Shown: positions 1 through 64,000 of the stretch, piece by piece
Layout: every line of letters starts with the position of its first letter
Position numbering within the stretch: the first letter of the stretch is position 1
Assembly: GCA_965178125.1 (NCBI GenBank)
Contig: OZ237738.1
Span: 186,001 to 250,000 of the forward strand
Direction: 5' to 3'
Length of the DNA: 64,000 nucleotides
Origin: Bilabrum cf. latius
Taxonomy: Eukaryota
Made by a program: the position numbers and the translations under genes
The notes under the pieces: generated by a model
What the model was told of the DNA's origin: nothing
Database searches by the model: none
The model's input: only the letters and a program-made list of their open reading frames with translations

Positions 1-3000
1 GCTGCTGAGCGCGCATGCCTGCCTCAAGCGCCTGTCGCAGCGAATCGGGAAGCAGGTGCGGCCTGCGCAGGGCGGTCTCATCGATGGGCGGCATCTGCGC
101 CTTGGACACGAGAACCTCCGGCAGGTACTGCAGGAAGGCATACTGCGCTACAAACTGCAGGGGGTGCCGCCGCAGGTCGGGCCGCCTCGAGTCCCCCCCC
201 GCGAGCGCAGTCCGGGCACGCGGGAAGAACGCGCTCCCGAACGCGCGTGCGGCGGCGGCGATCGGCGGTGTCAGCTGCAGCGCGCGGCCCGCGTCGTCAG
301 CGGCTCCGCCTCCGCCCCCACCAAGACCCCTGGGAGAGGGCACCAGCGGCTGCCTGCCCCTGATACCGTGCTCCTTGGCCGCAGCGACTGCAGAGGCCAC
401 CGCGCCCATGAGCCTGTACTGGCCCCCCCGGATGGCCCGCAGGAAGGAGGCCAGTGCGCTGCTGGGCACACCGTCCAGGAGATCTCTCCACGGTGCCACG
501 GGACTTGCCACCGCGAATGCTTTCGCCTCCCCGTGCCGCCCGCCTGCGGCAGAGGTGCTGCTCCTGCCCGTCCGGACGGAAGCTGCGGCGCCTCCACCCG
601 CCGCCCCCTAGCCCATACCTCCGTGCCTAAACGAAGACATGAAAGAGAGCTCGGTACGTGACTCGGACAGCCCGTCCACGTCGGCAGACATGGCAATGCG
701 GGCCGCCCTGGCCACCGCAGCGAAGGACGCGCGAGCGGCAGGGACCAGCGACACCGGCATGGCTTCCGCAAGGCACGGCAGCGATTCCTCTGGGGCATCG
801 AGGGAGATGGAGGGAGCCCCCCTCGACTCGTGGTAGGGCCGCTGCAGCCGGTCGGCCGAGGCCCCCGCCTGCGCGAGGTCAGCTTCCGCCATGAACCGCC
901 TCAGCATGTGGCACTCGAAGCTGGCCACCCCAAGGAGCGCGGACGCACGAGCCGCCTCTGACCGGAGCGCGCTAGCGAATTTGGCCGTTTGCGCAGGGGT
1001 TTGATCGTCTGCGGCGGTGCGGGGGGAGTGCATCTCGCTGCCGGGTGCCTTCCACGGCTCTGCTGCGGTGGCACTGCCCCTGCGGGACGGCGAGGATGGG
1101 TTGCTGGATGGGGCCGAGAGCCCCTCCTGCATGCGCACCATGCGCCTGGCGATGTTGTCCACCTCGGCAGAGGATCTCTGCAGCGAAAGAGCGATGCCAA
1201 CGCCCGCCGCCACCCCGCTCGCCGTCACGACAGCCACTGGGTACGAGTGGCCGCTGCCAGACTGCTCCCGCGCACAGGCCCGCATGCCGGCCGCCGCCCG
1301 CCGCACGCCCTCGCCGGGCTCGGGGTATCCCTCTGCCGCGGGGCTCGCCAGGGAGTCGGCGGTTGCGTCCAAGGCGGAGGAGGCGGCTCTCTTCCCGACG
1401 GCCGCAAACCCCGTCTCTCTCGCGAATGTGGCAAAGAAGGACGCCACTGCCTGCAGCGGGTGCACGATCACGGGGGGACGGGAGCTCGAGGCAGAGCTGC
1501 CGTCGCCGCGCCACCGCGCCCGCCGCCGCCGCCGCCGCCGCCTGCGGGCCGCGGGCGAGTCCTCAAACGCGTTGGGGTCCCCTGGCCTGGGCGCGCGCGC
1601 GGCCCCCGCGGCCTTCCCCACCAGGCTGCGCGTGAGGAGCTAGAGGTCCCTCGTCGGAATCGGATACTTGCGGCCCACGGGCTGCTGGCCCGGGCGCCTG
1701 GGTGCCTTGGACGGATCCACCCCGGGCGGGGGCTCCAGCTCGGACATGAGGCTGGGAAGCAGCCCAAAGTTGCTGGCCCTTGCGTGGCCGCGGGCCCGCC
1801 GCTCCTGGCCCACGGCCTGTCCCCACGCTTCCCTCGCTACGCACACGCGACGCTGGTCGTGCTCCGCAAATACGGCGGCCAGCATCACGGCCATTGCCTC
1901 CACGGGAATGAGGCTCGGGCTCGGCTGCTGCGTGGATCCGGGCCGTGCATCCGCCCTCCCCGGAATATTCCTGGACTGCCCATCACCACCACTGGATGGA
2001 TCAGACGAGGTCTGCTCCCCTTGACTCGACTCTCCGTGCCCGGCCCCGTTCGACCACTGCGAGGCCACGTCGCCCTCATGTCTCACCCACGCACGCAGCA
2101 GCAGCAGGCTCCGCTTGAAGAGGTGCGGCCGCAGCTTGGCAGGCCGCCTGCCGCCCCAAGCAGCACGACCGCCGCCGCCACCGCCCAGCGCTCCCTCCGG
2201 AGAGCCGGTCCCGGGAGCGCCCTGCGCCTGCATCGCACCTAGGAGGCGCTCCTCACGCCGCACCGAGGCCGCGTACCTCACCCTGGTCACCGCATCGATC
2301 TCCTTGTCGATAGCCTCGATCCAGCGCGCCATGGCCAGCGAGTGGTGGTCGTTCACGGATATCTTGCAGAGCACGTTGTCCACGATGCATCGCAGCACAG
2401 GGGCCTCCAGCGGCAGCGGCCGAAGCTCCTCCTCCTCATCGCTCAGGTCATCCAGCTCCAGGCCAAGAGTGTCCTCACCAAGCCCGCCCGCACACGACGC
2501 AGAGTCGCCAAGATCAGCCTGGCTCAGGAGGGTCGCGACCGGACCACGGCCACCCCCGCGCCCGCCCTTGCCGCCCTTATTTTTCTTATTTTTCTTCTTC
2601 TGTTTCTTGGACCCGGGCCCGCCGGCATCGTCCTCCTGGCCCTGTGCCGCCTTGACAAACCGCAGCCTCGAGTTCCTCCGCTCCACGATCTCGTGTCTCT
2701 GCCGCCGCAGAACAGCGGTCGCCCTGTCGACCCCGGCCAGGTCGAAGCTCACGTTGCGGATGGCGTAGTGACGCCCGTCCCTTCCGAACTGCCACGGGGG
2801 CAGCGAGGCAGGGCCGGTCGCGGACTGTGCGGCGCTCAGCTGCTCCTCACCCATCTCTGGGTCGGGCTAGTGCAGCTAGGCGTGAGACGTTGGGACTGCA
2901 CTACCGCCGTGCGCGCTGGAAGCCCCGAAGAAGTCCGAGCCGGTGACGGCGCTTCGTCCGTCCGTGCTGTCCTCACCCGGCAGCACGATCCACGGGTTGC

Positions 3001-6000
3001 TGATCACGGACCCCGCGAGATCACCCTGGCTGCCACCGAACTACGAGCCCCCGCCGCCGCCCGGCAGCACACCCGCGGCTAGCATCGCCCTCCGCTCCCT
3101 CCTCGCCAGCGCCTCTGAGGTTGTGGTGGAGGCTCGGTCATCCAGCGCCTGCGTCTGCCTGACGGCCTCTTCCACCCGCGACTCGGGGCGCACGTCCACG
3201 GCAGCGTCCTGCAGGGCAGCGAAGCGCATCTGCGCGGCCTCTCGCACAGTGAGTGTGATGGCATTGGAGGGTGACGGGGGTGGATTCGGAGCACCCGACT
3301 GCATTGGGATGATTGGGGGGCTGCTGTCAAGGAGCACGGCGGCAGCCGAGCCCGAGGGCTAGTGGGCCGTGGCGTTGGCTACTGGCCCGTCATATCCGTG
3401 CACCTGTCCCAAATCTTTGCCACGCTAGGCCACCGCTCCAGGCTGTCCCTGCGCCCCAGCAATAACCGCGCCTTGCGGGCGGGCCTGGGTCTACGTGGCA
3501 CCAGCGCTCGGCTTGGGCCCGCCACTCCTGACCTTGGAGTGCAGCGCCGAGACCTTGCACAGGGCCTCGTTGAGCTTCACCAGCCACGCCCCGCCAGCCT
3601 CCTCCACCTCGCTGATAATGACGGTGGCGGCGAGGGGCGAGTCGGGCAGGTAGGTCCTTGCGCACACCTCACCAACCATGATGGTCTCGGCAGCGATCGA
3701 GTCAGACACCAGCTGCTGCAAGAAGAGGCCGATGTCATCCCGCTTCTAATTGCTCGATGGGACGGGCTGCGCCGCCTCCACCACTCGAGCGGACTCCTCC
3801 AGCACAGCCCTCCACACGGCCTGCAGCTGTGACGACTGCGAGGCGGGCTGCGACGATGCGCCCTCGCCGTCCGCTGCCTCAGCCTCGCCCGAGGCCCGGG
3901 CCCCGACGGGGTCATCCGCATGGAACGAGGAGCTGAACCTAGTGCGAAGGGACTGCAGCCCGGTGCCACGGGCCTACCTCTCTCCCCGCGCGGCGGCACG
4001 GAACACGGCCAACTCGCCCTGCACGGCGCCCAGCTTGTCCGCCAGCCGCCTAAGCCGCCCCGCAGGCACCGTGTTGTCCGAGCTGCTCTTGCCGTCTCCA
4101 GACACGGACGCTGCTCCCGGCGCCTTCGCAAGCCGCCTGGCTTGCTGCGAGTACCACTTTCTGAGCGGAGCCCCGAAGATCCACCTCCGCACGGCAGATG
4201 CACTCCTGGCCTCGCTCTCGGCGAATGTGACGCCGGGAAGCACCACCAGCTCCGAGTCGGTGGTGGTCACGGTGCCCGTGCCGGTGACCTCACTGCCCGC
4301 CACAGAGAGCGCTGGGGGCACCGCGGAGGGATGGCCCGCGCCCACGAACAGATTTGGCGCCAGCTGGATGCCCCCCCCAGGCCCGGAGCCACCTCCGATG
4401 GTGAGGCTGCCTCTGCCAAACAGGCCGCCGCCATCCGAGGGCAGCACGCCGGGGGCAGCTCCTGTGAGGTGGGCCAACCCGCCCAAGGCCCCCGCGGCGC
4501 CCCCACTGCTGGAGGCGTCTTCCCTGCCCTATGCAGTGCCACTGCTTTCTCCTGCCCTCTGCAACCGGCGCTTGTGCTCCCGCTCGGCCACCGCCGCTGC
4601 AATCTCGTTGCTGCGGGCGGCTTCCGCCCCATACACGCCCGCGGCCTCTCCCGTCACGTCCATGCCGGCCTGCACGCCCGCGGGGTCCGTCCCCTGCCGG
4701 CCGTCGATGTCCCTGTCAAAAGCCTCCTGCTTCTCACCCGCCCCCCTCACCTCGCCGTCAGGGCCCACCAGCACGAGGCCCCCGCGCTGTCCCATGGCAA
4801 ACCTTCGGCCAGACTCCGTTGGGGCCGTGCGCGTGCTCGACGGACCACCATCTCCCTCCCTGGAGCTGCTCTCCGAGAAGTCCTGGCTGCGTCCTGCCTC
4901 GCTGCTGCCGCTTGCTCCCATGGACAGCAGCCCAGTCCCCTGTCCCTGGAACATGCCACCCGGGGTCGTCCTGACGCTGAACCCGGTCGCCACGCTGGCC
5001 CCGTCCTGGCTCGCGTGTTCCCCCGCGACCACACCCTGCTAGCCCATGCCAGGGAGCTGGCCTGCGTGCGGAGCAGCCGGCTCGCTAGGCGCAGGAGGGC
5101 TGGGGGCCTGGTGCTGTACTACGAAGGAGTGCCCGCGGGAAGGCGACGGGGAACCTGCGGAGGGCACGCCCGCCCCCTGGTCCGTCCAGTCCACGTCCTG
5201 CCACGACTTGTGGCCTCCTGGTGGCGCCCCGCCGCTTGCCACCGCGTCCCAGCCCCCGTCGGACTGCGAGGACGCCCACGGGTTCCCTTGCAGCCTGCCG
5301 TCCCCCGCGATCGAGTGCCGCCAGCTCACAATTGAGGCGGCGTCGCTTTCAGCATCGAACGCAACGGAAGCTCCTGAAGAGCCCTGACCCTGGAAGTTCG
5401 AGCCGGAGGCGCCCAGCCGCTGGCCCTGCGGGGCCGGGGCCACACTCATGGCCCGGCCAGCCTGAGGCAGCCCGCGTGTCCCACCATCGCTGCTGCTGTA
5501 CCCCTGCTGCTATTGCTGCTGCTGCTGCTGCTGCTGGTACCCTTCCAGCCCTAGACCAGGGGGAGTGGCCGTGGAGGTCTGCGACAGGCGGTGCTAGCCA
5601 CTACGCACTGCGAGCACACGCGCCGCGCGGCCCTGGCTCTGGCTCTGGCCCTGGCCCTGGCCACCGCTCTGGCTCGCGCCCGAGAAGGACTGCCCCGCCG
5701 CGAAGCTGCCCCGGCCTAGCTCAGGCATAACGTCGTCCAGCAGCCCAGTCGAAGAGCGCCGGCTGTCGAAACGCCGCCGGTCGTCCAACGGGTCCGGGGG
5801 CCCGGCAAGTCTCTCGGCAGAGGCCCGGCGCTCTGGGCTCGTGTCCGAGTCGCCGCCGCCCTCCATGCGGTGAGGCGGCCGCTCGCGAGGCAGCGCAGTT
5901 CCTGCACCCGGCCCGCCCACGCTCCCCTTGTCTACGCGCAGCTGCCAGTCAAGCACCTTCGCCAGCAGCTGCTTGTCCTCGGCAGCAGCAGCGGCCGCGT

Positions 6001-9000
6001 CGTCGTCCTCGCCGGACCCGCCAGAGGCAGCCCCCCCCTCATCTGCTCCGAGAGTGCGGCTTCCGATCGTGCCACTTGCTTGGGACGAGGGTGACACGGG
6101 CAGCGGCGGTGGTGCGTCCGAGCCAGCACTACCGGCGGCCGCACCGGCCTCTTCACCATCGCCTGCGCCCACGCCAGAGGCGCCGCCTTCGGTTGCGGCT
6201 CCCCGTTGCCGCACGCGAGGTGCGCTGCTGCCTCCTTCGCGAGACCCCGTCTCGAGGCCGGCGGGCAGCGCCACTGGGCCGTCCGCAGCCGTGTCCTGGG
6301 ACTGCAAAGGCGTCTCCGGCTCCTCCCCGCTGTGCCTCTGCCGGTGGCGCCTCCTCCTGCGCTTGGCGCTCGCAGAGAGTTCGCCGGGGGCAGACACCCT
6401 GGCCAGGTCGCTGCCGGGTCCCGTGCTTCCTTCGCTGCTGCGGTGGCTCCTCAGCACTGCGAGCGAGCGCACGAGCCCAGTGACTTCGCGCTTGCTGAGC
6501 GAGTCTCGCCGAGGGTCTGCCACGGCCACGCTCGCCGGATCTAGTTCCCCGTCGCCCTTGTCGTTGGCACCGCCCCGGGCGCTCTTTCCCTCACCGCCGC
6601 CCGCGGCTTGCTTGGAGCGAGGCTTGGCCTTGTCACTCCCCGAATCCCCGCTGCTGCCCTTCACAGGCCGCCCGCCAATCATGGCACCCTGTCTGCGGGA
6701 CGACCTCGACTTCCTGGCCGAGCTGTCGCTCGTGTCCGCCTCGGCGCTCGTGTCCTGGCTCACCTCCCGGGGCCCGCGCTGCCCCCGCGGCTGCTGCCTC
6801 GCCAGCAACCGCAGGATCTGGCCCATTCTCACGCGGAGCCCCTCCAGCTCCTTTTGCGTCTGCATGAACTGAAGCACGTCAGCGGATGGCGGTTCCTGCC
6901 CCCGAGACCGCACCGCATCGTGCCTCCTCGATGTGGTCTCCACGGTCCGAGAAAGAGCACTCTGCAGTCGGATGGTGCGGGCGAGTGCCGCCTGCCAAGC
7001 CAGCGTGCGCTTCCTGTCGTCCAAGAAGTGCACCAGCTCGTCGCACCTCCAGGCCTCCTTGCGCCTGCATACCATCCTGATGTAGTCCTCCAGATGCTTC
7101 CTCCTCTCCTCGCTGACGTCCACGCCAGCCATCTGCATGAGGCCCTGCATCAGCCGAACGTCTGGGAATCGGGGCAGCTCGGCACCGGCGGTGCAGGCAG
7201 CCAGCAAGCATCGATGCAGAGCCTGGAACTCCCGGTACCTCCGCTGCACCAGCCACGTACGCAGCCCGCTCGTAACCCGCACCAGGTACACCACGTGGTC
7301 TCGGCGCCTACCGTATCCCACGATGGCCACCTGCACCGGACACGATAGCTGCGGCTGCTGCAGCTGCTGGCGAGCAGCCTGCAGCGCTACCTCTGCGGAG
7401 GGCATGGTGCTTCCTTGCCCGCGCCCCTGTCCTTGCCCCAGCTCGCGCCTGGCTTGCTGCTGGTGTTGCGAGTGGCCTGAGGGGTTGCCGTCTGGCATCA
7501 GTCCTATCACACTGTGGCGGTCGTCACCACGCCTAGATCCGCGGCCGGGCTGCTGCTGCTGCTGCTGCTGGCCCCAGCCCCCCGTGCCTGCATCAGTGCT
7601 CCACGGCTTTGCTCGCGAGGACACTCCTATCTGCCCCTACCCCCTGACACGCCCGTGCTCGCCCGCCATCATGCTGCCTCTGCTGGCTGCTGGGGGCTCC
7701 GTGTGAGGGGCCAGCACGCCGTGCCCCTGCCTGTGGTCGAAGCCCTCGGAGAAGCTGCGTGCCTGTGGCTGCAGATTAGTGGGTCTCGCCGGGGTCACGA
7801 CGGCTCGCTGTCCTGGCTGATAGTGCTGCTGCTGTCCTATGTGCTCTCCCCGGCTAAGGTCTGGCCGCAAGTGCTGCTGGGGATGCTGGGGGTGCTCCCC
7901 GCCCACCACGCTCCCGCTTGCCAGGCTGCTGCCGTCCACCGAGGCGGCACCGCCGAAGGACCCAAGCAGCTGCTGCAGCTCAGAGCTAGCCCAATCTCCC
8001 TGCCCCGCCGCGCCCACCGCCTGCTGCATGGCAAGTGCCCCATCGGCGCCGGCCAGCGTGGCCACGAGACTTCCCCGCGCCTCCCGCGGCGGGGCAGGCA
8101 TCGTCTCGCGGCCCCTCTGGCCTCTTCCTCCTCCTCCGTCGCTGCCCGCCAGCCCGAGCATCGCAAACGCTTTGCTGTAGCCCCCAGACCCGCTGTTCCC
8201 TGGCCGACCGCTCCCCCCATGACCCCCCTCGTTCATCGTTTCATGACCCCCGTCGTCCTCCCTGATCGCCTCCATCTGGCTCACCGACCGCCGGCCCAGG
8301 CCACTGCCAGTGCTGCCACCGGACCCCCTGTGCACCCGGGGCGCCGCTCCAGCGCCGCCGCTCCCACCGGCACCCGCACCTGCACCGACGCTGCTGCTAG
8401 TTCTCGGCGATAACCCCGAGGATGCGGCCATCGGCTGGCCGGCGTGGTGTGACGAGCGCTGCACCTGCCCCCCGCTGTGCCTCCGACGGACGCCCAGGTC
8501 TGGTCCACGGGGAGACAGGTTGGACACGCCGTGGGGCCCGCTGCCCGCCATGCCGTCAGAGGTGCTGTGGCTCCTCCGAGGGGGGGGCGCCTCGTGGGGG
8601 TGCCTCGGGTCCCTTCCGCGCGAGCCACGCCCCGCCTCCCGTCCGGAGGACCCCCCGCTGAAGCTCGCCCTCGTCCTCGCACCGGTGCCAGACCCACTGC
8701 TGCTGCCAGTGCCCGCGCCCATGCCCGCGCCTGCGGGGTGCTGCAGGCCAGGCGGCGGGCCCAGCGAGTGTGGCGAGTGAGACACCCCGTACCCTCCACC
8801 CCCACTCCCACGGGGCTGGCCCACCCGGGAGCCCCGGAGCGGCGTACCTCCAACTGCACCAGAGTGCAATGCACCTCCTCCTCCGGTAACCCCGCCCGCT
8901 CTTGCCCTATGCCGCACGGACGCGCCCTGCTTGCCGGCAGTGTAAGCCCGGCGCCTCTGCTCCTCCCTCTCCTGATCCGATGCCAGTGACCCTGACGCCG

Positions 9001-9809
9001 CGATCCTGCCTGCAGAAATACCCTCCTGCAGCTCTCTGTCCGAGGGCTGGGGCCTTAGGGCTCCCTGCTGGGCCCGGTGCGGGCGCGGGCCGCCACCCAG
9101 CATCCCCGGCGGGATTGAATACGTGCTAGCCCCTCTCTTGCGCCCTGGATTGGCATGCCCTGTCCTTGGCACTGATAATGAAGATGATGGTGGCGGCAGT
9201 TCGCTGCCTCGCCGGCCACCGTGTGGGCTGCCGGGCCTTCCCGAGCCGGGCGACGGATTCTCCCCAATTCCGAGGAGCATCATTGCCTTGCTTCGAGAGG
9301 GTCTTCTGGCGCGGTCCGCATCTACTTCTGAGTCGGATGATCCGTCACCCATTGAGTCCAAACTGTCCATTCTAGCTCGAGCGCCGCTCCCAGACACACC
9401 GCCTTGTGATGCGTGGCGCATTCCAACAGGCGTACGCCCGGTTACCTCAGGCGCCTACAAGGGGGGAAAAAGGCGGCAAATGTATTGCGTTCAATATTAG
9501 GGAAGTTACTGTGGAGAAAATACACTTTTTGTCGGATGCAGCGTCAGCATTCATAGGTTGGGCTTTGTCTTGATGTTATGCGACCAGTTGCATCCTAAAG
9601 GCATGTCGCGAACCAAACAACACAACGGTGCTACTAGTTGGCCAGTAATAGCATTTTAATCAAGGATAGGGGGCAACCGGCACGACCGGATCCCATTGTA
9701 GCAGCATGGAACGGTGACGTGCTGCTTGGATCGGACTCACGACCGCACTAGAATTGCTGCCTTCAGCTGAGCCGTTGTTGCCTTGAGGCCCATCAGAGCT
9801 TCCTTGCAT
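1..9809 (-). CDS. Giant (>3100 aa, 3' end outside window) PX-domain + nucleotidyltransferase-fold (PAP/OAS1-substrate-binding type) protein; exons 9809-9741 and 9454-<1
   Basis: Nine track ORFs (7637..9421, 5594..7624, 5039..5449, 4529..5032, 3974..4486, 3491..3721, 3041..3337, 1640..2854, 608..1621) share one frame and are separated only by TAG (about 15). PX motif HVVYLVRV..WLVQRRYREFQALH..FP..EERRKHLEDYI at about 7330-7010. NTase-like motifs RTYLPD, LRCIVDNVLCKISVN, HLFKRSLLLLRAW, HPLQAVASFFATFA. Phase-0 GTGAGT..TTGTAG intron 9740-9455; first exon less certain. Confidence 0.8.
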
Positions 9810-10703
9810 ACTGATCTACTCCCAGTCGCAGAACTCCCAAATCGGGGCTGCTAATGCTCCCCAAGCCGTTTCGGCTGCAGAGCCGAAGCAGGCGGTGCAC
9901 TACCATGCACTGCACATACAGTCACGCAGACAATAATCGCCCGAATCCGCGTAGTACGTTGCCCCCGTGTTTCCAGAGGCCGGACCATCTCCCCTGTCCT
10001 GCAGCGGCAAACACCAGAACCGTGTAACATGCCCACGGGCCTGGCGGCCAGTGGTGGGGCCGGTAGTACCCTGCCCTGCCAGCCCCTGGCAGACATACGG
10101 AGTCCCAGCTCGCGGCGAGCCCGCTGCACGCGCTGGCGGGCCGCCTCAATCGACACAGAGACGCGCATGAAAGCCTGCACCTAGAAGATCCTGTCTACTG
10201 CCATACTACCTGCGCCGGCTGGCGGGGCGCCCCCGCCGCGGTGATGGAGGCCCCTCTCGACCATATGCGGGATGCAGGCCATCGGTAGCAGTCTTGCTCG
10301 CCCTGTACGCGTTGCATGACCAGCCACTGCCATCGTCACAAGGGTTGAGCTCTACCGAGGGTGTGCTGCTGCTGCTGCATCCCAAAGCGGTAGCAGCGGC
10401 ATGCCAGTGGGGTGAGTGGCTCATGTCGCACCCCATTCCACCGCTTGATTCAGTATCGGGTGCAGTTAGTTAACGTGGCGAGCTCCGGACGGCAGTTGGT
10501 CCGGGTTGTTGGCAGGATTAAAACAATACGCTACAACTCAGAAACCAGATGCAGACGTGGCACGGCAACTGCAACATCCTATGATCGCTCGCACTTCTCG
10601 ACGGACTCTACTTGTTGCACTTTCAACCTTAGTTGCATACAGAGCACCTTAGACATTTGCTGCAGCGTCGTGTGCTGGCAGCAAAATCCAGTCTAGTACT
10701 TTT

Positions 10704-11612
10704 ATGGGATCGGCCGCCTCAAGCTCACACACGCGAGACCTTGAAGGAGGGAAAATCATGGCATCTGCTAGCGATACAAAAGAAGTATCTGCCTCCGGTT
10801 ATTCAATTCGGCGCCTGACCAAGGAAGAGATCGCCGACGCCGAGAAAGACTTGACTGCTACAGAGAGGCATATCCTGCTCGAGCATGGCACTGGTGAGGT
10901 CCCGTCATCGCGCTGAAGACCATATTGTGCTTTCTGCGTGTATCGGCTGTTCCCACTTCGTTGCGAGCATGTCACCACGATTCAACTCCACCATGACGCG
11001 TCAAGTTGGCACCGCAGAGCGAGCGTTTACAGGGCCTCTTTACACGGAGAAACGGAAGGGAACCTACGTGTGTGCTCTTGGTGGCCTCCCCCTGTTCTCA
11101 AGCGAGGCAAAGTTTGAATCTGGCAGCGGCTGGCCCAGTTTCTTCCAGCCAATCGACCCCGACCACGTGGTCGAGGTTCGCGACAGCTCCTTCGGCATGG
11201 TCAGGGTCGAGGTCCTCGATGCCCGGACTGGAGCTCACCTGGGGCATGGTGAGATCCAATTCTAGATCTAGATTTACGCTCGTGCAGCGTGCCGCCTCTG
11301 CGAGCTGGGGGACTTCCGTGCAGCAATCTCAGCATTCCCCCGACGGTGCTTCTGTATTAGCCCTCCCCCCCCCCCCGCTACCCATGCCTCTTGCTCTTGC
11401 CGCGCGCAGTGTTCGAAGATGGCCCAAAGCCCACAGGATTACGGTACTGCATCAACAGTGCGGCCCTGAGGTTCATCCCGGAGGGGGACCCCGTGCCCGC
11501 CCAGTCACAGAAAGACCCGTCTTTCGTGGCGGCCCAGGCCGGGGCAGGCAAGGGGGAGGAGGCTAAGGGAGAGGCCAAGGTGGAGGTGAAGGCAGGGGGG
11601 GAGACTTCTTGA
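10704..11612 (+). CDS. msrB: Peptide methionine-R-sulfoxide reductase MsrB; exons 10704-10893, 11018-11248, 11410-11612
   Basis: Spliced product has [40 protein letters not shown]. Two GT-AG introns restore the motifs exactly; ends TGA. Confidence 0.95.
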
Positions 11613-11996
11613 GGATCGGCGTGCATTGGGGCACGGTTGAGTGCGCTGTGCTGGTGCCCGCTGGTGTGGCAGTGAATGCGTATCACAGGCCCAAGGCAGA
11701 TCCAGCTGCCGCGGTGGACCTAGCGAGTCTAACTATTGGCATGAGATATTTTGTAGTGTTCAGTGTGGTCGTGACAGGCGTGATCTAGCAGTTGCACGGC
11801 AGGCATCTTCGTGCTGGCGCCGCGCACCATTTGTCGGTTTGCGGAACCAACTGTCGAGTCGCAGCAATTTCGGGTTCCAATACAATCTAAAGGCATTTCT
11901 ACCATGTCATCCGCATCACCAGGTATATTTATCTAGGATGAGGGAGACTCTGCCGAAAGTGGGGGCGAAATATCAACAGAATCCGTGCTTTAGCGG

Positions 11997-14900
11997 ATGC
12001 CTGCCAACGGTCGCCCGAATCCGCTGCTTTCTGCTGATCGCCGCGACATCAAAACCCCGGAGTCACCCAACCACCCGCCATCTCCAGATGGATTGCCAAA
12101 TGGTGGAGTTGTAGGGGGTTTGCCTGCAGCCACGGAAGTGCCTGCCTCCGCAGGTGGCCGGCCGCCGTCTCCACCAGTTCCGATGGTGTCGAGGCGACCT
12201 CCGTCCGATGTGAGGACAGCAAGGAGTACTGACTAGCCCAACTAGTGGGTGTATGGTCAAGCGTAGCAGCAGAAGGCCGGCAGCGGCACCTCTGCACATC
12301 CTGCAGCGGCAGCCTCGCGCGCTCCTGGCCCACCGCCTCGGAATTCGCGAGGAGGCGAGCAGCGATCGAGCAGCGGCCTTGCAAGTGCGCAGCGGCCCAG
12401 ATCGATCCTTCCACCTCCTAGGCTTCCCATTGCCGGCCCAAGCGACAGCCCGATCGGCAGGCCTCCGCGCCAGCGCAGCCGGAGCCAAAGCCCCGGGTCT
12501 GCGTCACCCGGCGCCGGTTCCGCGGCGCGCGGCGCCTCTGACAGCGAGCCGATCCGGTCCGTGACCGTGCACACCCGGGTGCGCCCCTTGGTGGAGCGCG
12601 AGACCCGCTCCAAGGCGCAGCCCGTCTCCTGGCGCATCACCCGGTCCGCCATCCTGGTGGACGATGGCCTCCGCAAGCGGCCCTGGTCCTTCGATAGGGT
12701 GTTCGCCCCTGGGGACGGGAACGCCGGCGTGTACCAAGAGGTGGCCCGCCCCATCGTGCGGAGGGCGCTGCGGGGCTACAACGGGACGGTGTTCTGCTAC
12801 GGGCAGACCGGCTCCGGCAAGACGTACAGCATGGTCGGTACCATGGGCGGGGGTGCTGCTGCACGGCTAGAGACGGAGGGCGGTGACGTGTCTAGTGCTG
12901 GCGATGGTGATGGGGGTGGCGGTGCGGCCAATGACAGCCGGGGCATGCTGCAGCGGGCCGTGGCCGAGGTGTTCGAACACGTGGAGGGGGAGAGGGCGAG
13001 GGCCAGGAGGCTGGCAGCCAGGGCGCAGCGGGCGCTGGAGGCCAGCGGGACTGGGGAGCAGACGGGGGGCACGGCAGGCAGCGGCAGCGGCAGCGGCAGC
13101 GGCAGGGCGGGCTCCAGGTCCAGGGCGAGGACAGAGCCCAGCGTGCACAGCAGCACCCAGCTGGGCTCCCCCGACTCCGAGTCGAACGCAGGCAGCAGCA
13201 GAGGGTCCTCGCCGCAGAGCACGGGCGCGGGTCGGGCCCAGTCCCCGATGGCGCGGGCCGTGTCCGAGGGTGGGCCCTGGGACGAGCACGAGTATCTGGT
13301 GCGGGTGTCGTACCTGGAGGTGTATAATGAGGAGGTGAACGACCTGCTGCAGGACTCCAGGGCCGGGCACGGCGTGAACCTGAGGATCCTGCGGGATGAC
13401 CCCGTGAAGGGGGCCGTGGTGGAGGGTCTCACCGAGAGGGTGTGCACGGACAGGGGCACGGTCTTCTAGCTGCTGCGGACGGGGGAGCTGAACCGCAGGT
13501 ACGGCTCTCACGACATGAATGCCAGGTCCTCGAGGAGCCACACGGTCTTCCGGATGACCATTGAGAGGAGGACCACGCACCACCCGGGGACACACCGGGG
13601 AGCAGGCAGGGGCGTGCCTGGGTCGGACGGGTGGACGGAGGTGGGCCAGGTCAGCGCCGGGCCCAGGACATCGCAGTGGACGGCGCACCTCGCTCTCGTA
13701 GACCTCGCGGGGTCGGAGCGGCAGACGGACACGGGCACGAGCGGCGAGAGGCTCAAGGAGGGCGGGGCCATCAACCGGTCTCTCTTCGTCCTGGCCCAGG
13801 TGGTGAACAAGCTGGCGGGGAACGCCAGGAGATTGGAGGCGGCCCGCAGGCTGAGGAGGAGAGCAACCTCTGACTCGGACGAGGGCGGCAGCCACGTGGA
13901 CTCTCAGTCGCTCCGTGGACTCGAGGACGAGTTCGTGTTGGATGATGACGACGATGGGGACGGTGCCAAGAGTGGCGGGGGCAGCAGCAGCGACACGAGG
14001 AGGAGGAACCGCCGCAGGAGCGACGCGGATGACGAGGGGGAAGAGGGAGAGGGAGAGGATACGGTGAGTCCTCTCAATTTCGCGAGGAGTATGGCCAACA
14101 AGACGCGGGGAAAGGGGATGCTGGCGCTGGGGGAAATGGACGCGGGCACTTCGCCCAGCGGTGCCGATCGGTTCTTCGGGGACTCTAGTGGTGGTGGTGG
14201 TGGGTCTCCCTCAGCCGCGGGGGGAAGGGGGGGTTCTAGACGTGTGCCCAAGCGGACTCGCTCCATGAGCATGATGCCTTCTCCCACGGGTGGCACTGGT
14301 GGCATGGGGCTGGGATCCTCCCCACGAGCCAGCGCGGCCACGGAGTCTCCGTTGCGGAGGGCGCTCCGGGGCGTGGGCGGCTTGCCTCCCGCCGTGGCCC
14401 GGTCCAGCATCGGCCAGGACCAGGGGCAGCCGACGGACCCGCCCGGTTCTCCTCGTGGCTCTCGCAGGCGGCGCGCCTCTGCCCTCCGCAGGGGCTCCCT
14501 CCGCCTCAAGACCTTTGGGTCCTCGTCCTCCAACAGCGGGTCCGGAGGGCCTGGGCACCTGCTGGACCCAGTGGCCCCGCCCAGCACCAGGGGCAGGTCG
14601 GGCGGATCTCTCAAGAGACACGCGACCTCGCAGGGATTCGGATTCGGGTCACCGCCCTCATCGCCCAGCGGTAGTACCGACGGCCGATTCGACTTTGGGG
14701 GCATCACTGGGAGCAGCAGTAGTCGCGGCCCGCCCCTGGAATCGCTGGACGACCACGTGCCCTACCGCAGCAGCAAGCTGACCCGCATCCTGCGGCAGTC
14801 GCTCGGTGGCAACTCGTTCACTGCGGTGCTGCTGTGCATCACGCCGGCGGCGCAGCACCAGCAGGAGAGCGTATCCACGCTTCAGTTCGGTCAGTCCTGC

Positions 14901-17900
14901 AAGCGAATCAAGAACCAGGTCGTCAAGAATGATGGGGCCGGAGCGGGATCGGGCGCCCCTGGCACGCCGGGGTCTGGAGGGGCGGGCGAGGGGGGCAGAG
15001 GCGCGGGCGCTGCCCGGCAGGCCGAGGTGGCTCGCTACCAGGAGCAGGTGCAGGCGCTGCAGCGAAAGATCGAGGACATGGAGGAGGAGCTGGAGACGAG
15101 GCGCGCGTCCGAGGAGCAAAGGGAGAAGGAGGGCGCCTCGGCGCAGGAGCTGCGGGCTGCTAGGCAGGAGGCCGATGGGCTCAGGCGCAGGGTGCAGCAG
15201 GACGAGGAGAGGGCGAGGGACCTGCAGCGGTCTGTTGATCGACTCAAGGGGCTCATCGCGAGTGCCACGCCAGTGATGCCGCAGAGGGCGCCCGGAGAGG
15301 GTCGTAGAGGAGGACGCCCAGGCTCGGTGGGTGGATCTGCCACGGCGCGCAGGAGGCGAGCCAGCCTGTCCTACTTGGGCTCGCCCGGGCTGATCCACCC
15401 AGGATAGGGGGTCGGGAGGCGGGGAGGGCGGGGTGACCCTGATACTGAGAGCAGTGGTGTCGCTGTGGAGGAGGCGCTGGGCCTCGCTGGCTCTGGCGTC
15501 CTGCTGAGCAGCGTGCGAGGACCAAAGGGGGGAGCGGCAGCCGGGAATGGGGACAAGGGGAGAAACGGGGCCTCGGCTGTCCCGGACGGCCGGGCCGCGC
15601 TTGCATTGATTGCCCGCTCCCGGCACGGCGGCATCGGAACCATCCAGCTGCGAGCCATGGGCATGGGTGGGCGTGCATCGGATGCCAGTGCCAGCCCACA
15701 GGCGCGAGCGGTGGGGCGGTGGGCAGGCGATTCCGAAGGTGCTGGCAGCAGCAGCGATCGAGGCGATGGCTCCTCTTCCCTGTCCTCCGGCGGTGACGTC
15801 CCTGGCCTGGCGTGGCTCGCGGGGGGCAGCAGCAGCGGTGGTGGTGCCACCCGCCGGCTGGCTGAGCTCGAGGCGGCCCGGGACGACGACTTCTCGGACG
15901 TGATCGCCTCGCTGGCCAAGGCCTCCAAGCGCAAGGCGGCCTCGCACGCTGCTGCCCTGCATAGTCTGGAAGAACAGCTGCGGGAGGCGCAACAAGCGGG
16001 TGCCAAAGCCAGGGCTGACACCGAGCGGGCCCTCGATGCATAGCGCAAGGCCGATGAGGCGCGAGACAAGGAGGCCAGGCGGGCAGAGCAGGCGCTGGAG
16101 CAGCTCGTGGCCGCCCGGGATACCGAGCGATCGCTGTCATAGGAGAAGAGCCGTGCAGATGCGCTGGAGAACAGGCTGACAGAGCTGGACGATCTGCGGA
16201 AGGAGTTGCAGCGGGCGCACGAGGAAACCAAGGATAGGCAGGAGCAGCTGGACGAGAAAGAGAAAGAGACGGAGGGGTTGCAGCGGGAGCTAGAGACTGC
16301 GAGGCAGGAGGCCGCCAGCGCGAGGGAACAAGCCAGCGAGGCGAATGGACGGGCGCAGGAGCACAAGCGCAGGCTGGCAGAGGAGGAAGTCAGAGGGAAG
16401 CTGCTGCAGGAGCAGCTGCAGGCCGCGAGGGGGCAGCTGGGGGAGGCTCGGCAGCAGGCGGGCCGCGCGCAAGAGGAGGCCAGCCAGAGGTCCAGGGAGC
16501 TCGAGGAGGCCCGGGCCGGCGAGAAGGCAGCCGCGCACGAGGCCCGTGAGCTGAAGCAGCAAGCAGAGGCGGTGGAAGAGGCCAAAGAGGCAGCGAATCG
16601 GATCAGTGCAGAGGCTAGGGAACAGATGGAGGAGGCGGAGCGGCGCTCGGAGGACGTGGGGGGCAGAGAGGCCGCGCTGGAGCTCAGGACGGCCTCGGCC
16701 TCGCGAAGGGAGGCCGAGGTGGAGGCGAGAGAGCTCGCGGTGGCTGCCAGGGAGGATGCAGTGGGCAGCAGGGAACAAGAAGCGGACGGTAGGGAGGATG
16801 CCCTGGATCGAAGGGAGGCCGAGACAGCCCGTGAGGAGCAGGCGCACGCGGCGGAGCGAGAGGAGCATGAGAGGACCGACGCGGTCGTGGCAGCCGTGCG
16901 GAGGGCCCTGCTGCAGCGCGCGCTGGCGAGGGTGAGGGAGTCGAGGGCGAGGGCGGAGGCGGCGCAGGCAGCCGAGGCGGACGCGGCCGCTCGCTGCGAG
17001 GACGCGCGCGCTGCGGAGGAGCGGCTCCGGGGCGTGCGCGCGGGTCTGGAGCGCGAGAGGGTGACGATCGAGGAGGCCCGAGGGGAGATCGACCGTTCGT
17101 CAGGGGCGCTGCAGCGGCGGGAGGAGCGCGCGCAGGAGAGGGAGCAGGAGCTGCGCGATGCACTTCAGAAGGAGAGGGAGTCGGTGGAGGCGGCCTCCGC
17201 CCGAGAGCGCTCACTGGACGAGAGGGAGGCCCGGCTCGGCAGGCGCGAGGACGAGCTGGGCGAGAGGGAGGCTCGGCTGAGGGAGAGAGAGGGGGAGGCG
17301 AAGGGCCTGCAGGAGGCGGCCCGGCGGCGCAACGAAGCCGTCACGCTGGCCGCCGTGGCGGTTGGGCTGGACGAGGCCCAGGTCCGCGACAGGGAGTCGA
17401 GGGTGGGCAGTGCTCTGCAAGGTGCGGACGGCGCGGCGGACATGGCGGCCCGCTCGCTGGAGGCGGCTGCCCAATGGGAGGAGGACGCGAGGCAGGCGAG
17501 GAAGCGGCTGGAGGCCCGGGCGCAGAGCCTGGCGGAGCGAGAGCAGAGGCTCCGGCAGGAGCAGAGGGGCGTCCTGGAGGCGAGGGCTGCCGCAGAGGTG
17601 GCGCGGGCCGAGGCGGCGGATCGGCTGCAGAGGGCGGGAGCTGCAGATGAGGAGTCGACCCGGCTGCGGGGAGAGCTGGAGAAGAGACAGGCGGAGCTGG
17701 CCCGCCTGGAGGATGAGCTGTCCCGGAGGGAGAAGGCGCTCGAGAAGGCCACCGCGGCCGCCCGCATGGCAGCGAGCCAGCAAAAAATAGACGAAGGTGA
17801 CATCGCGGCTGCCGCGCGCCTGTCCGCCGACGGCGAGGTGGTGGACCCCGACGTGCGAGCCGCGGAGGAAGCGGCTCTGCGGGATGCTGTGCGCGGTCGC

Positions 17901-20327
17901 AGCGCCGCGGAGCACGACTCAAGGGAGGCCCGGCAGGCCATGGGTGCTGCGCTGCAGCGGGAGGCGGAGGCCCGCCGGGAGGTGGCTCGTCTGGAGGCCA
18001 AGGTGGCTGCCCTGATGCTGGGAGCGCTATCTCCCGGGCCTTTGTAGCATTCACGCAAGCGCAACAACAGCCGAATCGGGGACGGGGATATGGGCGGGAG
18101 TGGTCACCGCGGGTAGGCGAGGGGCAGGAGGAGGCGGAGCAGGTCCAGGTCCAGGTCCAGGTCCAGGTCCAGGTCCAGGTCCAGGTCCAGATCCATGGCA
18201 AGGTCTACATCTGGGTCCTCTCCTGGGGGGCGCAGGCGGCTGTCTTCAGGAAGGGCGGGGGTGGGCAGCGGGTCTCGGTCCAAGCGGAGGAGGCCGACGC
18301 ATGCTGGCAGCGAGGACCAGGGCCAGGGCCAGGACAAGGACGAGGACTAGGACGAGGACCTAGCAGGGACTGGCGACGATGATGTGGGCCAGAGCAGCGA
18401 ACCAGGGTATGCCCGGGCGGCGGAGCGGCACGAGAGGCAGGAGCAGGAGCTCGCTGAGCAGCGGAACCGGGATGTCCATGCGCGGCGCCGGAGTTCCGGG
18501 TCATTCTCGCAGCCTCGGTCTCGAGGGGGCAGCCGAGGCAGGGTCTCGAGCAGGGTCTCAATCACCGGCAGGATCGGGAGAGGCGATGAGAAAGAGAGCA
18601 AGAGCAAGACCCCAGTGTCTAGCGGGGCGGAGCATGCGGTGGCTGGGCCTTTGAAGCAGTCGCCAGGGCCCGCGCAGAGCTCCCGACCGGATTCAAAACA
18701 AGTAGGCAGTCCACGTCCGAGCAGCGCAAAGGCGAGCCCGGAGCAGTCGTCCCCTGCCACCACTGGCCCTGCAGTCACAGCAGCAGCAACAGACACTACA
18801 CCGTAGCCCCGGCATGCCCTTCCCTCTGCCCACGTGTTGGACGGAGGTGGTACAACCACGGCCTCCACCTCGATCGAGTCCCAGCACGAGCACGGGCTTC
18901 AATCGCACTCGCTGGGCGCCGGCGATACGGTCGCTTCGATCCAGGACGGCGCCGCTGCCGAGATGCATGCAGGTCTAGCCATTGGCAAGGTCAAGGGCAA
19001 GACTGGTACGGGTGCAGGCGAGTCCAAGGAGAGCCTCGGAACGCGGGACTAGGGGGGGGACATGGCCGTGCCGACCGCCACGATTGACCTGCGGGGGTTC
19101 ATGGACGAATTCAACGCGGCTGCCTCGCTGGGCGCAGCCAGCAGAGGGACAAGGCGCGGGGCCAGGCCAGGGAACAAGGGACCCGGCCTCCGAGTGAAGG
19201 TTGGTGCAGCCAAGCCCGTTGCACTGCATGGTAATGCGGTTGCCTAGAGCGAGTCACCAGGAGCTGCGGACGGGACCGGTGGGTCCTACGCGCGGCGAGC
19301 GGCAGCAGCTGCCGCTGGCTCGCAGCTAGGCAAGCAGACGCGGGGCGGCAGGACGCCCAGGCGTGCCCCCGGGCGGTCCGGCGCGGCCCGCCGCACCCGC
19401 TCCCCTATGGCGGCCTCTGTAGCCAGCAGCAGCCGCAACAACGGAACTGCCAGCGTGCGGAGAAGCCGCGAGGGCGGCGCACACCGGCACCCGTCCCCGC
19501 GCGCCCGAAGCAGGGGGCGCGGCACCAGCAGCCCGTCGGGTGCAACTGCCCCCATCCCGTCCCCGTCCGAGCCGGGGTACCGCACTGCAGTGCGAGCTAA
19601 GGTGCGCAGGGAGAGCACGGTGGCACAGAGGAGACGCGAGTAGAGGGAGCGCAAGGCGAGGGAGGAGACGGACAGGCAGTCTGCTTACAGGCGACAGGCA
19701 GCGGAGAATTTGAGAAGGGCGGCAGCGTCGTCCCCAGGGCCATAGGCCAGGGCCAGAGCTCTTATCGGAGGGAATGCAACTCGCGCGGCGGATGCACCTG
19801 GGTATGAAGACGCAGGTCAGGCCTCAGAATTGGCGGGTCTCAGCGCGGCCAGTGTCAGGGTTGGCGTCAGGGCGGCTGGTGCTCCGCTGGCGATCGAAAT
19901 CGTCCCCGTCAGGGATGGCGTGAGCGCTCCAGCGGCGGCCAGAGGAGTTCATGGAGCCTCGACTGGAGACTAGTCCCAAACTCCAAACTATGACAACTAG
20001 GATCCAGCATCGGAGCGTGCGAACGATGCTGGAGCCTGGGCCGCGACGGACGACTGGGGCATGCCAGTCTCGCAGCCCACACGGCCGCATAGAGGCCCAC
20101 AGTCATGGCAAAAGCACGTCGGAAGGCTTGCAGGATCTGTGGGTGATGCAGCTGGCGGCGCTGTACCATAGACATAGAGCAGCAGCTCTCGTCCGGAGGG
20201 TAAGGAGGCCTCAACGGTGGACAACGAAGTGCTTGTGTCACCGTCGCAGCTACTGCGCAAGGGAGCCATCCGGTTCGCCAACCCGGCAACCGAAAGTGAT
20301 AGCGATGCTGTTGTAGTCGAAGGCTAA
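11997..20327 (+). CDS. Giant kinesin (about 2776 aa; CENP-E/kinesin-7-like motor, long coiled coil, disordered tail)
   Basis: P-loop YGQTGSGKT, SYLEVYNE, switch I NARSSRSH, switch II DLAGSER, HVPYRSSKLTRILRQSLGGN. One frame across about 19 TAGs, including TVF*LLRTG inside the motor at 13467-13469. Coiled coil about 15000-18030. First TAA/TGA in frame is TAA 20325-20327. Subfamily tentative. Confidence 0.88.
18141..18192 (+). repeat. (AGGTCC)n hexamer repeat, about 8 copies, encoding an Arg-Ser dipeptide run in the kinesin tail
   Basis: Direct tandem repeat visible in sequence; reads RSRSRS in the kinesin frame. Confidence 0.85.
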
Positions 20328-21049
20328 ATGTTGTTGTCGGAGGTGCATTCGCGGAGTATACATGCTGAATAAGTGGCTACGACGACAATCGCCGAAACCC
20401 CGATCCGCAGGCCCCAGGGACGGTCGCAATCCATCATCGACGAGCCGGTCCAAGTAGCAGTCTGTCTATCTCCAAGAGTTTTGTAGGACCCCATTCTATG
20501 TAAGATTGTGAGTTGTTGCGTTAAACGGGCTGTTTTTTTTTGGGACTGGATTGGTCTGGCAACGGTCCAAGCAAGTAAGTAGTACAAGATGTTGGGGAGA
20601 CAGCGGAACGTGGATAGCCGAACGGGTGGCCCGTCGACGAAACCCGGCCTCTCCTGTCGGTTGCGATCCGTGGTTGTTTTAACATCTTTCCATGGACATG
20701 CGACCGTCCTTGTGTCCGTTCCAAGTGCCTGCTAGGCTACCGTAAGCAGTCCGAATGGTACAAGCCTCATTCCAGCTTCATAGCGCGCCGCAGGCACCTC
20801 GTGTTCGATTATTGCCAACGACTTGGATAAATTTAGACCACTAACGAATCTAGAAGGCGCATATTGGGGCGAGAGACCGCGTAAACCTGTGTCTGCGGCA
20901 ACAGAGCCGCTCATTGTCCAAGCGTCCGCTCGTAGGCGAGTGGAAGACATACTGCCCCCAACGGCAAGCTGGACTTGCTCGTGTTCGCAGCTCCAAGCAT
21001 CAGATAAGGTTGCGTTCAGGGTTGCTATTTTACCCCAATAGCGGCGACC

Positions 21050-24000
21050 ATGAGCCTGAATCCCGTAGAAGCTGCCTACAGCCAAATTGCAGAATTAACC
21101 CCGCCGGCGCGTGCACACGCCGGCGGCCGATGCAGCGATGTATCGCCGACCGTGGCAGATCCGGCTGGCTACGCGCAATAGTGTGCAAAGCTAGCATGGC
21201 ATTGGCAAGACATGATTGGAGCAAGTGTGCAAGTCAGGCACCGCCAGATCAATACCAGCGCTAGTGGCAGTCCGGGGGTCGACTGGGCCTCCTTGCGCTC
21301 GAGCTGGGCCTCCAGACCACGACCAGACGGCATTGCCGATGCTGACTGTGCATTTGGCTCGCAAACTTTAGCCGCTCCACGTAAGTTGAAGATTGTGCTG
21401 TGTGTTGCGCTTGATGAGCTCACAGAGTGGTGCTTTCCCCGTGATTGCTACAAGTTTGATCCACTTTGGATGCCTCCCTCCACCAACTTTGCAGGACAAG
21501 CCCGGGCTTCTTCCCAACTGAAACACGGTGATACACGGCCACCTTCGCCGCAGACGAGGCCAGTGCCCGCATCCAATTCGTCGGTCGATCGCAGCCGTCC
21601 GGTTTCTCCGACGTCGGCGGATTCCGCAATCGAGAATCGGCCCGCCGACAACCAGCTGGGCCAAACATCGGGCAAGTCTATGATTCGAACTACTACGTAT
21701 GGCAGCACTACTGCTCTTGCAACTGCTCTGGAGGCTGGACAAGCCGTGCAAGACGCCAGGCAGCAATCCGCTGTTGGCACCACTGGCTGGGGCCGGAGCA
21801 CGAGACCTACCCACTGGCACGATGCATCATTCGCACCCCGAGACAAGTGGTGGGCGTTTCCACTCAGGTACAGCCAGTCTGTTGCAGAACAGCCCCAACC
21901 ACTGATGATGCCGGGCCCGCACTCCCACTTGCAGTGGACAGGGGGCGACGGCAGCGACCACTCCTCGCCGCACCACACCGCCGGCATCTGCATCTCAATG
22001 ATTCCAGGAGACGAACAGACGCACCTGAGGCATAAGATGTACGATATCGCACCCCTGGACTCAGACGCAGCCGCTGGCCTTCTCGCCCTGAGCCAGGGCG
22101 GCATGGGCATGGACCAGAACCAGGACCAGATACCGGAGCCGCGGACGAGCGGGTGGCAGCCGTCTCTGCCGGGGAAGTAGATGGTCGCAAGTTTACCAAG
22201 CCACCGCATGCACCATGACCGCTCCAGCGCTGGGGGTGCGTCTGGTGCCGCTGCAGTGCTGCCAGCAGCAGGCTTGCGTACTTTGCCAACAGTGAGCCAC
22301 CGCGTGCCCAGCACGATCGGGAAGAAACGCCTGCGCCACTCGATGCAAAGTTCTGGGGCCATGTTTGGCACAGGATTTCGCGCATCCAATAGTCTGCCAC
22401 AGCACGTAGCCCGCGGCCCAGCGGTCCAAAGCCGGGTCATGCCCCTCCGATACTGGGGTAGCGAGAGCCTCCGAGCCGGGTCTGTAAGAAGGACCGGGCA
22501 GGGGATGGCGGCTGCTACCCGACAGAGCGCACTCAAACGTGGCCGCAAGGAATCGTCAGGGTCTCAGTCATAGAGTGTATTGGACCAGCACGCCCATGGC
22601 AGCGTCTGGATCGACCACGGAGTTGCACATAGATCGGGCCAAGGTACTGCCCTCCCGACCACTACTGCCAGCCGCAGAGAATCGATCGTTACCCACAGCG
22701 GGCGTGCAACGCCGACTCGTCTTTTATCTAGCACGATGTCTGCATCTATTTCGCCCAGATTTCCCCCTATGAACAGTGTCGGGCCGGGGTCTAACGGCGC
22801 TGGAGCTGGAGACATGCAGAGCGCAGCGCGTCTCGCGAATTGCAGGAGCCCCCGTGCTCGTGCAGCGCTGGACATTCACAGCGGCAGTTCTGCCAGACGC
22901 CCGGCTCGTGGCTTTGGAGGCACTTGGGGTAGTGCATTCGCGTCGGCTGGGACCCCAGGATCATCGCGGGAACTCGAGACAGCCAGCCCAGGGCAACTGA
23001 CGGTATCGGCCATCACGGTCCAAACACTATCCCGAGCTGCACGTGCCTTGCGGCGCACCTCACCCGCCCTAGAGGTCCCACTGGGAGCACTGCTCGCCGG
23101 TGTTTTGCCTTCGGTGGTGCGACGCCCAGCCAAGGGGCTGCCTACCGGCATGTCAGAGGGAGGACTCGACCTGGCTTCACTGACACGTGGTGGTGATGTG
23201 GAGGTATCTCTCGCCTCGGCAAGTAGCAGTCCAAGTGATCGGGGCTGTGTCGAGATTAAAACGCAGCTCACTTTGGTGGAGAAGCTGATAGATGATGTTG
23301 AGACGGCTCTTCAACGCCGTGAGTTCAGCAGCACGACAAGCGGAGACAGCCTGAGTGGCGACGCTAAGGCTGCACTGAATCGGCTCGCGCTGCTGGTGTG
23401 TGGACCTGAAGAAAATGGAACAGAAGGGGCGTCACCCTACCGTGATTGTGCCGCAGAGGTGCTGTCAGCACTGCTCGGCATGGAGCAGCGCTTTCTGCAA
23501 GGTGCGCTTCGTGGCTGGGCCCTGCCCTGCCTGGGTCAGCTGGCCGGGGACAGGCACTTTCATGTTGCTGCTGCACTGCTTTGGGCCTAGAAGACTCTTG
23601 CTGCCCCAGGGGCGCGCAACTGCGTGATGGTGGAGGCAGTTGTCTCTGACCGGGCCGAGACTGTCCTCCGAGCATGCCCACGGCATGTTGATCGAGCGTG
23701 CAAGGAGGCAACCAAACACGCCGAGACTACCGCAGATGCTAGCATTGCAATCACAGAGGCAGGAGTGGTGCTTTAGACAGAGTCCATGACTTCTGCAGGC
23801 TACACTGCCCGGCATGATGATGGCAGTAGGTCCTGCTCCTCCCCTCAACCAATGCCGTCGAGCTCCTCGCCCTCGTCCTCCTCGTGGAGTGCTGTGCCGC
23901 GTGCATCGACACTACTGGGAGGCCCACACACCAGCGAAGGGGGGGCAATTGGCGCTCGTTCTGACTCCTTGCCCGCGCCCGTGTCCTCTGAAGTTAAGAG

Positions 24001-24514
24001 CGAGGTGCACCCACCATGCGTGTACAGAACGTAGATTCGGGGCCAAATCCCGCTCTGCTGCCTGCGGCTGCGGGTGCCCGCCAGCGCAACCTTCTTGAAC
24101 CGTCCTGGTGCGGGTGCAGGTGCAGGTATTGATGCTAGCGCAGAGTATCACAGCGCAAACTAGGGTAACTGTAGCGCTTCTGGCCGCGTGTATGCAACTA
24201 GACTTGCCGGTGGGGCCGTTGTCCTGCGTAGAAGTCCCACAGACCCACTTGGCCTGCTGGTGGATGGTGAGACCAGGCTGGAGTGCCTGGGCGCGGGACC
24301 TTCTCCAGGGGGTGGCATGGCGGAACGCGGCGCGGTGTGCGTGCCAGTGGTGCGCATGGGTGGGCCCTGCATGGGGGAGGTTCTACCCCAAGTCATGTCA
24401 GTGCAGGTGCAGCTGACTGACCTGGTTGCGGGCAGGGTGCCTGACCTGTCGGGCGCAGGCGTGGGTGTCTGTAACTCGCTGGGCAAGTTTTGGGCAGGTA
24501 GCATGGAGGCATAA
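21050..24514 (+). CDS. Hypothetical protein (about 1100-1150 aa), no recognised domain; possible in-frame intron 21381-21494; 5' end uncertain
   Basis: ORFs 21212..22180, 22181..22573, 22580..23590, 23786..24034, 24188..24514 share one frame joined by about 7 TAGs and end in TAA 24512-24514. Confidence 0.6.
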
Positions 24515-24624
24515 CGAACGGTGGTGTGCTTGAACGCTGAAGAGGACAGGAAATGAAACAGAGTGGGTCTTTCGTACAACCTCATCAGTATCCACGACAC
24601 CACGCCATGCTTTGCACCCGACAA

Positions 24625-25938
24625 TCATAGCGCCTCGGGGCCGACATACAGCGAATGCGCTGCGAACAGCAGGAAAAGTACACCCCCTGCGTACGTGACT
24701 GTCTTCTCGCTGATCCTGGATGCAAGCAGCCTGCCACCGAGCACGGCCAGCCCGGTGCAGATGGCGTGACCAATCACGCCGCCGATGCACACGCCGATGG
24801 GCTCCTTCGCCGCTGCCATTGCGATCGTCGCAATCTGGCTGCGGTCCCCCCACTCCGCCACGAAGGTGAGCGAGAATGCGTGGATGAGCACCGCAACCCA
24901 GGCACCTGCTCCGAGTGCTGCAGCGGCGTTGCTCCTCGCAGCGCCGCCCGGTCGCGAGGGCGCAGCAGCTCCCGCTCCATTCCCGCCGCGCTGCTGCACG
25001 CTGCTACCTTCCACTCCGCGGCTAGCTGATTTGCGGGGCGACGCGCCCGCCTCCACGTCGTCATTTGCTTCGCCCTCGTCGGCGAGCTCCTCCTCGACCT
25101 CTGCGAGCTCCTCAGACACACCATCGTTTTTCGTGGGTGCCTCTCGCAACAGCTAAATTCCAAAGAATACGAAGAGGAGGGCGGCTGCGTAGTGCGTATA
25201 CTGCCTTGGCAGCAGCGCCGGCAGGGCGAACCCGATCACTACACTCAGCACGGTCATGACCGCCACAGCACCAAGAGCTCCGGCGTAGACAGCACTCCTA
25301 TCGTTTGTCATGGCCAGAATAGCAGCGATGAAGAAAGTTTTGTCGCCTAGTTCTGTTACGATGATCATTGCAACAGAATTTAGAAGCGCATCAAGGAATC
25401 CCTTTCCCGACGATAGAAGATTCATTGACGACTGCGAGCGACAAGCGCCAGACGAAGGAATGCAAAACAATTGATGTGTCATAATCAACTACTCGCAGCG
25501 ATTTCTCGGCATTTTCATGGGTGGGCAAGGAAAGGCTGCACGTGTCCCCCATGTGCGTGCACCTTGGGAGCACGCAGCTCGTCTCACCTCCAACATGGAC
25601 TTGGCTTCAGGATTCGATTGCAGCTGCCCGAATTCTGTCTCCGTCAGGACACCATCGTGGTTCTTGTCGGCTGTCTCGAATAGCTAGTGGACCTCATTCC
25701 CAGAGCCATCTTGCTCTTGCACTGCGGCATCAGCAGCACCACTAGGCTGAGTCTCACTGCTAGGATTCCCACTGCCTCGTGGTGCTACAAACCCTGTTCC
25801 AGTCTGCTGCGCAGCCAACGGTGCTGTTCGCTTCGGTACCGCATCCTCGCCGATTCCAGAAAAACCCCTGGCCGGGGTCTAGCTGTTCACTGTAACACCA
25901 AGCATCAGCATGGCGCCAACTATCCATATTGTACGCAT
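24625..25938 (-). CDS. GDT1: GDT1/TMEM165 (UPF0016) Ca2+/Mn2+ transporter with signal peptide and N-terminal EF-hand; exons 25938-25588, 25431-24625
   Basis: Both UPF0016 motifs ELGDKT and EWGDRS with transmembrane segments. TAG at 25153-25155 sits at the end of the first repeat's last helix (FFGI*LLRE). Phase-0 GTGAG..CAG intron 25587-25432; ends TGA. Confidence 0.92.
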
Positions 25939-26234
25939 ACTTTAATGCTGTACGACGAAGCTCAAAAAGGTCTGCGGGCCTACACCGTACTATCCCCGGA
26001 TAAGTGCACCGTTTCGAAATTGAACGCAACCCGGAACCTCAAAATCAGACTTTGGCCTGAAAGGGTCGGGGGTCTTGTAGTCCTTGTTTGAGGACTCCTC
26101 TGGATTCAGGTGATCACTCGAACTCCTTCGGGGGCAACGGTGCATCTGGGTGCTTGTGGAATCTTTACCCAACAATGTATTTCTGTATTTCTGTATCAGA
26201 AAAACGAAGTTGCGCCAGTCGTGCTACCAACCTA

Positions 26235-29153
26235 TCAATCCATGCCCGCCAGCCCGCCAGTCTAGAACCTCTCCTCCGGTCCATCCCTGATCCAGACGAG
26301 GTCGATTCCGTTCTTCTCGCAGAACGCCCGGATCCGACCGGCCATGGCCGGGTCCCGCTGGTAAAAGTCCGTTGCATGCAGTGCCTTGACGTGCTTCTTT
26401 ATCCGCACCTGCCCGTGAACCTGAATCTCTTTGTACGCGCTCGTCCGCAGGCACCGCGAGCTGGCCCCCGACGCCTTGCCCGTGGCCACGTGCAGCGCCG
26501 TCCTCAGCTCGTCCTTCGTGAAGGAGGCGAGCACGTGGGCGTAGTACTCGCACGTCGCGACCGTGGCGCTCGGGGAAGAGCTGTCGCAGTCGCACATGGT
26601 GCTTCGCAAGCGAACGTTCCTAAGCTCGAAGTAGGACGCCCCGTACCCGATGCAGCTGGCCACCCCTTTTGGATCCCCCAGCACGTTGAGCACACCGTAC
26701 TTGACACGGTCCTTGGGCTTGGCGTCCTCGTACATGCCGTCGAAAAGACGGTCCTCCCAGCTCCTCCTCGCCTGCAGATTCATGCATCCTCCGGAAAGGC
26801 TCGTCTCGAACTGGTTCCTGTAGTGCGTGTCTCGCTCCAGGAATCGCAGCACGCTCCCCAGGTTGAGGTGGATGATGATGGGGGCCTCGTCCCGAATGTA
26901 CCGAAACAGGGCGTTCATGTGCTTCCTCCTGAAACCAAGCATCCGCACGCGTTTCTCGATGCGCTGCATCGCGTCATGCGACTTGACCCTCGCGTCGTTT
27001 GCCACGTGAGCGATGGCCGCCCTCTGCCTCGTCGAGAGCTTGTCCAGCTCTTTCTGCTCCCACGGGGGAGGCACGAAGCACTCCAACTCCAGGCCGGCGC
27101 TGCGGATGAGCGCCGCAGCATCCCAGTACGACATCGCCGCCCCGGAAGAAGACGACCCGCCGCCTGCGCCCGCCCCGGAGGCAGGGCCACCCCCCGCTCC
27201 CGCCCCCATCTCCTCCAGCGCCTTCTTCACAGCCTCGTCCTGCTGCCCTTTGCCCAGCATCGCTACATCCAGCCCCACCTCGGCGAGAGTCACCCTCGCC
27301 CTCTCCCTCGCCTCTTTGCTGCCCCCCAGCAAGAAGGTCTGCACCTGCGCATCCACCTCCTCACGCCCCCCCAGCAGCACAGAGGCAGCCTCAAGCTGCT
27401 CCTCCGACCACCCTTTCCCATCCACGTCGACCCCCGCCCCGACCACCCGCAAGAACTCGGCTGCGTCCACCTTCTCCCCCTTCTCCATGCGGTCCAGCAG
27501 AGCAGAAGCCTCCTCGGACACAACCGTATCGTCCACGAGGGCCAATCCACCGGCACTCTCCGCTCCCTTGCCGCCCGCGCTTGCCCCCGCAGAGCCGCCC
27601 TTACCCCCGCCGCTCGAACCAGAGCCGCCCTCCGCCGCGGCTTCTCGCGCGGCTCGGGCCACCCTGGCACTGGACGAGCCCCCGCCCTGGGTCCCGTACT
27701 GCAGGCCCAAGTCCTGCACCCCCTCTGGATTGGTTCGGGCTGCAGCGGCTGCTGCCTCTGCTGCGCCGGCCTCCTCGTCCTCCGCTGCCTCTGCAGCAGC
27801 CGTGCCTCGCACGACCGCCGCCACCGCCGCCTCCACTGGGTCCGTGAGCAGGCCCGCTTCCTGCAGCTGCATGCGCGCCAGCTGCCGCATCTCGGGATCC
27901 ACGTCACTCTGCTGCCCCCCCGATAGACCCTACCCCTTGCCCTAGTCCTTACCTTTGTCCACTCCTCCGTCGCTGCTCTCCGCCTCAAAGCCCCCGGAGG
28001 AGTCGTCCCAGCCCAGGCCCAGCGGGACACCCGCCATCCGCCTAAGCTCGATCACGGCGTCGAATCCACCCAGCCCCTCAGTGGCTGCGCGGCGCCTCTC
28101 CACTAGTTCCGCAATCCTGTCGCTGGGTAGGACAGACGCCGCGGGAGGAAGCGGGATCCGGCTGGCAGCCGCGGGCTGGCGGCCTGCAGCCGCATCCAGG
28201 TCCAACGCAGATGCCTTCTTGGAGGGCACTGCGGAAGACCCGGAGCCAGAAGGAGCCTGTTCCCCGGCGTCTTCCTCGCCGTCATCGCTCCATGCATCAT
28301 CGCCCTCGCCCTCGCCCTCGCCCTCACCTTCGCTCTCCTGCTCTCTTCCAGTGCCAGCGCTTCGTGTGTCATCGCCCTAGGAGGATGTGCCCGACTACGA
28401 CCCAGGTGCAGGCGCCGGCTCCTCGATCCCATCGCTTTCATCCGAATCCTCTGCTGGATCTTCCGCGGGGTTCACGTCCTCTTCACCACCCCCTATTTTC
28501 TCAGCTCTGATGCCAACCCCTGCTGCTCCACCCTGGGCTGCACCTGCAGCGACCGCCGCAGTTGTGCTGCTGCTTCCCGCGGCCCCAATGGCGGCAGTGG
28601 AACTAATCAGCTTGCGCTGCAGGTCCTCAAGCATGGCATCCACTGGAAGCGCGAATTGGGCCAACTGATGTTGTACTGCCATCTTCTAGGCGTGCGGGGT
28701 GCTCTCATCCAGCAGCTTCAGCAGCAATCGCTCCACCCGGCGCTTCCCGCCAGCCTTTGCAAGCGCAATCGGGTCGGCGCTAATATAGCCCGTGCTTGGT
28801 GTCATACTGCTGCCTGCAGCTTGTAGCTCTCCCACCTAAGCTCGTGCGCCCGCCGATTGCAGGGCCTGCAGCGCCAAGTCTCTGTTGCCCCCACGCCTCT
28901 GGGCTTCGTGAAGCAACCAAAGCATGTCCTTGGTGGCCGCACCGCCGCGTTTCGTGTCAGATCTAGCCAGTGATGCTCCGCACATTGCGCATCGTTTCTC
29001 GTCGACGCCGTTCTCAAAGGCGCAAAGGCTGCACGTCTGAGTCCTGCGACGCCGGGTCATTTCAACCATTCCTGATGGTGGCAGGCCTTCCCTATCGGAT
29101 GGAAGCGGCATAGGTGGCTAAGTGGATGCGCTAGCTGCGCTTGAAGCCGCCAT
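26235..29153 (-). CDS. RanBP2-type zinc finger + C-terminal DUF3626-like domain protein (about 972 aa)
   Basis: CSLCAFENGVDEKRCAMCG finger at about 29035-28975. C-terminal HYRNQFETSLSGG, RVKYGVLN, YGASYFEL, YKEIQVHG resemble DUF3626. One frame over about 8 TAGs; TGA at 26235-26237. Confidence 0.75.
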
Positions 29154-29312
29154 AATATGGACTGCAGCTGACTGGAGGGCTCGAGAACGCCCAAGTTGCA
29201 GTTCGAGAAAATGGTGTTGCAACCGCCGTCGCTTTCAAGAAGAAGATTAAAACCGCCGTCGCCACCAGCTCGATGCAAGGCCTCGTGCATTCTATTAGAA
29301 TCATAGTTGCAA

Positions 29313-32300
29313 TCATTTCCTGCTGCCCCGACCCTACTTCACCCCGCTGGCTCGCATCGCCTGCTGCCGCCGCGCCTGCGGCTACGCGCCGGCCGCGCGT
29401 CTGCGGCGCCCCGCCACGGGACCGCCGGACGCAGCTTGCGCCTGTGCCTGCGCGACCCTCTCCAGCTGCCTGGGCCCTAGCCCAGTTCCAAGGCCCGAGG
29501 GACTCTCCGTGCCGCTCCCAGTCCCGCCCCCGCCCACCGAACCGAAGCTGCTCGTCCTCGCCGGAGCAGGTGCTCGGGAAGGCAGCCGCTCCTCCAGACT
29601 CTCCGACAGGCCGCCACTCGTCACATCACCCCTTGCACTCCCACGGCTTTCTTCCGGTACCTGTCGCCGGCTAGACCCGCCTGGGATGCCCCGCCCCCCT
29701 GCCTGCGCGGGGGTGTCACCAGTGGCACTCGGACCGTCCTACGATGCAGCGGGGCCACTGTCACTGCGACTGCTGCCCCCGTCTGCTGCCCTTCTCCGGC
29801 TGCTCCTGTCTTGCGTGCTGCGTGGGGGTGACGAGTACGTCCCTTGGACTGAACCACTGGCAAGGTCTACCTGCAGCGATGGACGGGCGGTCTGATCGAT
29901 CTCCTCCCACACGTCGAGCTGCTCGTCGTCTGCATCCAGAGAAATCTGCCCCACGGTGCCTTGGCTCTCGGGTGCATCGAGGGGCCCAAGCAGACGAAAG
30001 TCACCGGAGCCCTCACGACTGCGCTACACAGACGGGGAGGAAGTGCCAGGCTTTTCTGATCCATCTGCTGCGTTCATGTGTCCGGTACGCCTCCCTCTTG
30101 ACCCCTGCCTGAGACTTGCTCCCGACCCGGCTGGCAGGGGCAGCCTAGAGGCAGGCACAGGCCCAGGCACCCTTGCGTTCAAGCCAGCCCTTGGCTCTCT
30201 CGATGCAGGCCGAGACGCACCCCGAGGAGAACTTGTGTTCGTGCTGTCTCTGTGCCCTGTCTTTGAGCTTGCAGCATGACCTGGGCCCGACATTGGTAAG
30301 CCCCTTGCAGTCCTCGCGGCGTAGGAGTGGCGCGAGCCAGTCCGTGCCATCCCGCGGTAGTCCCGTCCCCTGCCTCGCTCACTTCCATGGCCTGACCCAC
30401 GACCCCGCCCTGAGCCTCCACCCAGCCCTGAGCCTCCGCTGCTGCCACCCCTTGCACCACGACCAGCCACACTCCTCTCAGATAGTGCCGGGTGGCCCAC
30501 GTGGGTCCGCCTCCACAGCCTTGGATCCACCGTGCTCTCGGCAGCGTATGGCCGCGCCGGATCCTCCCATACATCCAGCGCGCGAGAACGAGATGCCTGC
30601 CCGTCCGGTTCTTGCCCTTGCCGCAGCCCATACTGTTCTGTTTGCTCTGATTCGACGACGCCGATTGGCATCAGCGCGACACCCGCAGCTTGCTGGCTAC
30701 GAGTCGCACCGCGCACATCTGTTTGCCTGGCAATTTCGCGTCTCGTGGGGGACGGTGGGTCCAATCCAGCAGCTTCCACTGCCAGCCGACCACTGGGGGC
30801 AGAGAGAGATGGGTCTCTGCGACTGGGGGCAGAGGAAGATGGGTCTCTGCGACTGGGGGCAGACAGAGATGGGTCTCTGCGACTGGGGGCAGAGATAGAT
30901 GGGTCTCTGCGACTGGGGGCAGAGGAAGAGGGGTCTCTGCGACTGGAGGATTGCGAAGGCCGCCGCCCGTTTCGAGAGGCGCGACCACCGCGCGACGCAG
31001 CATGCCGCTGATGTCTCAATCTTCGTCGGTTGCTTCTCGCAGATCGTCCAGGGGATGCCGTTGGATCAGGCATAGCTGCCTCGGCCGAGTTATGGTGCCT
31101 CGGGGACCCACTTGTTTGCTACACTTGAAGCACTCGTCGCTCACTCCTGCTCTTGCTACCGACCTTGCCGGGCCATCCTCTTCGGACAGACCCTCCTGCA
31201 TTCTCCTAGGACCCAAGGAATGTTGCCTCCAGGGAGGAGCGGGCATGGGAGTGGGGCTGTAGTCGCAAAGGCTGGGGTGCAGCGTGGCTGGACCGGGCGC
31301 CGGCAGAGCGACGTGCATCAACCTGGCTGCCCCGAGTGAGTCGGCTGCGGCCATCTGGGGGTGCGGTCTCCCGCGCGTCATTCTGCCTCGTGCTGTGCTT
31401 TGACAAGGTGCCAGTCCGTGTGCTCGATACATCGCCGGTGTTGCGTCGTGGTGCCATCTTCGGCAAGTGGCTACGCCTGGGCTTGGCAGCACTGGTCGCG
31501 TTAATACCTCCGTTTGGAGCGGGTCCTACGGATGCTGGCCGCCTCGATACCGGGGTTCGTCGGTCGGCTCGATGTTGATGCGACTGTCGTACGACTGGCT
31601 TGGGGTCAAGCGCATCCTTGAGCATATTCAGGCACGTGTCTCGGTCCACGAGATTGGGACACCGCTCAAGCCAGGCCAGCGAATCGCCCGAACCCCGAAT
31701 TTCAGTCCTCAAGTTTGGGATCACCTTCCCAAACACCGTGCGCAGAATCTGCCTTGCTACTCCCCTCTCTAACTTGGACGGCTCAATCGGCTGGAATAGG
31801 CAAAGCCTCTCAAAATTGGCGCTGCAGCAGACCCGCAGCTTCAGCCATGCAACCGACGGTCCCACGCGGCCGCACACCTGCCGCCGCTTGGCAGCCAGCT
31901 TCTTCTTACCTTTCTTCCCATCGGATGCCCTCTTCTTGTCTGACCCCCCTTTAGCAGCTGCTGCGGCTGAGGAAGAGGACGAGAGGTTGAGCGCTGGCAT
32001 GGCTCCCCTCACTGCCCCACCCTTGGCAGCCCCTAGACTTGGCGAGCGGTGCTTGTCGGAGCCCGCGCTACCCTGCCCACTGCGGCGCGACATGGGCTGC
32101 TTGCCAGTCATGTCCTCGTTTATCAGCCCCTGCAGCTATCTCTGCATGGACCTGTGCTTCTCGGCTTCTTTCTTGAAGCCAGAATCAGCCGACTCGCACA
32201 CTTGCACCAAGGCGTTGTGCAGCGTGGCCTGCACGCCGCGCATGCCGCAGCATTTGGCGAGGACCACACATTTCAGCAACAGCCTCCTCGCCATTGGCAT

Positions 32301-35300
32301 GTCTCCCAGATCAGCAAGCACCGCTCCGTGGAGCGCCATCGCCGATACAGTGCCCATGATGGACCGGCCCTGTCTGTGGAACACCCTAGCCGCGGCGGCC
32401 AGGTGTCGCTTAGCGCCATCAGCGTCCCCAACCCGCAGACTCACCAGTGCGCATGCACGCTTCACGCATGCTTCGGCAAAGGACATTTGAATCTGTCTCA
32501 ACCCCTGTGTGGCAGCTGCCAGCGGAGACTAGGCCTCGCCAGCTCCGCTGGAGGCTTGTAGGGTGGCAAGTTGGTACCGCGGTATGGCCAGTGGGCTGCC
32601 AGAATCAGGACCTGTGCCTGCCAGAACACCTCGCGCTGAGTCTGCCCTGCGAATCGCAGCTGATACAAATTCACCGCTAGTACCCTGTAGAGATCTTGTA
32701 GGGTGTGCCTGAGTGGTGCTGCGCCCAACACTCCTGAGTGGCGGGGGCGGTCCAGCTGAGGGGTCGCTTGGGCTCCCCTAGTCATCGGTTTCGGGAGGCG
32801 CAGGGTGGAGAACCTGATCTGGATCTCTGCACTTAGAACCATCGCTGCTGTCAGGCAAACCATCCAACTAAATAGACTGCACATCCCTGTGCTGCAGCCT
32901 TGATTCATGCACACTGTCGCTGGCTTCCTGCACGACAGCCATTGCCAACTGATGGTCATCCGTGCTCTCCCTCCGCAGCAGCAGCTCCGCAAACATGGCA
33001 CTGGATGTGAGAAAATGTTTTGCGGCGCGCCGGCAGGCTCTCCGCAGTCGTACAGAGTAGACCTTCGGCTACTACGGGCGAACATCTCCCAGTCCTCCCT
33101 CGCTGCTCCAGATTTTGCTTCCTGCCACAGAGCCCTCGTACGATCCACCGCCGGGGCTGCCCATGCGGGGGGCATCTGCAAGAGGCGACTCCTCAGGAGG
33201 GTCCTCGTCGCCAACCCACGATACTTCGCCGATCGCGCTGTCCGCTCGCTCGCTACCTGGGATCGACTGCACCATCGCTCCATCACTACTGTCCCCAGCA
33301 ATGCTCCGCGTAACACCCGCCCCGAGCTCAGACTCTTCGCCCCGGTAGGTACGCCGAGTTGGTGCACCGGAGTGCAGGCTGTGCAGGTCAATTCCAGTTT
33401 CGCCTGCCTCGGTGCGCTCGTCCAGCACCGTCATGCCGTCTAGTGTACGTCCACGGCGGCCACGGCCTGGTCGAGCCAGCCTATCAGCACGTGTTCGAGT
33501 CGCCTGTGGCTCGGAGCTGTCGTCACTGCCCTCTGATTCTGTACTAGAGTCTGATCCATGCGATCGCGTCTCATCGGACTGCTATCTTGCCATGCTACTT
33601 CCAACTTGCTGGGGCGTTGTCAAGCTGACTTCCCACACGCCAGTACCATTGGATATTCTTTGCTCTCGCGCTGCACCGTCTGATGGACCAGGTGCCTCCT
33701 GCCGCTCGTCTTGAAGCTCTCCTGTCTCCAGGACCTGCATCAGCCGCGCCAACTCGCGACCATAGCTAAAACACTGCAGCAGATTTCGCCGCTGCACCGC
33801 CAGCAAGGCGTCCGCTAGCTTCACCCCACGGAGGGCATCACTGTGCGTCTCGATTAGCTCGGGGCGGGAACTCATGGCCCCCTGCTTGCACTCGTCCAGT
33901 AGCCCAGCTGGCAGAAAGAGCGAGTCCTGGTACACGCTGGCCATGTGCTCTACGTGCAACCGCGCCCACAGCGATATACGAAGCAGCAGCTCGATTCGCA
34001 GCTGCTGCAAAGGAGCGATCGTGCTCGGAACATCCGTGGGGTACACCCGCAGGTGCCTGTAGAACCTTGTGAGTCTCTCCTAGCTCAGGTATCGATGCGA
34101 GATGCGACTCTTGCTGCGCACCGTCTTGACTTCGCTTGAGATGATGCCTGGCTGCTCCACAATGTCCCTCAGGTCACCCTCATCGCGGCATCGAGCCAGC
34201 ACTAGCTGGGCAGGTTCGCGCAGCAGCACGTCAGATCGCAAATCTGGCATGACGCCGCCATCTGTTGCCAAAGCAGCCGATGAATACGAGCCTGTAGCTG
34301 CCTCAACTGACGACATGCGGCGGCGGTCGCTCTCCACTGCGACAGGCGAGCTGGGGAGCTGGTCCGGGAACAGCCGGGCGGCCTCAACGCCCACGTCGCG
34401 CCGACTAGACTTGGCACCGAGTGGCTTTGACAAGCAAGACGCCCATCCCATGCACGCGCGATCGTCCGTGAACAACGAATAGTGTGTCAGGGTAGGCGAG
34501 CGCCTCGACTTTCGGGTTGAGCGCTGCCGGCTCAGATGTAGCTGGCGGGAGAGTTCGCTCCCTGCGGAGGCCACGCTGCTCTAGTCGTCTTCCCAGTGCA
34601 CAGACCGCCCCCGCGACATCCTCTCATCTGGCTCACTTTCGCTTTGCCCGCAGCCTTCATCAAACACTGCTTGCGCTTCTGGGTCGAGCCGATCGAGGCC
34701 TTGGTTGTGCATGCTAGCGAGAATGTAGCTGCCACCAAAGTCCGCGGAAGTCATAACCCGGCGACCCGCTGGGGCGGACGATGAATTGCCGCTGGCAACA
34801 TCATGCCCGTGCAATGGTTCGGAATAAATACCAGCCAGCATCTCACCCAATTGGCTTCCGTGTGACTGCGCCAGCCCATCAGAGCTAGGCAACCGATCTG
34901 TGAGGGAGCGGTGTGTCAAGTCTCCTTTTTTGTGCAAACCGTGCCTGTGGTGGCCACTCTTCTTTATGGTCCGCTGATCCCTTATTCTCATGATGTTCCT
35001 GACGTAGTGCTTGAGGAAACCCGCAGAATCGTGCAGCAAGCCTTTGGCCCGGTCTTTGCCAACGCAAAGCGACCTGTTTTTAAGCGATGCCAGAGCTGCA
35101 TTCAGCCTTCGGCGCGCATCTCGGGCTGATGCCCCCCTGCGCCCCGGAGCCCCAAAGCGAGGGAAATTCCCAGACCCCTCCGTGATGCCTGTCCACCCTG
35201 ATGCCTCTGAAACGCCCCCAATGCTCGCAGCTCGCTTCTAGGTTCCCGGTTGCAACCCATCTCTGTGCCCGCTCTCCCGCATGTCTACCGGGTCCTCATC

Positions 35301-38300
35301 AATCCCAGCAGAAAGCCCAATTCCCCTAGAATCATACGAGGCTACAGATTGAGCCCTCTACACAGCTGCCAGTGGTGTGGTATCGCCCTTCCGACCGGCT
35401 GCGGCGGACTGCGGAGGAGACGCAGCTGGCGAATCGGCGTACGCTTCAGCTCTTGGAGGGAATAGGAACACAGCAGCAGCTTCGGCGAACTAAAAGCCAT
35501 CGCCAAAAATGGCCTCCAAGTCGGAGGACAACAGACCGGCGGGAAGCAGACCAAGCAAGTGCACCAGAGCAACCGCGTCGGGGCTCGTGGCCGCGAGTGA
35601 AACAAGGTGGGTGTTCATGGAGACCAGCATCATGGTGTCTCTGTCCGCAATAGGAGGCTCTGGAGGAGAAGCCACCAGCCCAATGCAAAGCCCAGTCGCA
35701 GACGATTCTCCCTCATCGCTAGTGTCAGAGGTTTCTGACTTCTCTCGGTGCATGGTAGACGGGCCACCGAGGTAAAGACCTCCCGTGCCGGCTGCTTCTG
35801 CAAATGCAACCATGGCCGGATGTCGCCCGAGCTCACCCCCTCCGAGATCACCCACCCTGGTCGTGCCTCGCAGCAGCGGCGGACCATCCTCGTCATCGTT
35901 CAGATCCGACCGCTCTGCAGCCGCCCGCATCGCTGCCTCGAAGTCGTCGAGCGAGAAAGAGGGATTGCTCAGGACTTGAGCCAGCTCCAAGATGCGCATG
36001 GGACTGCAGTCCATACATATCTTGGATATCCTGCGACCCAGCACCGCAAAACGCCTCGCTGTGCTTAGAGTCCTAAAATCCGAATCAGTTGCCTTCAGGA
36101 CCTCAAACAGAACATCATCGCCGCGGGAGCAGGCATTGCGCATGAGCCTGCCGGCAGCTTCATGACTAATCCCTTTCAGCTGTCTTGTGGATTCTGACAG
36201 CCCAGATGGTAGAGACATACTAACCTTCAGGCTCTCGGCACCTGACAGTGCTATTCTTGATAGTGGGTCCAGTCTCCTGTGCAACCTGGCGAGCATTTCC
36301 CGAAGCTGATGAGGCGCCGCGCTCTGCACCAAGCCTACGTCAACCAGGACTAGCAGGACCTTTCTATTCTTAAGGATCTAACAAATCAGCGAAAACAACT
36401 GCTGCTCCTAGTGCTATCCAGCTCGTTTCGGCTGGTCGATGGATGCAGGAGTATGGTGCTTTGTTGCATTCAGGTGTCGTCCATTCGAAGTCTCGACCAG
36501 GCTGTGCCGTCTGGATCCAGCGGATTCCTCGAGCCGTCCCACGATTCGAGAGCCGCCCGAAATGGACCGGCCACCAGCGGACATGACCGAGGAAGCCTCG
36601 CCAAAAGCTTTGGATTCCAGGTCGCCTATGCTGAGTGGCCTATCGTTCGGCTATTCGAAGAACCAGCTTTGCACCACGGGATCCTCATCTGGTGGGTTCT
36701 CGGGATCAGCAGCCTCCACCCCTTCCCCCTTGGGGTCCGCGGGGGCCCTGTGGTAGTCGCTGGAGCTAGACTCGCGGTTTGACTCGGTGTGCTTCCTTGG
36801 GGATTGCCGCAGCATCGACTCGTAGTGCCGCGTGCTGATTCCAAGTTTGCGGACGAGAGACAGACCGCTCCTTCCGCCTGCCGCTCGCACGATCCCGGTC
36901 CACAGCCTGCCCACCATCTGCGGGGCGCTTCGACAGCCCCTGCAATTCACCGTGATAACACCGTCGCTGAAGGGCATGTAGTCACATCGCGACACGACGT
37001 ACTTTGCCAGCTCAAGAAGCAAGGACGTCTTGCCGGATCCGGGCCACCCGGTGAGGGTCACTGTGTCAGATTTCTTCAGGTGGGCCATAAGCATGAGGAG
37101 ATCCTTCTCTCGCCCAACCAGGTCACGGCGGACGGGCTACACCCTGTAGAAGAGTGCTCGTGGGCGCAGCCGCTCCACGTGTACCTGGCACACGGGGTTG
37201 CCTTTAGCACCTGCGCCGCCAGTACCCTGTGGCCTCGACCTCGCCGATGTTGCGCTGAACAAGACCTAATCGGCCACGGACCCCAGCTCAGTAGACGGCT
37301 CCAGCTTGATCGCTTCTATACGGTCTCCACTTCGGCGCGACACAAATAGCAAGAACTGGCAATCGGACGGGGTATCATCTTGCACTCGCAGCGCGGCGGC
37401 TTCGAATGCCTCCCTCACCGTCCGTCCCTAGAAGAGTAGCTCATACATCTCGCGGACAAACTGCGTGCACATGGTGTCAGACACGCTGCTTTCTCGCGGG
37501 ACCGAGATTGCCATCTCGGCTGCTCCAGTCTGCACCAGTGCTCTAGCGGTATCTTCGCCGTGGCAGCAGGACACGAATGCGAGCTGGACTGGTGGCGGGC
37601 CTCTGGCGGCCTCGCCTGCAGTCGCAGCCACAGCCGCAGCCGCAGCCAAGCCGGCACCACCTTGGGCGACCATCCCGTCAGCTCTAACGTTGTCACTTTT
37701 TTGCCTGGTACTACTACTAGTACTCCGTTTTGGCCGAAGAGGTAACTTTGGAGCCAGCTGGGGCGGGCGCCCCGCGCTCAGGCTTTGCATCATGCTTGCT
37801 GCAGCCAGCAGAGCGCTACTGCTGCGCGGCGCCGGACCTCGGTCTGCTGCAACCGGCGCGCTGCTATGACCCGGATCTGCTGCCCGTGCTTGCTCTGGAT
37901 CCCTCGCACTGGCTCGCGCTTGGGGGTCCTCCAGGAGATGCACTGGGGTGCCGCCCGCAGCAGGGCCTGCCGAACTGCCAGTGGGCGCAGTCGCTCCAGC
38001 CTGAGGGCGTCGACCAGCTGAGCCCAAAGATGCATCGCTAGATGACTGGAATGAGCTCTAACGCAACGCCAAGTCTGCATCTGCTGACGAGTATCCCGAG
38101 ACATCCCTCTCGATGCCGTCGCCCCGCTCGCTTAAATCCGATGCTGGGACGGACCCACAACCAGATTGCTATCTCTTCAACCGCATTTCGTCTTGGTTGT
38201 GCCAGCCAATTCGATTCTATTTGGCTCGGTATACAAGCTCTGCGATGCCTGACTTGCCGACAGCGTCGGATCTGCCAGCAAACTCTCGTCTCTCTAGCAA

Positions 38301-38702
38301 CAGCATTGCCTCTCGTGGCTGCATGCCTGGCGGTTGGCCATGTCCGGTAATATGCAGAATCTTAGCCCCTTTAGCTAGAGCTTGGTGCAAGGTAGACTTT
38401 GTCGCGTTGCACACCAGCATTCGCACTCTTTCAAACGCCGAAAGCTATGCACTCCTTGAGATCGCGTCCCGCTCAAGATCGTGCCGAAGACGAGGCAAAG
38501 GCTGGTCTGAGCTACCGAATGACAATGGAGCAGCAACGAGGAAGGCTATGTCATATTCCCGTGGTACCTCTCCCGGCCCTGTTTCACTGGCCTAGTCTTT
38601 GGACGCCTTCTTTGCAGCCATTCCAGCCAGCATCTTCATGGCTTCTTCGATGCCACCCGCCATTTCTATGAATTTATTCATTTCATCCCCTTTGTCGGAC
38701 AT
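29313..38702 (-). CDS. Giant (about 3100 aa) CHAT (caspase-like) + STAND/NB-ARC-like P-loop NTPase + TPR-like protein; possible in-frame intron 31877-31791
   Basis: Thirteen track ORFs in one frame separated only by TAG (about 30). CHAT motifs IAFLVAAPL, ILHITGHG, LLLE, LAFVSCCHG, FVREMYELLF*GRTVREAF. NTPase LVGREKDL, Walker A GWPGSGKT, Walker B-like KVLLVLVD. TPR-like helices about 32470-32200. Ends TGA 29313-29315. Confidence 0.8.
30790..30945 (-). repeat. 30-nt tandem repeat, about 5 copies, encoding SRRDPSxSAP in the CHAT-STAND protein tail
   Basis: gggtctctgcgactgggggcaga.. recurs at exact 30-nt spacing (30811, 30841, 30871, 30901, 30931). Confidence 0.9.
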
Positions 38703-38806
38703 GTTCACACAATCAAATGTGCTGGGGGAGGCGGGACGCGCTGGTAGGCGGGGCGCTCCGAATCGACGTTCTCGACATGTGTTCGTTCGTTACAGTGCGG
38801 CGTCCA

Positions 38807-39322
38807 ATGGCCGCAGTAGCCTCGGACGAATGGAAATTGTCGTTTATATAGTCCTCGGGGGAAACTTTCAGCAAAGGGGGCACTCTACAGCTTAGCAAGG
38901 ACAGCTTTGCAGTGCAGCCACACGAAGGCAACGCATTCGAACTAGAGTACTCAAGCATTGTGATGGTAGCTACCAGTAGTGACCCAAGTCTTACGGAATC
39001 TGCATGTATTTACATGCAGTGCAACGGCTCGCTGGCGGCCACAAGGGCCGGTGATGCTACTGAGACCAACGAAGTCATTCTGCAGCCGTCCGAGCCCAGC
39101 ACTCTGGAGGAACTCTACAAGCGTCTGTCCGAAAGGGCTGAATCCCACGCGCCCGGAAGTGCTGATGAAAGTGAAGAAGGACAAAGTGCGGAACGCGGGG
39201 GATTGGGCGGCATTTTGTCTGTGATGGCAGAATTCGAGAAGCTCAAGGCTGAAGCTGAGACTGGCGATCCCGCGGCCGCTGCTGTTCCATCTACAGGCAG
39301 CGTTGAAGACGAAGAAGGCTAA
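38807..39322 (+). CDS. ICln/CLNS1A-like methylosome subunit (Voldacs domain), 171 aa
   Basis: MAAVASDEWKLSFI*SSGETFSKGGTLQL..FELEYSSIVMVATSSD..CIYMQC..EVILQPSEPSTLEELYKRLSE follows the ICln pattern with an acidic tail. One TAG; ends EDEEG-TAA. Confidence 0.7.
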
Positions 39323-39380
39323 TCGTACAATAGACCAAATCATTCCCTGCAGCCATTTCACCGAGTCGATTGCCGTCTCG

Positions 39381-41567
39381 TCAATCGAATAATCCGCCAC
39401 CGTCGTCCCCACCAATCCCGAGACCGAGAGGATCGTCGGCTTCCGAGGCGCCCGGGCTGCTGTCGGTGCCAGCGGTGCCTGGAAGAGGAGGCGGCCCAGC
39501 AGATGCTCCCTCCTAATCGCCTGAATCTCCGAACAAGTCCATGCTAGGCGGCACGGAACCGCCACCCCCGGCCTCCGTGGCTGGTGGCACCCCACTGGCA
39601 CTGGCATCCTCCGCGAACATATCCAAGGGGGGCGGGCCTGCACCCTCCCCATCCTCCCCATCACCCATCCCATCTCCGAATAGATCAGGCGGCACTTGGC
39701 CTGTTCCGTCGCCGTCGCCGTCCTCGCCCCCGTCTGCGCTGCCAAACAAGGGAGGTGGCTCAGAGCCCAAGCCCTCGTCGCCAAACAGGGAAGCTGGCTC
39801 GGGGGCCGGGACTGGAGCTGGAGCTGGCTCGGGGGCCGGAGCTGGAGCTGGAGCAGGAGCAGGAGCTGGCTCGGGGGCCGGAGCTGGAGCTGGAGCTGGA
39901 GCTGGCTCGGGGGCCGGAGCAGGAGCTGGCTCGGGGGCCGGGGCTGGAGCTGGAGCTGGCTCGGGGGCCGGAGCTGGAGCTGGAGCTGGCTCGGGGGCCG
40001 GGGCCGGAGCTGGAGCTGGCTCGGGGGCCGGAGCTGGAGCTGGCTCGGGGGCCGGAGCTGGAGCTGGAGCAGGAGCTGGAGCTGGCTCGGGGGCCGGAGC
40101 TGGAGCTGGCTCGGGGGCCGGGGCTGGAGCTGGAGCTGGCTCGGGGGCCGGAGCTGGAGCTGGAGCTGGCTCGGGGGCCGGAGCTGGAGCTGGAGCAGGA
40201 GCAGGAGCTGGCTCGGGGGCCGGAGCTGGAGCTGGAGCTGGAGCTGGCTCGGGGGCTTGGGCTTCCTCGCCCGACGCCTTCGACTTTGCTTTCCCCTTTC
40301 CCTTACCCTTTCCTTTGCCTTTCCCCTTGACTGCCCCGGTACGACCATGCTGCAAGATGGCTTTGTTTAGGCTGCCCACAAATCCCTGAGACATACCACT
40401 CGGCGCCACTGCTCCGCTAGCCCCTCCCCCTGCCCCTGCTCCTGCCCCTGCGCTAGCGCCTGACTTGGCAGCCGACCGCCCGCTGCGGCTGCTCACTGAA
40501 GCGGCCCCCGCAGCAGTCTGCGAGTGCAAATTCGCCACCCCCATCGACGTCTTGGTCATCTGCACGCCCGTGAGCTGGGTCAGCAGCGCCTGCTCGACCG
40601 CCTCCACCAGCCCGCCCATCGCTGCCAGGTGAGAAGGGCGCCCGCCCTCGGGGACCACGACCGTCTTGCGACCCTTCTTTGTTCCCTGGCACCCGATCCT
40701 GGCCTGTCCCAGCGCCTGCGATGTGCCCTGCGACTGCACCAGCACGGTGGAGGTGGCCGTGTAGGTCCACTTGCGACCACCTTCCGCCACCGCGGGCACC
40801 GCTTCCACCACGTTGCAGACATCCCAGGTGGCCTCGCCGTTTACACCGGCTCCTTCTTCCGAGACGCCCATAGCTGCAGCCGACGCCGAAGCTGCAGATC
40901 TGCTCGCTTTCTTGGAGACGAGCCACGCGGAGTTGAAGGCGTCCCCGTCGCCCTCCCAGAAATACACCGAGGTGACCCCGGCGCCGCCGTAGTACCTGTG
41001 AGGTGCATCGAAAGGAGTGATGCATGCAAATTACAGTGCTATACTCTGCAGGACGCGACGATCCCGAAGGTGGGTCTTCAATGGGACAGACCGGGCCCAC
41101 TCACAATCGACCATAGATGGCATACAGTTCGTTGGCTTCCAACTCCAGCGCCCGCAGCTTGCTGCCAGGTTTGTACGGTGGCTCTTCGCCGTCCTCAGTA
41201 GGAACTGGGGGGCAGTACTCGTTACTCCACGGGGATCTGCGACGAGCATTTGATCTAGGCAGCACAGGATCCTACCAGTTTCGCTATTGCTGGTATGAAT
41301 GGAACGGTGCAGTGCAGGATGGCTGTGTCGGTCTCACCTGTAACTATCTAGTTCTTGATTGTAGTTGCAGCCGATAAACTTCTTGTCTTTGGCTTTGTCC
41401 TCTACCACCGTGGGCGGCCTCGCAACATCGTCCAAGAGGTCATCTTCCAGATCAGGCACCGCTGCAGACAACTTCGCGACGTCGTCGCTGACATCCCATA
41501 GAGGCATCCGCTTCAGCAAAGACAGAGCAGCTGCGCGCCTTGCTTCATGCCCTCCAGCTGCAGCCAT
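39381..41567 (-). CDS. CAPZB: F-actin capping protein beta subunit with long C-terminal extension; exons 41567-41338, 41236-41105, 40995-39381
   Basis: Spliced ALSLLKRMP..DLEDDLL..CNYNQELDSYRSPWSNEY..LRALELEANELY..YYGGAGVTSVYFWE..HLAAMGGLVEAVE. One TAG (39513-39515) before the TGA at 39381-39383. Confidence 0.88.
39795..40255 (-). repeat. Pro-Ala(-Glu) coding minisatellite, (PAPAPE)-like units of 24-42 nt, in the CapZ-beta tail
   Basis: ggagct/ggctcgggggcc units repeated over about 460 nt. Confidence 0.92.
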
Positions 41568-41848
41568 CTTGCTTCGATTCAATTCAACGACTGGACACGA
41601 GGATCGTGGGGCCCTATAGACTCAATTCTAGCAGATTTTTACAGAGGACGTTTAATATAGTCCTAAATAATTTTTTCAATGCAGAAAAATTTCCAAATAG
41701 TCAAGCAGAAGCGCAGGATACTGCGAGCAAGTTAAGTCGCTTGCCTCCGCCTGAAGTGCACGCCACAATAATATGAAAATCACACTGGTGCCAGTGCGTC
41801 ATACCTTCATTCGCCAGATCTTCTGCAACCAAGGCGTGATTATTGGAT

Positions 41849-43226
41849 ATGTTGCGACGCGTAGGATCAGCACTTAGGCAAGTTTCGCTGGGTGCGCGAG
41901 TCTCCTCGAACGTGAGCATGTTCACCTTCTAGTGGCGTCGTTTTGCCAAGGCACCCTGGCTCCGAATCGCATATTCTCTCGCTGCCAATGCAAGACGATG
42001 TCGCGAGAGTATGCGCTGAGGCGACTTGTTGTATCTTGGGTTACAGTATCATAGCGTACCTCGATTTCTCTCGCAGCGCTCCGTAGCTATGAACTTTGCG
42101 CGGGCTGCCAGCGGATAGGCCACGTCTATGACTCTTCGCGACGCAATCAACACCGCGATTGATGAGGAAATGGAAAAAGATGATAAAGTGTTCATTATGG
42201 GTGAGAAGATCGCTTTGACGGTGCGACTTAGAGTTTAGCCTCCGGCCAGAGCATCCTCACCATTGCCCCGTCGCGAATCCGTATCCGCAAACGAACGCAG
42301 GTGAAGAGGTAGCGCAATATCAGGGAGCTTACAAGGTGACAAAGGGTCTCTGGCAGAAATGGGGCGATGATCGCGTGATTGACACGCCAATCACAGAAAT
42401 GGGCTTCGCCGGGATCGGGGTTGGAGCAGCCATGGGCGGCTTGAAGCCGATCGTGGAGTTCATGACTTTCAACTTTTCCATGCAAGCGATTGACTAGATT
42501 GTAAACTCTGCTGCGAAGCAGTTGTACATGAGTGCCGGCGACATCAACGTGCCAGTCGTGTTCCGAGGCCCCAACGGCCCGGCCGCGGGTGTGGCTGCCC
42601 AGCACTCCCAGTGCTTCGCCGCGTGGTATTCTAGCGTCCCGGGCCTGAAGGTGGTCGCGCCCTACTCGAGCGAGGATGCCCGCGGCCTGCTGAAGGCTGC
42701 CATCCGTGACCCGAACCCCGTGGTTGTGCTGGAGCACGAGCTCATGTACGGCGTGGAGATGGAGGTGAGCGCGGAGGCGCTGGACAAGGACTTCGTGATC
42801 CCCTTCGGGAAGGCCAAGATCGAGACGGAAGGCGCTGACGTTACCATCACCGCGTTCTCCCGAGCCGTCGGCAACGCCATCGAGGCAGCCAAGCAGCTGG
42901 AGGCCAAGGGGATCAGCGCCGAGGTGATCAACCTGCGGTCCATCCGCCCCTTGGACAGGGAGACCATCATCGAGAGCGTCAAGAAGACCACCAGGCTGGT
43001 CACCGTGGAGGAGGGCTGGCCCCAGTGCGGCATAGGCGCGGAGATCGCCGCGGTGGTGGCCGAGTCGGACGCCTTCGACTACCTGGACGCGCCCCCGGAG
43101 AGGGTCACTGGGGTGGACGTGCCCATGCCGTACGCCGCCAACCTCGAGAAGTCGGCCCTGCCTCAGGTGGAGAACATCGTGTCCGCGGCGGAGCGGGCTT
43201 GCTACAGGAGCAAGAAGGGGCAGTGA
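41849..43226 (+). CDS. PDHB: Pyruvate dehydrogenase E1 beta subunit, mitochondrial; exons 41849-41911, 42077-42200, 42301-43226
   Basis: Presequence [81 protein letters not shown] 42495-42497 in the conserved core; ends TGA. Confidence 0.97.
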
Positions 43227-43453
43227 GTCCACAGGGGGAGAGCGGGTGCACATAGCACATGGCGCTCGTGGATGCGTTGATTTGCCCGTCCGTGCGTCAT
43301 CGTGCCCCTTACCCTCTACCCTCTCGGCTCGGGGAGCTTTTTCATCGCAATGCCGGGATGGAGCTAGGTTGCAAAGTAGGCTTACAAATTTCTGCACGTG
43401 CAGCTGTCCGGACATCACCCCAACAAATTCTTCTTCAAGCACCACCAAAGTTC

Positions 43454-44668
43454 TCACCACTGGTCCCTGAGTTTCCTCATAGCACCCAGCACCACAACCG
43501 GATCCTCCCAGTCCCACCCGGCAGGCTCCCCCCTCTCGTCCCCTCGAAGCGTTCCAATGGCCTTCGCCCTCACCGCCTCTTTCACCCTTGTCTCCCTGCA
43601 CCGCAAGAATGGATTCACCTGCTTTTCCCTCCCGAGGGCCGACGGGACGGTGGGCAGCGGGACCGTCTGGTTCACTGCGTCCCCTTCCGAAGAGGTCTGC
43701 GCGAGCTCCGAGTTCTGGGCTCCCCCAGCGGGCGCTCGCAGCTCGCTGACCTCGTCCAGCCGCCGCTTCACCGCCTAGTTCCCCGGCTCCAGCCACGCCG
43801 CAAACCTTGCGTTCGTCAGGGTGTACTCGTGCCCGCAGCACAGCAGGACGGTGTCGGGAAGGGCAGCGATTCGATCGGCGTTCTTGAGCATGTCCTTGGC
43901 AGTGCCCTCAAAGAACCGGCCGCACCCCTGGCTGAAGAGAACGTCGCCTGCCAGCAGACAGCCGTGCCTCTGCACATCACGCACGATGATGGAGGGCATG
44001 GGGGCCCCTGAGCGGTGGTGCGGGCCGGTGGCAGACGGAACAGTGGCCGAGATGCCTTGCCCCAGGTCTAGTGTTGGGTCGGCTCGTGCAGTCCCGGCCT
44101 GCCCCGCGATCGGGTCGTCCAGAGAGCTATCCTGCTGCACGGCAGGGGGCAGATAGAATGCAACGTGACCGCGCGTGTGGCACGGCATCTCCCATACCTC
44201 CAGCTCCGCCCCCCCGACTCGAACAAAGTCACCCTCCTCAACTTGTCGCGTGCATCCTTCGACAGCCTCACCAAGGGGCCCGACTATTTCTTTGATTCCA
44301 AGCAGTTGCGAGACCTCATTGTTGCCTCCTGCGTGGTCCCAGTGTTTGTGCGTTGTCCAGAGCTGCGTAGTCTCGATGAAGCCCTCTTTGAGAAGCCCCT
44401 ATGCTACTTCGACCATAACCGATGGTTGCGCTGCATCAGTCATAGTAGCCTCTTGGTTCGCTTCATCGACTAAAACGAAAGAATAGTTGTCTTCTAGGAT
44501 CTAATACGCTTCCAGGCGCAAGCTTGGACACACCCGAGTGTTCGCGACGCCATGCCACGCGCTTTGCCTTGTGGCTGCCAGCTACCGCGCCCTTGGCCGT
44601 GTGGCGGCTGCCAGCTATCTTGGCAGAACTCGACTTCTAATAAACCGATTAAGACTCTAGCACCTCAT
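43454..44668 (-). CDS. gloB: Hydroxyacylglutathione hydrolase (glyoxalase II), likely mitochondrial, 404 aa
   Basis: LEDNYSF, THKHWDHAGGN, PCHTRGH, GDVLFSQGCGRFFEG, CGHEYT, PTVPSALGREKQVNPFLR. Arg-rich acid-free presequence MRC*SLNRFIRSRVLPR*LAAATRPRAR*LAATRQ. Six TAGs; ends TGA. Confidence 0.93.
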
Positions 44669-44824
44669 TTGAAGGCTGTTTCCATTCGAGTCTTCCTACA
44701 ATGGGCAATCAAATTTGCAGATCTTGTCACGATGTGTGTGACGACGAGTGGATTGCCACCCAGTCAACCACTGTTCGGCGACAGTTCCCGCGGACAGGAT
44801 GCCCTTGCTCCACCCACACCGGCA

Positions 44825-47800
44825 TCAAAGCCTGCCCTCGTATCGGTCCGATGCCCCGAAACGATACCTGGCGTCATGCCGCGCGTGCTCCCACCGCAGC
44901 TGGCGCGCACCAGCTGCACCACCACCCGACCTGCCCACAGCACCCCCCGGCCCTGCCGCCCCAAGGACGCCAGCTCCGCCTCGAGACCCCGGCCTAGACC
45001 CAGCCCCGCCCACTGCCAGTGACTGCACCAGAGGCCCACTGCCCCACTCCCTCGACCTCGCCACTGCCGCCCGCTGCCTCCTCATCCTCTGCATCAGCTG
45101 ACGGTGCGACAGCCCCCGCTGCACCGTGCTGCCCCCTCCGGGAAGGCTCAGCCCAGGACCGACCTCTGGCTCGGTCCCTGCCCTTTGCTCCTCCGAAATG
45201 AATCTTTTTCCCGTGGTGCTGCCAGGCGGCACCGGCCTCCGCGACCCAGACCCGGCGGGTCCCGCGTGCCCATCGACCGGACCCTAGGAGCGGTGGGAGG
45301 CGGCGCCAAGCCTTCTCACCATCACTGGGTCCTGGGCCCCCACCCCGAGCCCAAGCTAGCCCCTCCTACCTCGCTGCTCGGTCCCGGAGGAGAAATGCAA
45401 GTGCGACCCGGTGCTTGCACTGGCAGCCCCAGAGGCAGCCGCTGGATCAAGGGTCGCTTCGAACCGGCTCTGGCTGGAACCACCGAGGTACTCGGATGGA
45501 ACTCGGTGCCGCGACCCCCGGGGCCCGCTCGCCGTCGCGCTCCTCCTGCCCTCCTGCCAGCTGGATCTCCTGCGCAGTGGCACGTATGTCTCCCCGCGGG
45601 CCACGCGCGTGTCTGCTCCCCGCGCCGACAGGGGTGCAGCGGCCCCCGGCTCCTCTCGTCCCTGTCGCTGAAGCTGTCGCTCGCCGCGGCGCAAATGCAG
45701 CGGTACGTGATCCCCGGTTCCGGTGGGATGCAAGCGAGCGGCGCGAGCCCTAGCACGGCCCTGGAAGAGTGCACTGCCTTGCTGCGGCGCAGCGCTCGAC
45801 CCGCTCGAGCCTCCGTTCACGTACGCCAGCACCCTCGATTTTGGAGAGAGTGCGCCGTGGACGGGGGTGACCAGGGGAGGCACGATGGGGCTGCCGGGGG
45901 GCGGGTCGGCGCCAAAGGCCGCGCGGACGGATGCAGCGCTTCCTGCAGATGCGTGCCCCGCGATGGGAGGCGGGTGCGCTACCAGTGCCTCCGCCCGCCT
46001 AGCGCCCGCGAGGGCAGCATCAGTGGCCGAGGGCGCCAGCTCACCCAGACCGAGAGGGTTGTGCGTGCGGACCGCCTCGGGGTCCGCCATTCCAGTCTCA
46101 AGAGCTACGGGAGCACCGCTGGAGTCGGACGCTGCGTCGCCCGTGCTACCGCTGGACAGCTCTGAGGTTGACAACTGCGCGCCGCTGCCACCTCGGGTGT
46201 CCTGCATGGTTCCGCTGCCGCTACGCAGCCGCACGCGAGCTGCTGGACCCTGGCCGTGCTTTGCCCGTCCGCTGGGAGGCCTGCTGCTCGCATGCGATCC
46301 ACTCGACTCTGCGATGCCCCCGTGCGCCACGAGCTCATGCGTGGGGCTGTTGCTAGGCGTCTGCCACGCCACCATGCCCACCCCGCGGCGGGACACGCTG
46401 CCCGGACTAGAGTTTCGGCTGCCGGCCTGAGTGGACGGCGCACTCGTGCCGTGCGGGCGGTCCTCCGCATCGCTTCCTCTGCAATGCTCGCTCGACGCGC
46501 GCCCCCTGCGTCGCTTGCTTTCAGAGGACAGCAGCTTCCCGCGAGCAGCTGCCCGGCGTACGGCTTCGTCGGACCCGGCGATTCCGGTCGAGAATCCTTC
46601 TTTCTTTCCGGAGGAGCTGGTCTTGCGAGTCTTCTTGGAGGATGGTGACAACGCAGCGGCAGCCTGTTCCTGATCATGCTCGGCCTGCACCTGCACCAAG
46701 ATGGCCTCCTCGGGGGCACCCCGCGCCACGGCTGCCAGCGCCACGAGCAGCTCATCCGACAACGGGTCTGGCTCCTCGTCCGCCGCCCAACGCGCCTGCG
46801 CCAGCCCCTGCTTCCCCGGCGAGGAGGCCATGGCAAGGTCATTTGGGAGCGGGCTGGCGGTGCGGATAGGCCCGCCACCTGTGGTGGCTCGACCGGGAGG
46901 CGGGGTGCTGGGCGGCGAGGGCTCAAGTCGAATCGGACTGTCTCGCGAGGCATCGGCTGCCTCGTCCAGGACTTGGGCAGCAAGCGAAGGGGTGCCAACC
47001 ACGCTCGAAGCGCCCACCCCGCTGCATGCAACGGAGCCAGTCACACGATCGGTAGCGCCTTTGCCGCCGCCACCACCGCCATCTTCTTCTTCTTCTTCAT
47101 CTACCTCTCCCTCGTCCTCCCCTTGACTGTTCACCGTGGCATCGTCTTCTTCGCCTGCCTCGGCAGCATCAAGATCGTCCAGTCCAACGGCGGGCGAAGA
47201 TGCCCCTGCTTCACCACTGTCACATGCAAGCAGCGCAGAACTGTTAAATCCGTCGTCTGCGTCTCCACTGACCGGGCCACGGGATGTCGCGGCACCGTTT
47301 CCCGCACCGGACAGCTGCAGCAGCGCCCTGTCAACCGCTGCCATGGCCCGCTCGGCCGCCGCATCCAAGTCCATGGATCGGTACTCTGCCTCCTCTGCCT
47401 CCTTCATCTTGCGATCAGAGCCAGCGCTGGCCCTGTGGCCTTCGCCACTGGGCGAGCCTTGCGGAGAAGGCCGAGCGCGGGAAGCAACTAGGCCCTTGCT
47501 CAAATCGTCCGTGCCTTGGTACGCGCGACTGCTTCCAACCTCTGGAGACTCAGGGGAAGAACGGCGATGGAGATCCTCCCGGCTGCCCGATGCTGCCCCG
47601 CTCCTTCCATGGCTAGCACCAGCTGCATCGCTTCTCAAGTTGGATCTCGACGCAGACGGCTCAAGGCCTGAACGGCCAGGCGACCGCGGCAGCTGTCCTC
47701 GTCTCCGCTGGGCGCGGCGCAGTGCAGGCTTCCATCTCGACAGCCACAGCTCCAGCAACACGTTGAAGAAGCGCTGTTGCGCAAAATACTTGCTATAGGT

Positions 47801-49588
47801 CCCCTCTCTCGCCGTCCTCTGCGTGGGGTAGATCCTGTCAAAGTGCCCCCGCCGTGCGTGCTCGTCCTCCAAGTCGCATATGGCCGCGATCTCCTCCGGG
47901 AGCAAGTCACCCGGGCCCAAGTCATACAGCTGGTCAGCTGATCGGTGCCTGCGGCCCGATGTCATCAAGAGAGAGCTGGCAGATGTGGCCGCCTTGGAAC
48001 CTGGGCCCGCAGTACCAGTGGCAGATGCCGCTACAGCCTTGCGCTGCATACCCACGGCCTTCCACCGCTGCTGGCTCCACCGCTGCTCGGCTCGATGCAG
48101 CGCTACGGGGTCGTACGGCACAAATCCCACGAGGTGGAACGTATCGGTCAGCAGCGCGTTCTTAATCTTCTTGTCTAGTGGCGAGCTGGAGGACAGAGAG
48201 GGCGACACGTTCACCTCGATGAGGTAGGCCCGCAGCGTCCTGGTCACGAGCACGTCGAACCCGAACAGCTCGAAGCAAGGGGTGCCCGCAGACAGCTCGT
48301 CCGTGCGGTTCTGGAAGCAGCGCGTGCTCTAGGAAGCCACGTCATCCTCGCACGTGAGCAGCGTCTTGATCACGACGTCTTGGATGCGTCCCATGAGAGC
48401 GCGCGTGTCCACACCCTCGGAGTGCAGGTGCCGCAGGAGTGCACTAAGGCTCCACTTGCTCCCGGCTCCGTCGTTCTGAGCGTCCTGGTTCTTCTTGAAG
48501 TCCCCAGACTTCTTGTTGACGGAGTAGTTGGTCAGGTGAGCGAACCTGTCTTTGAGCGCACTCCCGCCCTTGGTGGAATACTCGCTGGTGGCGAACCGTA
48601 CCAGGCCCTGCAAAACAGTATCTAGCATCGGGCAAAGCTACACCAAGCTGAAGGAACGCTGGAGCATGCCACTATGGGTGGAGAACTACCGCCGCAAGGT
48701 ACGTGGCAAGCGAGCAATGCAGGGACAGACTGTCTCACCTCTCGGAACATGTACACCCTCAAGGGGTGAAAGGAAGTCACCAGAACGTACAGCCTCAGGT
48801 CGAACTTCCTCTTGTTGATGAGCAGCGGGTTAGCGATGTACCGCTGGGCCACGAGCTTGCTGTCGGGGCCCGGCAGCGCCTTCTTGACCCCGCCCATCGA
48901 GGCGCTGCACACGAGCCTGATCCCTCGCCCGCAGGATGATGAGGGCGGCTTCAGGATCCAGATGGATCTCGGGTCGCGCTCCATCTCGGCCTTGAGTTTC
49001 TCCCTCTCGCCAGGAAGAATGTAGGCCGGCGCGGAGATGGAGAGCTCCTGGCCGAACTTGCGGACCATCCTTCCGACCCCGCGAGCGAGCCTATCCTTCC
49101 TCCCTATGGCACCGGTACCAGGAAAATGGTTCACTTTCTAGTACGGGTTTAATCGCTGGTACTGCTCTGGCTTTAGCGGTTTCGTCCACAGGAGGCTCGG
49201 CCTGGGCCCTCCGGTCCGCGCAAAGCCAGCGCGAAGCAATGCATTCCGCACGGAATTATACTCGTGCACGCGCTCGATTTTGAATGTTGGTCTTTTTCTA
49301 GTGACTGCTGGGAGACGTAGCACCTTGCCAACTGCGACTCAGACGATAGTGAAGGGGATTCAGCGTGTTATTGCTACAGATCGTTCTCTGAACCACCAGA
49401 CTATCGTCCAGCTTACCTGTTCGCTTAATTCCCATCCATGCTGGATAATCTACGAGCACAGTGGGCTTTCTGTGCAGAAACTGTCCCACAACAACCTTGA
49501 CCTGGCGTGCAGGTCGCTCGGTCTTTTTTGCGAGCTATTTGGTTCGTGCAATCGGTTCGACGGATCCATCAGCAGACGCAGCAGACAT
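44825..49588 (-). CDS. Tubulin polyglutamylase TTLL4/5-like with long disordered C-terminus; exons 49588-49417, 49331-48739, 48607-44825
   Basis: Y*KVNHFPGTGAIGRKDRL, WILKPPSSSCGRGI, QRYIANPLLINKRKFDLRLYV, HLTNYSVNK, CFELFGFDVLV, LIEVNVSPSL. Five TAGs; ends TGA 44825-44827. Confidence 0.92.
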
Positions 49589-49730
49589 ACTTGCTCAAGC
49601 TCTTGTTGCTTTTAGTCAATCATCGCTCAGGAGGCCTTGGAAGTGCAAAATGGCGTCGCGTTGCAGTTGCGACCGCCGCCGCCAACGGCTCGTTGGGTGC
49701 GACCTCCAGCAATCCATTGCAAATATCGCA

Positions 49731-52700
49731 ATGGATACCGCCGAATTTGAAAGCTGGGCAAAGCAATTCGAAAGACGCAGTCAAATCAGTTCCCATGGCT
49801 TAGCTCCCGCTTCTGAGCACGCCAGCCTTCGAAGTGGCATAGGCAACCACGCACAACCCGGAGGAATCTCACGGCGTGATAGCCAGTCAAGTCGACGAAG
49901 CAGGCGGAGATCATCCGTCGTTTTGGATTTGATGGCAACAGGATTAACTGACTTAGCAGCAGAGCAGGTGGCTGAATCAATGGGGCCTGATCTAGACGGC
50001 ACTGGTATCGCAGATAGCAGTAGCGGGGGCAGCAACCTGGACAGCATTGGCGAATAGGTTGAGGTCGTACACAATAGCCAGCCATTGGAGGAATCTATGG
50101 ATGCTCTTAAAGCGTGGAGGGCTTCAAGTGCTGATGTAAAGCCGCAGGTGTCAGACGCGCCATTCGTTGCTGGAACCCCAGCTGCAGATACTAGCAACAG
50201 CAGAAACTCCAGCGAAGCATTCTATCGTGATTCGAACGAGCGGACAAGCAGCAGTTCCATCTCTCAATCGCGAGGCCAGGCACTGGACTCGACGTATCCG
50301 ACCGAGTCGGATGCCGAGGCAGCTGTGCAGCGAATTTTCTAGAAGGCCGCCAGGCGTCGCACTGCAGCATCCAAGCGGCCTCAGCAAGAAATAGTGAGCA
50401 GTGGTACCTCAAAACCCGTGTAGAGAAGAAAGACACGCCCTGCACCGCCGCCAGTCCGCCGTATCCGGCCGCAAAGCCCGGTGCGAGCAAACCAGCACAG
50501 CAGCAATTTCGGCGGACCCCAGCCACCAGCCAGTCGGCCGTCCACGGCTACCGCTCGACGCCCGGGGCGAAATACTAGCCTGCAAGCCGGTCGTGACAGC
50601 CCTAACTCCAAGCAACGCCGCGCATGGTTTGCAGATGACCGGCGCGCGCAGCAGCAGCAGCAGCAGCAACAACGCCGTGGCGGCGGCAGTCCAACACTCG
50701 CAAGCCATGACCCTGAGTTGGAAATGCCCCGCCCGCACCAGCAAGGCGGCGCATCAAGTAAGTTGAGACCACTGAGTGCGGCGCCCAGGCTCGAGAAAGG
50801 CCCTCGATAGCGGAGTGCTATGAGCCCGAAGGACCGGCCTGGTGCCGATGTTGGAGCTGGATCCGGTGCAGGTGCTGGAGCTGGTGCAGCAGCGGGAGAG
50901 GAGGAGGGGCCCATGGTGCTGCGCTCCCTGCACGCGATTCGGCGCGCCGAGTCCACGACAACCAACGCAGGCGTGGGAGTCGAGCCATCCAGGCAGTGGC
51001 TTCACGTGGTGGAAGGCGGTGCTGCCAGTCTGTACTCGCTGCGGCTGCTGGCCCGACCTCGCAGTGCAGTGCACGTGAAGGTCACCTGCTCTGCCATGGG
51101 CAAGGCGCTGACGGTTCGACCGAAGGAGCTCGTGTTCCGGCCCGATGACTCGTGGTCTGTGCCACAAACCGTGAACGTCACTGCCATTGATGACGGAGAG
51201 TCAACCGGGTCGCAGAGGGGTATCATTGTGCACTCGTGCAGGTCTGAGGATGCTAGGTACAGCCACTCGCTGCCAGTGTCGCCAGTTCTGGTTATTGTTG
51301 TGGATGCAGACAGCGGGTTTGGGTGGGGCTTCGGCGTGTCGGCTAACGGCAGGCTGGGCATATGGTCGGGGGGCGGGCATGGCATGGGAAAAGACACGAC
51401 CTCCGTGCCGGCCCCCATTACCGCGTTGCCGGCCTAGCGGCTGCTGGAAGGGATCTTGGCCAACACGAAAGACGGACCCGCCGGCGGGATCCGGTCGGCC
51501 TTCCTCAGGCATGTGCTGGGCATCGCGGAGGACCCAAAGAACAAGAGCGGCGGCATGTAGAGCGTCAGAAAGGCACTAGCAGCTGCAGAGGCTCGTGCGC
51601 CCAGTTCGAAGCCAGGCAAGCCCACTGCCGCGCAGCTGCTAGTGGTCCCATCCGCCCGCCGTGCTGACAGGAGTGCTAGCGGGCCGCATGCGGGGGCACA
51701 TCCGCCCTCGACGCCTCGAGAGGCAAGCGGGTCTGGACTTGGCCTGACCGGCAGGGCGAACGCTGCCTCTGCTCGTGCCAGGGCAAGGGCCAGGGAGGGC
51801 CGGCGCATGGCCGCCAAGGCGCTCTCCATGAAACAGCAAGCGAGAAAGGAGGCCAGCGATCTTGCCAGCCGTACGCTCGCGAGTTTTGTGCCCATCCTCG
51901 GACTCGGATCTCTGGGTAGCGTGACGGTGTACCCCTCCGACAGCCACGAGAGGCTTGGTCTGGGGCGCCTGCTGCTGCGGTGGAGGAACCAGCGCAGTGT
52001 GGCGACCACTCAGGAGCACCAGCAGTGGTGGGCGCGCAACCACGAGAAGACAGGCAAACAGGAAGAAGAGCTTGCGGAAGAGCTGCGCGAGATGCGCGGC
52101 GAGGTGGCAGGCGATTCCGAGGGCGAGATGGACGGGGGTATGAATGACTCCGACAGTGACGGGGGTAAGCCTAGGAGCGCTGAGCACGCCAAGCGGACCA
52201 TGTCAAGGCTGCTCGGGGATATGCTGGGCCAGTCCAGGCGGCAGAGGGCCCGCACGTCCTCGCCGCAGAAGAAGGCAAAGAATCCCGCCGAGTCCAAGTG
52301 TGAACGAGGCGCTTCTTCTGCTACCGATCCAGGCAATGACACGAAGCTGCAAAGCCCTTCCAGCACGGACCGGACGGTAGCAGTCGTCACGAAGCATCTC
52401 AGTAGCGACCTAGAGGCGCCCCGCAAATCCGTGGCTGACCGAATGGCGGCTCTTCGCAGGCGCAGCCAGCAGATTTCAAGGATGAGACTAGCGCTGGGCG
52501 CGGGGAGTGCGGCAGGATTCAAGCACGAAGCCGGCGAGTCGGCTGCTCTTGCAAGCTCGGCACGTCGCCGGTGGCTGCGCAAAGCTCAAGTGAAGCTGGG
52601 AGTGGTACCCAGCCTTGGGCCGTCCGAGCGGCTATCTGAAAGCAAGGGTGAAGACGGACATAGGGGCGCAGATCCAGGTCGGCCGGCCACGGCGCGTACC

Positions 52701-55700
52701 CGTCGCCCCGGCGTGCTAGCCCTGGAAAGTGACTCGAGCGAGGACGGAGCCGCTGACGGCGCTGACTCCACGCGGTCAGAGAACAGCCCCTCCAGGGCCC
52801 TCCGTAGGGTGGTGACCCGCGAGCGCTGGATGAATGCAGGGGTGAGTTTACTGGCGCAGGTAGACGGAGGAGGGCAGTCCGCGATGCGGCTCGCGGCGCG
52901 CGGTACGCGGAAGCGCAGAGCGGCGTCTTCCTCGCCCCGTCCTACCAGGGACACGCTCCACCTGGATCTGCAGGGCGTTTCTAGCACCAAGGCGGCGGAC
53001 CAGCGGCTCGCCCGCGCCATTGAAGCCCGAATCGGCGCGCAGGGAAGCAGGCGCGGGTCCATGGATGGCACCAGATCAGCGCCTTGGCGCCGCATGATGG
53101 CGCGCCGGCAATCCGTGGAGGCCACTGATCCAGAGTTGGCAGCACGTACCGCAGCGCAGGCCGCCCAGGCCGCCAAACAGGCCGAGCAGGACAGGCTAGA
53201 AGCACAGCGGCGCTAGCAGGAAACTATGGCAAATGCCTCACCCGTGCGCAGAGCCGCCAGTCGGGCAGACATGCGCTCGCCGGCTGAATCGCAGTCGCCC
53301 ATGAAGCGCGGAGATAGGGTGCATTGGGGCTCTAGCGTGCAGAATAGCGCCCGAGGCTCACCGCCGGGTGCCAAGTCCCCTGAAGGCAGCGCCAAGCTGG
53401 AGGGAGGGAGCGGCAGCATCCGCACCAAGTCGCTCTTCGAGAAGGAGGGCGTGGGCCTATCAACGCTCAAGTCGCACCTGGCCAGCATCCCATCTTCAGT
53501 CGCCAAGGACATCGCAGAGGGTGGATCGTCCAAGGGTGCTGCGGAGCCCGGTGAGACAGCCGTGGTCCAGGTTCCATCAAAATCCAGCTCACGGCGGAGC
53601 GGAGACCCCGAGAGCAAGTTCTTTGATAAAGTGAGCTCCACCATGGACAAGCTGAGGGCGAGTCGGCTGGCGCTGGAGCACAAGCTCCGGGTGGTGGACC
53701 CTAAACTATTGGCTAACGAGGTGGCCGATGTGGTCACCGCCGGGCGGCCTTCTAAAGCCCACAATTAGCAAGGCGAGCGAGGGAAGGCAGGGGCGGCTGC
53801 AGCTGCCGCCGAACAGGAGCAGAGGCGCAAGCAGAAACTGTTTGTGGATGCCACGGCAGAGGCTGTGCAGGCCCGCGCTCTCGCGAGCATCGGCCTCTTC
53901 CGCACTGACCGGGAGCGAGAGATCCGCAAGTTGGCCCAGATGATGAAGCAGATCCGGGCCAGCAAGCAGAGCCTGGATTTCTCGGCACGAGGTGCAATGT
54001 AGCTGGGTGAGATCATGGGCCAGAGCTCTTCTGTGCACCCGGGGGCTGCAAATGGTGGGCTGTCCGCGGTGGCGTCTGTGAGTGGGTCGGCGGCACAGAG
54101 GTCCCTGGGCTCGAAGGGGTCCAGGCAGCAGTCTGCGAGCGGCAGCGCGGCCAGCTCCGACGAGGACTCGGACGCTCCGGACACGGAGTACTCGGGGGGT
54201 GCGGCTGGGCTGCTGGCCTCGCATGCCGAAGGCGGTGCTGCAGCGCCCCGCAGGCGGGGAAGCAAGCTGTCTGGAGGCGCTCGTCGATCGTCGACCAGCT
54301 TCCGAGAGGCGGCCTACCTTGACGTGGGCGACGGCAAGCGGCTCAGTGTGGTGCGGGAGGCCCTACGGCCCAAAGCTCGCCGCCAGAGCGTCCTGTCCAT
54401 TGAATCCAGCGACACCGATGCGCACTCAGTGCAGCTGAGCGATGGCTCCATCGTCTCGGAGCAGCGGAGCCTGCATGAACATCGGGGTCGGCTCAGCTCG
54501 AAAGGCAACGGCCACCGCGGAGGAGGACGCTCCAAGTTCGGGAGCAGATCCTCTTCTAAGACGTCCTTCTCGAGCGACTAGGACGAGTCTGCACCCGGCG
54601 ACATGTCAAGAAAGTACAAGGAGCACTTGGACGAATCGCTGAAACGGCCCATGAGCGGCCTCCGCCGCCTACCGAGCAGCCACCGAGGCTTTTCCGAGGA
54701 AGCCCGCAGAACGGCGCTCATGGACGTGAATGATGCGCGGAGAGACTTGCACAAGGCAATTACCAAGAAGCTTCGCGACCACGAGAAGCGTTTGGCCGAA
54801 ATTCGCGGGCTAAACGAGGACGCCGTGGCCCTTGTGGACGTCGGCTCGGACGACGAGGGAGTGGGTCGGTTCGAGGGTGGTGACCCGGTGCGAGCGACTC
54901 GCCTAGAGTTGCGGTACGATGGCGACGAGGCGATTGAGGCAGTGCTCAGGAACACCTTCAAGGGAAAGCAAGCGCAGGCGGGTGGGGGGGCGCGCGGTGC
55001 AGACCGGCTGTCCGAGACATCGACAGGTCGATCAGGCGGCCAGACAGGGTCGTCCTTTGTGGTGCAGAAGGCGTCTGCTGGCGGCTCTGCCAAGCGGCCG
55101 GACAAGCCCACCGCGGCCGTCGGGACTCCAAAGTCTCCTGAGCGACGTGGCATGGTCCCGGGCGACAAGGGCGCGAATCAGACGGCCATCCCACTTGCGT
55201 CTCCGCTTGGGCCCCCGGCCGTCGGGTCTTCTGCCGGTGCCCAGGCGCCTACTTCGTCGACTGCGATCGTGCCGCACGCAAGCAAGACGCGCGAACAGAA
55301 TCAGTCGCAAGACGAACAATCCGCGCCTCAGTCCGGCGAGCCTACCGCCAGGCTGGCCCATTTCTCAAGCGGAGGAGGGCACGCTCTGGGTATCCTGTCC
55401 GGCGGTGTGCTTGTGGCGCAGGGTTGTGGGTAGGACGGGCAGCACGGGACTGGCGATCGCTTGGACGCTCCCGCCCCGCGGCTTGTCGTGCCCCTCTGCC
55501 GCACGCCCATCGTAAAGGTGGCGGCTGGCGGTCGGCACAGCGTGGTAGTGGCTGCGGATGGCGTGGCGTTTGCGTTCGGGTGTGATGAGTGCGGATGCTG
55601 CGGCTTCGGTCCGCTGCCCTGGTCCCGCGCGAGCAGGGCGGAAGCTGCCTTCAAGGGGTCTGCCACGGCGGCCGCTGCGGCAGCCGCCAGGGCGGCCGTG

Positions 55701-58007
55701 TCCGCTGGCTTGCACGGCGCTGCTTCGTCCTCCTCCGCCGCAATTCTCAGGGCTTCAAGGCCCGTCCCTGGGATGTGCATCACCACGCCCATGCCCATCT
55801 TGTCTCTTAGGGACGCGGGCGAGCGCGTGACCCACGCAGCATGCGGCGATGACTTCACCTTGCTACTCACCGCGAGGCAGCGGGTGTACGCCTGCGGAAG
55901 GGGTGACTCGGGGCAGCTTGGGGTGGGCAAACCGGCCTCCATGGACGAAGACGCCGAGGGAACCGGGCCCGGCGTGGCGGTTGTCAAGTCGCAGCAGTCG
56001 CCCAGAGGTGCGCATGGCCGGGCGCCGCCGCTGGGCTCCCACGTGGTGGGCCCGTGGTGCCTGCGCAGCCCCACTCGGGTCCGTGGACTCGACGAGAGGG
56101 GCGTGTTTTCTCTGGATGCGGGTGCCAAGCACTCGGTGGCTCTGGGGGAGGGAGGCCGCACGGTGTTTGTGTGGGGTTCGAGAGACGAGGGGCGGTGTGG
56201 GGAACCGCTGCCCCTGGGCGCCAGCAAGGAGCAGGACCCCACCCCGGCGCAGGTGGCCCGGAGCGCCATGGCGGCTCGCAAGCTGGAACCAGGGGAGCAC
56301 AGGGGTGGGCTCATGGTCCCGCACCGGCTGGATACACGCGGCCTGAGGGTGCAGCTGGAGCTCCACATGGCTCTGCAGAATGGGGCCTCCATCGACGACC
56401 TCAAGAAACGGGCCGGCTCTGCAGCGGAACAGGCGGCTTCGGCACCCTCGGCCACGGGTGGCGGGTCCAGCGGCTCCTTCTCTGGAGCGAGCCGGCGAGG
56501 GGGCAGACAGAGCGCGTTCTATGGGCAGCTCACGAAGCGAGGGTCTCTCGTCGACATGCTGCGGGCTGGAACCGCCTAGGATGCTCCGTCCAGTGATGAC
56601 ACGCCCCGGGGTTTGGCCGGAGGATTCGGTCGGCTGTCTGATCCGGCCGATGAGGTGCCTACACTGGCTACCGGCACCCTCCTTCGGCACGTGGAGGCGG
56701 GAGGCAGACACACGGCGCTTCTGTCGGAGCACGGAGACATCTTCATGTTCGGGAGCAACTCGGACGGTCAGCTCCTGCTCACACCAGAGGACGTGGAGGT
56801 GGCCGTGCTGGCGGATGCACTGATTGGAGACCACGATCGGAGGTAGCACGCGGCGTCGGAAGCACGGGCCCGCGCGAACCTGGAGCGAGCCAGGAGACGC
56901 AAGGGCAAGGAGAAGGGGTTCGCTGTGGCCGCTGCCCGCAGGAGAACTCCGGGCGAGAAGATGATCTTGGAGGCTCGGAAGAAAGCAGGAGTGGTCATCG
57001 TGAAGAAGAGAGGCAAGCGGAAGCGACGCAAGAAGAGAGAGGAGAGCACCGGCCAGGAGCAGGGTGCGCCAGGAGCCCCGCGGCCGAGGCTCGGTCGGCG
57101 AGGCAGAGCCAGGGACCCAAAGGTCTCCGAGATCGATGTGTCTCCGGCTGCCATGGCCGCGAGGCGGCGGAAGCAGCTGCTGCGACAGAGCGGGAAAGGG
57201 GTGATCGCTATCCCCACGATGGCGGGCACGTTCGCGCGGATCAAGCAGCGAGCCGCGTGGGTGTCGCTGGGCGAGAACCACAGCATGGTCGTGTCCGAGG
57301 ATGGCCTGGCGTTCGCGGGGGGCGCCGAGGAGCTGGGCGCGACTGGGATCGAGAATGCCACGGGTGCGGCTGCTCCCAGGCGGCAAGGGGTCGTGGGGGG
57401 CAGCCTGGCCGCTAGCAGCTTCGGCGCGGCGGGCGACGGCACTTCGGTGCTCGGCTCCGTTGCTGGCGCGCATTCGGTGGTTCTAGCCGGCGGCAGTAGC
57501 AGCGTCGCGGCGCGTCGGATGCCAGTGCCGGGCGACCTCACGGGGCTGCGGCCTGCGCGTGGTTTAGCCGGCGGGTCGGCGTACTCTGGGAGTCTCTCCG
57601 GTATGAGCAGCAGCAGCAGCAGTCCGAGGCGGCCTGCTAGCGCCGTACCTCGCGGTCCACGCGCCCCATCGCCTCGCTCACGGCCGATGAGCGCCGCGCC
57701 GAGTGCCTCTCGCCGACGCGTTGTGGCTGGTGCTACCGGTGGAGATGCTGCAGCGGCCGCCACTGCTGTCAAAGAGTACACCTGGAAAGAGCTGCAGAGC
57801 TCCTCCAAGTATCTCGTGGGCCCGCAGCCTGTCAAGAGGCTGCTGGGACACCGCGTGCTCGACGCATCTGCGGGCCGTGGGTTCACCCTGGTGCTCACAG
57901 ACGCCCCGCACGACCAGCCGGATGAGGAGCTGAGGCAGCGGCAGGCAGAGGTCCTTGCGGAGCTGCAGCTGCTGAGGATGGAAGCTGGGCTCACAGTAAG
58001 GCGGTGA
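49731..58007 (+). CDS. Giant (about 2750 aa) RCC1-repeat protein with an N-terminal Calx-beta/cadherin-like beta-sandwich
   Basis: Eleven track ORFs in one frame joined by about 13 TAGs; ends TGA 58005-58007. RCC1 blades VAAGGRHS, AACGDDFT..GRGDSGQLG, LDAGAKHS, VEAGGRHT..FGSNSDGQL, VSLGENHS, ASAGRGFT. Start could be ATG 49650. Confidence 0.8.
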
Positions 58008-58151
58008 TTAGTGAATTGGCTGCTGGCAGGAATGCTAGCAATAACAATGTTGTTTTGTGCACAACACGCAAGCAACATATCACGCAAGGTCCCATGCATG
58101 CGCACTGCATTGTGCAACACACGTGAGCTCACAACGCAGTGTGCGAGCGCC

Positions 58152-59627
58152 TCAGTCCCAGCTGCTCCAAGGGATGCGCGTGAACATTGTCACGCATGAG
58201 GCTCCGCTGCAGTCCCCTGCAGATGTCTCCCAGAGCAACCCCAGCCCAGACGATTTCGGCTCGGCCGCGATCGACCCACCAGTGCTGCCCCCTGTGCCAG
58301 CGCCAGTCTCGAATGTCTCCGTCAGGCACGAGTACGCGTAGTCCACGGCCTCCCCGCTGATTGGCAGGGAGCTGCCCCAGTCGTGCCCGCCGCTAGTGGA
58401 CCGCTTGACCGTGCCGTTCACGCGCCCGGCCGTGGTGGAAGGGTTCGCGAAGTAGGCCGCCCCCGGAGACTGGCCACCCACAGCGTTGATGAGCGTGGCC
58501 TGGCAGACGGGCGACTCGAGCTGGGGAACAAAAGTGACGGGCCCGAAGGACGCGCCCCCGTCCGTGCTCCTGGCTTCTGCCCTGCAGTCGCACGCGTTGA
58601 TGTGGTTATTCCTCATGTTCGCCACGACCTCCATGGCAGGCGTGGAGGTGTCCACGTACAGGAGGGCTTCATCCATGTGCTCCAGGCTAGAGTTGGACAC
58701 GCTGTAGGTCTGCCCGCCGTCGTCCGAGTACCACACGAAGTCCTCAACGTAAGCGCCGTGGTGTCCGATGAACAGCAGCCGGCCAGGCGCCACTGGGTGA
58801 TCGTCCGGCAACGTGAGCCCGGTGCCCGGGCCAACGTCCGAGCCGGCGGCCGTGCCCAGCTGCTTGCTGATGTCCACGGGCGCCGTCCACGACTTGCCGG
58901 CGTCATAGGACTCCAACTGGATGCTCTGGCCCGGTCCAATACCTCCACCTGTGCTCCCCGCCGAGCAAGTCACTCCCTGGAGGAAAACAGTGCCATTCGG
59001 CCTAGAGCTGGACGGAGGTGCGACAGTCACCGTCGGCTGGAGCGCACACTCGGCGATCGTGACCAGGTCGGACCATGTTGCACCGCTGTCGTCGGAGATC
59101 TTGTAGCACATGTCGCGCTCGTCTGACATCGGCGACTCGTCCTTTGCGTGATGATGCGAGTCGAGCGGGACACACCCATCCCCCACCCAATACCTGCACT
59201 CCGCAAATGCCAACAGCCGCCCAGGGAGCCATGAAACGGACGTGATTGCCGGTATCCGGATGCAAGGATACGTAATATTGTTGTTTATTGCTGTTTCTCC
59301 GTGTGAAAATACAGAAAAGGTGTCGACCATGCCTCGCTTGCACCGATCCAAGATTCCAGCTATTTGCGTTGGCCTCGTGCAATAATCCTTCCCACCAACG
59401 TAATGAGAGTGGGTGGGGTCCAGCGTAGACTCTGCATAGCACCTCCACTGATGCGGACCGTGCTCAGCGTTCGTGTCATTCAATGCGTAGAGCTTGCCCG
59501 AATGCTTAATGGGGCAGGTGAATGCCATGTTGCACCAAGCAGTGGCGGCAGCTGTGCATGCGTCGTCGCCTGCGACACTGTATACAGCTGCTCCTAAAAG
59601 CACGCACGTTGGGAGTAAAAGACGCAT
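58152..59627 (-). CDS. Secreted BNR/Asp-box sialidase (GH33-like), 491 aa, intronless
   Basis: Signal peptide MRLLLPTCVLLGAAVYSVAG, RIP motif (CIRIPAI), five Asp-boxes (SDDSGATW, SYDAGKSW, SDDGGQTY, STDGGASF, STSGGHDW), candidate catalytic MDE, NMR, GRVN, YAYS; ends TGA. Confidence 0.88.
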   Translation of the reverse strand: MRLLLPTCVLLGAAVYSVAGDDACTAAATAWCNMAFTCPIKHSGKLYALNDTNAEHGPHQWRCYAESTLDPTHSHYVGGKDYCTRPTQIAGILDRCKRGMVDTFSVFSHGETAINNNITYPCIRIPAITSVSWLPGRLLAFAECRYWVGDGCVPLDSHHHAKDESPMSDERDMCYKISDDSGATWSDLVTIAECALQPTVTVAPPSSSRPNGTVFLQGVTCSAGSTGGGIGPGQSIQLESYDAGKSWTAPVDISKQLGTAAGSDVGPGTGLTLPDDHPVAPGRLLFIGHHGAYVEDFVWYSDDGGQTYSVSNSSLEHMDEALLYVDTSTPAMEVVANMRNNHINACDCRAEARSTDGGASFGPVTFVPQLESPVCQATLINAVGGQSPGAAYFANPSTTAGRVNGTVKRSTSGGHDWGSSLPISGEAVDYAYSCLTETFETGAGTGGSTGGSIAAEPKSSGLGLLWETSAGDCSGASCVTMFTRIPWSSWD

Positions 59628-59763
59628 TTTCGGAAGCAGCTTGCAGTGACGCAAAAGACGGGACTCCGTCACGGGAGGACTGGGGTGGACTCCGGTTGCA
59701 ACCACATCGTAATGATGAAGGACAATGATATTGATGTCGCGGCCTTGGGCCGAATCAATAAAC

Positions 59764-61088
59764 TCAGTTGTCCACATCTTCGACGCCGTCGCCGCCGGCT
59801 CCCTCGCCATCGCCGCCATCGCTGGTCCACAGCGTCAAGTTATCCCTGATCAGCTGCATAATGAGCGTGGCATCCTTGTACTGCTCCTCCTCCAGAGTGT
59901 CGAGGTCAGCAATAGCACTATCGAAGGCGCTCTTTGCGAGCTGGCACGCCTTCTGGGGCTCGCCCAAAATTTCGTAGTAGAAGACACTGTAGTTCAAAGC
60001 CAGGCCAAGGCGGATGGGGTTGGTGCTGGGCAGGCCCCTCTCGTCCGCAGTCTTGGAGGCATCGTCGTACTTTTTCCTGGCCTCCTCGGCGCGCTTGGTC
60101 TTCTCGTCACCGGAGGCAAACTCGGCCAGATATCGGTGGTAATCGCCGGCCATCTTTAGGTAGAACACCTTGCCCTCGGGGCTCTCCGTGCTGGGCAGCA
60201 ACGAGTCATCCAGCACATCCAGCAGCTCTTTGCAGATGTCTCCGAGCTCAGTCTCGACCTTCTCCTTGTACGCCTTGATCCACCCCACCTTCTCGGTGCT
60301 CTCCTGGTCGCCCTTGGACTGCTCCTTCTGCTCGATCGATGTCAGCACGCGCCACGACGCTCGGCGTGCGCCCACGATGTTCTGCGATGGTACAGTGAGA
60401 ATCATAAGTGGGATGCAAGTAGCTTGAAGGAGACTCGCGTGGCTTCATCCAGGCACGAACACTGGTAATTCTGAATCTTGCCCCCCCCCCCACTTGAGAG
60501 CCTCGACGATTGCGACCGCGGCTCGATCCGTTTCAAAACTAACCTTGTAAGCAACTGCAGAGACAATTAACAGGAAAAAATAATTGAAAGAAGGCGTGCA
60601 GAGTTGTGGGGGGTAAACAACAAGCTGCTGCTTCAGTTAACGGATCTTCAAAATACGGACCCAGACCGATAGTGGCTCACCTGACAAGAGGTTCCTCTCC
60701 TCCACGGTAAGCTCAACCTTCAGCTCTGCCAAAGCCTTCACGCTCTTAACCTGCGGAGTTGATCGGACAGCAAAAATCCAGTAGGGCGCGTGTCGGTTCC
60801 ACTTGGAACGCATGGTCTCCACGAGGCAGTCACGCGTCGAAAGCTCCACTTTCTCACCATGTCATCGTACCTCTCAGCTTCCTGCGGCACAAAATACGGT
60901 AGAACGGAAGATAGCGACGGTGCGTGCAAATCGCAAGGGCTCGTTCCAGATGGAGGCCGTTTGATGTCTGTCGGATCGATGGCCGCTGGGGTCGCGAATG
61001 CGTCTTTCTGGCAATTGAAACTCACTTCAGCCAACTTGGATTCGTACACAAGACGACGGCGCTCAGCAGGGGTCTTCGCAGAAGCCAT
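59764..61088 (-). CDS. 14-3-3 protein; exons 61088-61026, 60881-60858, 60750-60681, 60554-60544, 60381-59764
   Basis: Spliced [67 protein letters not shown]. Four GT-AG introns; ends TGA. Confidence 0.96.
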
Positions 61089-61876
61089 TTTACTTTGATT
61101 TGCGAATACTTAGTGCGATTGGCGAGCGACACCTTTCGTCGATCTTTGCGCGGCGATTCCGAGACAAACAATTATACGGAACCTTTCAGTCCGGCCAAAG
61201 ACTAACAACACCAGAGTTATAGCCGCGAAACTGCTGTTTATCCTCGCGGGGGCTCTTTCGGGCCTGCTTCTGCACGTAAAAACAGCATGGAACATGTATC
61301 ATCATGCGACCCGACGGCGCCAGGGTTTGGTCGCATAACGCAGCACGCACTATATATAATTTCGAATCTCTGTATGCCTCAGACACACCATTTTCGCAAG
61401 CATATAGTATACCATGCACTGCCGCCCCCGGCAGACTCTAGGCCTTACTTTTGTTGACCAGATGAGCACGACCAGCCATGACCGAGAAGTTGGTCGCAAA
61501 ACGAGGTCGGTCATCATTGACTCATAATCTTGTAGAATTAGCAGCTCTCGTAGGAATCAGATCAATATTCTTACATTAAACAAGTCAGGTGCAGAGCCTC
61601 AATTAGTTTGCTGGCATCGAGTACGGCCCAGCACCCAGGTTGCGTCGATACAAGCCTGCAATTCAACCTTGCGTATTTCTTGCAATCAAGCGAGTACTGC
61701 ATCCAAATTTCTAGAAGAGTGGAATTGTACGCTGAGGTCGATCGAAGAACAGGGCATTCGCTTCGTTCTTGGCATTCTGTCGAAGGGGGCGCTGGATCCG
61801 GTAGAACTGTCAGCCAACCAGCAACCAGTTTGTCTTTTATCAGTAGCAGGGCCCAATAGTTTAGAAGCTGTGAGTG

Positions 61877-64000
61877 ATGCCTTCATTGAAGTCTTCGACT
61901 GGAAGCCAGGGCTCATCTAGGGATAGCAGGCGTAAGGGCCAGTCTTCGAGCAGACCGAAGTCGGCATCTCGGAGGGTTCGGGGGCCGTATCACAAAGCGT
62001 GCGCGCCGTGCGCGAAAGCTAAGCGTCAATGTGATGGCGATAGACCGTGTGCCCGATGCGTCCAGCGCAATCATGCGCATTTGTGCATTGACAGCGTCGA
62101 CAAGCGCAGCAAGTCATCAAAGCCGAACAGCTCGTAGAGCTCCGCTCGGTCTAGTACCCACAAAGTTGCTGCACCGCCAAAGCAACGATCAAGCGATTTG
62201 AGTCTTGAGCTTGCTGATCCGGTGGCTGGCTATCCAAGGCCGCCCCCTGGGGGTGGGGTATGGGGCCAGGTGGGCGGGCAAGCCAGTGCCGGGCCCCGCC
62301 CACAACCGCTCGTGATGCCGCCTGGAGGCACGCCAGGTGGAATACCGTACCTGGGTAACTCTCCGGGATCGGGAATTGCTGGTGGGCTAGTGAGGCGGGG
62401 CCAGAGCGGCGGCTCTCCCCTAGGTCGTGGCGCATCAGCCGAGGCCTCCACAGCTGGCGCGCATAATCGAGGTGGGTTTGGTGCTTCTGGCTCTGGCACT
62501 GGCAGGGCCGCGCTGGCCAGCGGGTACAGTGGGGAGATACGAGCTAGCTCTGGACGATAGGGGGGCGGCCGGAAGAGTCTTGCTGGCTAGGCAGTGTTAT
62601 CCAACGTGTACCAGGCCCGGCCACCGCTTGACACGTCGGCAGGATCTGCAGTCGATCCCGGGTCTTTCTCTGGGTCCAGCTTGGCTCTTGATAGGTCGGT
62701 GCTTCCCCCCTCTGGTCCTGGTTAGATGGACATGCAGCGTGGCTCATTAGGCGCTAGTTCTCGCAGCTTCGGAGCCGGGAGTGCGACTGATGCAGACCTG
62801 TTTGCGGAGTCTGCACCGGCGCAACAGCACTCAATGGCGGGGCGGGGTGGCCATAGGGCGAGCGCGGCGTCCTCCTAGCCTGTTTAGCAGTTCTCATCCG
62901 CATCTGGTACTCGTGGCACTCCGCAGGCAGCCCATTAGTCTGCTGCAGGCATGCCGATGGGCGCTGGACTGGGACTAGGGACCAGCTCAGCCGGTGCAGG
63001 AATGGAGAGGTTCCCCAGAGCGACCGCTCCGCCCTTCGCGGTGCCTTCCGGGGCGCAGTTTGTCGCAGGTGTGAGGGAGGTGTCCGCGTCTGACAGTAGC
63101 CGGAGCATTTCTGAGAGCAGAGAGATCGAAACGATGCTGCCACCGGCGCGACAGGACAGCAATACCAGCGGACAGTTTCCACTGCTCACGGTGCCGCCGT
63201 CTAGCTCGGCAGCTGCAAGACAGCAGTTGCCACCTGTCCGACCGCTGATGGTAGTTTCATCAGGTGGAAAACAGATCAGGGGCCCAGCGTACCGGCAAGG
63301 CGCGCAGGCAGGCGCCAGCAGCAGCGCCAGCAGCAGCAGTAGTGGTGCTGGGAGTGCTCTGGCGCAGGCGGGGCAAGGTTTGCTGCAGCAGAGCTTCAAT
63401 CGAGGCGGTCCAGGGCAGAATCCTCCCACGATGCAGGCCGTGCAGCAGAGAATGGGAGGTAGCAGTGACAGCCTGCCGCTGGGAAGCTCCAAGAACCGGG
63501 CTGAGCCGTCGCAGGAGAGGGGGGCCATCTACAGCGGGGCAGTAGCAGGGCAAAATGCCTTCCAGAGCGTGACATCTGCGGGCAGCATGTCCATGTTTTC
63601 ATCTGGATAGACGGGTAGGCAAGCTCCGAATCAGAATCAGGGGCAGACCCTGGGCCAAGGGGATGGCCAGGGCATGGGTTCACCTGGAGCCGCGGGTGCT
63701 CGACCAGCGCAGCCAAGCGGCATGTTCTCATCGGGGGGTACCCATGGGCCGCAAGCAACTGCCATGTTTTCGTCCGGCGGGACGGCGGAACAAAGCGGGA
63801 TGTTTGAGTCTGGTCAGAGCGTACCAAGGGGCGGGGCTAGCTTGTTTTCATCTGCCGGTTCCGCCCCGCAGGGGCAACAGACGCGATGGGCGAACAGTCG
63901 AGGCGGTACTGGCCCCAGCCAGTCACAGGGCGGCCCGCCAGCCACTGCCCAGCTGATGGATGACAAGGGAAACGTGCGGTTCCAGCTTCCTCTGCGGCGG
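61877..64000 (+). CDS. Zn(II)2Cys6 binuclear-cluster transcription factor-like protein (3' end outside window)
   Basis: ACAPCAKAKRQCDGDRPCARCVQRNHAHLC at about 61997-62086. The frame continues through about 8 TAGs to the window end without TAA or TGA. Confidence 0.85.

Follow-up and report, generated by a model that had tools for sequence, protein, structure and literature searches.

Gene content of the window

The window, by which we mean the whole stretch of 64,000 nucleotides (64 kb) analysed here, has a GC content of 64% (58-70% per 4-kb window) and hosts 15 genes by our count. Its genes reach ~9.5 kb and its GT..AG introns span ~100-165 nt. A first-pass annotation of the same DNA had described a GC-rich genome with introns of 85-290 nt; we recover the richness in GC and, for the introns, the lengths just given. 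The genes are listed below in order of position.

2-9490, minus strand: frame of a giant PX-domain gene; 3163 codons, 16 TAG, runs off the window
10700-11612, plus strand: MsrB-like gene, named by eye from its translation; TGA end, no exonic TAG seen
11784-20327, plus strand: frame of a giant kinesin gene; 2847 aa, 21 TAG, TAA end at 20325-20327, Pfam Kinesin 1e-83
21008-24514, plus strand: 1168-codon frame with no Pfam family; 7 TAG, TAA end
24625-25941, minus strand: GDT1/TMEM165-family gene with EF-hand; 4 TAG in frame, one of which falls in a predicted intron at ~25437-25587, TGA end
26235-29234, minus strand: DUF3626-domain gene; 8 TAG, TGA end
29313-38789, minus strand: frame of a giant CHAT/STAND-NTPase-like gene; 3158 aa, 30 TAG, TGA end
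39381-41691, minus strand: F-actin capping protein beta gene with a PAPE-repeat tail; 1 TAG, RNA-confirmed introns 40994-41102 and 41237-41337
42077-43408, plus strand: PDH E1-beta (PDHB) mRNA; intron 42200-42299, TGA at 43224-43226, poly-A at 43408
43454-44824, minus strand: frame of a Glyoxalase II (HAGH) gene; 7 TAG, TGA end
44825-49338, minus strand: TTLL (tubulin polyglutamylase-like) gene; RNA-confirmed intron 48607-48737, 4 exonic TAG, TGA end
49449-58007, plus strand: frame of a giant RCC1-repeat gene; 2852 aa, 13 TAG, TGA end
58152-59834, minus strand: BNR/sialidase-like gene; no TAG, TGA end
59764-61109, minus strand: 14-3-3 gene, two exons seen; no TAG, TGA end
61874-64000, plus strand: gene that weakly matches Zn2Cys6; 8 TAG, continues past the window

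Within the 64-kb window we found no tRNA genes and no Rfam matches, and the eRF1 gene is absent from it.

TAG is frequent in frames that lack TAA and TGA

The 13 gene frames counted, 18,568 codons in all, contain TAG 121 times in frame and TAA or TGA not once. The two off-frames of the same 13 stretches hold 654 TAA and TGA triplets, an expectation of ~327 per frame against the zero observed. With TAG read through, the longest open frame runs for 9,489 bases, bearing out the earlier description of frames free of TAA and TGA over kilobases, and stop-to-stop frames of 3163, 3158, 2852 and 2847 aa are obtained; under the standard code the longest frame in the 64-kb window is only 990 aa. Pfam domains are intact across the TAG-bearing genes. 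The lack of in-frame TAA and TGA speaks against the idea that the TAGs mark decayed genes or sequencing errors, which would also yield TAA and TGA. Against pseudogenes, the genes affected include housekeeping genes that are otherwise intact, e.g. PDH E1-beta, which is 79-81% identical to the proteins P0003, P0004 and P0005.

An in-frame TAG is carried by 12 of the 15 genes, the MsrB, BNR and 14-3-3 genes being those without. The widespread occurrence of TAG that had been reported before is upheld, although not the accompanying tally of 13 out of 16 genes. The ~110-120 in-frame TAGs estimated earlier compare with our 121, a figure that includes at least three intronic triplets (two in TTLL intron 48607-48737 and one in the predicted GDT1 intron). 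Some TAGs close to the starts of frames may lie in 5′ UTRs.

The 13 complete gene ends consist of 11 TGA and two TAA, with no TAG among them, in agreement with the proposal that TAA and TGA are still stops. In the kinesin gene a second in-frame TAA follows 15 codons past the terminal one. Both frames and gene ends were defined with TAG read through, so a context-dependent role of UAG as a terminator is possible. Such a role would make the code ambiguous, as in Condylostoma, karyorelicts and Blastocrithidia, with UAG an amino acid inside genes and a stop near mRNA 3′ ends. The way in which the ends were set leaves room for this reading. Against it, the TGA end of PDHB matches the ends of its homologues in the alignment, and the GDT1, HAGH and 14-3-3 genes also end in TGA, the comparison with homologue ends covering PDHB only. 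In the ambiguous codes the reassigned codon also terminates genes near the 3′ end; no gene here needs TAG as its stop, the 13 of 13 ends in TGA or TAA having been set with TAG read through.

Among glutamine-type codons in the frames TAG (121) stands beside CAG (622) and CAA (171), a share of ~13%. If TAA also encoded glutamine, at the CAA:CAG ratio, ~33 in-frame TAA triplets would be expected. We observed none, and TAA ends two of the 13 genes; the table 6 code, in which UAA and UAG are both glutamine, was rejected on these grounds.

The residue encoded by UAG

The following individual TAG sites are used below. The four that the first-pass annotation had quoted (42495, 49138-49140, 13467 and 25153-25155) all lie exactly where it placed them.

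5510-5512, minus strand: TAG within a polyglutamine run of the giant PX-domain protein, QQQQQQQQ-TAG-QQ in translation
13467-13469, plus strand: TAG in the kinesin motor, VF-TAG-LL; aligned with K of CENP-E, a variable and uninformative position
25153-25155, minus strand: TAG in GDT1, FFGI-TAG-LLRE; Q in the closest relative P0151 in an identical context, FFGIQLLREAP
42116-42118, plus strand: TAG in exon 1 of PDH E1-beta, N-terminal presequence region; unchanged in spliced contigs X7 record 19 and X8 record 24
42495-42497, plus strand: TAG in PDH E1-beta, MQAID-TAG-IVNSAAK; aligned with Q of human PDHB (E 6e-132) and retained in the same two spliced contigs, X7 record 19 and X8 record 24
49138-49140, minus strand: TAG in a TTLL exon, NPY-TAG-KVNHFPG; unchanged in X8 record 27

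Two of these sites are strongly conserved. At 42495 in PDH E1-beta, 104 of 119 homologues have Q and the other 15 have H; Q is likewise found in P0002, P0121 and P0122, relatives that are 96-97% identical. The TTLL site corresponds to the Q of SYQKINHFPG (TTLL6, four constructs) and NYQRINHFPG (TTLL7) in five of the five alignments shown. The PDH E1-beta site had been put forward as a conserved Q/H position and the TTLL site as the conserved Q of QKxNHFP, and both descriptions hold. The kinesin and GDT1 sites had been proposed in the same way and do not fit: the kinesin site has K in CENP-E, and the GDT1 column (120 matches) has K in 77, R in 38, Q in three and V in one, with one gap, so that K and R make up 115 of its 119 residues. 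In GDT1 Q is seen in Cafeteria (P0167) as well as in the closest relative. Two HAGH sites other than position 52 are variable and uninformative, as is another of the TTLL sites, where TTLL6 has N. HAGH position 52 (EAY-TAG-ILEDNY), with P in 64 of 85 residues and Q in one, speaks against glutamine, and no intron signal was found at this position.

Could UAG be a sense codon for another residue, such as Lys, Arg, Glu, Leu, Tyr or Ser? The K and R of the GDT1 column, the K of the kinesin site and the P of HAGH position 52 would point that way. However, none of these residues, nor P, occurs in the PDHB column or at the TTLL site, and near-identical relatives carry Q. Summed over five columns the log-odds are +4.47 bits for Q, +0.33 for R and -0.25 for K, which places Q 4 bits over R; only the PDHB and TTLL sites are strongly conserved, and most of the weight for glutamine rests there. 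Taken together, another residue and an ambiguous sense/stop codon make up an improbable alternative. The alignments thus favour glutamine as the best-supported reading of UAG, with HAGH position 52 discordant, and the original claim of a sense UAG meaning glutamine is sustained by PDHB, TTLL, the closest relative of GDT1, the TAG within a polyglutamine run and the log-odds.

TAG in spliced contigs and in independent DNA

Two studies supplied runs X5, X7 and X8, all of which contain contigs without the GT..AG introns. Each of the three lacks the PDHB intron, and one spliced PDHB contig ends in a poly-A tail at 43408. The ‘RNA’ label of these runs is a guess, their RNA origin resting on the missing introns and on this one tail. 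Six exonic TAGs, out of ~118, were compared in the intron-less contigs, and each is unchanged. TAG is present in mature mRNA at these six sites, and therefore no U-to-C editing occurs there.

At the DNA level, the unspliced DNA-type contig X6, from a third study, is identical to the window over 40258-46436. Four runs from three further studies carry the same letters over 29301-49300, ~20 kb without one difference. This identity between independent runs of other studies means that the TAGs are not an assembly error. The first-pass annotation had named U-to-C editing and assembly error as findings that would overturn its claim; neither is upheld, for editing at the six sites compared. The wider suggestion that they are artefacts or are corrected in some way (assembly or sequencing error, U-to-C editing, pseudogenes or low-level read-through) has nothing positive to recommend it apart from the scope of the RNA-contig comparison, at six sites, and we consider it extremely unlikely.

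Gene calls and the placement of the organism

Standard gene callers already truncate these proteins in public databases. The gene calls P0123, P0152, P0271 and P0275, which belong to this organism or to sister organisms, break exactly at TAGs; in HAGH, for example, P0275 ends and P0271 starts at the TAG at query position 294. A collection of 5.8 billion proteins contains no full-length, correctly translated PDHB or GDT1, only calls truncated at TAGs.

The closest named homologues are stramenopiles, not ciliates. The window protein falls with Cafeteria in a 10-row group of the PDHB tree (SH-aLRT 90) and again in a 10-row group of the GDT1 FastTree (support 92), each a single-gene tree. These two trees weakly suggest that the organism adjoins the bicosoecid Cafeteria, a stramenopile. 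Cafeteria roenbergensis/burkhardae is the nearest named relative in both and shares a GC-rich nuclear genome with the window, although its PDHB is only 77% identical. The Cafeteria genome has ~70% GC and, in the accessible part of its description, a non-standard code is given only for the mitochondrion (bioRxiv 10.1101/751586).

Near-identical sequence also occurs in runs labelled as several different organisms. The organism is therefore perhaps a widespread associate of cultures.

A table 15 pattern and how it may have arisen

We think it very probable that this is nuclear DNA of a GC-rich protist in which UAG has passed from stop to glutamine, leaving UGA as the main and UAA as the minor terminator, the pattern of NCBI table 15. 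UAG would be decoded by a tRNA-Gln with a CUA anticodon, one base from CUG, the anticodon with which CAG, the major glutamine codon, is read. The release factor eRF1 would have lost or weakened its recognition of UAG and kept that of UAA and UGA. Changes between CAG and TAG (C-to-T and T-to-C) would then be synonymous, and we propose that this is why TAG is scattered over conserved domains, disordered regions and a polyQ run.

Comparison with known codes

It is very rare for a nuclear code to give UAG a meaning apart from that of UAA. The accessible text of PMC11687900 (Dec 2024) lists only a handful of such lineages and records UAG alone as glutamine just for Iotanema, Protocruzia and two phyllopharyngean ciliate lineages. 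In Iotanema UAG makes up ~8% of glutamine codons, and the available portion of its description proposes as decoder a tRNA-Gln(CUA), one base from CUG (PMC5304391). The fornicate Iotanema spirale shares with the window UAG as glutamine, UAA as a stop and UAG as a minority glutamine codon (~8% there, ~13% here). It differs in being an anaerobic metamonad, whereas the window has a gene for a mitochondrial PDH E1-beta and its organism shows a weak affinity to stramenopiles. A PDH complex is at odds with the anaerobic fornicate Iotanema.

The ciliate Protocruzia tuzeti and the two phyllopharyngean lineages use the same codon table (UAG glutamine; UAA and UGA stops). Unlike these ciliates, the window combines 64% GC, ~100-165-nt introns, genes of up to ~9.5 kb and stramenopiles as nearest homologues. 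Such a GC content together with such GT..AG introns is unlike a ciliate.

In table 6 codes glutamine captures a stop codon, as here; UAR is glutamine in many ciliates, ulvophyte algae, Hexamita, Streblomastix and Amoeboaphelidium, according to the accessible text of PMC11687900. UAG and UAA differ in meaning, as here, in the rhizarian exLh and in Scotinosphaera, where UAG alone has changed, to Leu and to Ser respectively (accessible parts of PMC11687900 and PMC5304391). Neither residue occurs in the PDHB column or at the TTLL site.

Novelty and significance

We regard a heterotrophic stramenopile near the bicosoecids as the probable source lineage, and the origin of its code would then be independent of the known lineages with UAG as glutamine. 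The first-pass annotation had suggested a possible independent, undescribed reassignment. The code itself is borne out, and its independent, undescribed origin is plausible without being proven, given the weak bicosoecid placement and the lack of a literature report. More specifically, this may be the first case of UAG alone becoming glutamine in a stramenopile, and in a GC-rich free-living lineage of heterotrophic flagellates, independently of Iotanema and the ciliates and despite a GC pressure that should disfavour TAG; we offer this tentatively, at a little under an even chance.

Rather unlikely, though deserving of weight, is that the code is real and has already been described for this organism or lineage in a paper or supplement outside our search. 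The stretch is found in runs dated 2019 to 2025, the eight with the largest shares all being from 2025, and a description may therefore be in press or already published in a closed journal; the weak placement of the organism also favours this view. On the other side, we found no report of nuclear UAG reassignment in stramenopiles in the full-text literature to late 2026 (subscription journals and supplementary files lay outside this literature). The list in the accessible text of PMC11687900, as given above, names only Iotanema and ciliates, and the absence of correctly translated PDHB and GDT1 from the protein collection likewise argues against an earlier description.

If this stramenopile, GC-rich and intron-bearing, does represent a new origin, it would be an independent data point on the capture of stop codons, in a system that pairs a CAG-rich genome with UGA-dominated terminators. 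Several public runs, including RNA-derived contigs, carry the sequence, and therefore the organism may be obtainable for study of its eRF1 and tRNAs. Knowledge of the code is also needed for annotation, and for interpreting contamination of other assemblies by this organism.

Gene content of the window

The window has a G+C content of 64% overall (58-70% across 4-kb windows), and within these 64 kb neither tRNA genes (ARAGORN) nor Rfam matches were found. Under the standard code its stop-to-stop frames reach 990 codons at most; reading through TAG opens up four that span 2847-3163 codons:

2-9490, minus strand, giant PX-domain protein
11784-20327, plus strand, giant kinesin (motor domain, Pfam 1e-83)
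29313-38789, minus strand, giant CHAT/STAND-like protein
49449-58007, plus strand, giant RCC1-repeat protein

All four lie inside 64 kb, are apparently intron-free and are mostly low-complexity (A/G/S/R-rich), with one small known domain each (PX, kinesin motor, CHAT/AAA and RCC1). The window also holds genes for a GDT1/TMEM165 transporter, a DUF3626 protein, F-actin capping protein beta (CapZ-beta), glyoxalase II (HAGH), pyruvate dehydrogenase (PDH) E1-beta, a TTLL tubulin ligase, a BNR/sialidase-like protein, a 14-3-3 protein and an MsrB-like protein, and a gene that matches Zn2Cys6 weakly. These identities come from Pfam and PDB searches, apart from the MsrB name, which was given by eye from the translation. 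Judged by such matches, the recognised genes are ordinary eukaryotic ones. In-frame TAGs had been reported for 13 of 16 genes; our recount gives 12 of 15, so most genes do carry TAG and the exact numbers are revised.

The BNR and 14-3-3 family assignments were confirmed by comparison with the Protein Atlas, which gave no useful taxonomic signal for either protein. A 14-3-3 search of genome contigs returned a single, distant match. The BNR/sialidase-like protein (58152-59834, minus strand) has an apparent signal peptide and no TAG, and in the Protein Atlas it lies nearest to clusters of sialidases from animals and bacteria (score 0.91).

Stop codon usage

The 13 gene frames (18,568 codons) contain no TAA, no TGA and 121 in-frame TAGs. 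Of these TAGs at least three are intronic: the TTLL intron 48607-48737, confirmed by RNA, contains two, and a GDT1 intron, which is predicted, contains another. A few more, close to the starts of frames, may belong to 5′ UTRs. With these allowed for, the first-pass figure of about 110-120 is fair. Read in its other two frames, this DNA has 654 TAA and TGA codons, from which about 327 would be expected per frame. The long frames described as free of TAA and TGA are borne out, with lengths of up to 3163 codons, and the total lack of both codons in frame rules out gene decay or pseudogenes.

TAG makes up 13.2% of TAG, CAG and CAA together, or 6.5 per 1000 codons. A glutamine role for TAA as well, in proportion to CAA:CAG (171:622), would predict some 33 TAAs in frame, and none is observed. 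Genes that end inside the window do so at TGA (11 of 13) or TAA (2 of 13), and the TAA of the kinesin gene is followed by another in-frame TAA 15 codons downstream. As the gene frames were defined with TAG read through, UAG may keep a residual terminator role.

UAG in messenger RNA

Twelve public sequencing runs from seven studies contain part of 39400-49300. Contigs of four runs (X5, X6, X7 and X8), from three further studies, were compared with the window over 29301-49300 and differ from it by no letter and no indel. The contigs of X5, X7 and X8 lack GT..AG introns: the PDH E1-beta intron 42200-42299 is spliced out in all three, and two CapZ-beta introns and one TTLL intron are likewise absent. 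One X7 contig joins 42077-42199 to 42300-43408 and then continues into a poly-A tail. The RNA label of these runs is itself a guess, and it is from the absent introns and the one poly-A tail that we take the contigs to derive from processed mRNA. For X7 and X8 this interpretation extends to those parts of the DNA that their contigs cover.

Six exonic TAGs, of which PDH E1-beta has two and TTLL four, stand unaltered in the spliced contigs, which confirms UAG in RNA at these sites. The X6 contig 40258-46436, from another study, is unspliced and identical to the window. With both spliced RNA-derived and DNA contigs at hand, U-to-C editing and assembly error, either of which could have mimicked a sense UAG, are excluded at the six covered sites. 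A giant virus as the source of this DNA is dismissed, given its spliceosomal introns, its poly-A mRNA and the presequences of its housekeeping genes. On the hosts of giant viruses, the GVMAGs V2 paper (PMC13524828) states that every confirmed isolate was obtained from one with the standard code.

Two features of the comparison concern assembly and coverage. The capping protein beta gene has a long C-terminal tail of PAPEPA-type repeats (39381-40330, minus strand). Since 39799-40257 and 40414-40462 were passed over as repeats and several contigs terminate there, the length of the repeat array may vary or be mis-assembled. In a single bin at 37305-37971 the summed contig depth leaps to 531-741 in X5, X7 and X8 and to 18 in X6, with many loose contig ends at 37616-37647. 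Cross-matching within a short stretch of low complexity seems to be the cause, and not a property of the gene there.

The amino acid encoded by UAG

Residues aligned to TAG in homologous proteins
PDH E1-beta, MQAID-TAG-IVNSAAK: Q in human PDHB; Q 104 and H 15 of 119 homologues
TTLL, NPY-TAG-KVNHFPG: Q of SYQKINHFPG (TTLL6) and NYQRINHFPG (TTLL7); 5 of 5 alignments, two distinct proteins
TTLL, second TAG: N in TTLL6; variable, uninformative
GDT1, FFGI-TAG-LLRE: K 77 and R 38 of 119 residues in the family
Kinesin motor: K in CENP-E; variable, uninformative
HAGH position 294: A 29, E 22 and Q 18 of 137
HAGH position 86: very variable column
HAGH position 52, EAY-TAG-ILEDNY: P 64 and Q 1 of 85

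The first-pass annotation had placed TAG at conserved positions in four genes, and its coordinates (42495 in PDH E1-beta, 49138 in TTLL, 13467 in kinesin and 25153 in GDT1) are exact on recheck. Conservation of glutamine holds at the PDH E1-beta and TTLL sites and fails at the other two, the kinesin column being variable and the GDT1 column K or R family-wide. Three relatives 96-97% identical to the window's PDH E1-beta have Q in the TAG column. The closest GDT1 relative, P0151, reads FFGIQLLREAP (73% identity by BLASTP, 84% over aligned columns), and Cafeteria GDT1 also has Q there. One TAG lies within a polyglutamine run (QQQQQQQQ-TAG-QQ).

On these alignments, Q is the sole residue that fits both strongly conserved sites. 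Summed over five deep columns, the log-odds are +4.47 bits for Q, +0.33 for R, -0.25 for K and negative for the remaining residues, with each column down-weighted to 20 effective sequences and the TTLL site, which would favour Q further, outside the sum. HAGH position 52, as aligned, is a real point against Q. We considered whether this TAG is the 3′ end of an intron, but no donor-like GTGAG precedes it and the acceptors confirmed in this DNA end in CAG, not TAG, so it is taken as exonic. The presequence-like N-terminal region of the same protein (44500-44660, minus strand) carries four TAGs in about 55 codons, two of them in a near-repeated unit, R-TAG-CTG-GCA-GCC.

Gene calls and metagenomic loci

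Gene calls in public databases, made on this organism or sister ones, begin or end exactly at the window's TAGs. P0123 (99% identical) starts at the first Met past the PDHB TAG, P0152 (98%) just past the GDT1 TAG and P0271 (94%) just past the HAGH TAG at position 294, and the last residue of P0275 (99%) is one before that HAGH TAG. Of the proteins searched, which measured 0.55-1.75 times the query length, none is a full-length copy with the correct translation. Comparing the RCC1 giant protein with short gene-call fragments of close relatives gave six matches, and the two relevant ones cover no TAG site. The best PDHB E-value (4.9e-208) belongs to P0001, a 529-aa metagenome protein at 66% identity and 87% cover; far above the family's normal length, it might be a fusion or read-through gene call.

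A metagenome scan with PDHB gave at least 80 loci; the best is 75% identical among the matches listed, and the 96-97% relatives are not among them. In-frame stops occur in 15 of the 80 loci listed, which look like other, unrelated recoded organisms. Seven of the loci (L048, L054, L066, L069, L071, L078 and L079) encode PDH E1-beta 64-71% identical to the window's with in-frame TAA or TAG. TAA is aligned to Q in L066, L069, L078 and L079, and one TAG to K in L048; this set presumably represents other recoded protists with no relation to the present finding.

Placement and origin of the code

The nearest named homologues of PDHB (Cafeteria, diatoms, chrysophytes, Albugo) and GDT1 (Cafeteria, diatoms, Ectocarpus, Nannochloropsis, Aplanochytrium) are mostly stramenopiles. 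The PDHB tree has a group of 10 rows (SH-aLRT 90) that unites the window with Cafeteria, a EukProt transcript and a Symbiodinium-assembly protein that may be a contaminant. A FastTree of GDT1 also has a 10-row group (support 92), whose members include the window, P0151 and Cafeteria. Our best guess from these single genes is a heterotrophic stramenopile near the bicosoecids.

Proteins filed under Symbiodinium assemblies (P0004, P0165 and another cluster) are among the closest named matches. The sequence of one CAE-series accession, which we take to belong to a Symbiodinium assembly, matches a Cafeteria protein exactly, which suggests that these assemblies carry heterotrophic flagellate contamination. 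At least four different organisms are named on the labels of runs with near-identical sequence, a pattern that would be consistent with a flagellate growing in the cultures of others.

The code table itself is already known (NCBI table 15, UAG as glutamine with UAA and UGA as stops); the lineage, and hence an independent origin, seems new. Iotanema is an anaerobic fornicate, which a mitochondrial PDH does not fit, whereas the organism of the window encodes one. Ciliates do not fit the window's GC content, intron size or gene length. The accessible part of PMC11687900 (December 2024) gives UAG-only glutamine in Iotanema, Protocruzia tuzeti and two phyllopharyngean ciliate lineages, UAG as leucine in a rhizarian and as serine in Scotinosphaera, and UAR as glutamine in several groups. 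For Cafeteria, with a nuclear genome of about 70% GC, the portion of bioRxiv 10.1101/751586 available describes a non-standard code for the mitochondrion only. Beyond the cases listed, full-text searches of the literature, subscription journals and supplementary files aside, brought up no nuclear reassignment of UAG for stramenopiles or for GC-rich non-ciliates.

The proposal that UAG is a sense codon for glutamine is supported by the 121 in-frame TAGs, the TAGs in mRNA and the Q at the PDH E1-beta and TTLL sites; TAG codon usage, TAG in mRNA and the TAG-to-Gln correspondence are direct observations. By analogy with excerpts of PMC5304391, UAG would be read by a tRNA-Gln(CUA), one base off the CUG anticodon for the dominant CAG, eRF1 would have lost efficient recognition of UAG, and CAG-TAG transitions in either direction would thereafter drift as synonymous changes. 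We are highly confident that this GC-rich protist has a real nuclear code with UAG as glutamine and UGA and UAA as stops. As the lineage is apparently new for table 15, this is probably an independent, so far unreported origin of glutamine-encoding UAG and, more tentatively, with the chances slightly against it, an undescribed stramenopile case.

What the first reader, a model, noticed from the sequence alone, without database searches (positions are those of the whole stretch)
39320..39322. UAA apparently remains a stop, so UAG and UAA are decoupled
Seen: no in-frame TAA in about 55 kb of coding sequence although CAA is used. Three frames end at TAA exactly where the gene should end: ICln after EDEEG (39320-39322, 58 nt before the convergent CapZ-beta stop), kinesin (20325-20327, followed by AT-richer DNA) and the orphan (24512-24514, 110 nt before the GDT1 stop). 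The other 11 complete genes end in TGA. Inference: eRF1 must recognise UAA and UGA but not UAG, and the decoding tRNA should have a CUA rather than UUA anticodon.
Basis: partly seen in the sequence, partly recalled or inferred. Interest (0 to 1): 0.8.

Follow-up and report, generated by a model that had tools for sequence, protein, structure and literature searches.

The report
UAG codes glutamine; UAA still stops
This GC-rich eukaryotic genome piece reads the stop codon UAG as glutamine but still ends genes at UAA and UGA, a rare split of the two codons that is already known from a few other protists and here probably marks a further lineage.

Summary
With gene models refined by spliced contigs, 18,807 in-frame codons hold 119 TAG, 0 TAA and 0 TGA. 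TAA occurs 75 times in the other two frames of the same DNA. About 30 in-frame TAA would be expected if TAA were a synonym of TAG (P about 1e-12; 9e-7 with the most cautious ratio).

Three genes end at TAA and eleven at TGA. Reading through TAA would add 241 non-coding-like codons to the kinesin and 335 antisense codons to ICln.

TAG means glutamine. It falls on the conserved Gln of PDH-E1beta. Close relatives carry Q at 5 of 6 comparable sites. Spliced contigs keep TAG unedited. A metagenome relative with 63% protein identity also reads TAG as sense.

The code is therefore UAG=Gln with UAA and UGA as stops. This kind is published for Iotanema spirale and some ciliates, so the decoupling itself is not new.

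New, if anything, are the lineage and the stop usage. The lineage is aerobic, 60-70% GC, and neither a ciliate nor a fornicate. Its main stop is UGA, not UAA.

The tRNA(CUA) and eRF1 inferences could not be tested, because no genome is held.

The parts
38807..39322 (+). ICln-like gene (Voldacs domain) that ends at TAA 39320-39322. It has one in-frame TAG at 38849-38851.
   Evidence: Pfam PF03517, E 1.3e-10. Stop and context. Read-through would run 335 codons to a TGA at 40328, antisense to CapZ-beta. One contig of run X8 covers 38802-39325 without a difference.
11904..20327 (+). CENP-E-like kinesin of 2,807 codons with 21 in-frame TAG. It ends at TAA 20325-20327.
   Evidence: Pfam Kinesin, E 3.9e-84. 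PDB CENP-E motor, E 5e-50. The next in-frame TGA lies 241 codons on. The extension holds another TAA at +15 and scores as non-coding: -0.16 against +0.11 for the last 241 codons of the gene, and GC3 0.53, close to the 0.54 of the other two frames.
21050..24514 (+). Orphan ORF of 1,154 codons with 7 in-frame TAG. It ends at TAA 24512-24514.
   Evidence: no Pfam family. The next in-frame TGA is only 13 codons on, so this end is ambiguous by itself.
42089..43226 (+). Pyruvate dehydrogenase E1 beta: last two exons, with intron 42200-42299. The TAG at 42495-42497 lies on a conserved Gln. A second TAG is at 42116-42118. The stop is TGA 43224-43226.
   Evidence: PDB human PDHB, E 5.5e-131, with X aligned to the Q of QAIDQ. 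The column is Q in 11 and H in 2 of 13 homologues, and Q in the 96%-identical P0002. Spliced contigs of X6-X8 keep TAG.
29313..38702 (-). CHAT/AAA protein of 3,129 codons with 30 in-frame TAG. It ends at TGA 29313-29315. The TAGs at 35490-35492 and 35358-35360 are Q in a relative.
   Evidence: P0121 (86% identical over 206 aligned positions) has Q at both sites, and its sequence ends one residue before our TAG of codon 1155.
24625..25938 (-). GDT1 cation antiporter with intron 25432-25587 and 3 coding TAG. The stop is TGA 24625-24627.
   Evidence: Pfam GDT1, E 1.4e-45. Joint 25431/25588 appears in X6, X7 and X8 but not in X1. Spliced translation. TAGs covered unedited.
39381..41567 (-). CapZ-beta (F-actin capping beta) with a long PAPAPE-repeat tail. 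Introns are 40994-41102 and 41237-41337. The stop is TGA 39381-39383, convergent with ICln.
   Evidence: Pfam F_actin_cap_B. Joints. The spliced translation gives a full N-terminus.
58152..59627 (-). BNR/sialidase-like gene without TAG, ending at TGA. It served as the reference for the TAG sites of relative L001.
   Evidence: Pfam BNR_2. Its orthologue in L001 is 63-64% identical and has in-frame TAGs aligned to our Q, Q and R.
2..9421 (-). PX-domain protein. The frame is open over 3,140 codons, with 15 TAG and no TAA or TGA. It runs off the window.
49650..58007 (+). RCC1-repeat protein of 2,785 codons with 13 TAG. The stop is TGA 58005-58007.
   Evidence: The orthologous C-terminus in L001 also ends at TGA.
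43454..44668 (-). Hydroxyacylglutathione hydrolase (glyoxalase II) with 6 TAG. The stop is TGA 43454-43456, where its homologues also end.
44825..48667 (-). Tubulin-tyrosine-ligase family protein (last exon) with 4 TAG. The stop is TGA.
26235..29153 (-). DUF3626 protein with 8 TAG, the last one 9 codons before the TGA stop.
59764..60330 (-). Last exon of a 14-3-3 gene. The stop is TGA 59764-59766.
11409..11612 (+). Second exon of SelR/MsrB. The stop is TGA 11610-11612.

Best explanation
The window is nuclear DNA of a GC-rich, aerobic, intron-bearing eukaryote. Its cytoplasmic translation reads UAG as glutamine and keeps UAA and UGA as the only stops. This is the code once listed as NCBI table 15, and it is documented for Iotanema spirale and a few ciliates.

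Shown here:
- UAG is a common sense codon, about 13% of all Gln codons.
- UAG sits where relatives have Gln.
- UAG is present unedited in spliced transcripts.
- UAA never occurs in frame, and it closes 3 of 14 complete genes.
- UGA closes the other 11.

Inferred, not shown:
- UAG is decoded by a tRNA-Gln with anticodon CUA. That anticodon cannot pair with UAA, which is why UAA could stay a stop.
- eRF1 has lost or weakened recognition of the G in UAG while still reading UAA and UGA.

The trait is shared by at least one fairly distant relative (63% protein identity). It therefore belongs to a clade rather than to one strain.
For: TAG is a sense codon. Frames of 2,785-3,140 codons are open only if TAG is read. 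They carry Pfam domains on both sides of TAG codons.

TAG means Gln.
- PDH-E1beta has TAG on the Q of QAIDQ. That column is Q in 11 of 13 homologues and H in 2, and it is Q in the 96%-identical P0002.
- Two CHAT TAGs are Q in the 86%-identical fragment P0121.
- In the orthologous BNR gene of L001, the three alignable in-frame TAGs face our CAR-encoded Q and Q and an R.
- In a HAGH alignment of 24 homologues, Q is the commonest residue (8 of 24) at one TAG column.

There is no RNA editing. Contigs of runs X6-X8 are spliced at GT..AG introns that DNA run X1 lacks. They keep TAG at both PDHB sites and all three GDT1 sites, with 0 other letters.

TAA is a stop.
- There are 0 in-frame TAA in 18,807 codons, against 15-33 expected.
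- There are 75 TAA in the other two frames.
- Three genes have TAA as first stop. Read-through would add 241 non-coding-like codons to the kinesin and 335 antisense codons to ICln.
- One X8 contig covers ICln from 38802 to 39325 and holds the TAA. Its end 3 nt past the TAA is only a weak hint.

The same code type, and the tRNA and eRF1 logic, are in print (PMC5304391, abstract and sections 7 and 9 read; PMC11687900, abstract and Discussion read).
Against: - Only 64 kb and 14 complete gene ends were examined, so nothing here is genome-wide.
- None of the three TAA ends is fixed by a conserved C-terminus. The homology-supported ends (PDHB, HAGH, BNR) are all TGA.
- The orphan's TAA is followed by a TGA only 13 codons later, so it decides nothing.
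- One TAG of HAGH lies on a nearly invariant proline (P in 23 of 24 homologues). One L001 TAG faces R. The kinesin TAG lies in a variable column (K or S).
- No tRNA gene and no eRF1 gene could be inspected.
- There is no peptide evidence.
Confidence: 0.85

Rival explanations
1. This is the ordinary UAR=Gln code (NCBI table 6). TAA is also glutamine and is merely rare because the genome is GC-rich. The three TAA ends are then coincidences, with the true stop at the next TGA.
For: The genome is 58-72% GC, and A-ending codons are the minority (A share 0.11-0.22). The orphan could run 13 codons further to a TGA.
Against: There are 0 TAA against 119 TAG, where 15-33 TAA are expected (P 9e-7 to 2e-13). 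In the CHAT gene alone there are 39 CAA to 78 CAG and 30 TAG, yet no TAA. Read-through would give the kinesin 241 codons that score as non-coding and hold a second TAA. It would give ICln 335 codons antisense to CapZ-beta.
Confidence: 0.03
2. UAA has a context-dependent double meaning. It is a stop near mRNA 3' ends and a rare sense codon inside genes, as in Blastocrithidia nonstop or Condylostoma. It is simply too rare internally to appear in 64 kb.
For: Such codes exist (listings and abstracts of PMC12152300, PMC12153298 and PMC4967479). 3' UTRs here may be very short: contigs of X6-X8 covering GDT1 end 42-60 nt past its stop.
Against: No internal TAA occurs in 18,807 codons, although TAG is used 119 times.
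Confidence: 0.07
3. UAG is not fully reassigned. It is glutamine inside genes but still stops translation at some 3' ends. UAG, UAA and UGA would then all terminate, and the decoupling would be only partial.
For: Two genes have a TAG 7 and 9 codons before their TGA stop (CHAT and DUF3626). A stop there could not be told from read-through with these data.
Against: No complete gene needs TAG as its end. The ends fixed by homology (PDHB, HAGH, BNR) are TGA and are not preceded by a nearby TAG. TAGs lie throughout genes, including between conserved domains.
Confidence: 0.05

Closest known systems
Iotanema spirale (Fornicata) nuclear code: UAG=Gln, UAA and UGA stops (Panek et al. 2017, PMC5304391)
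   Same: The assignment is the same: UAG glutamine, UAA and UGA terminators, no in-frame UAA. The inferred mechanism is the same too: a tRNA-Gln(CUA) and an altered eRF1.
   Different: Iotanema ends 104 of 119 scrutinised complete genes at UAA and 15 at UGA (section 7). Here the ratio is 3 UAA to 11 UGA. Iotanema is an anaerobe for whose lineage a passage of PMC9161772 reports no evidence of the pyruvate dehydrogenase complex (the antecedent was read from a cut passage). This window encodes a mitochondrial-type PDH-E1beta and is 58-72% GC.
Ciliates with UAG=Gln only: Hartmannula sinica, Trochilia petrani, Protocruzia tuzeti (McGowan et al. 2024, PMC11687900)
   Same: UAG is reassigned to Gln alone and UAA is kept as a stop.
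   Different: In the five phyllopharyngean genomes with reassigned UAG (to Gln or Leu), UAA is the stop of 86.9-98.3% of genes and UGA is the rarest. Phyllopharyngean GC is 27-54% (Discussion). Here UGA dominates and GC is higher. The genes lie densely on a contig of at least 64 kb and have 100-165 nt GT..AG introns. PDHB does not group with ciliate sequences among the named hits.
Rhizarian exLh and TARA phyllopharyngean ciliates (UAG=Leu); Scotinosphaera (UAG=Ser)
   Same: UAG alone is reassigned and UAA is retained as a stop.
   Different: The amino acid differs. Here the aligned residues are Q, not L or S. Scotinosphaera is known to me only from the Discussion of PMC11687900.
NCBI table 6 organisms (UAA and UAG = Gln: many ciliates, hexamitin diplomonads, some ulvophytes, Streblomastix, Amoeboaphelidium)
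   Same: UAG is read as glutamine.
   Different: In those organisms UAA is also glutamine and UGA is the sole stop. Here UAA is never in frame and ends genes.
Code 15 phages (TAG=Gln; crAss-like, Lak and others)
   Same: The codon table is formally the same.
   Different: Those are bacteriophage genomes translated by bacterial ribosomes with RF1 and RF2. This is a spliced eukaryotic nuclear genome. Known to me from the abstract listing of PMC9523058.

Membership tests
UAG=Gln-only nuclear code (UAA and UGA stops; 'table 15' type) | Many in-frame UAG codons inside bona fide protein-coding genes | tested here: met
   119 TAG in 18,807 codons spread over 13 genes or exons, with Pfam domains on both sides.
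UAG=Gln-only nuclear code (UAA and UGA stops; 'table 15' type) | UAG positions correspond to glutamine in homologues | tested here: met
   Close relatives show Q at 5 of 6 comparable sites and R at 1. The conserved PDHB column is Q in 11 of 13. One contrary site exists: a HAGH TAG on a proline column, P in 23 of 24.
UAG=Gln-only nuclear code (UAA and UGA stops; 'table 15' type) | UAA absent in frame and used as a terminator | tested here: met
   0 of 18,807 codons, against 15-33 expected. 3 of 14 complete genes end at TAA. This holds for the window only, not genome-wide.
UAG=Gln-only nuclear code (UAA and UGA stops; 'table 15' type) | UGA absent in frame and used as a terminator | tested here: met
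   0 in-frame TGA. 11 of 14 complete genes end at TGA, three of them where homologues end.
UAG=Gln-only nuclear code (UAA and UGA stops; 'table 15' type) | UAG never serves as a terminator | tested here: inconclusive
   No gene needs TAG as its end, but TAGs lie 7 and 9 codons before the TGA of two genes.
UAG=Gln-only nuclear code (UAA and UGA stops; 'table 15' type) | A tRNA-Gln with anticodon CUA, and no tRNA with anticodon UUA | not testable with these tools
   No tRNA gene in the window (ARAGORN; Rfam). No genome is held.
UAG=Gln-only nuclear code (UAA and UGA stops; 'table 15' type) | eRF1 N-domain changed at residues that read the third-position G (for example the GTS motif) | not testable with these tools
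   No eRF1 gene is in the window. Sequences from outside the session cannot be used as queries.
UAR=Gln code (NCBI table 6) | In-frame UAA at glutamine positions, with UGA the only stop | tested here: not met
   No in-frame TAA. TAA closes ICln and the kinesin, and read-through there gives nonsense.
Ambiguous stop/sense codes (Condylostoma, Blastocrithidia type) | The same codon is sense inside genes and a stop at gene ends | tested here: not met
   TAA is terminal only and TAG is internal only in this window. Rare exceptions elsewhere in the genome cannot be excluded.

The most novel reading that the evidence does not exclude
This is an independent, so far undescribed origin of the UAG-to-glutamine-only code. 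It lies in a GC-rich, aerobic clade that is neither ciliate nor fornicate, with at least two species 63% identical in one protein.

UGA, not UAA, is the main stop here. That differs from the published UAG-only cases whose stop usage I read (Iotanema and the phyllopharyngean ciliates). In those cases heavy use of UAA is invoked to explain why UAA stayed a stop.

In a genome of 60-70% GC, UAG should not have been driven out by mutation pressure either. Loss of UAG by AT-biased codon capture is therefore unlikely. UAA was kept as a stop although few genes depend on it.
Probability: 0.5. Interest if true: 0.7.

Novelty: new member of a known kind. Interest (0 to 1): 0.55.

Why it matters
Changes of the nuclear genetic code are rare outside ciliates. 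Cases where UAG and UAA part company were unknown before 2017 and are still few.

Each new lineage tests the rules proposed for them. UAG can be captured alone by a CUA-anticodon tRNA. UAA is then said to stay 'locked' as a stop because most genes use it.

Here UAA is the minority stop (3 of 14) in a GC-rich genome. If the pattern holds genome-wide, the locking argument and the AT-pressure codon-capture route do not explain it. The case would become a useful contrast.

There is also a practical side. Standard-code gene callers cut this organism's proteins at every TAG. Database entries from it and its relatives will be fragments, as the short fragments P0121 and P0122 of a 3,129-codon gene suggest.

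Tried and rejected
- **Whole genome:** none is held, so there was no genome-wide tally, tRNA scan or eRF1 check.
- **Earlier notes of this scan:** none exist for this genome. A word look-up and a sequence look-up gave only unrelated phage and bacterial notes.
- **tRNA and RNA families:** ARAGORN found nothing in the window. Rfam found nothing in the window or at 25900-26300.
- **More DNA from relatives:** Scans of genome contigs with the BNR alignment and with 14-3-3, and of viral contigs, gave nothing useful. L002 is an unrelated 38% match.
- **Sequencing runs:** no RNA holder is listed on record. The runs laid are contigs, so transcript ends, strand and expression level cannot be read from them. 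The kinesin TAA site lay outside the stretch laid. No listed contig of X6-X8 covered the orphan's TAA, and this says nothing either way.
- **Lineage placement:**
  - A FastTree of 118 PDHB hits plus the window put it with unnamed metagenome proteins, a contig of a Symbiodinium sp. KB8 assembly and one EukProt record, then loosely with Cafeteria and Chara. P0001 and P0009 were left out.
  - HAGH best hits are 30-40% identical and taxonomically scattered: Cyanophora, a heterolobosean, Alphamonas, red algae.
  - The species behind the EukProt record with prefix GECG could not be found.
  - The lineage stays unresolved.
- **ICln against solved structures:** only a weak pICln match (E 0.044), which does not help to fix the C-terminus.
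- **Relatives of the CHAT gene:** the search for shorter fragments was swamped by low-complexity words. Only 2 hits came from 8,000 scored candidates.
- **Literature:** four full-text searches found no report of this code in a GC-rich non-ciliate lineage. Subscription journals and supplements were not searchable.
- **Rejected readings:**
  - RNA editing of UAG to CAG is excluded, because spliced contigs keep TAG.
  - TAG as Leu or Ser is excluded by the aligned residues.
  - The ORFs 42228-43415(-) and 59725-60468(+), which also end in TAA, are antisense shadows of PDHB and of 14-3-3/BNR. They were not counted.

Full report
**What the window is**

The 64-kb window is 58-72% GC. It holds no tRNA gene and no Rfam family.

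Read with the standard code, its long genes fall into pieces. With TAG read as a residue, frames of 3,140, 3,129, 2,807, 2,785, 1,280 and 1,154 codons open.

Pfam identifies these genes:
- a PX-domain protein
- SelR/MsrB
- a kinesin whose motor is closest to CENP-E among solved structures
- GDT1
- a DUF3626 protein
- a CHAT/AAA protein
- an ICln-like protein
- CapZ-beta
- glyoxalase II (HAGH)
- a TTL-family protein
- an RCC1-repeat protein
- a BNR/sialidase-like protein
- a Zn2Cys6 protein

Stop-to-stop frames added pyruvate dehydrogenase E1 beta at 42089-43226 (PDB human PDHB E 5.5e-131). They also added a 14-3-3 gene and the second SelR exon.

No whole genome is held for the window. This scan has no earlier notes on it.

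**Gene models from public runs**

Ten listed runs hold at least part of the stretch searched, and none is on record as RNA. I laid four of them on 24400-44399.

Contigs of X6, X7 and X8 join across five stretches that the DNA run X1 does not skip. Each has GT..AG ends on the gene's strand:
- 25432-25587 in GDT1
- 40994-41102 and 41237-41337 in CapZ-beta
- 42200-42299 in PDHB
- 41912-42076 in PDHB, seen in X7 only

These are spliced molecules, so this is a spliceosomal eukaryote. The joints fix the models of three genes. The spliced translations give a complete CapZ-beta N-terminus, a PDHB presequence and a clean GDT1. One TAG that I first counted in GDT1 lies in its intron.

**The observation**

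- ICln ends at TAA 39320-39322, 58 nt before the convergent CapZ-beta stop.
- The kinesin ends at TAA 20325-20327, and GC drops downstream.
- The orphan ends at TAA 24512-24514, 110 nt before the GDT1 stop.
- Eleven other complete genes end at TGA.

The first tally gave 18,569 codons with 121 TAG and no TAA or TGA. The refined tally gave 18,807 codons with 119 TAG, 0 TAA, 0 TGA, 159 CAA and 632 CAG. The refined CapZ-beta model includes two codons upstream of its ATG.

TAA is present in the DNA. It occurs 75 times in the other two frames of the same coding sequence and 57 times in the 8.3 kb outside the first models.

If TAA were a synonym of TAG with the A/G ratio of CAR, AAR or GAR, 30-33 in-frame TAA are expected (P of none 2e-13 to 2.5e-12). 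With the lowest ratio, that of TTR, 14.8 are expected (P 9e-7).

The argument is not circular. A sense codon used at that rate would break the 3,000-codon frames when treated as a stop, exactly as TAG does. TAA does not break them.

**What happens if TAA is read through**

- The kinesin frame runs 241 more codons to a TGA at 21051. It crosses another TAA at +15. The stretch has GC3 0.53, close to the 0.54 of its other two frames. Its codon-usage score is -0.16, against +0.11 for the last 241 codons of the gene.
- ICln would gain 335 codons that are the antisense of the CapZ-beta tail.
- The orphan would gain only 13 codons, so it is uninformative.

One X8 contig covers ICln from 38802 to 39325 without a difference and contains both its TAG and its TAA. 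Its end 3 nt after the TAA is at best a weak hint, since contigs do not show ends.

A real weakness remains. None of the three TAA ends is pinned by a conserved C-terminus. The ends that homologues do pin (PDHB, HAGH, BNR) are all TGA.

**What TAG encodes**

| Site | Result |
|---|---|
| PDHB, TAG 42495-42497 | On the Q of QAIDQ(I/V)(I/V)NSAAK |
| Same column in 13 homologues | Q in 11, H in 2; Q in P0002, 96% identical and called with the standard code |
| CHAT codons 1071 and 1115 | Q in P0121, an 86%-identical fragment; P0121 ends one residue before our TAG at codon 1155 |
| BNR orthologue in L001 | Three alignable TAGs face our Q, Q and R; one more lies in an insertion and one before the start |
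| HAGH, one TAG column | Q is the plurality, 8 of 24 |
| HAGH, another TAG column | Nearly invariant proline, 23 of 24 |
| Kinesin TAG | Variable column |

L001 is a 2,386-nt metagenome contig of about 55% GC. It carries the BNR orthologue (63-64% identical) and the tail of the RCC1 gene in the same convergent order. Both genes end at TGA.

Taken together, close relatives give Q at 5 of 6 sites. Glutamine is the only assignment that fits. Leucine and serine, the other published meanings of a lone UAG, do not fit.

RNA editing is excluded. The spliced contigs keep TAG at both PDHB sites and all three GDT1 sites.

**Mechanism**

Shown: UAG is sense (Gln); UAA and UGA are stops.

Inferred from established decoding rules, as argued by Panek et al. 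(section 9): only an anticodon CUA reads UAG without reading UAA. A tRNA-Gln(CUA) is therefore expected, most simply derived from tRNA-Gln(CUG). eRF1 should also have lost affinity for UAG; Iotanema has a T32G change in the GTS motif. Neither could be examined here.

**Comparison with what is known**

The decoupling of UAG and UAA was first reported in 2017, for Iotanema spirale (UAG=Gln) and a rhizarian (UAG=Leu) (PMC5304391; abstract and sections 7 and 9 read). It has since been reported for Hartmannula sinica, Trochilia petrani and Protocruzia tuzeti (Gln), for uncultivated ciliates (Leu) and for Scotinosphaera (Ser) (PMC11687900; abstract and Discussion read). So the kind is known.

This window is unlikely to come from any of those:
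- It encodes a mitochondrial-type PDH-E1beta. A passage of PMC9161772 reports no evidence of the pyruvate dehydrogenase complex in the lineage of Iotanema (the antecedent was read from a cut passage).
- Its GC content, its dense genes on a contig of at least 64 kb and its 100-165 nt introns do not fit the ciliates described. That paper gives 27-54% GC for Phyllopharyngea.

I could not place the lineage. In a PDHB tree it groups with unnamed metagenome proteins, a contig in a Symbiodinium sp. KB8 assembly and one EukProt record. HAGH hits are scattered.

Four full-text searches found no report of this code in such an organism. Subscription journals and supplements were out of reach.

One respect differs from the published cases whose stop usage I read. 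UAA is the main stop there: 104 of 119 complete genes in Iotanema and 87-98% of genes in the ciliates. Here it closes 3 of 14 genes and UGA closes 11. With 14 genes this is only suggestive.

**Verdict**

The feature is a real variant nuclear genetic code of a known type. It is probably in a lineage not yet described as having it, and it is shared by at least one distant relative.

It is a new member of a known kind, not a new principle. The genome-wide test, the tRNA and eRF1 remain to be done.

Noticed in passing
window 26050-26165 (between GDT1 and the DUF3626 gene): A stretch of about 110 nt has far higher depth than its surroundings. In the DNA run X1, per-place depths reach 3,287-25,359 against about 100 in most other bins. 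Depth is also raised in X6-X8. Several variant letters and contig breaks occur at 26084, 26099 and 26196. It looks like a multi-copy dispersed element or a small RNA gene. It occurs once in the window and has no Rfam match.
   Followed up: partly
window 39800-40260 (CapZ-beta tail, minus strand): CapZ-beta carries a C-terminal extension of about 150 residues made of PAPAPAPE-type repeats, followed by an acidic, glycine-rich tail. Contigs of all runs break in this repeat, so its length in the assembly may be unreliable.
   Followed up: no
window 38802-39325, 24565-24627, 43226-43408: Untranslated regions may be very short. The one listed contig over ICln starts 5 nt before the likely ATG (38807) and ends 3 nt after the TAA. 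Contigs of X6-X8 covering GDT1 end 42-60 nt past its stop, and those covering PDHB end 128-182 nt past its stop. Contigs do not prove ends.
   Followed up: partly
window 44503-44505 (HAGH codon 56, minus strand): A TAG codon sits on a proline that is present in 23 of 24 glyoxalase II homologues, just before the DNY motif. Either this enzyme tolerates Gln there, or this site deserves a look for something other than plain Gln decoding.
   Followed up: partly
window 29334-29336 and 26262-26264: The last TAG of the CHAT gene lies 7 codons before its TGA stop, and that of the DUF3626 gene lies 9 codons before its stop. Whether TAG so close to the 3' end is still read through was not testable.
   Followed up: no
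L001 1-2386: The metagenome relative keeps the convergent RCC1/BNR gene order and the TAG-sense code at only about 55% GC. The code is therefore not tied to the very high GC of the window's genome.
   Followed up: partly
window 37073-37739: Depth rises sharply in all four runs (2,828 in X1, 531-748 in X6-X8) over an alanine- and glycine-rich GC-rich part of the CHAT gene. At the 88% likeness threshold used, this is most likely foreign or paralogous low-complexity contigs and not a copy-number feature.
   Followed up: no
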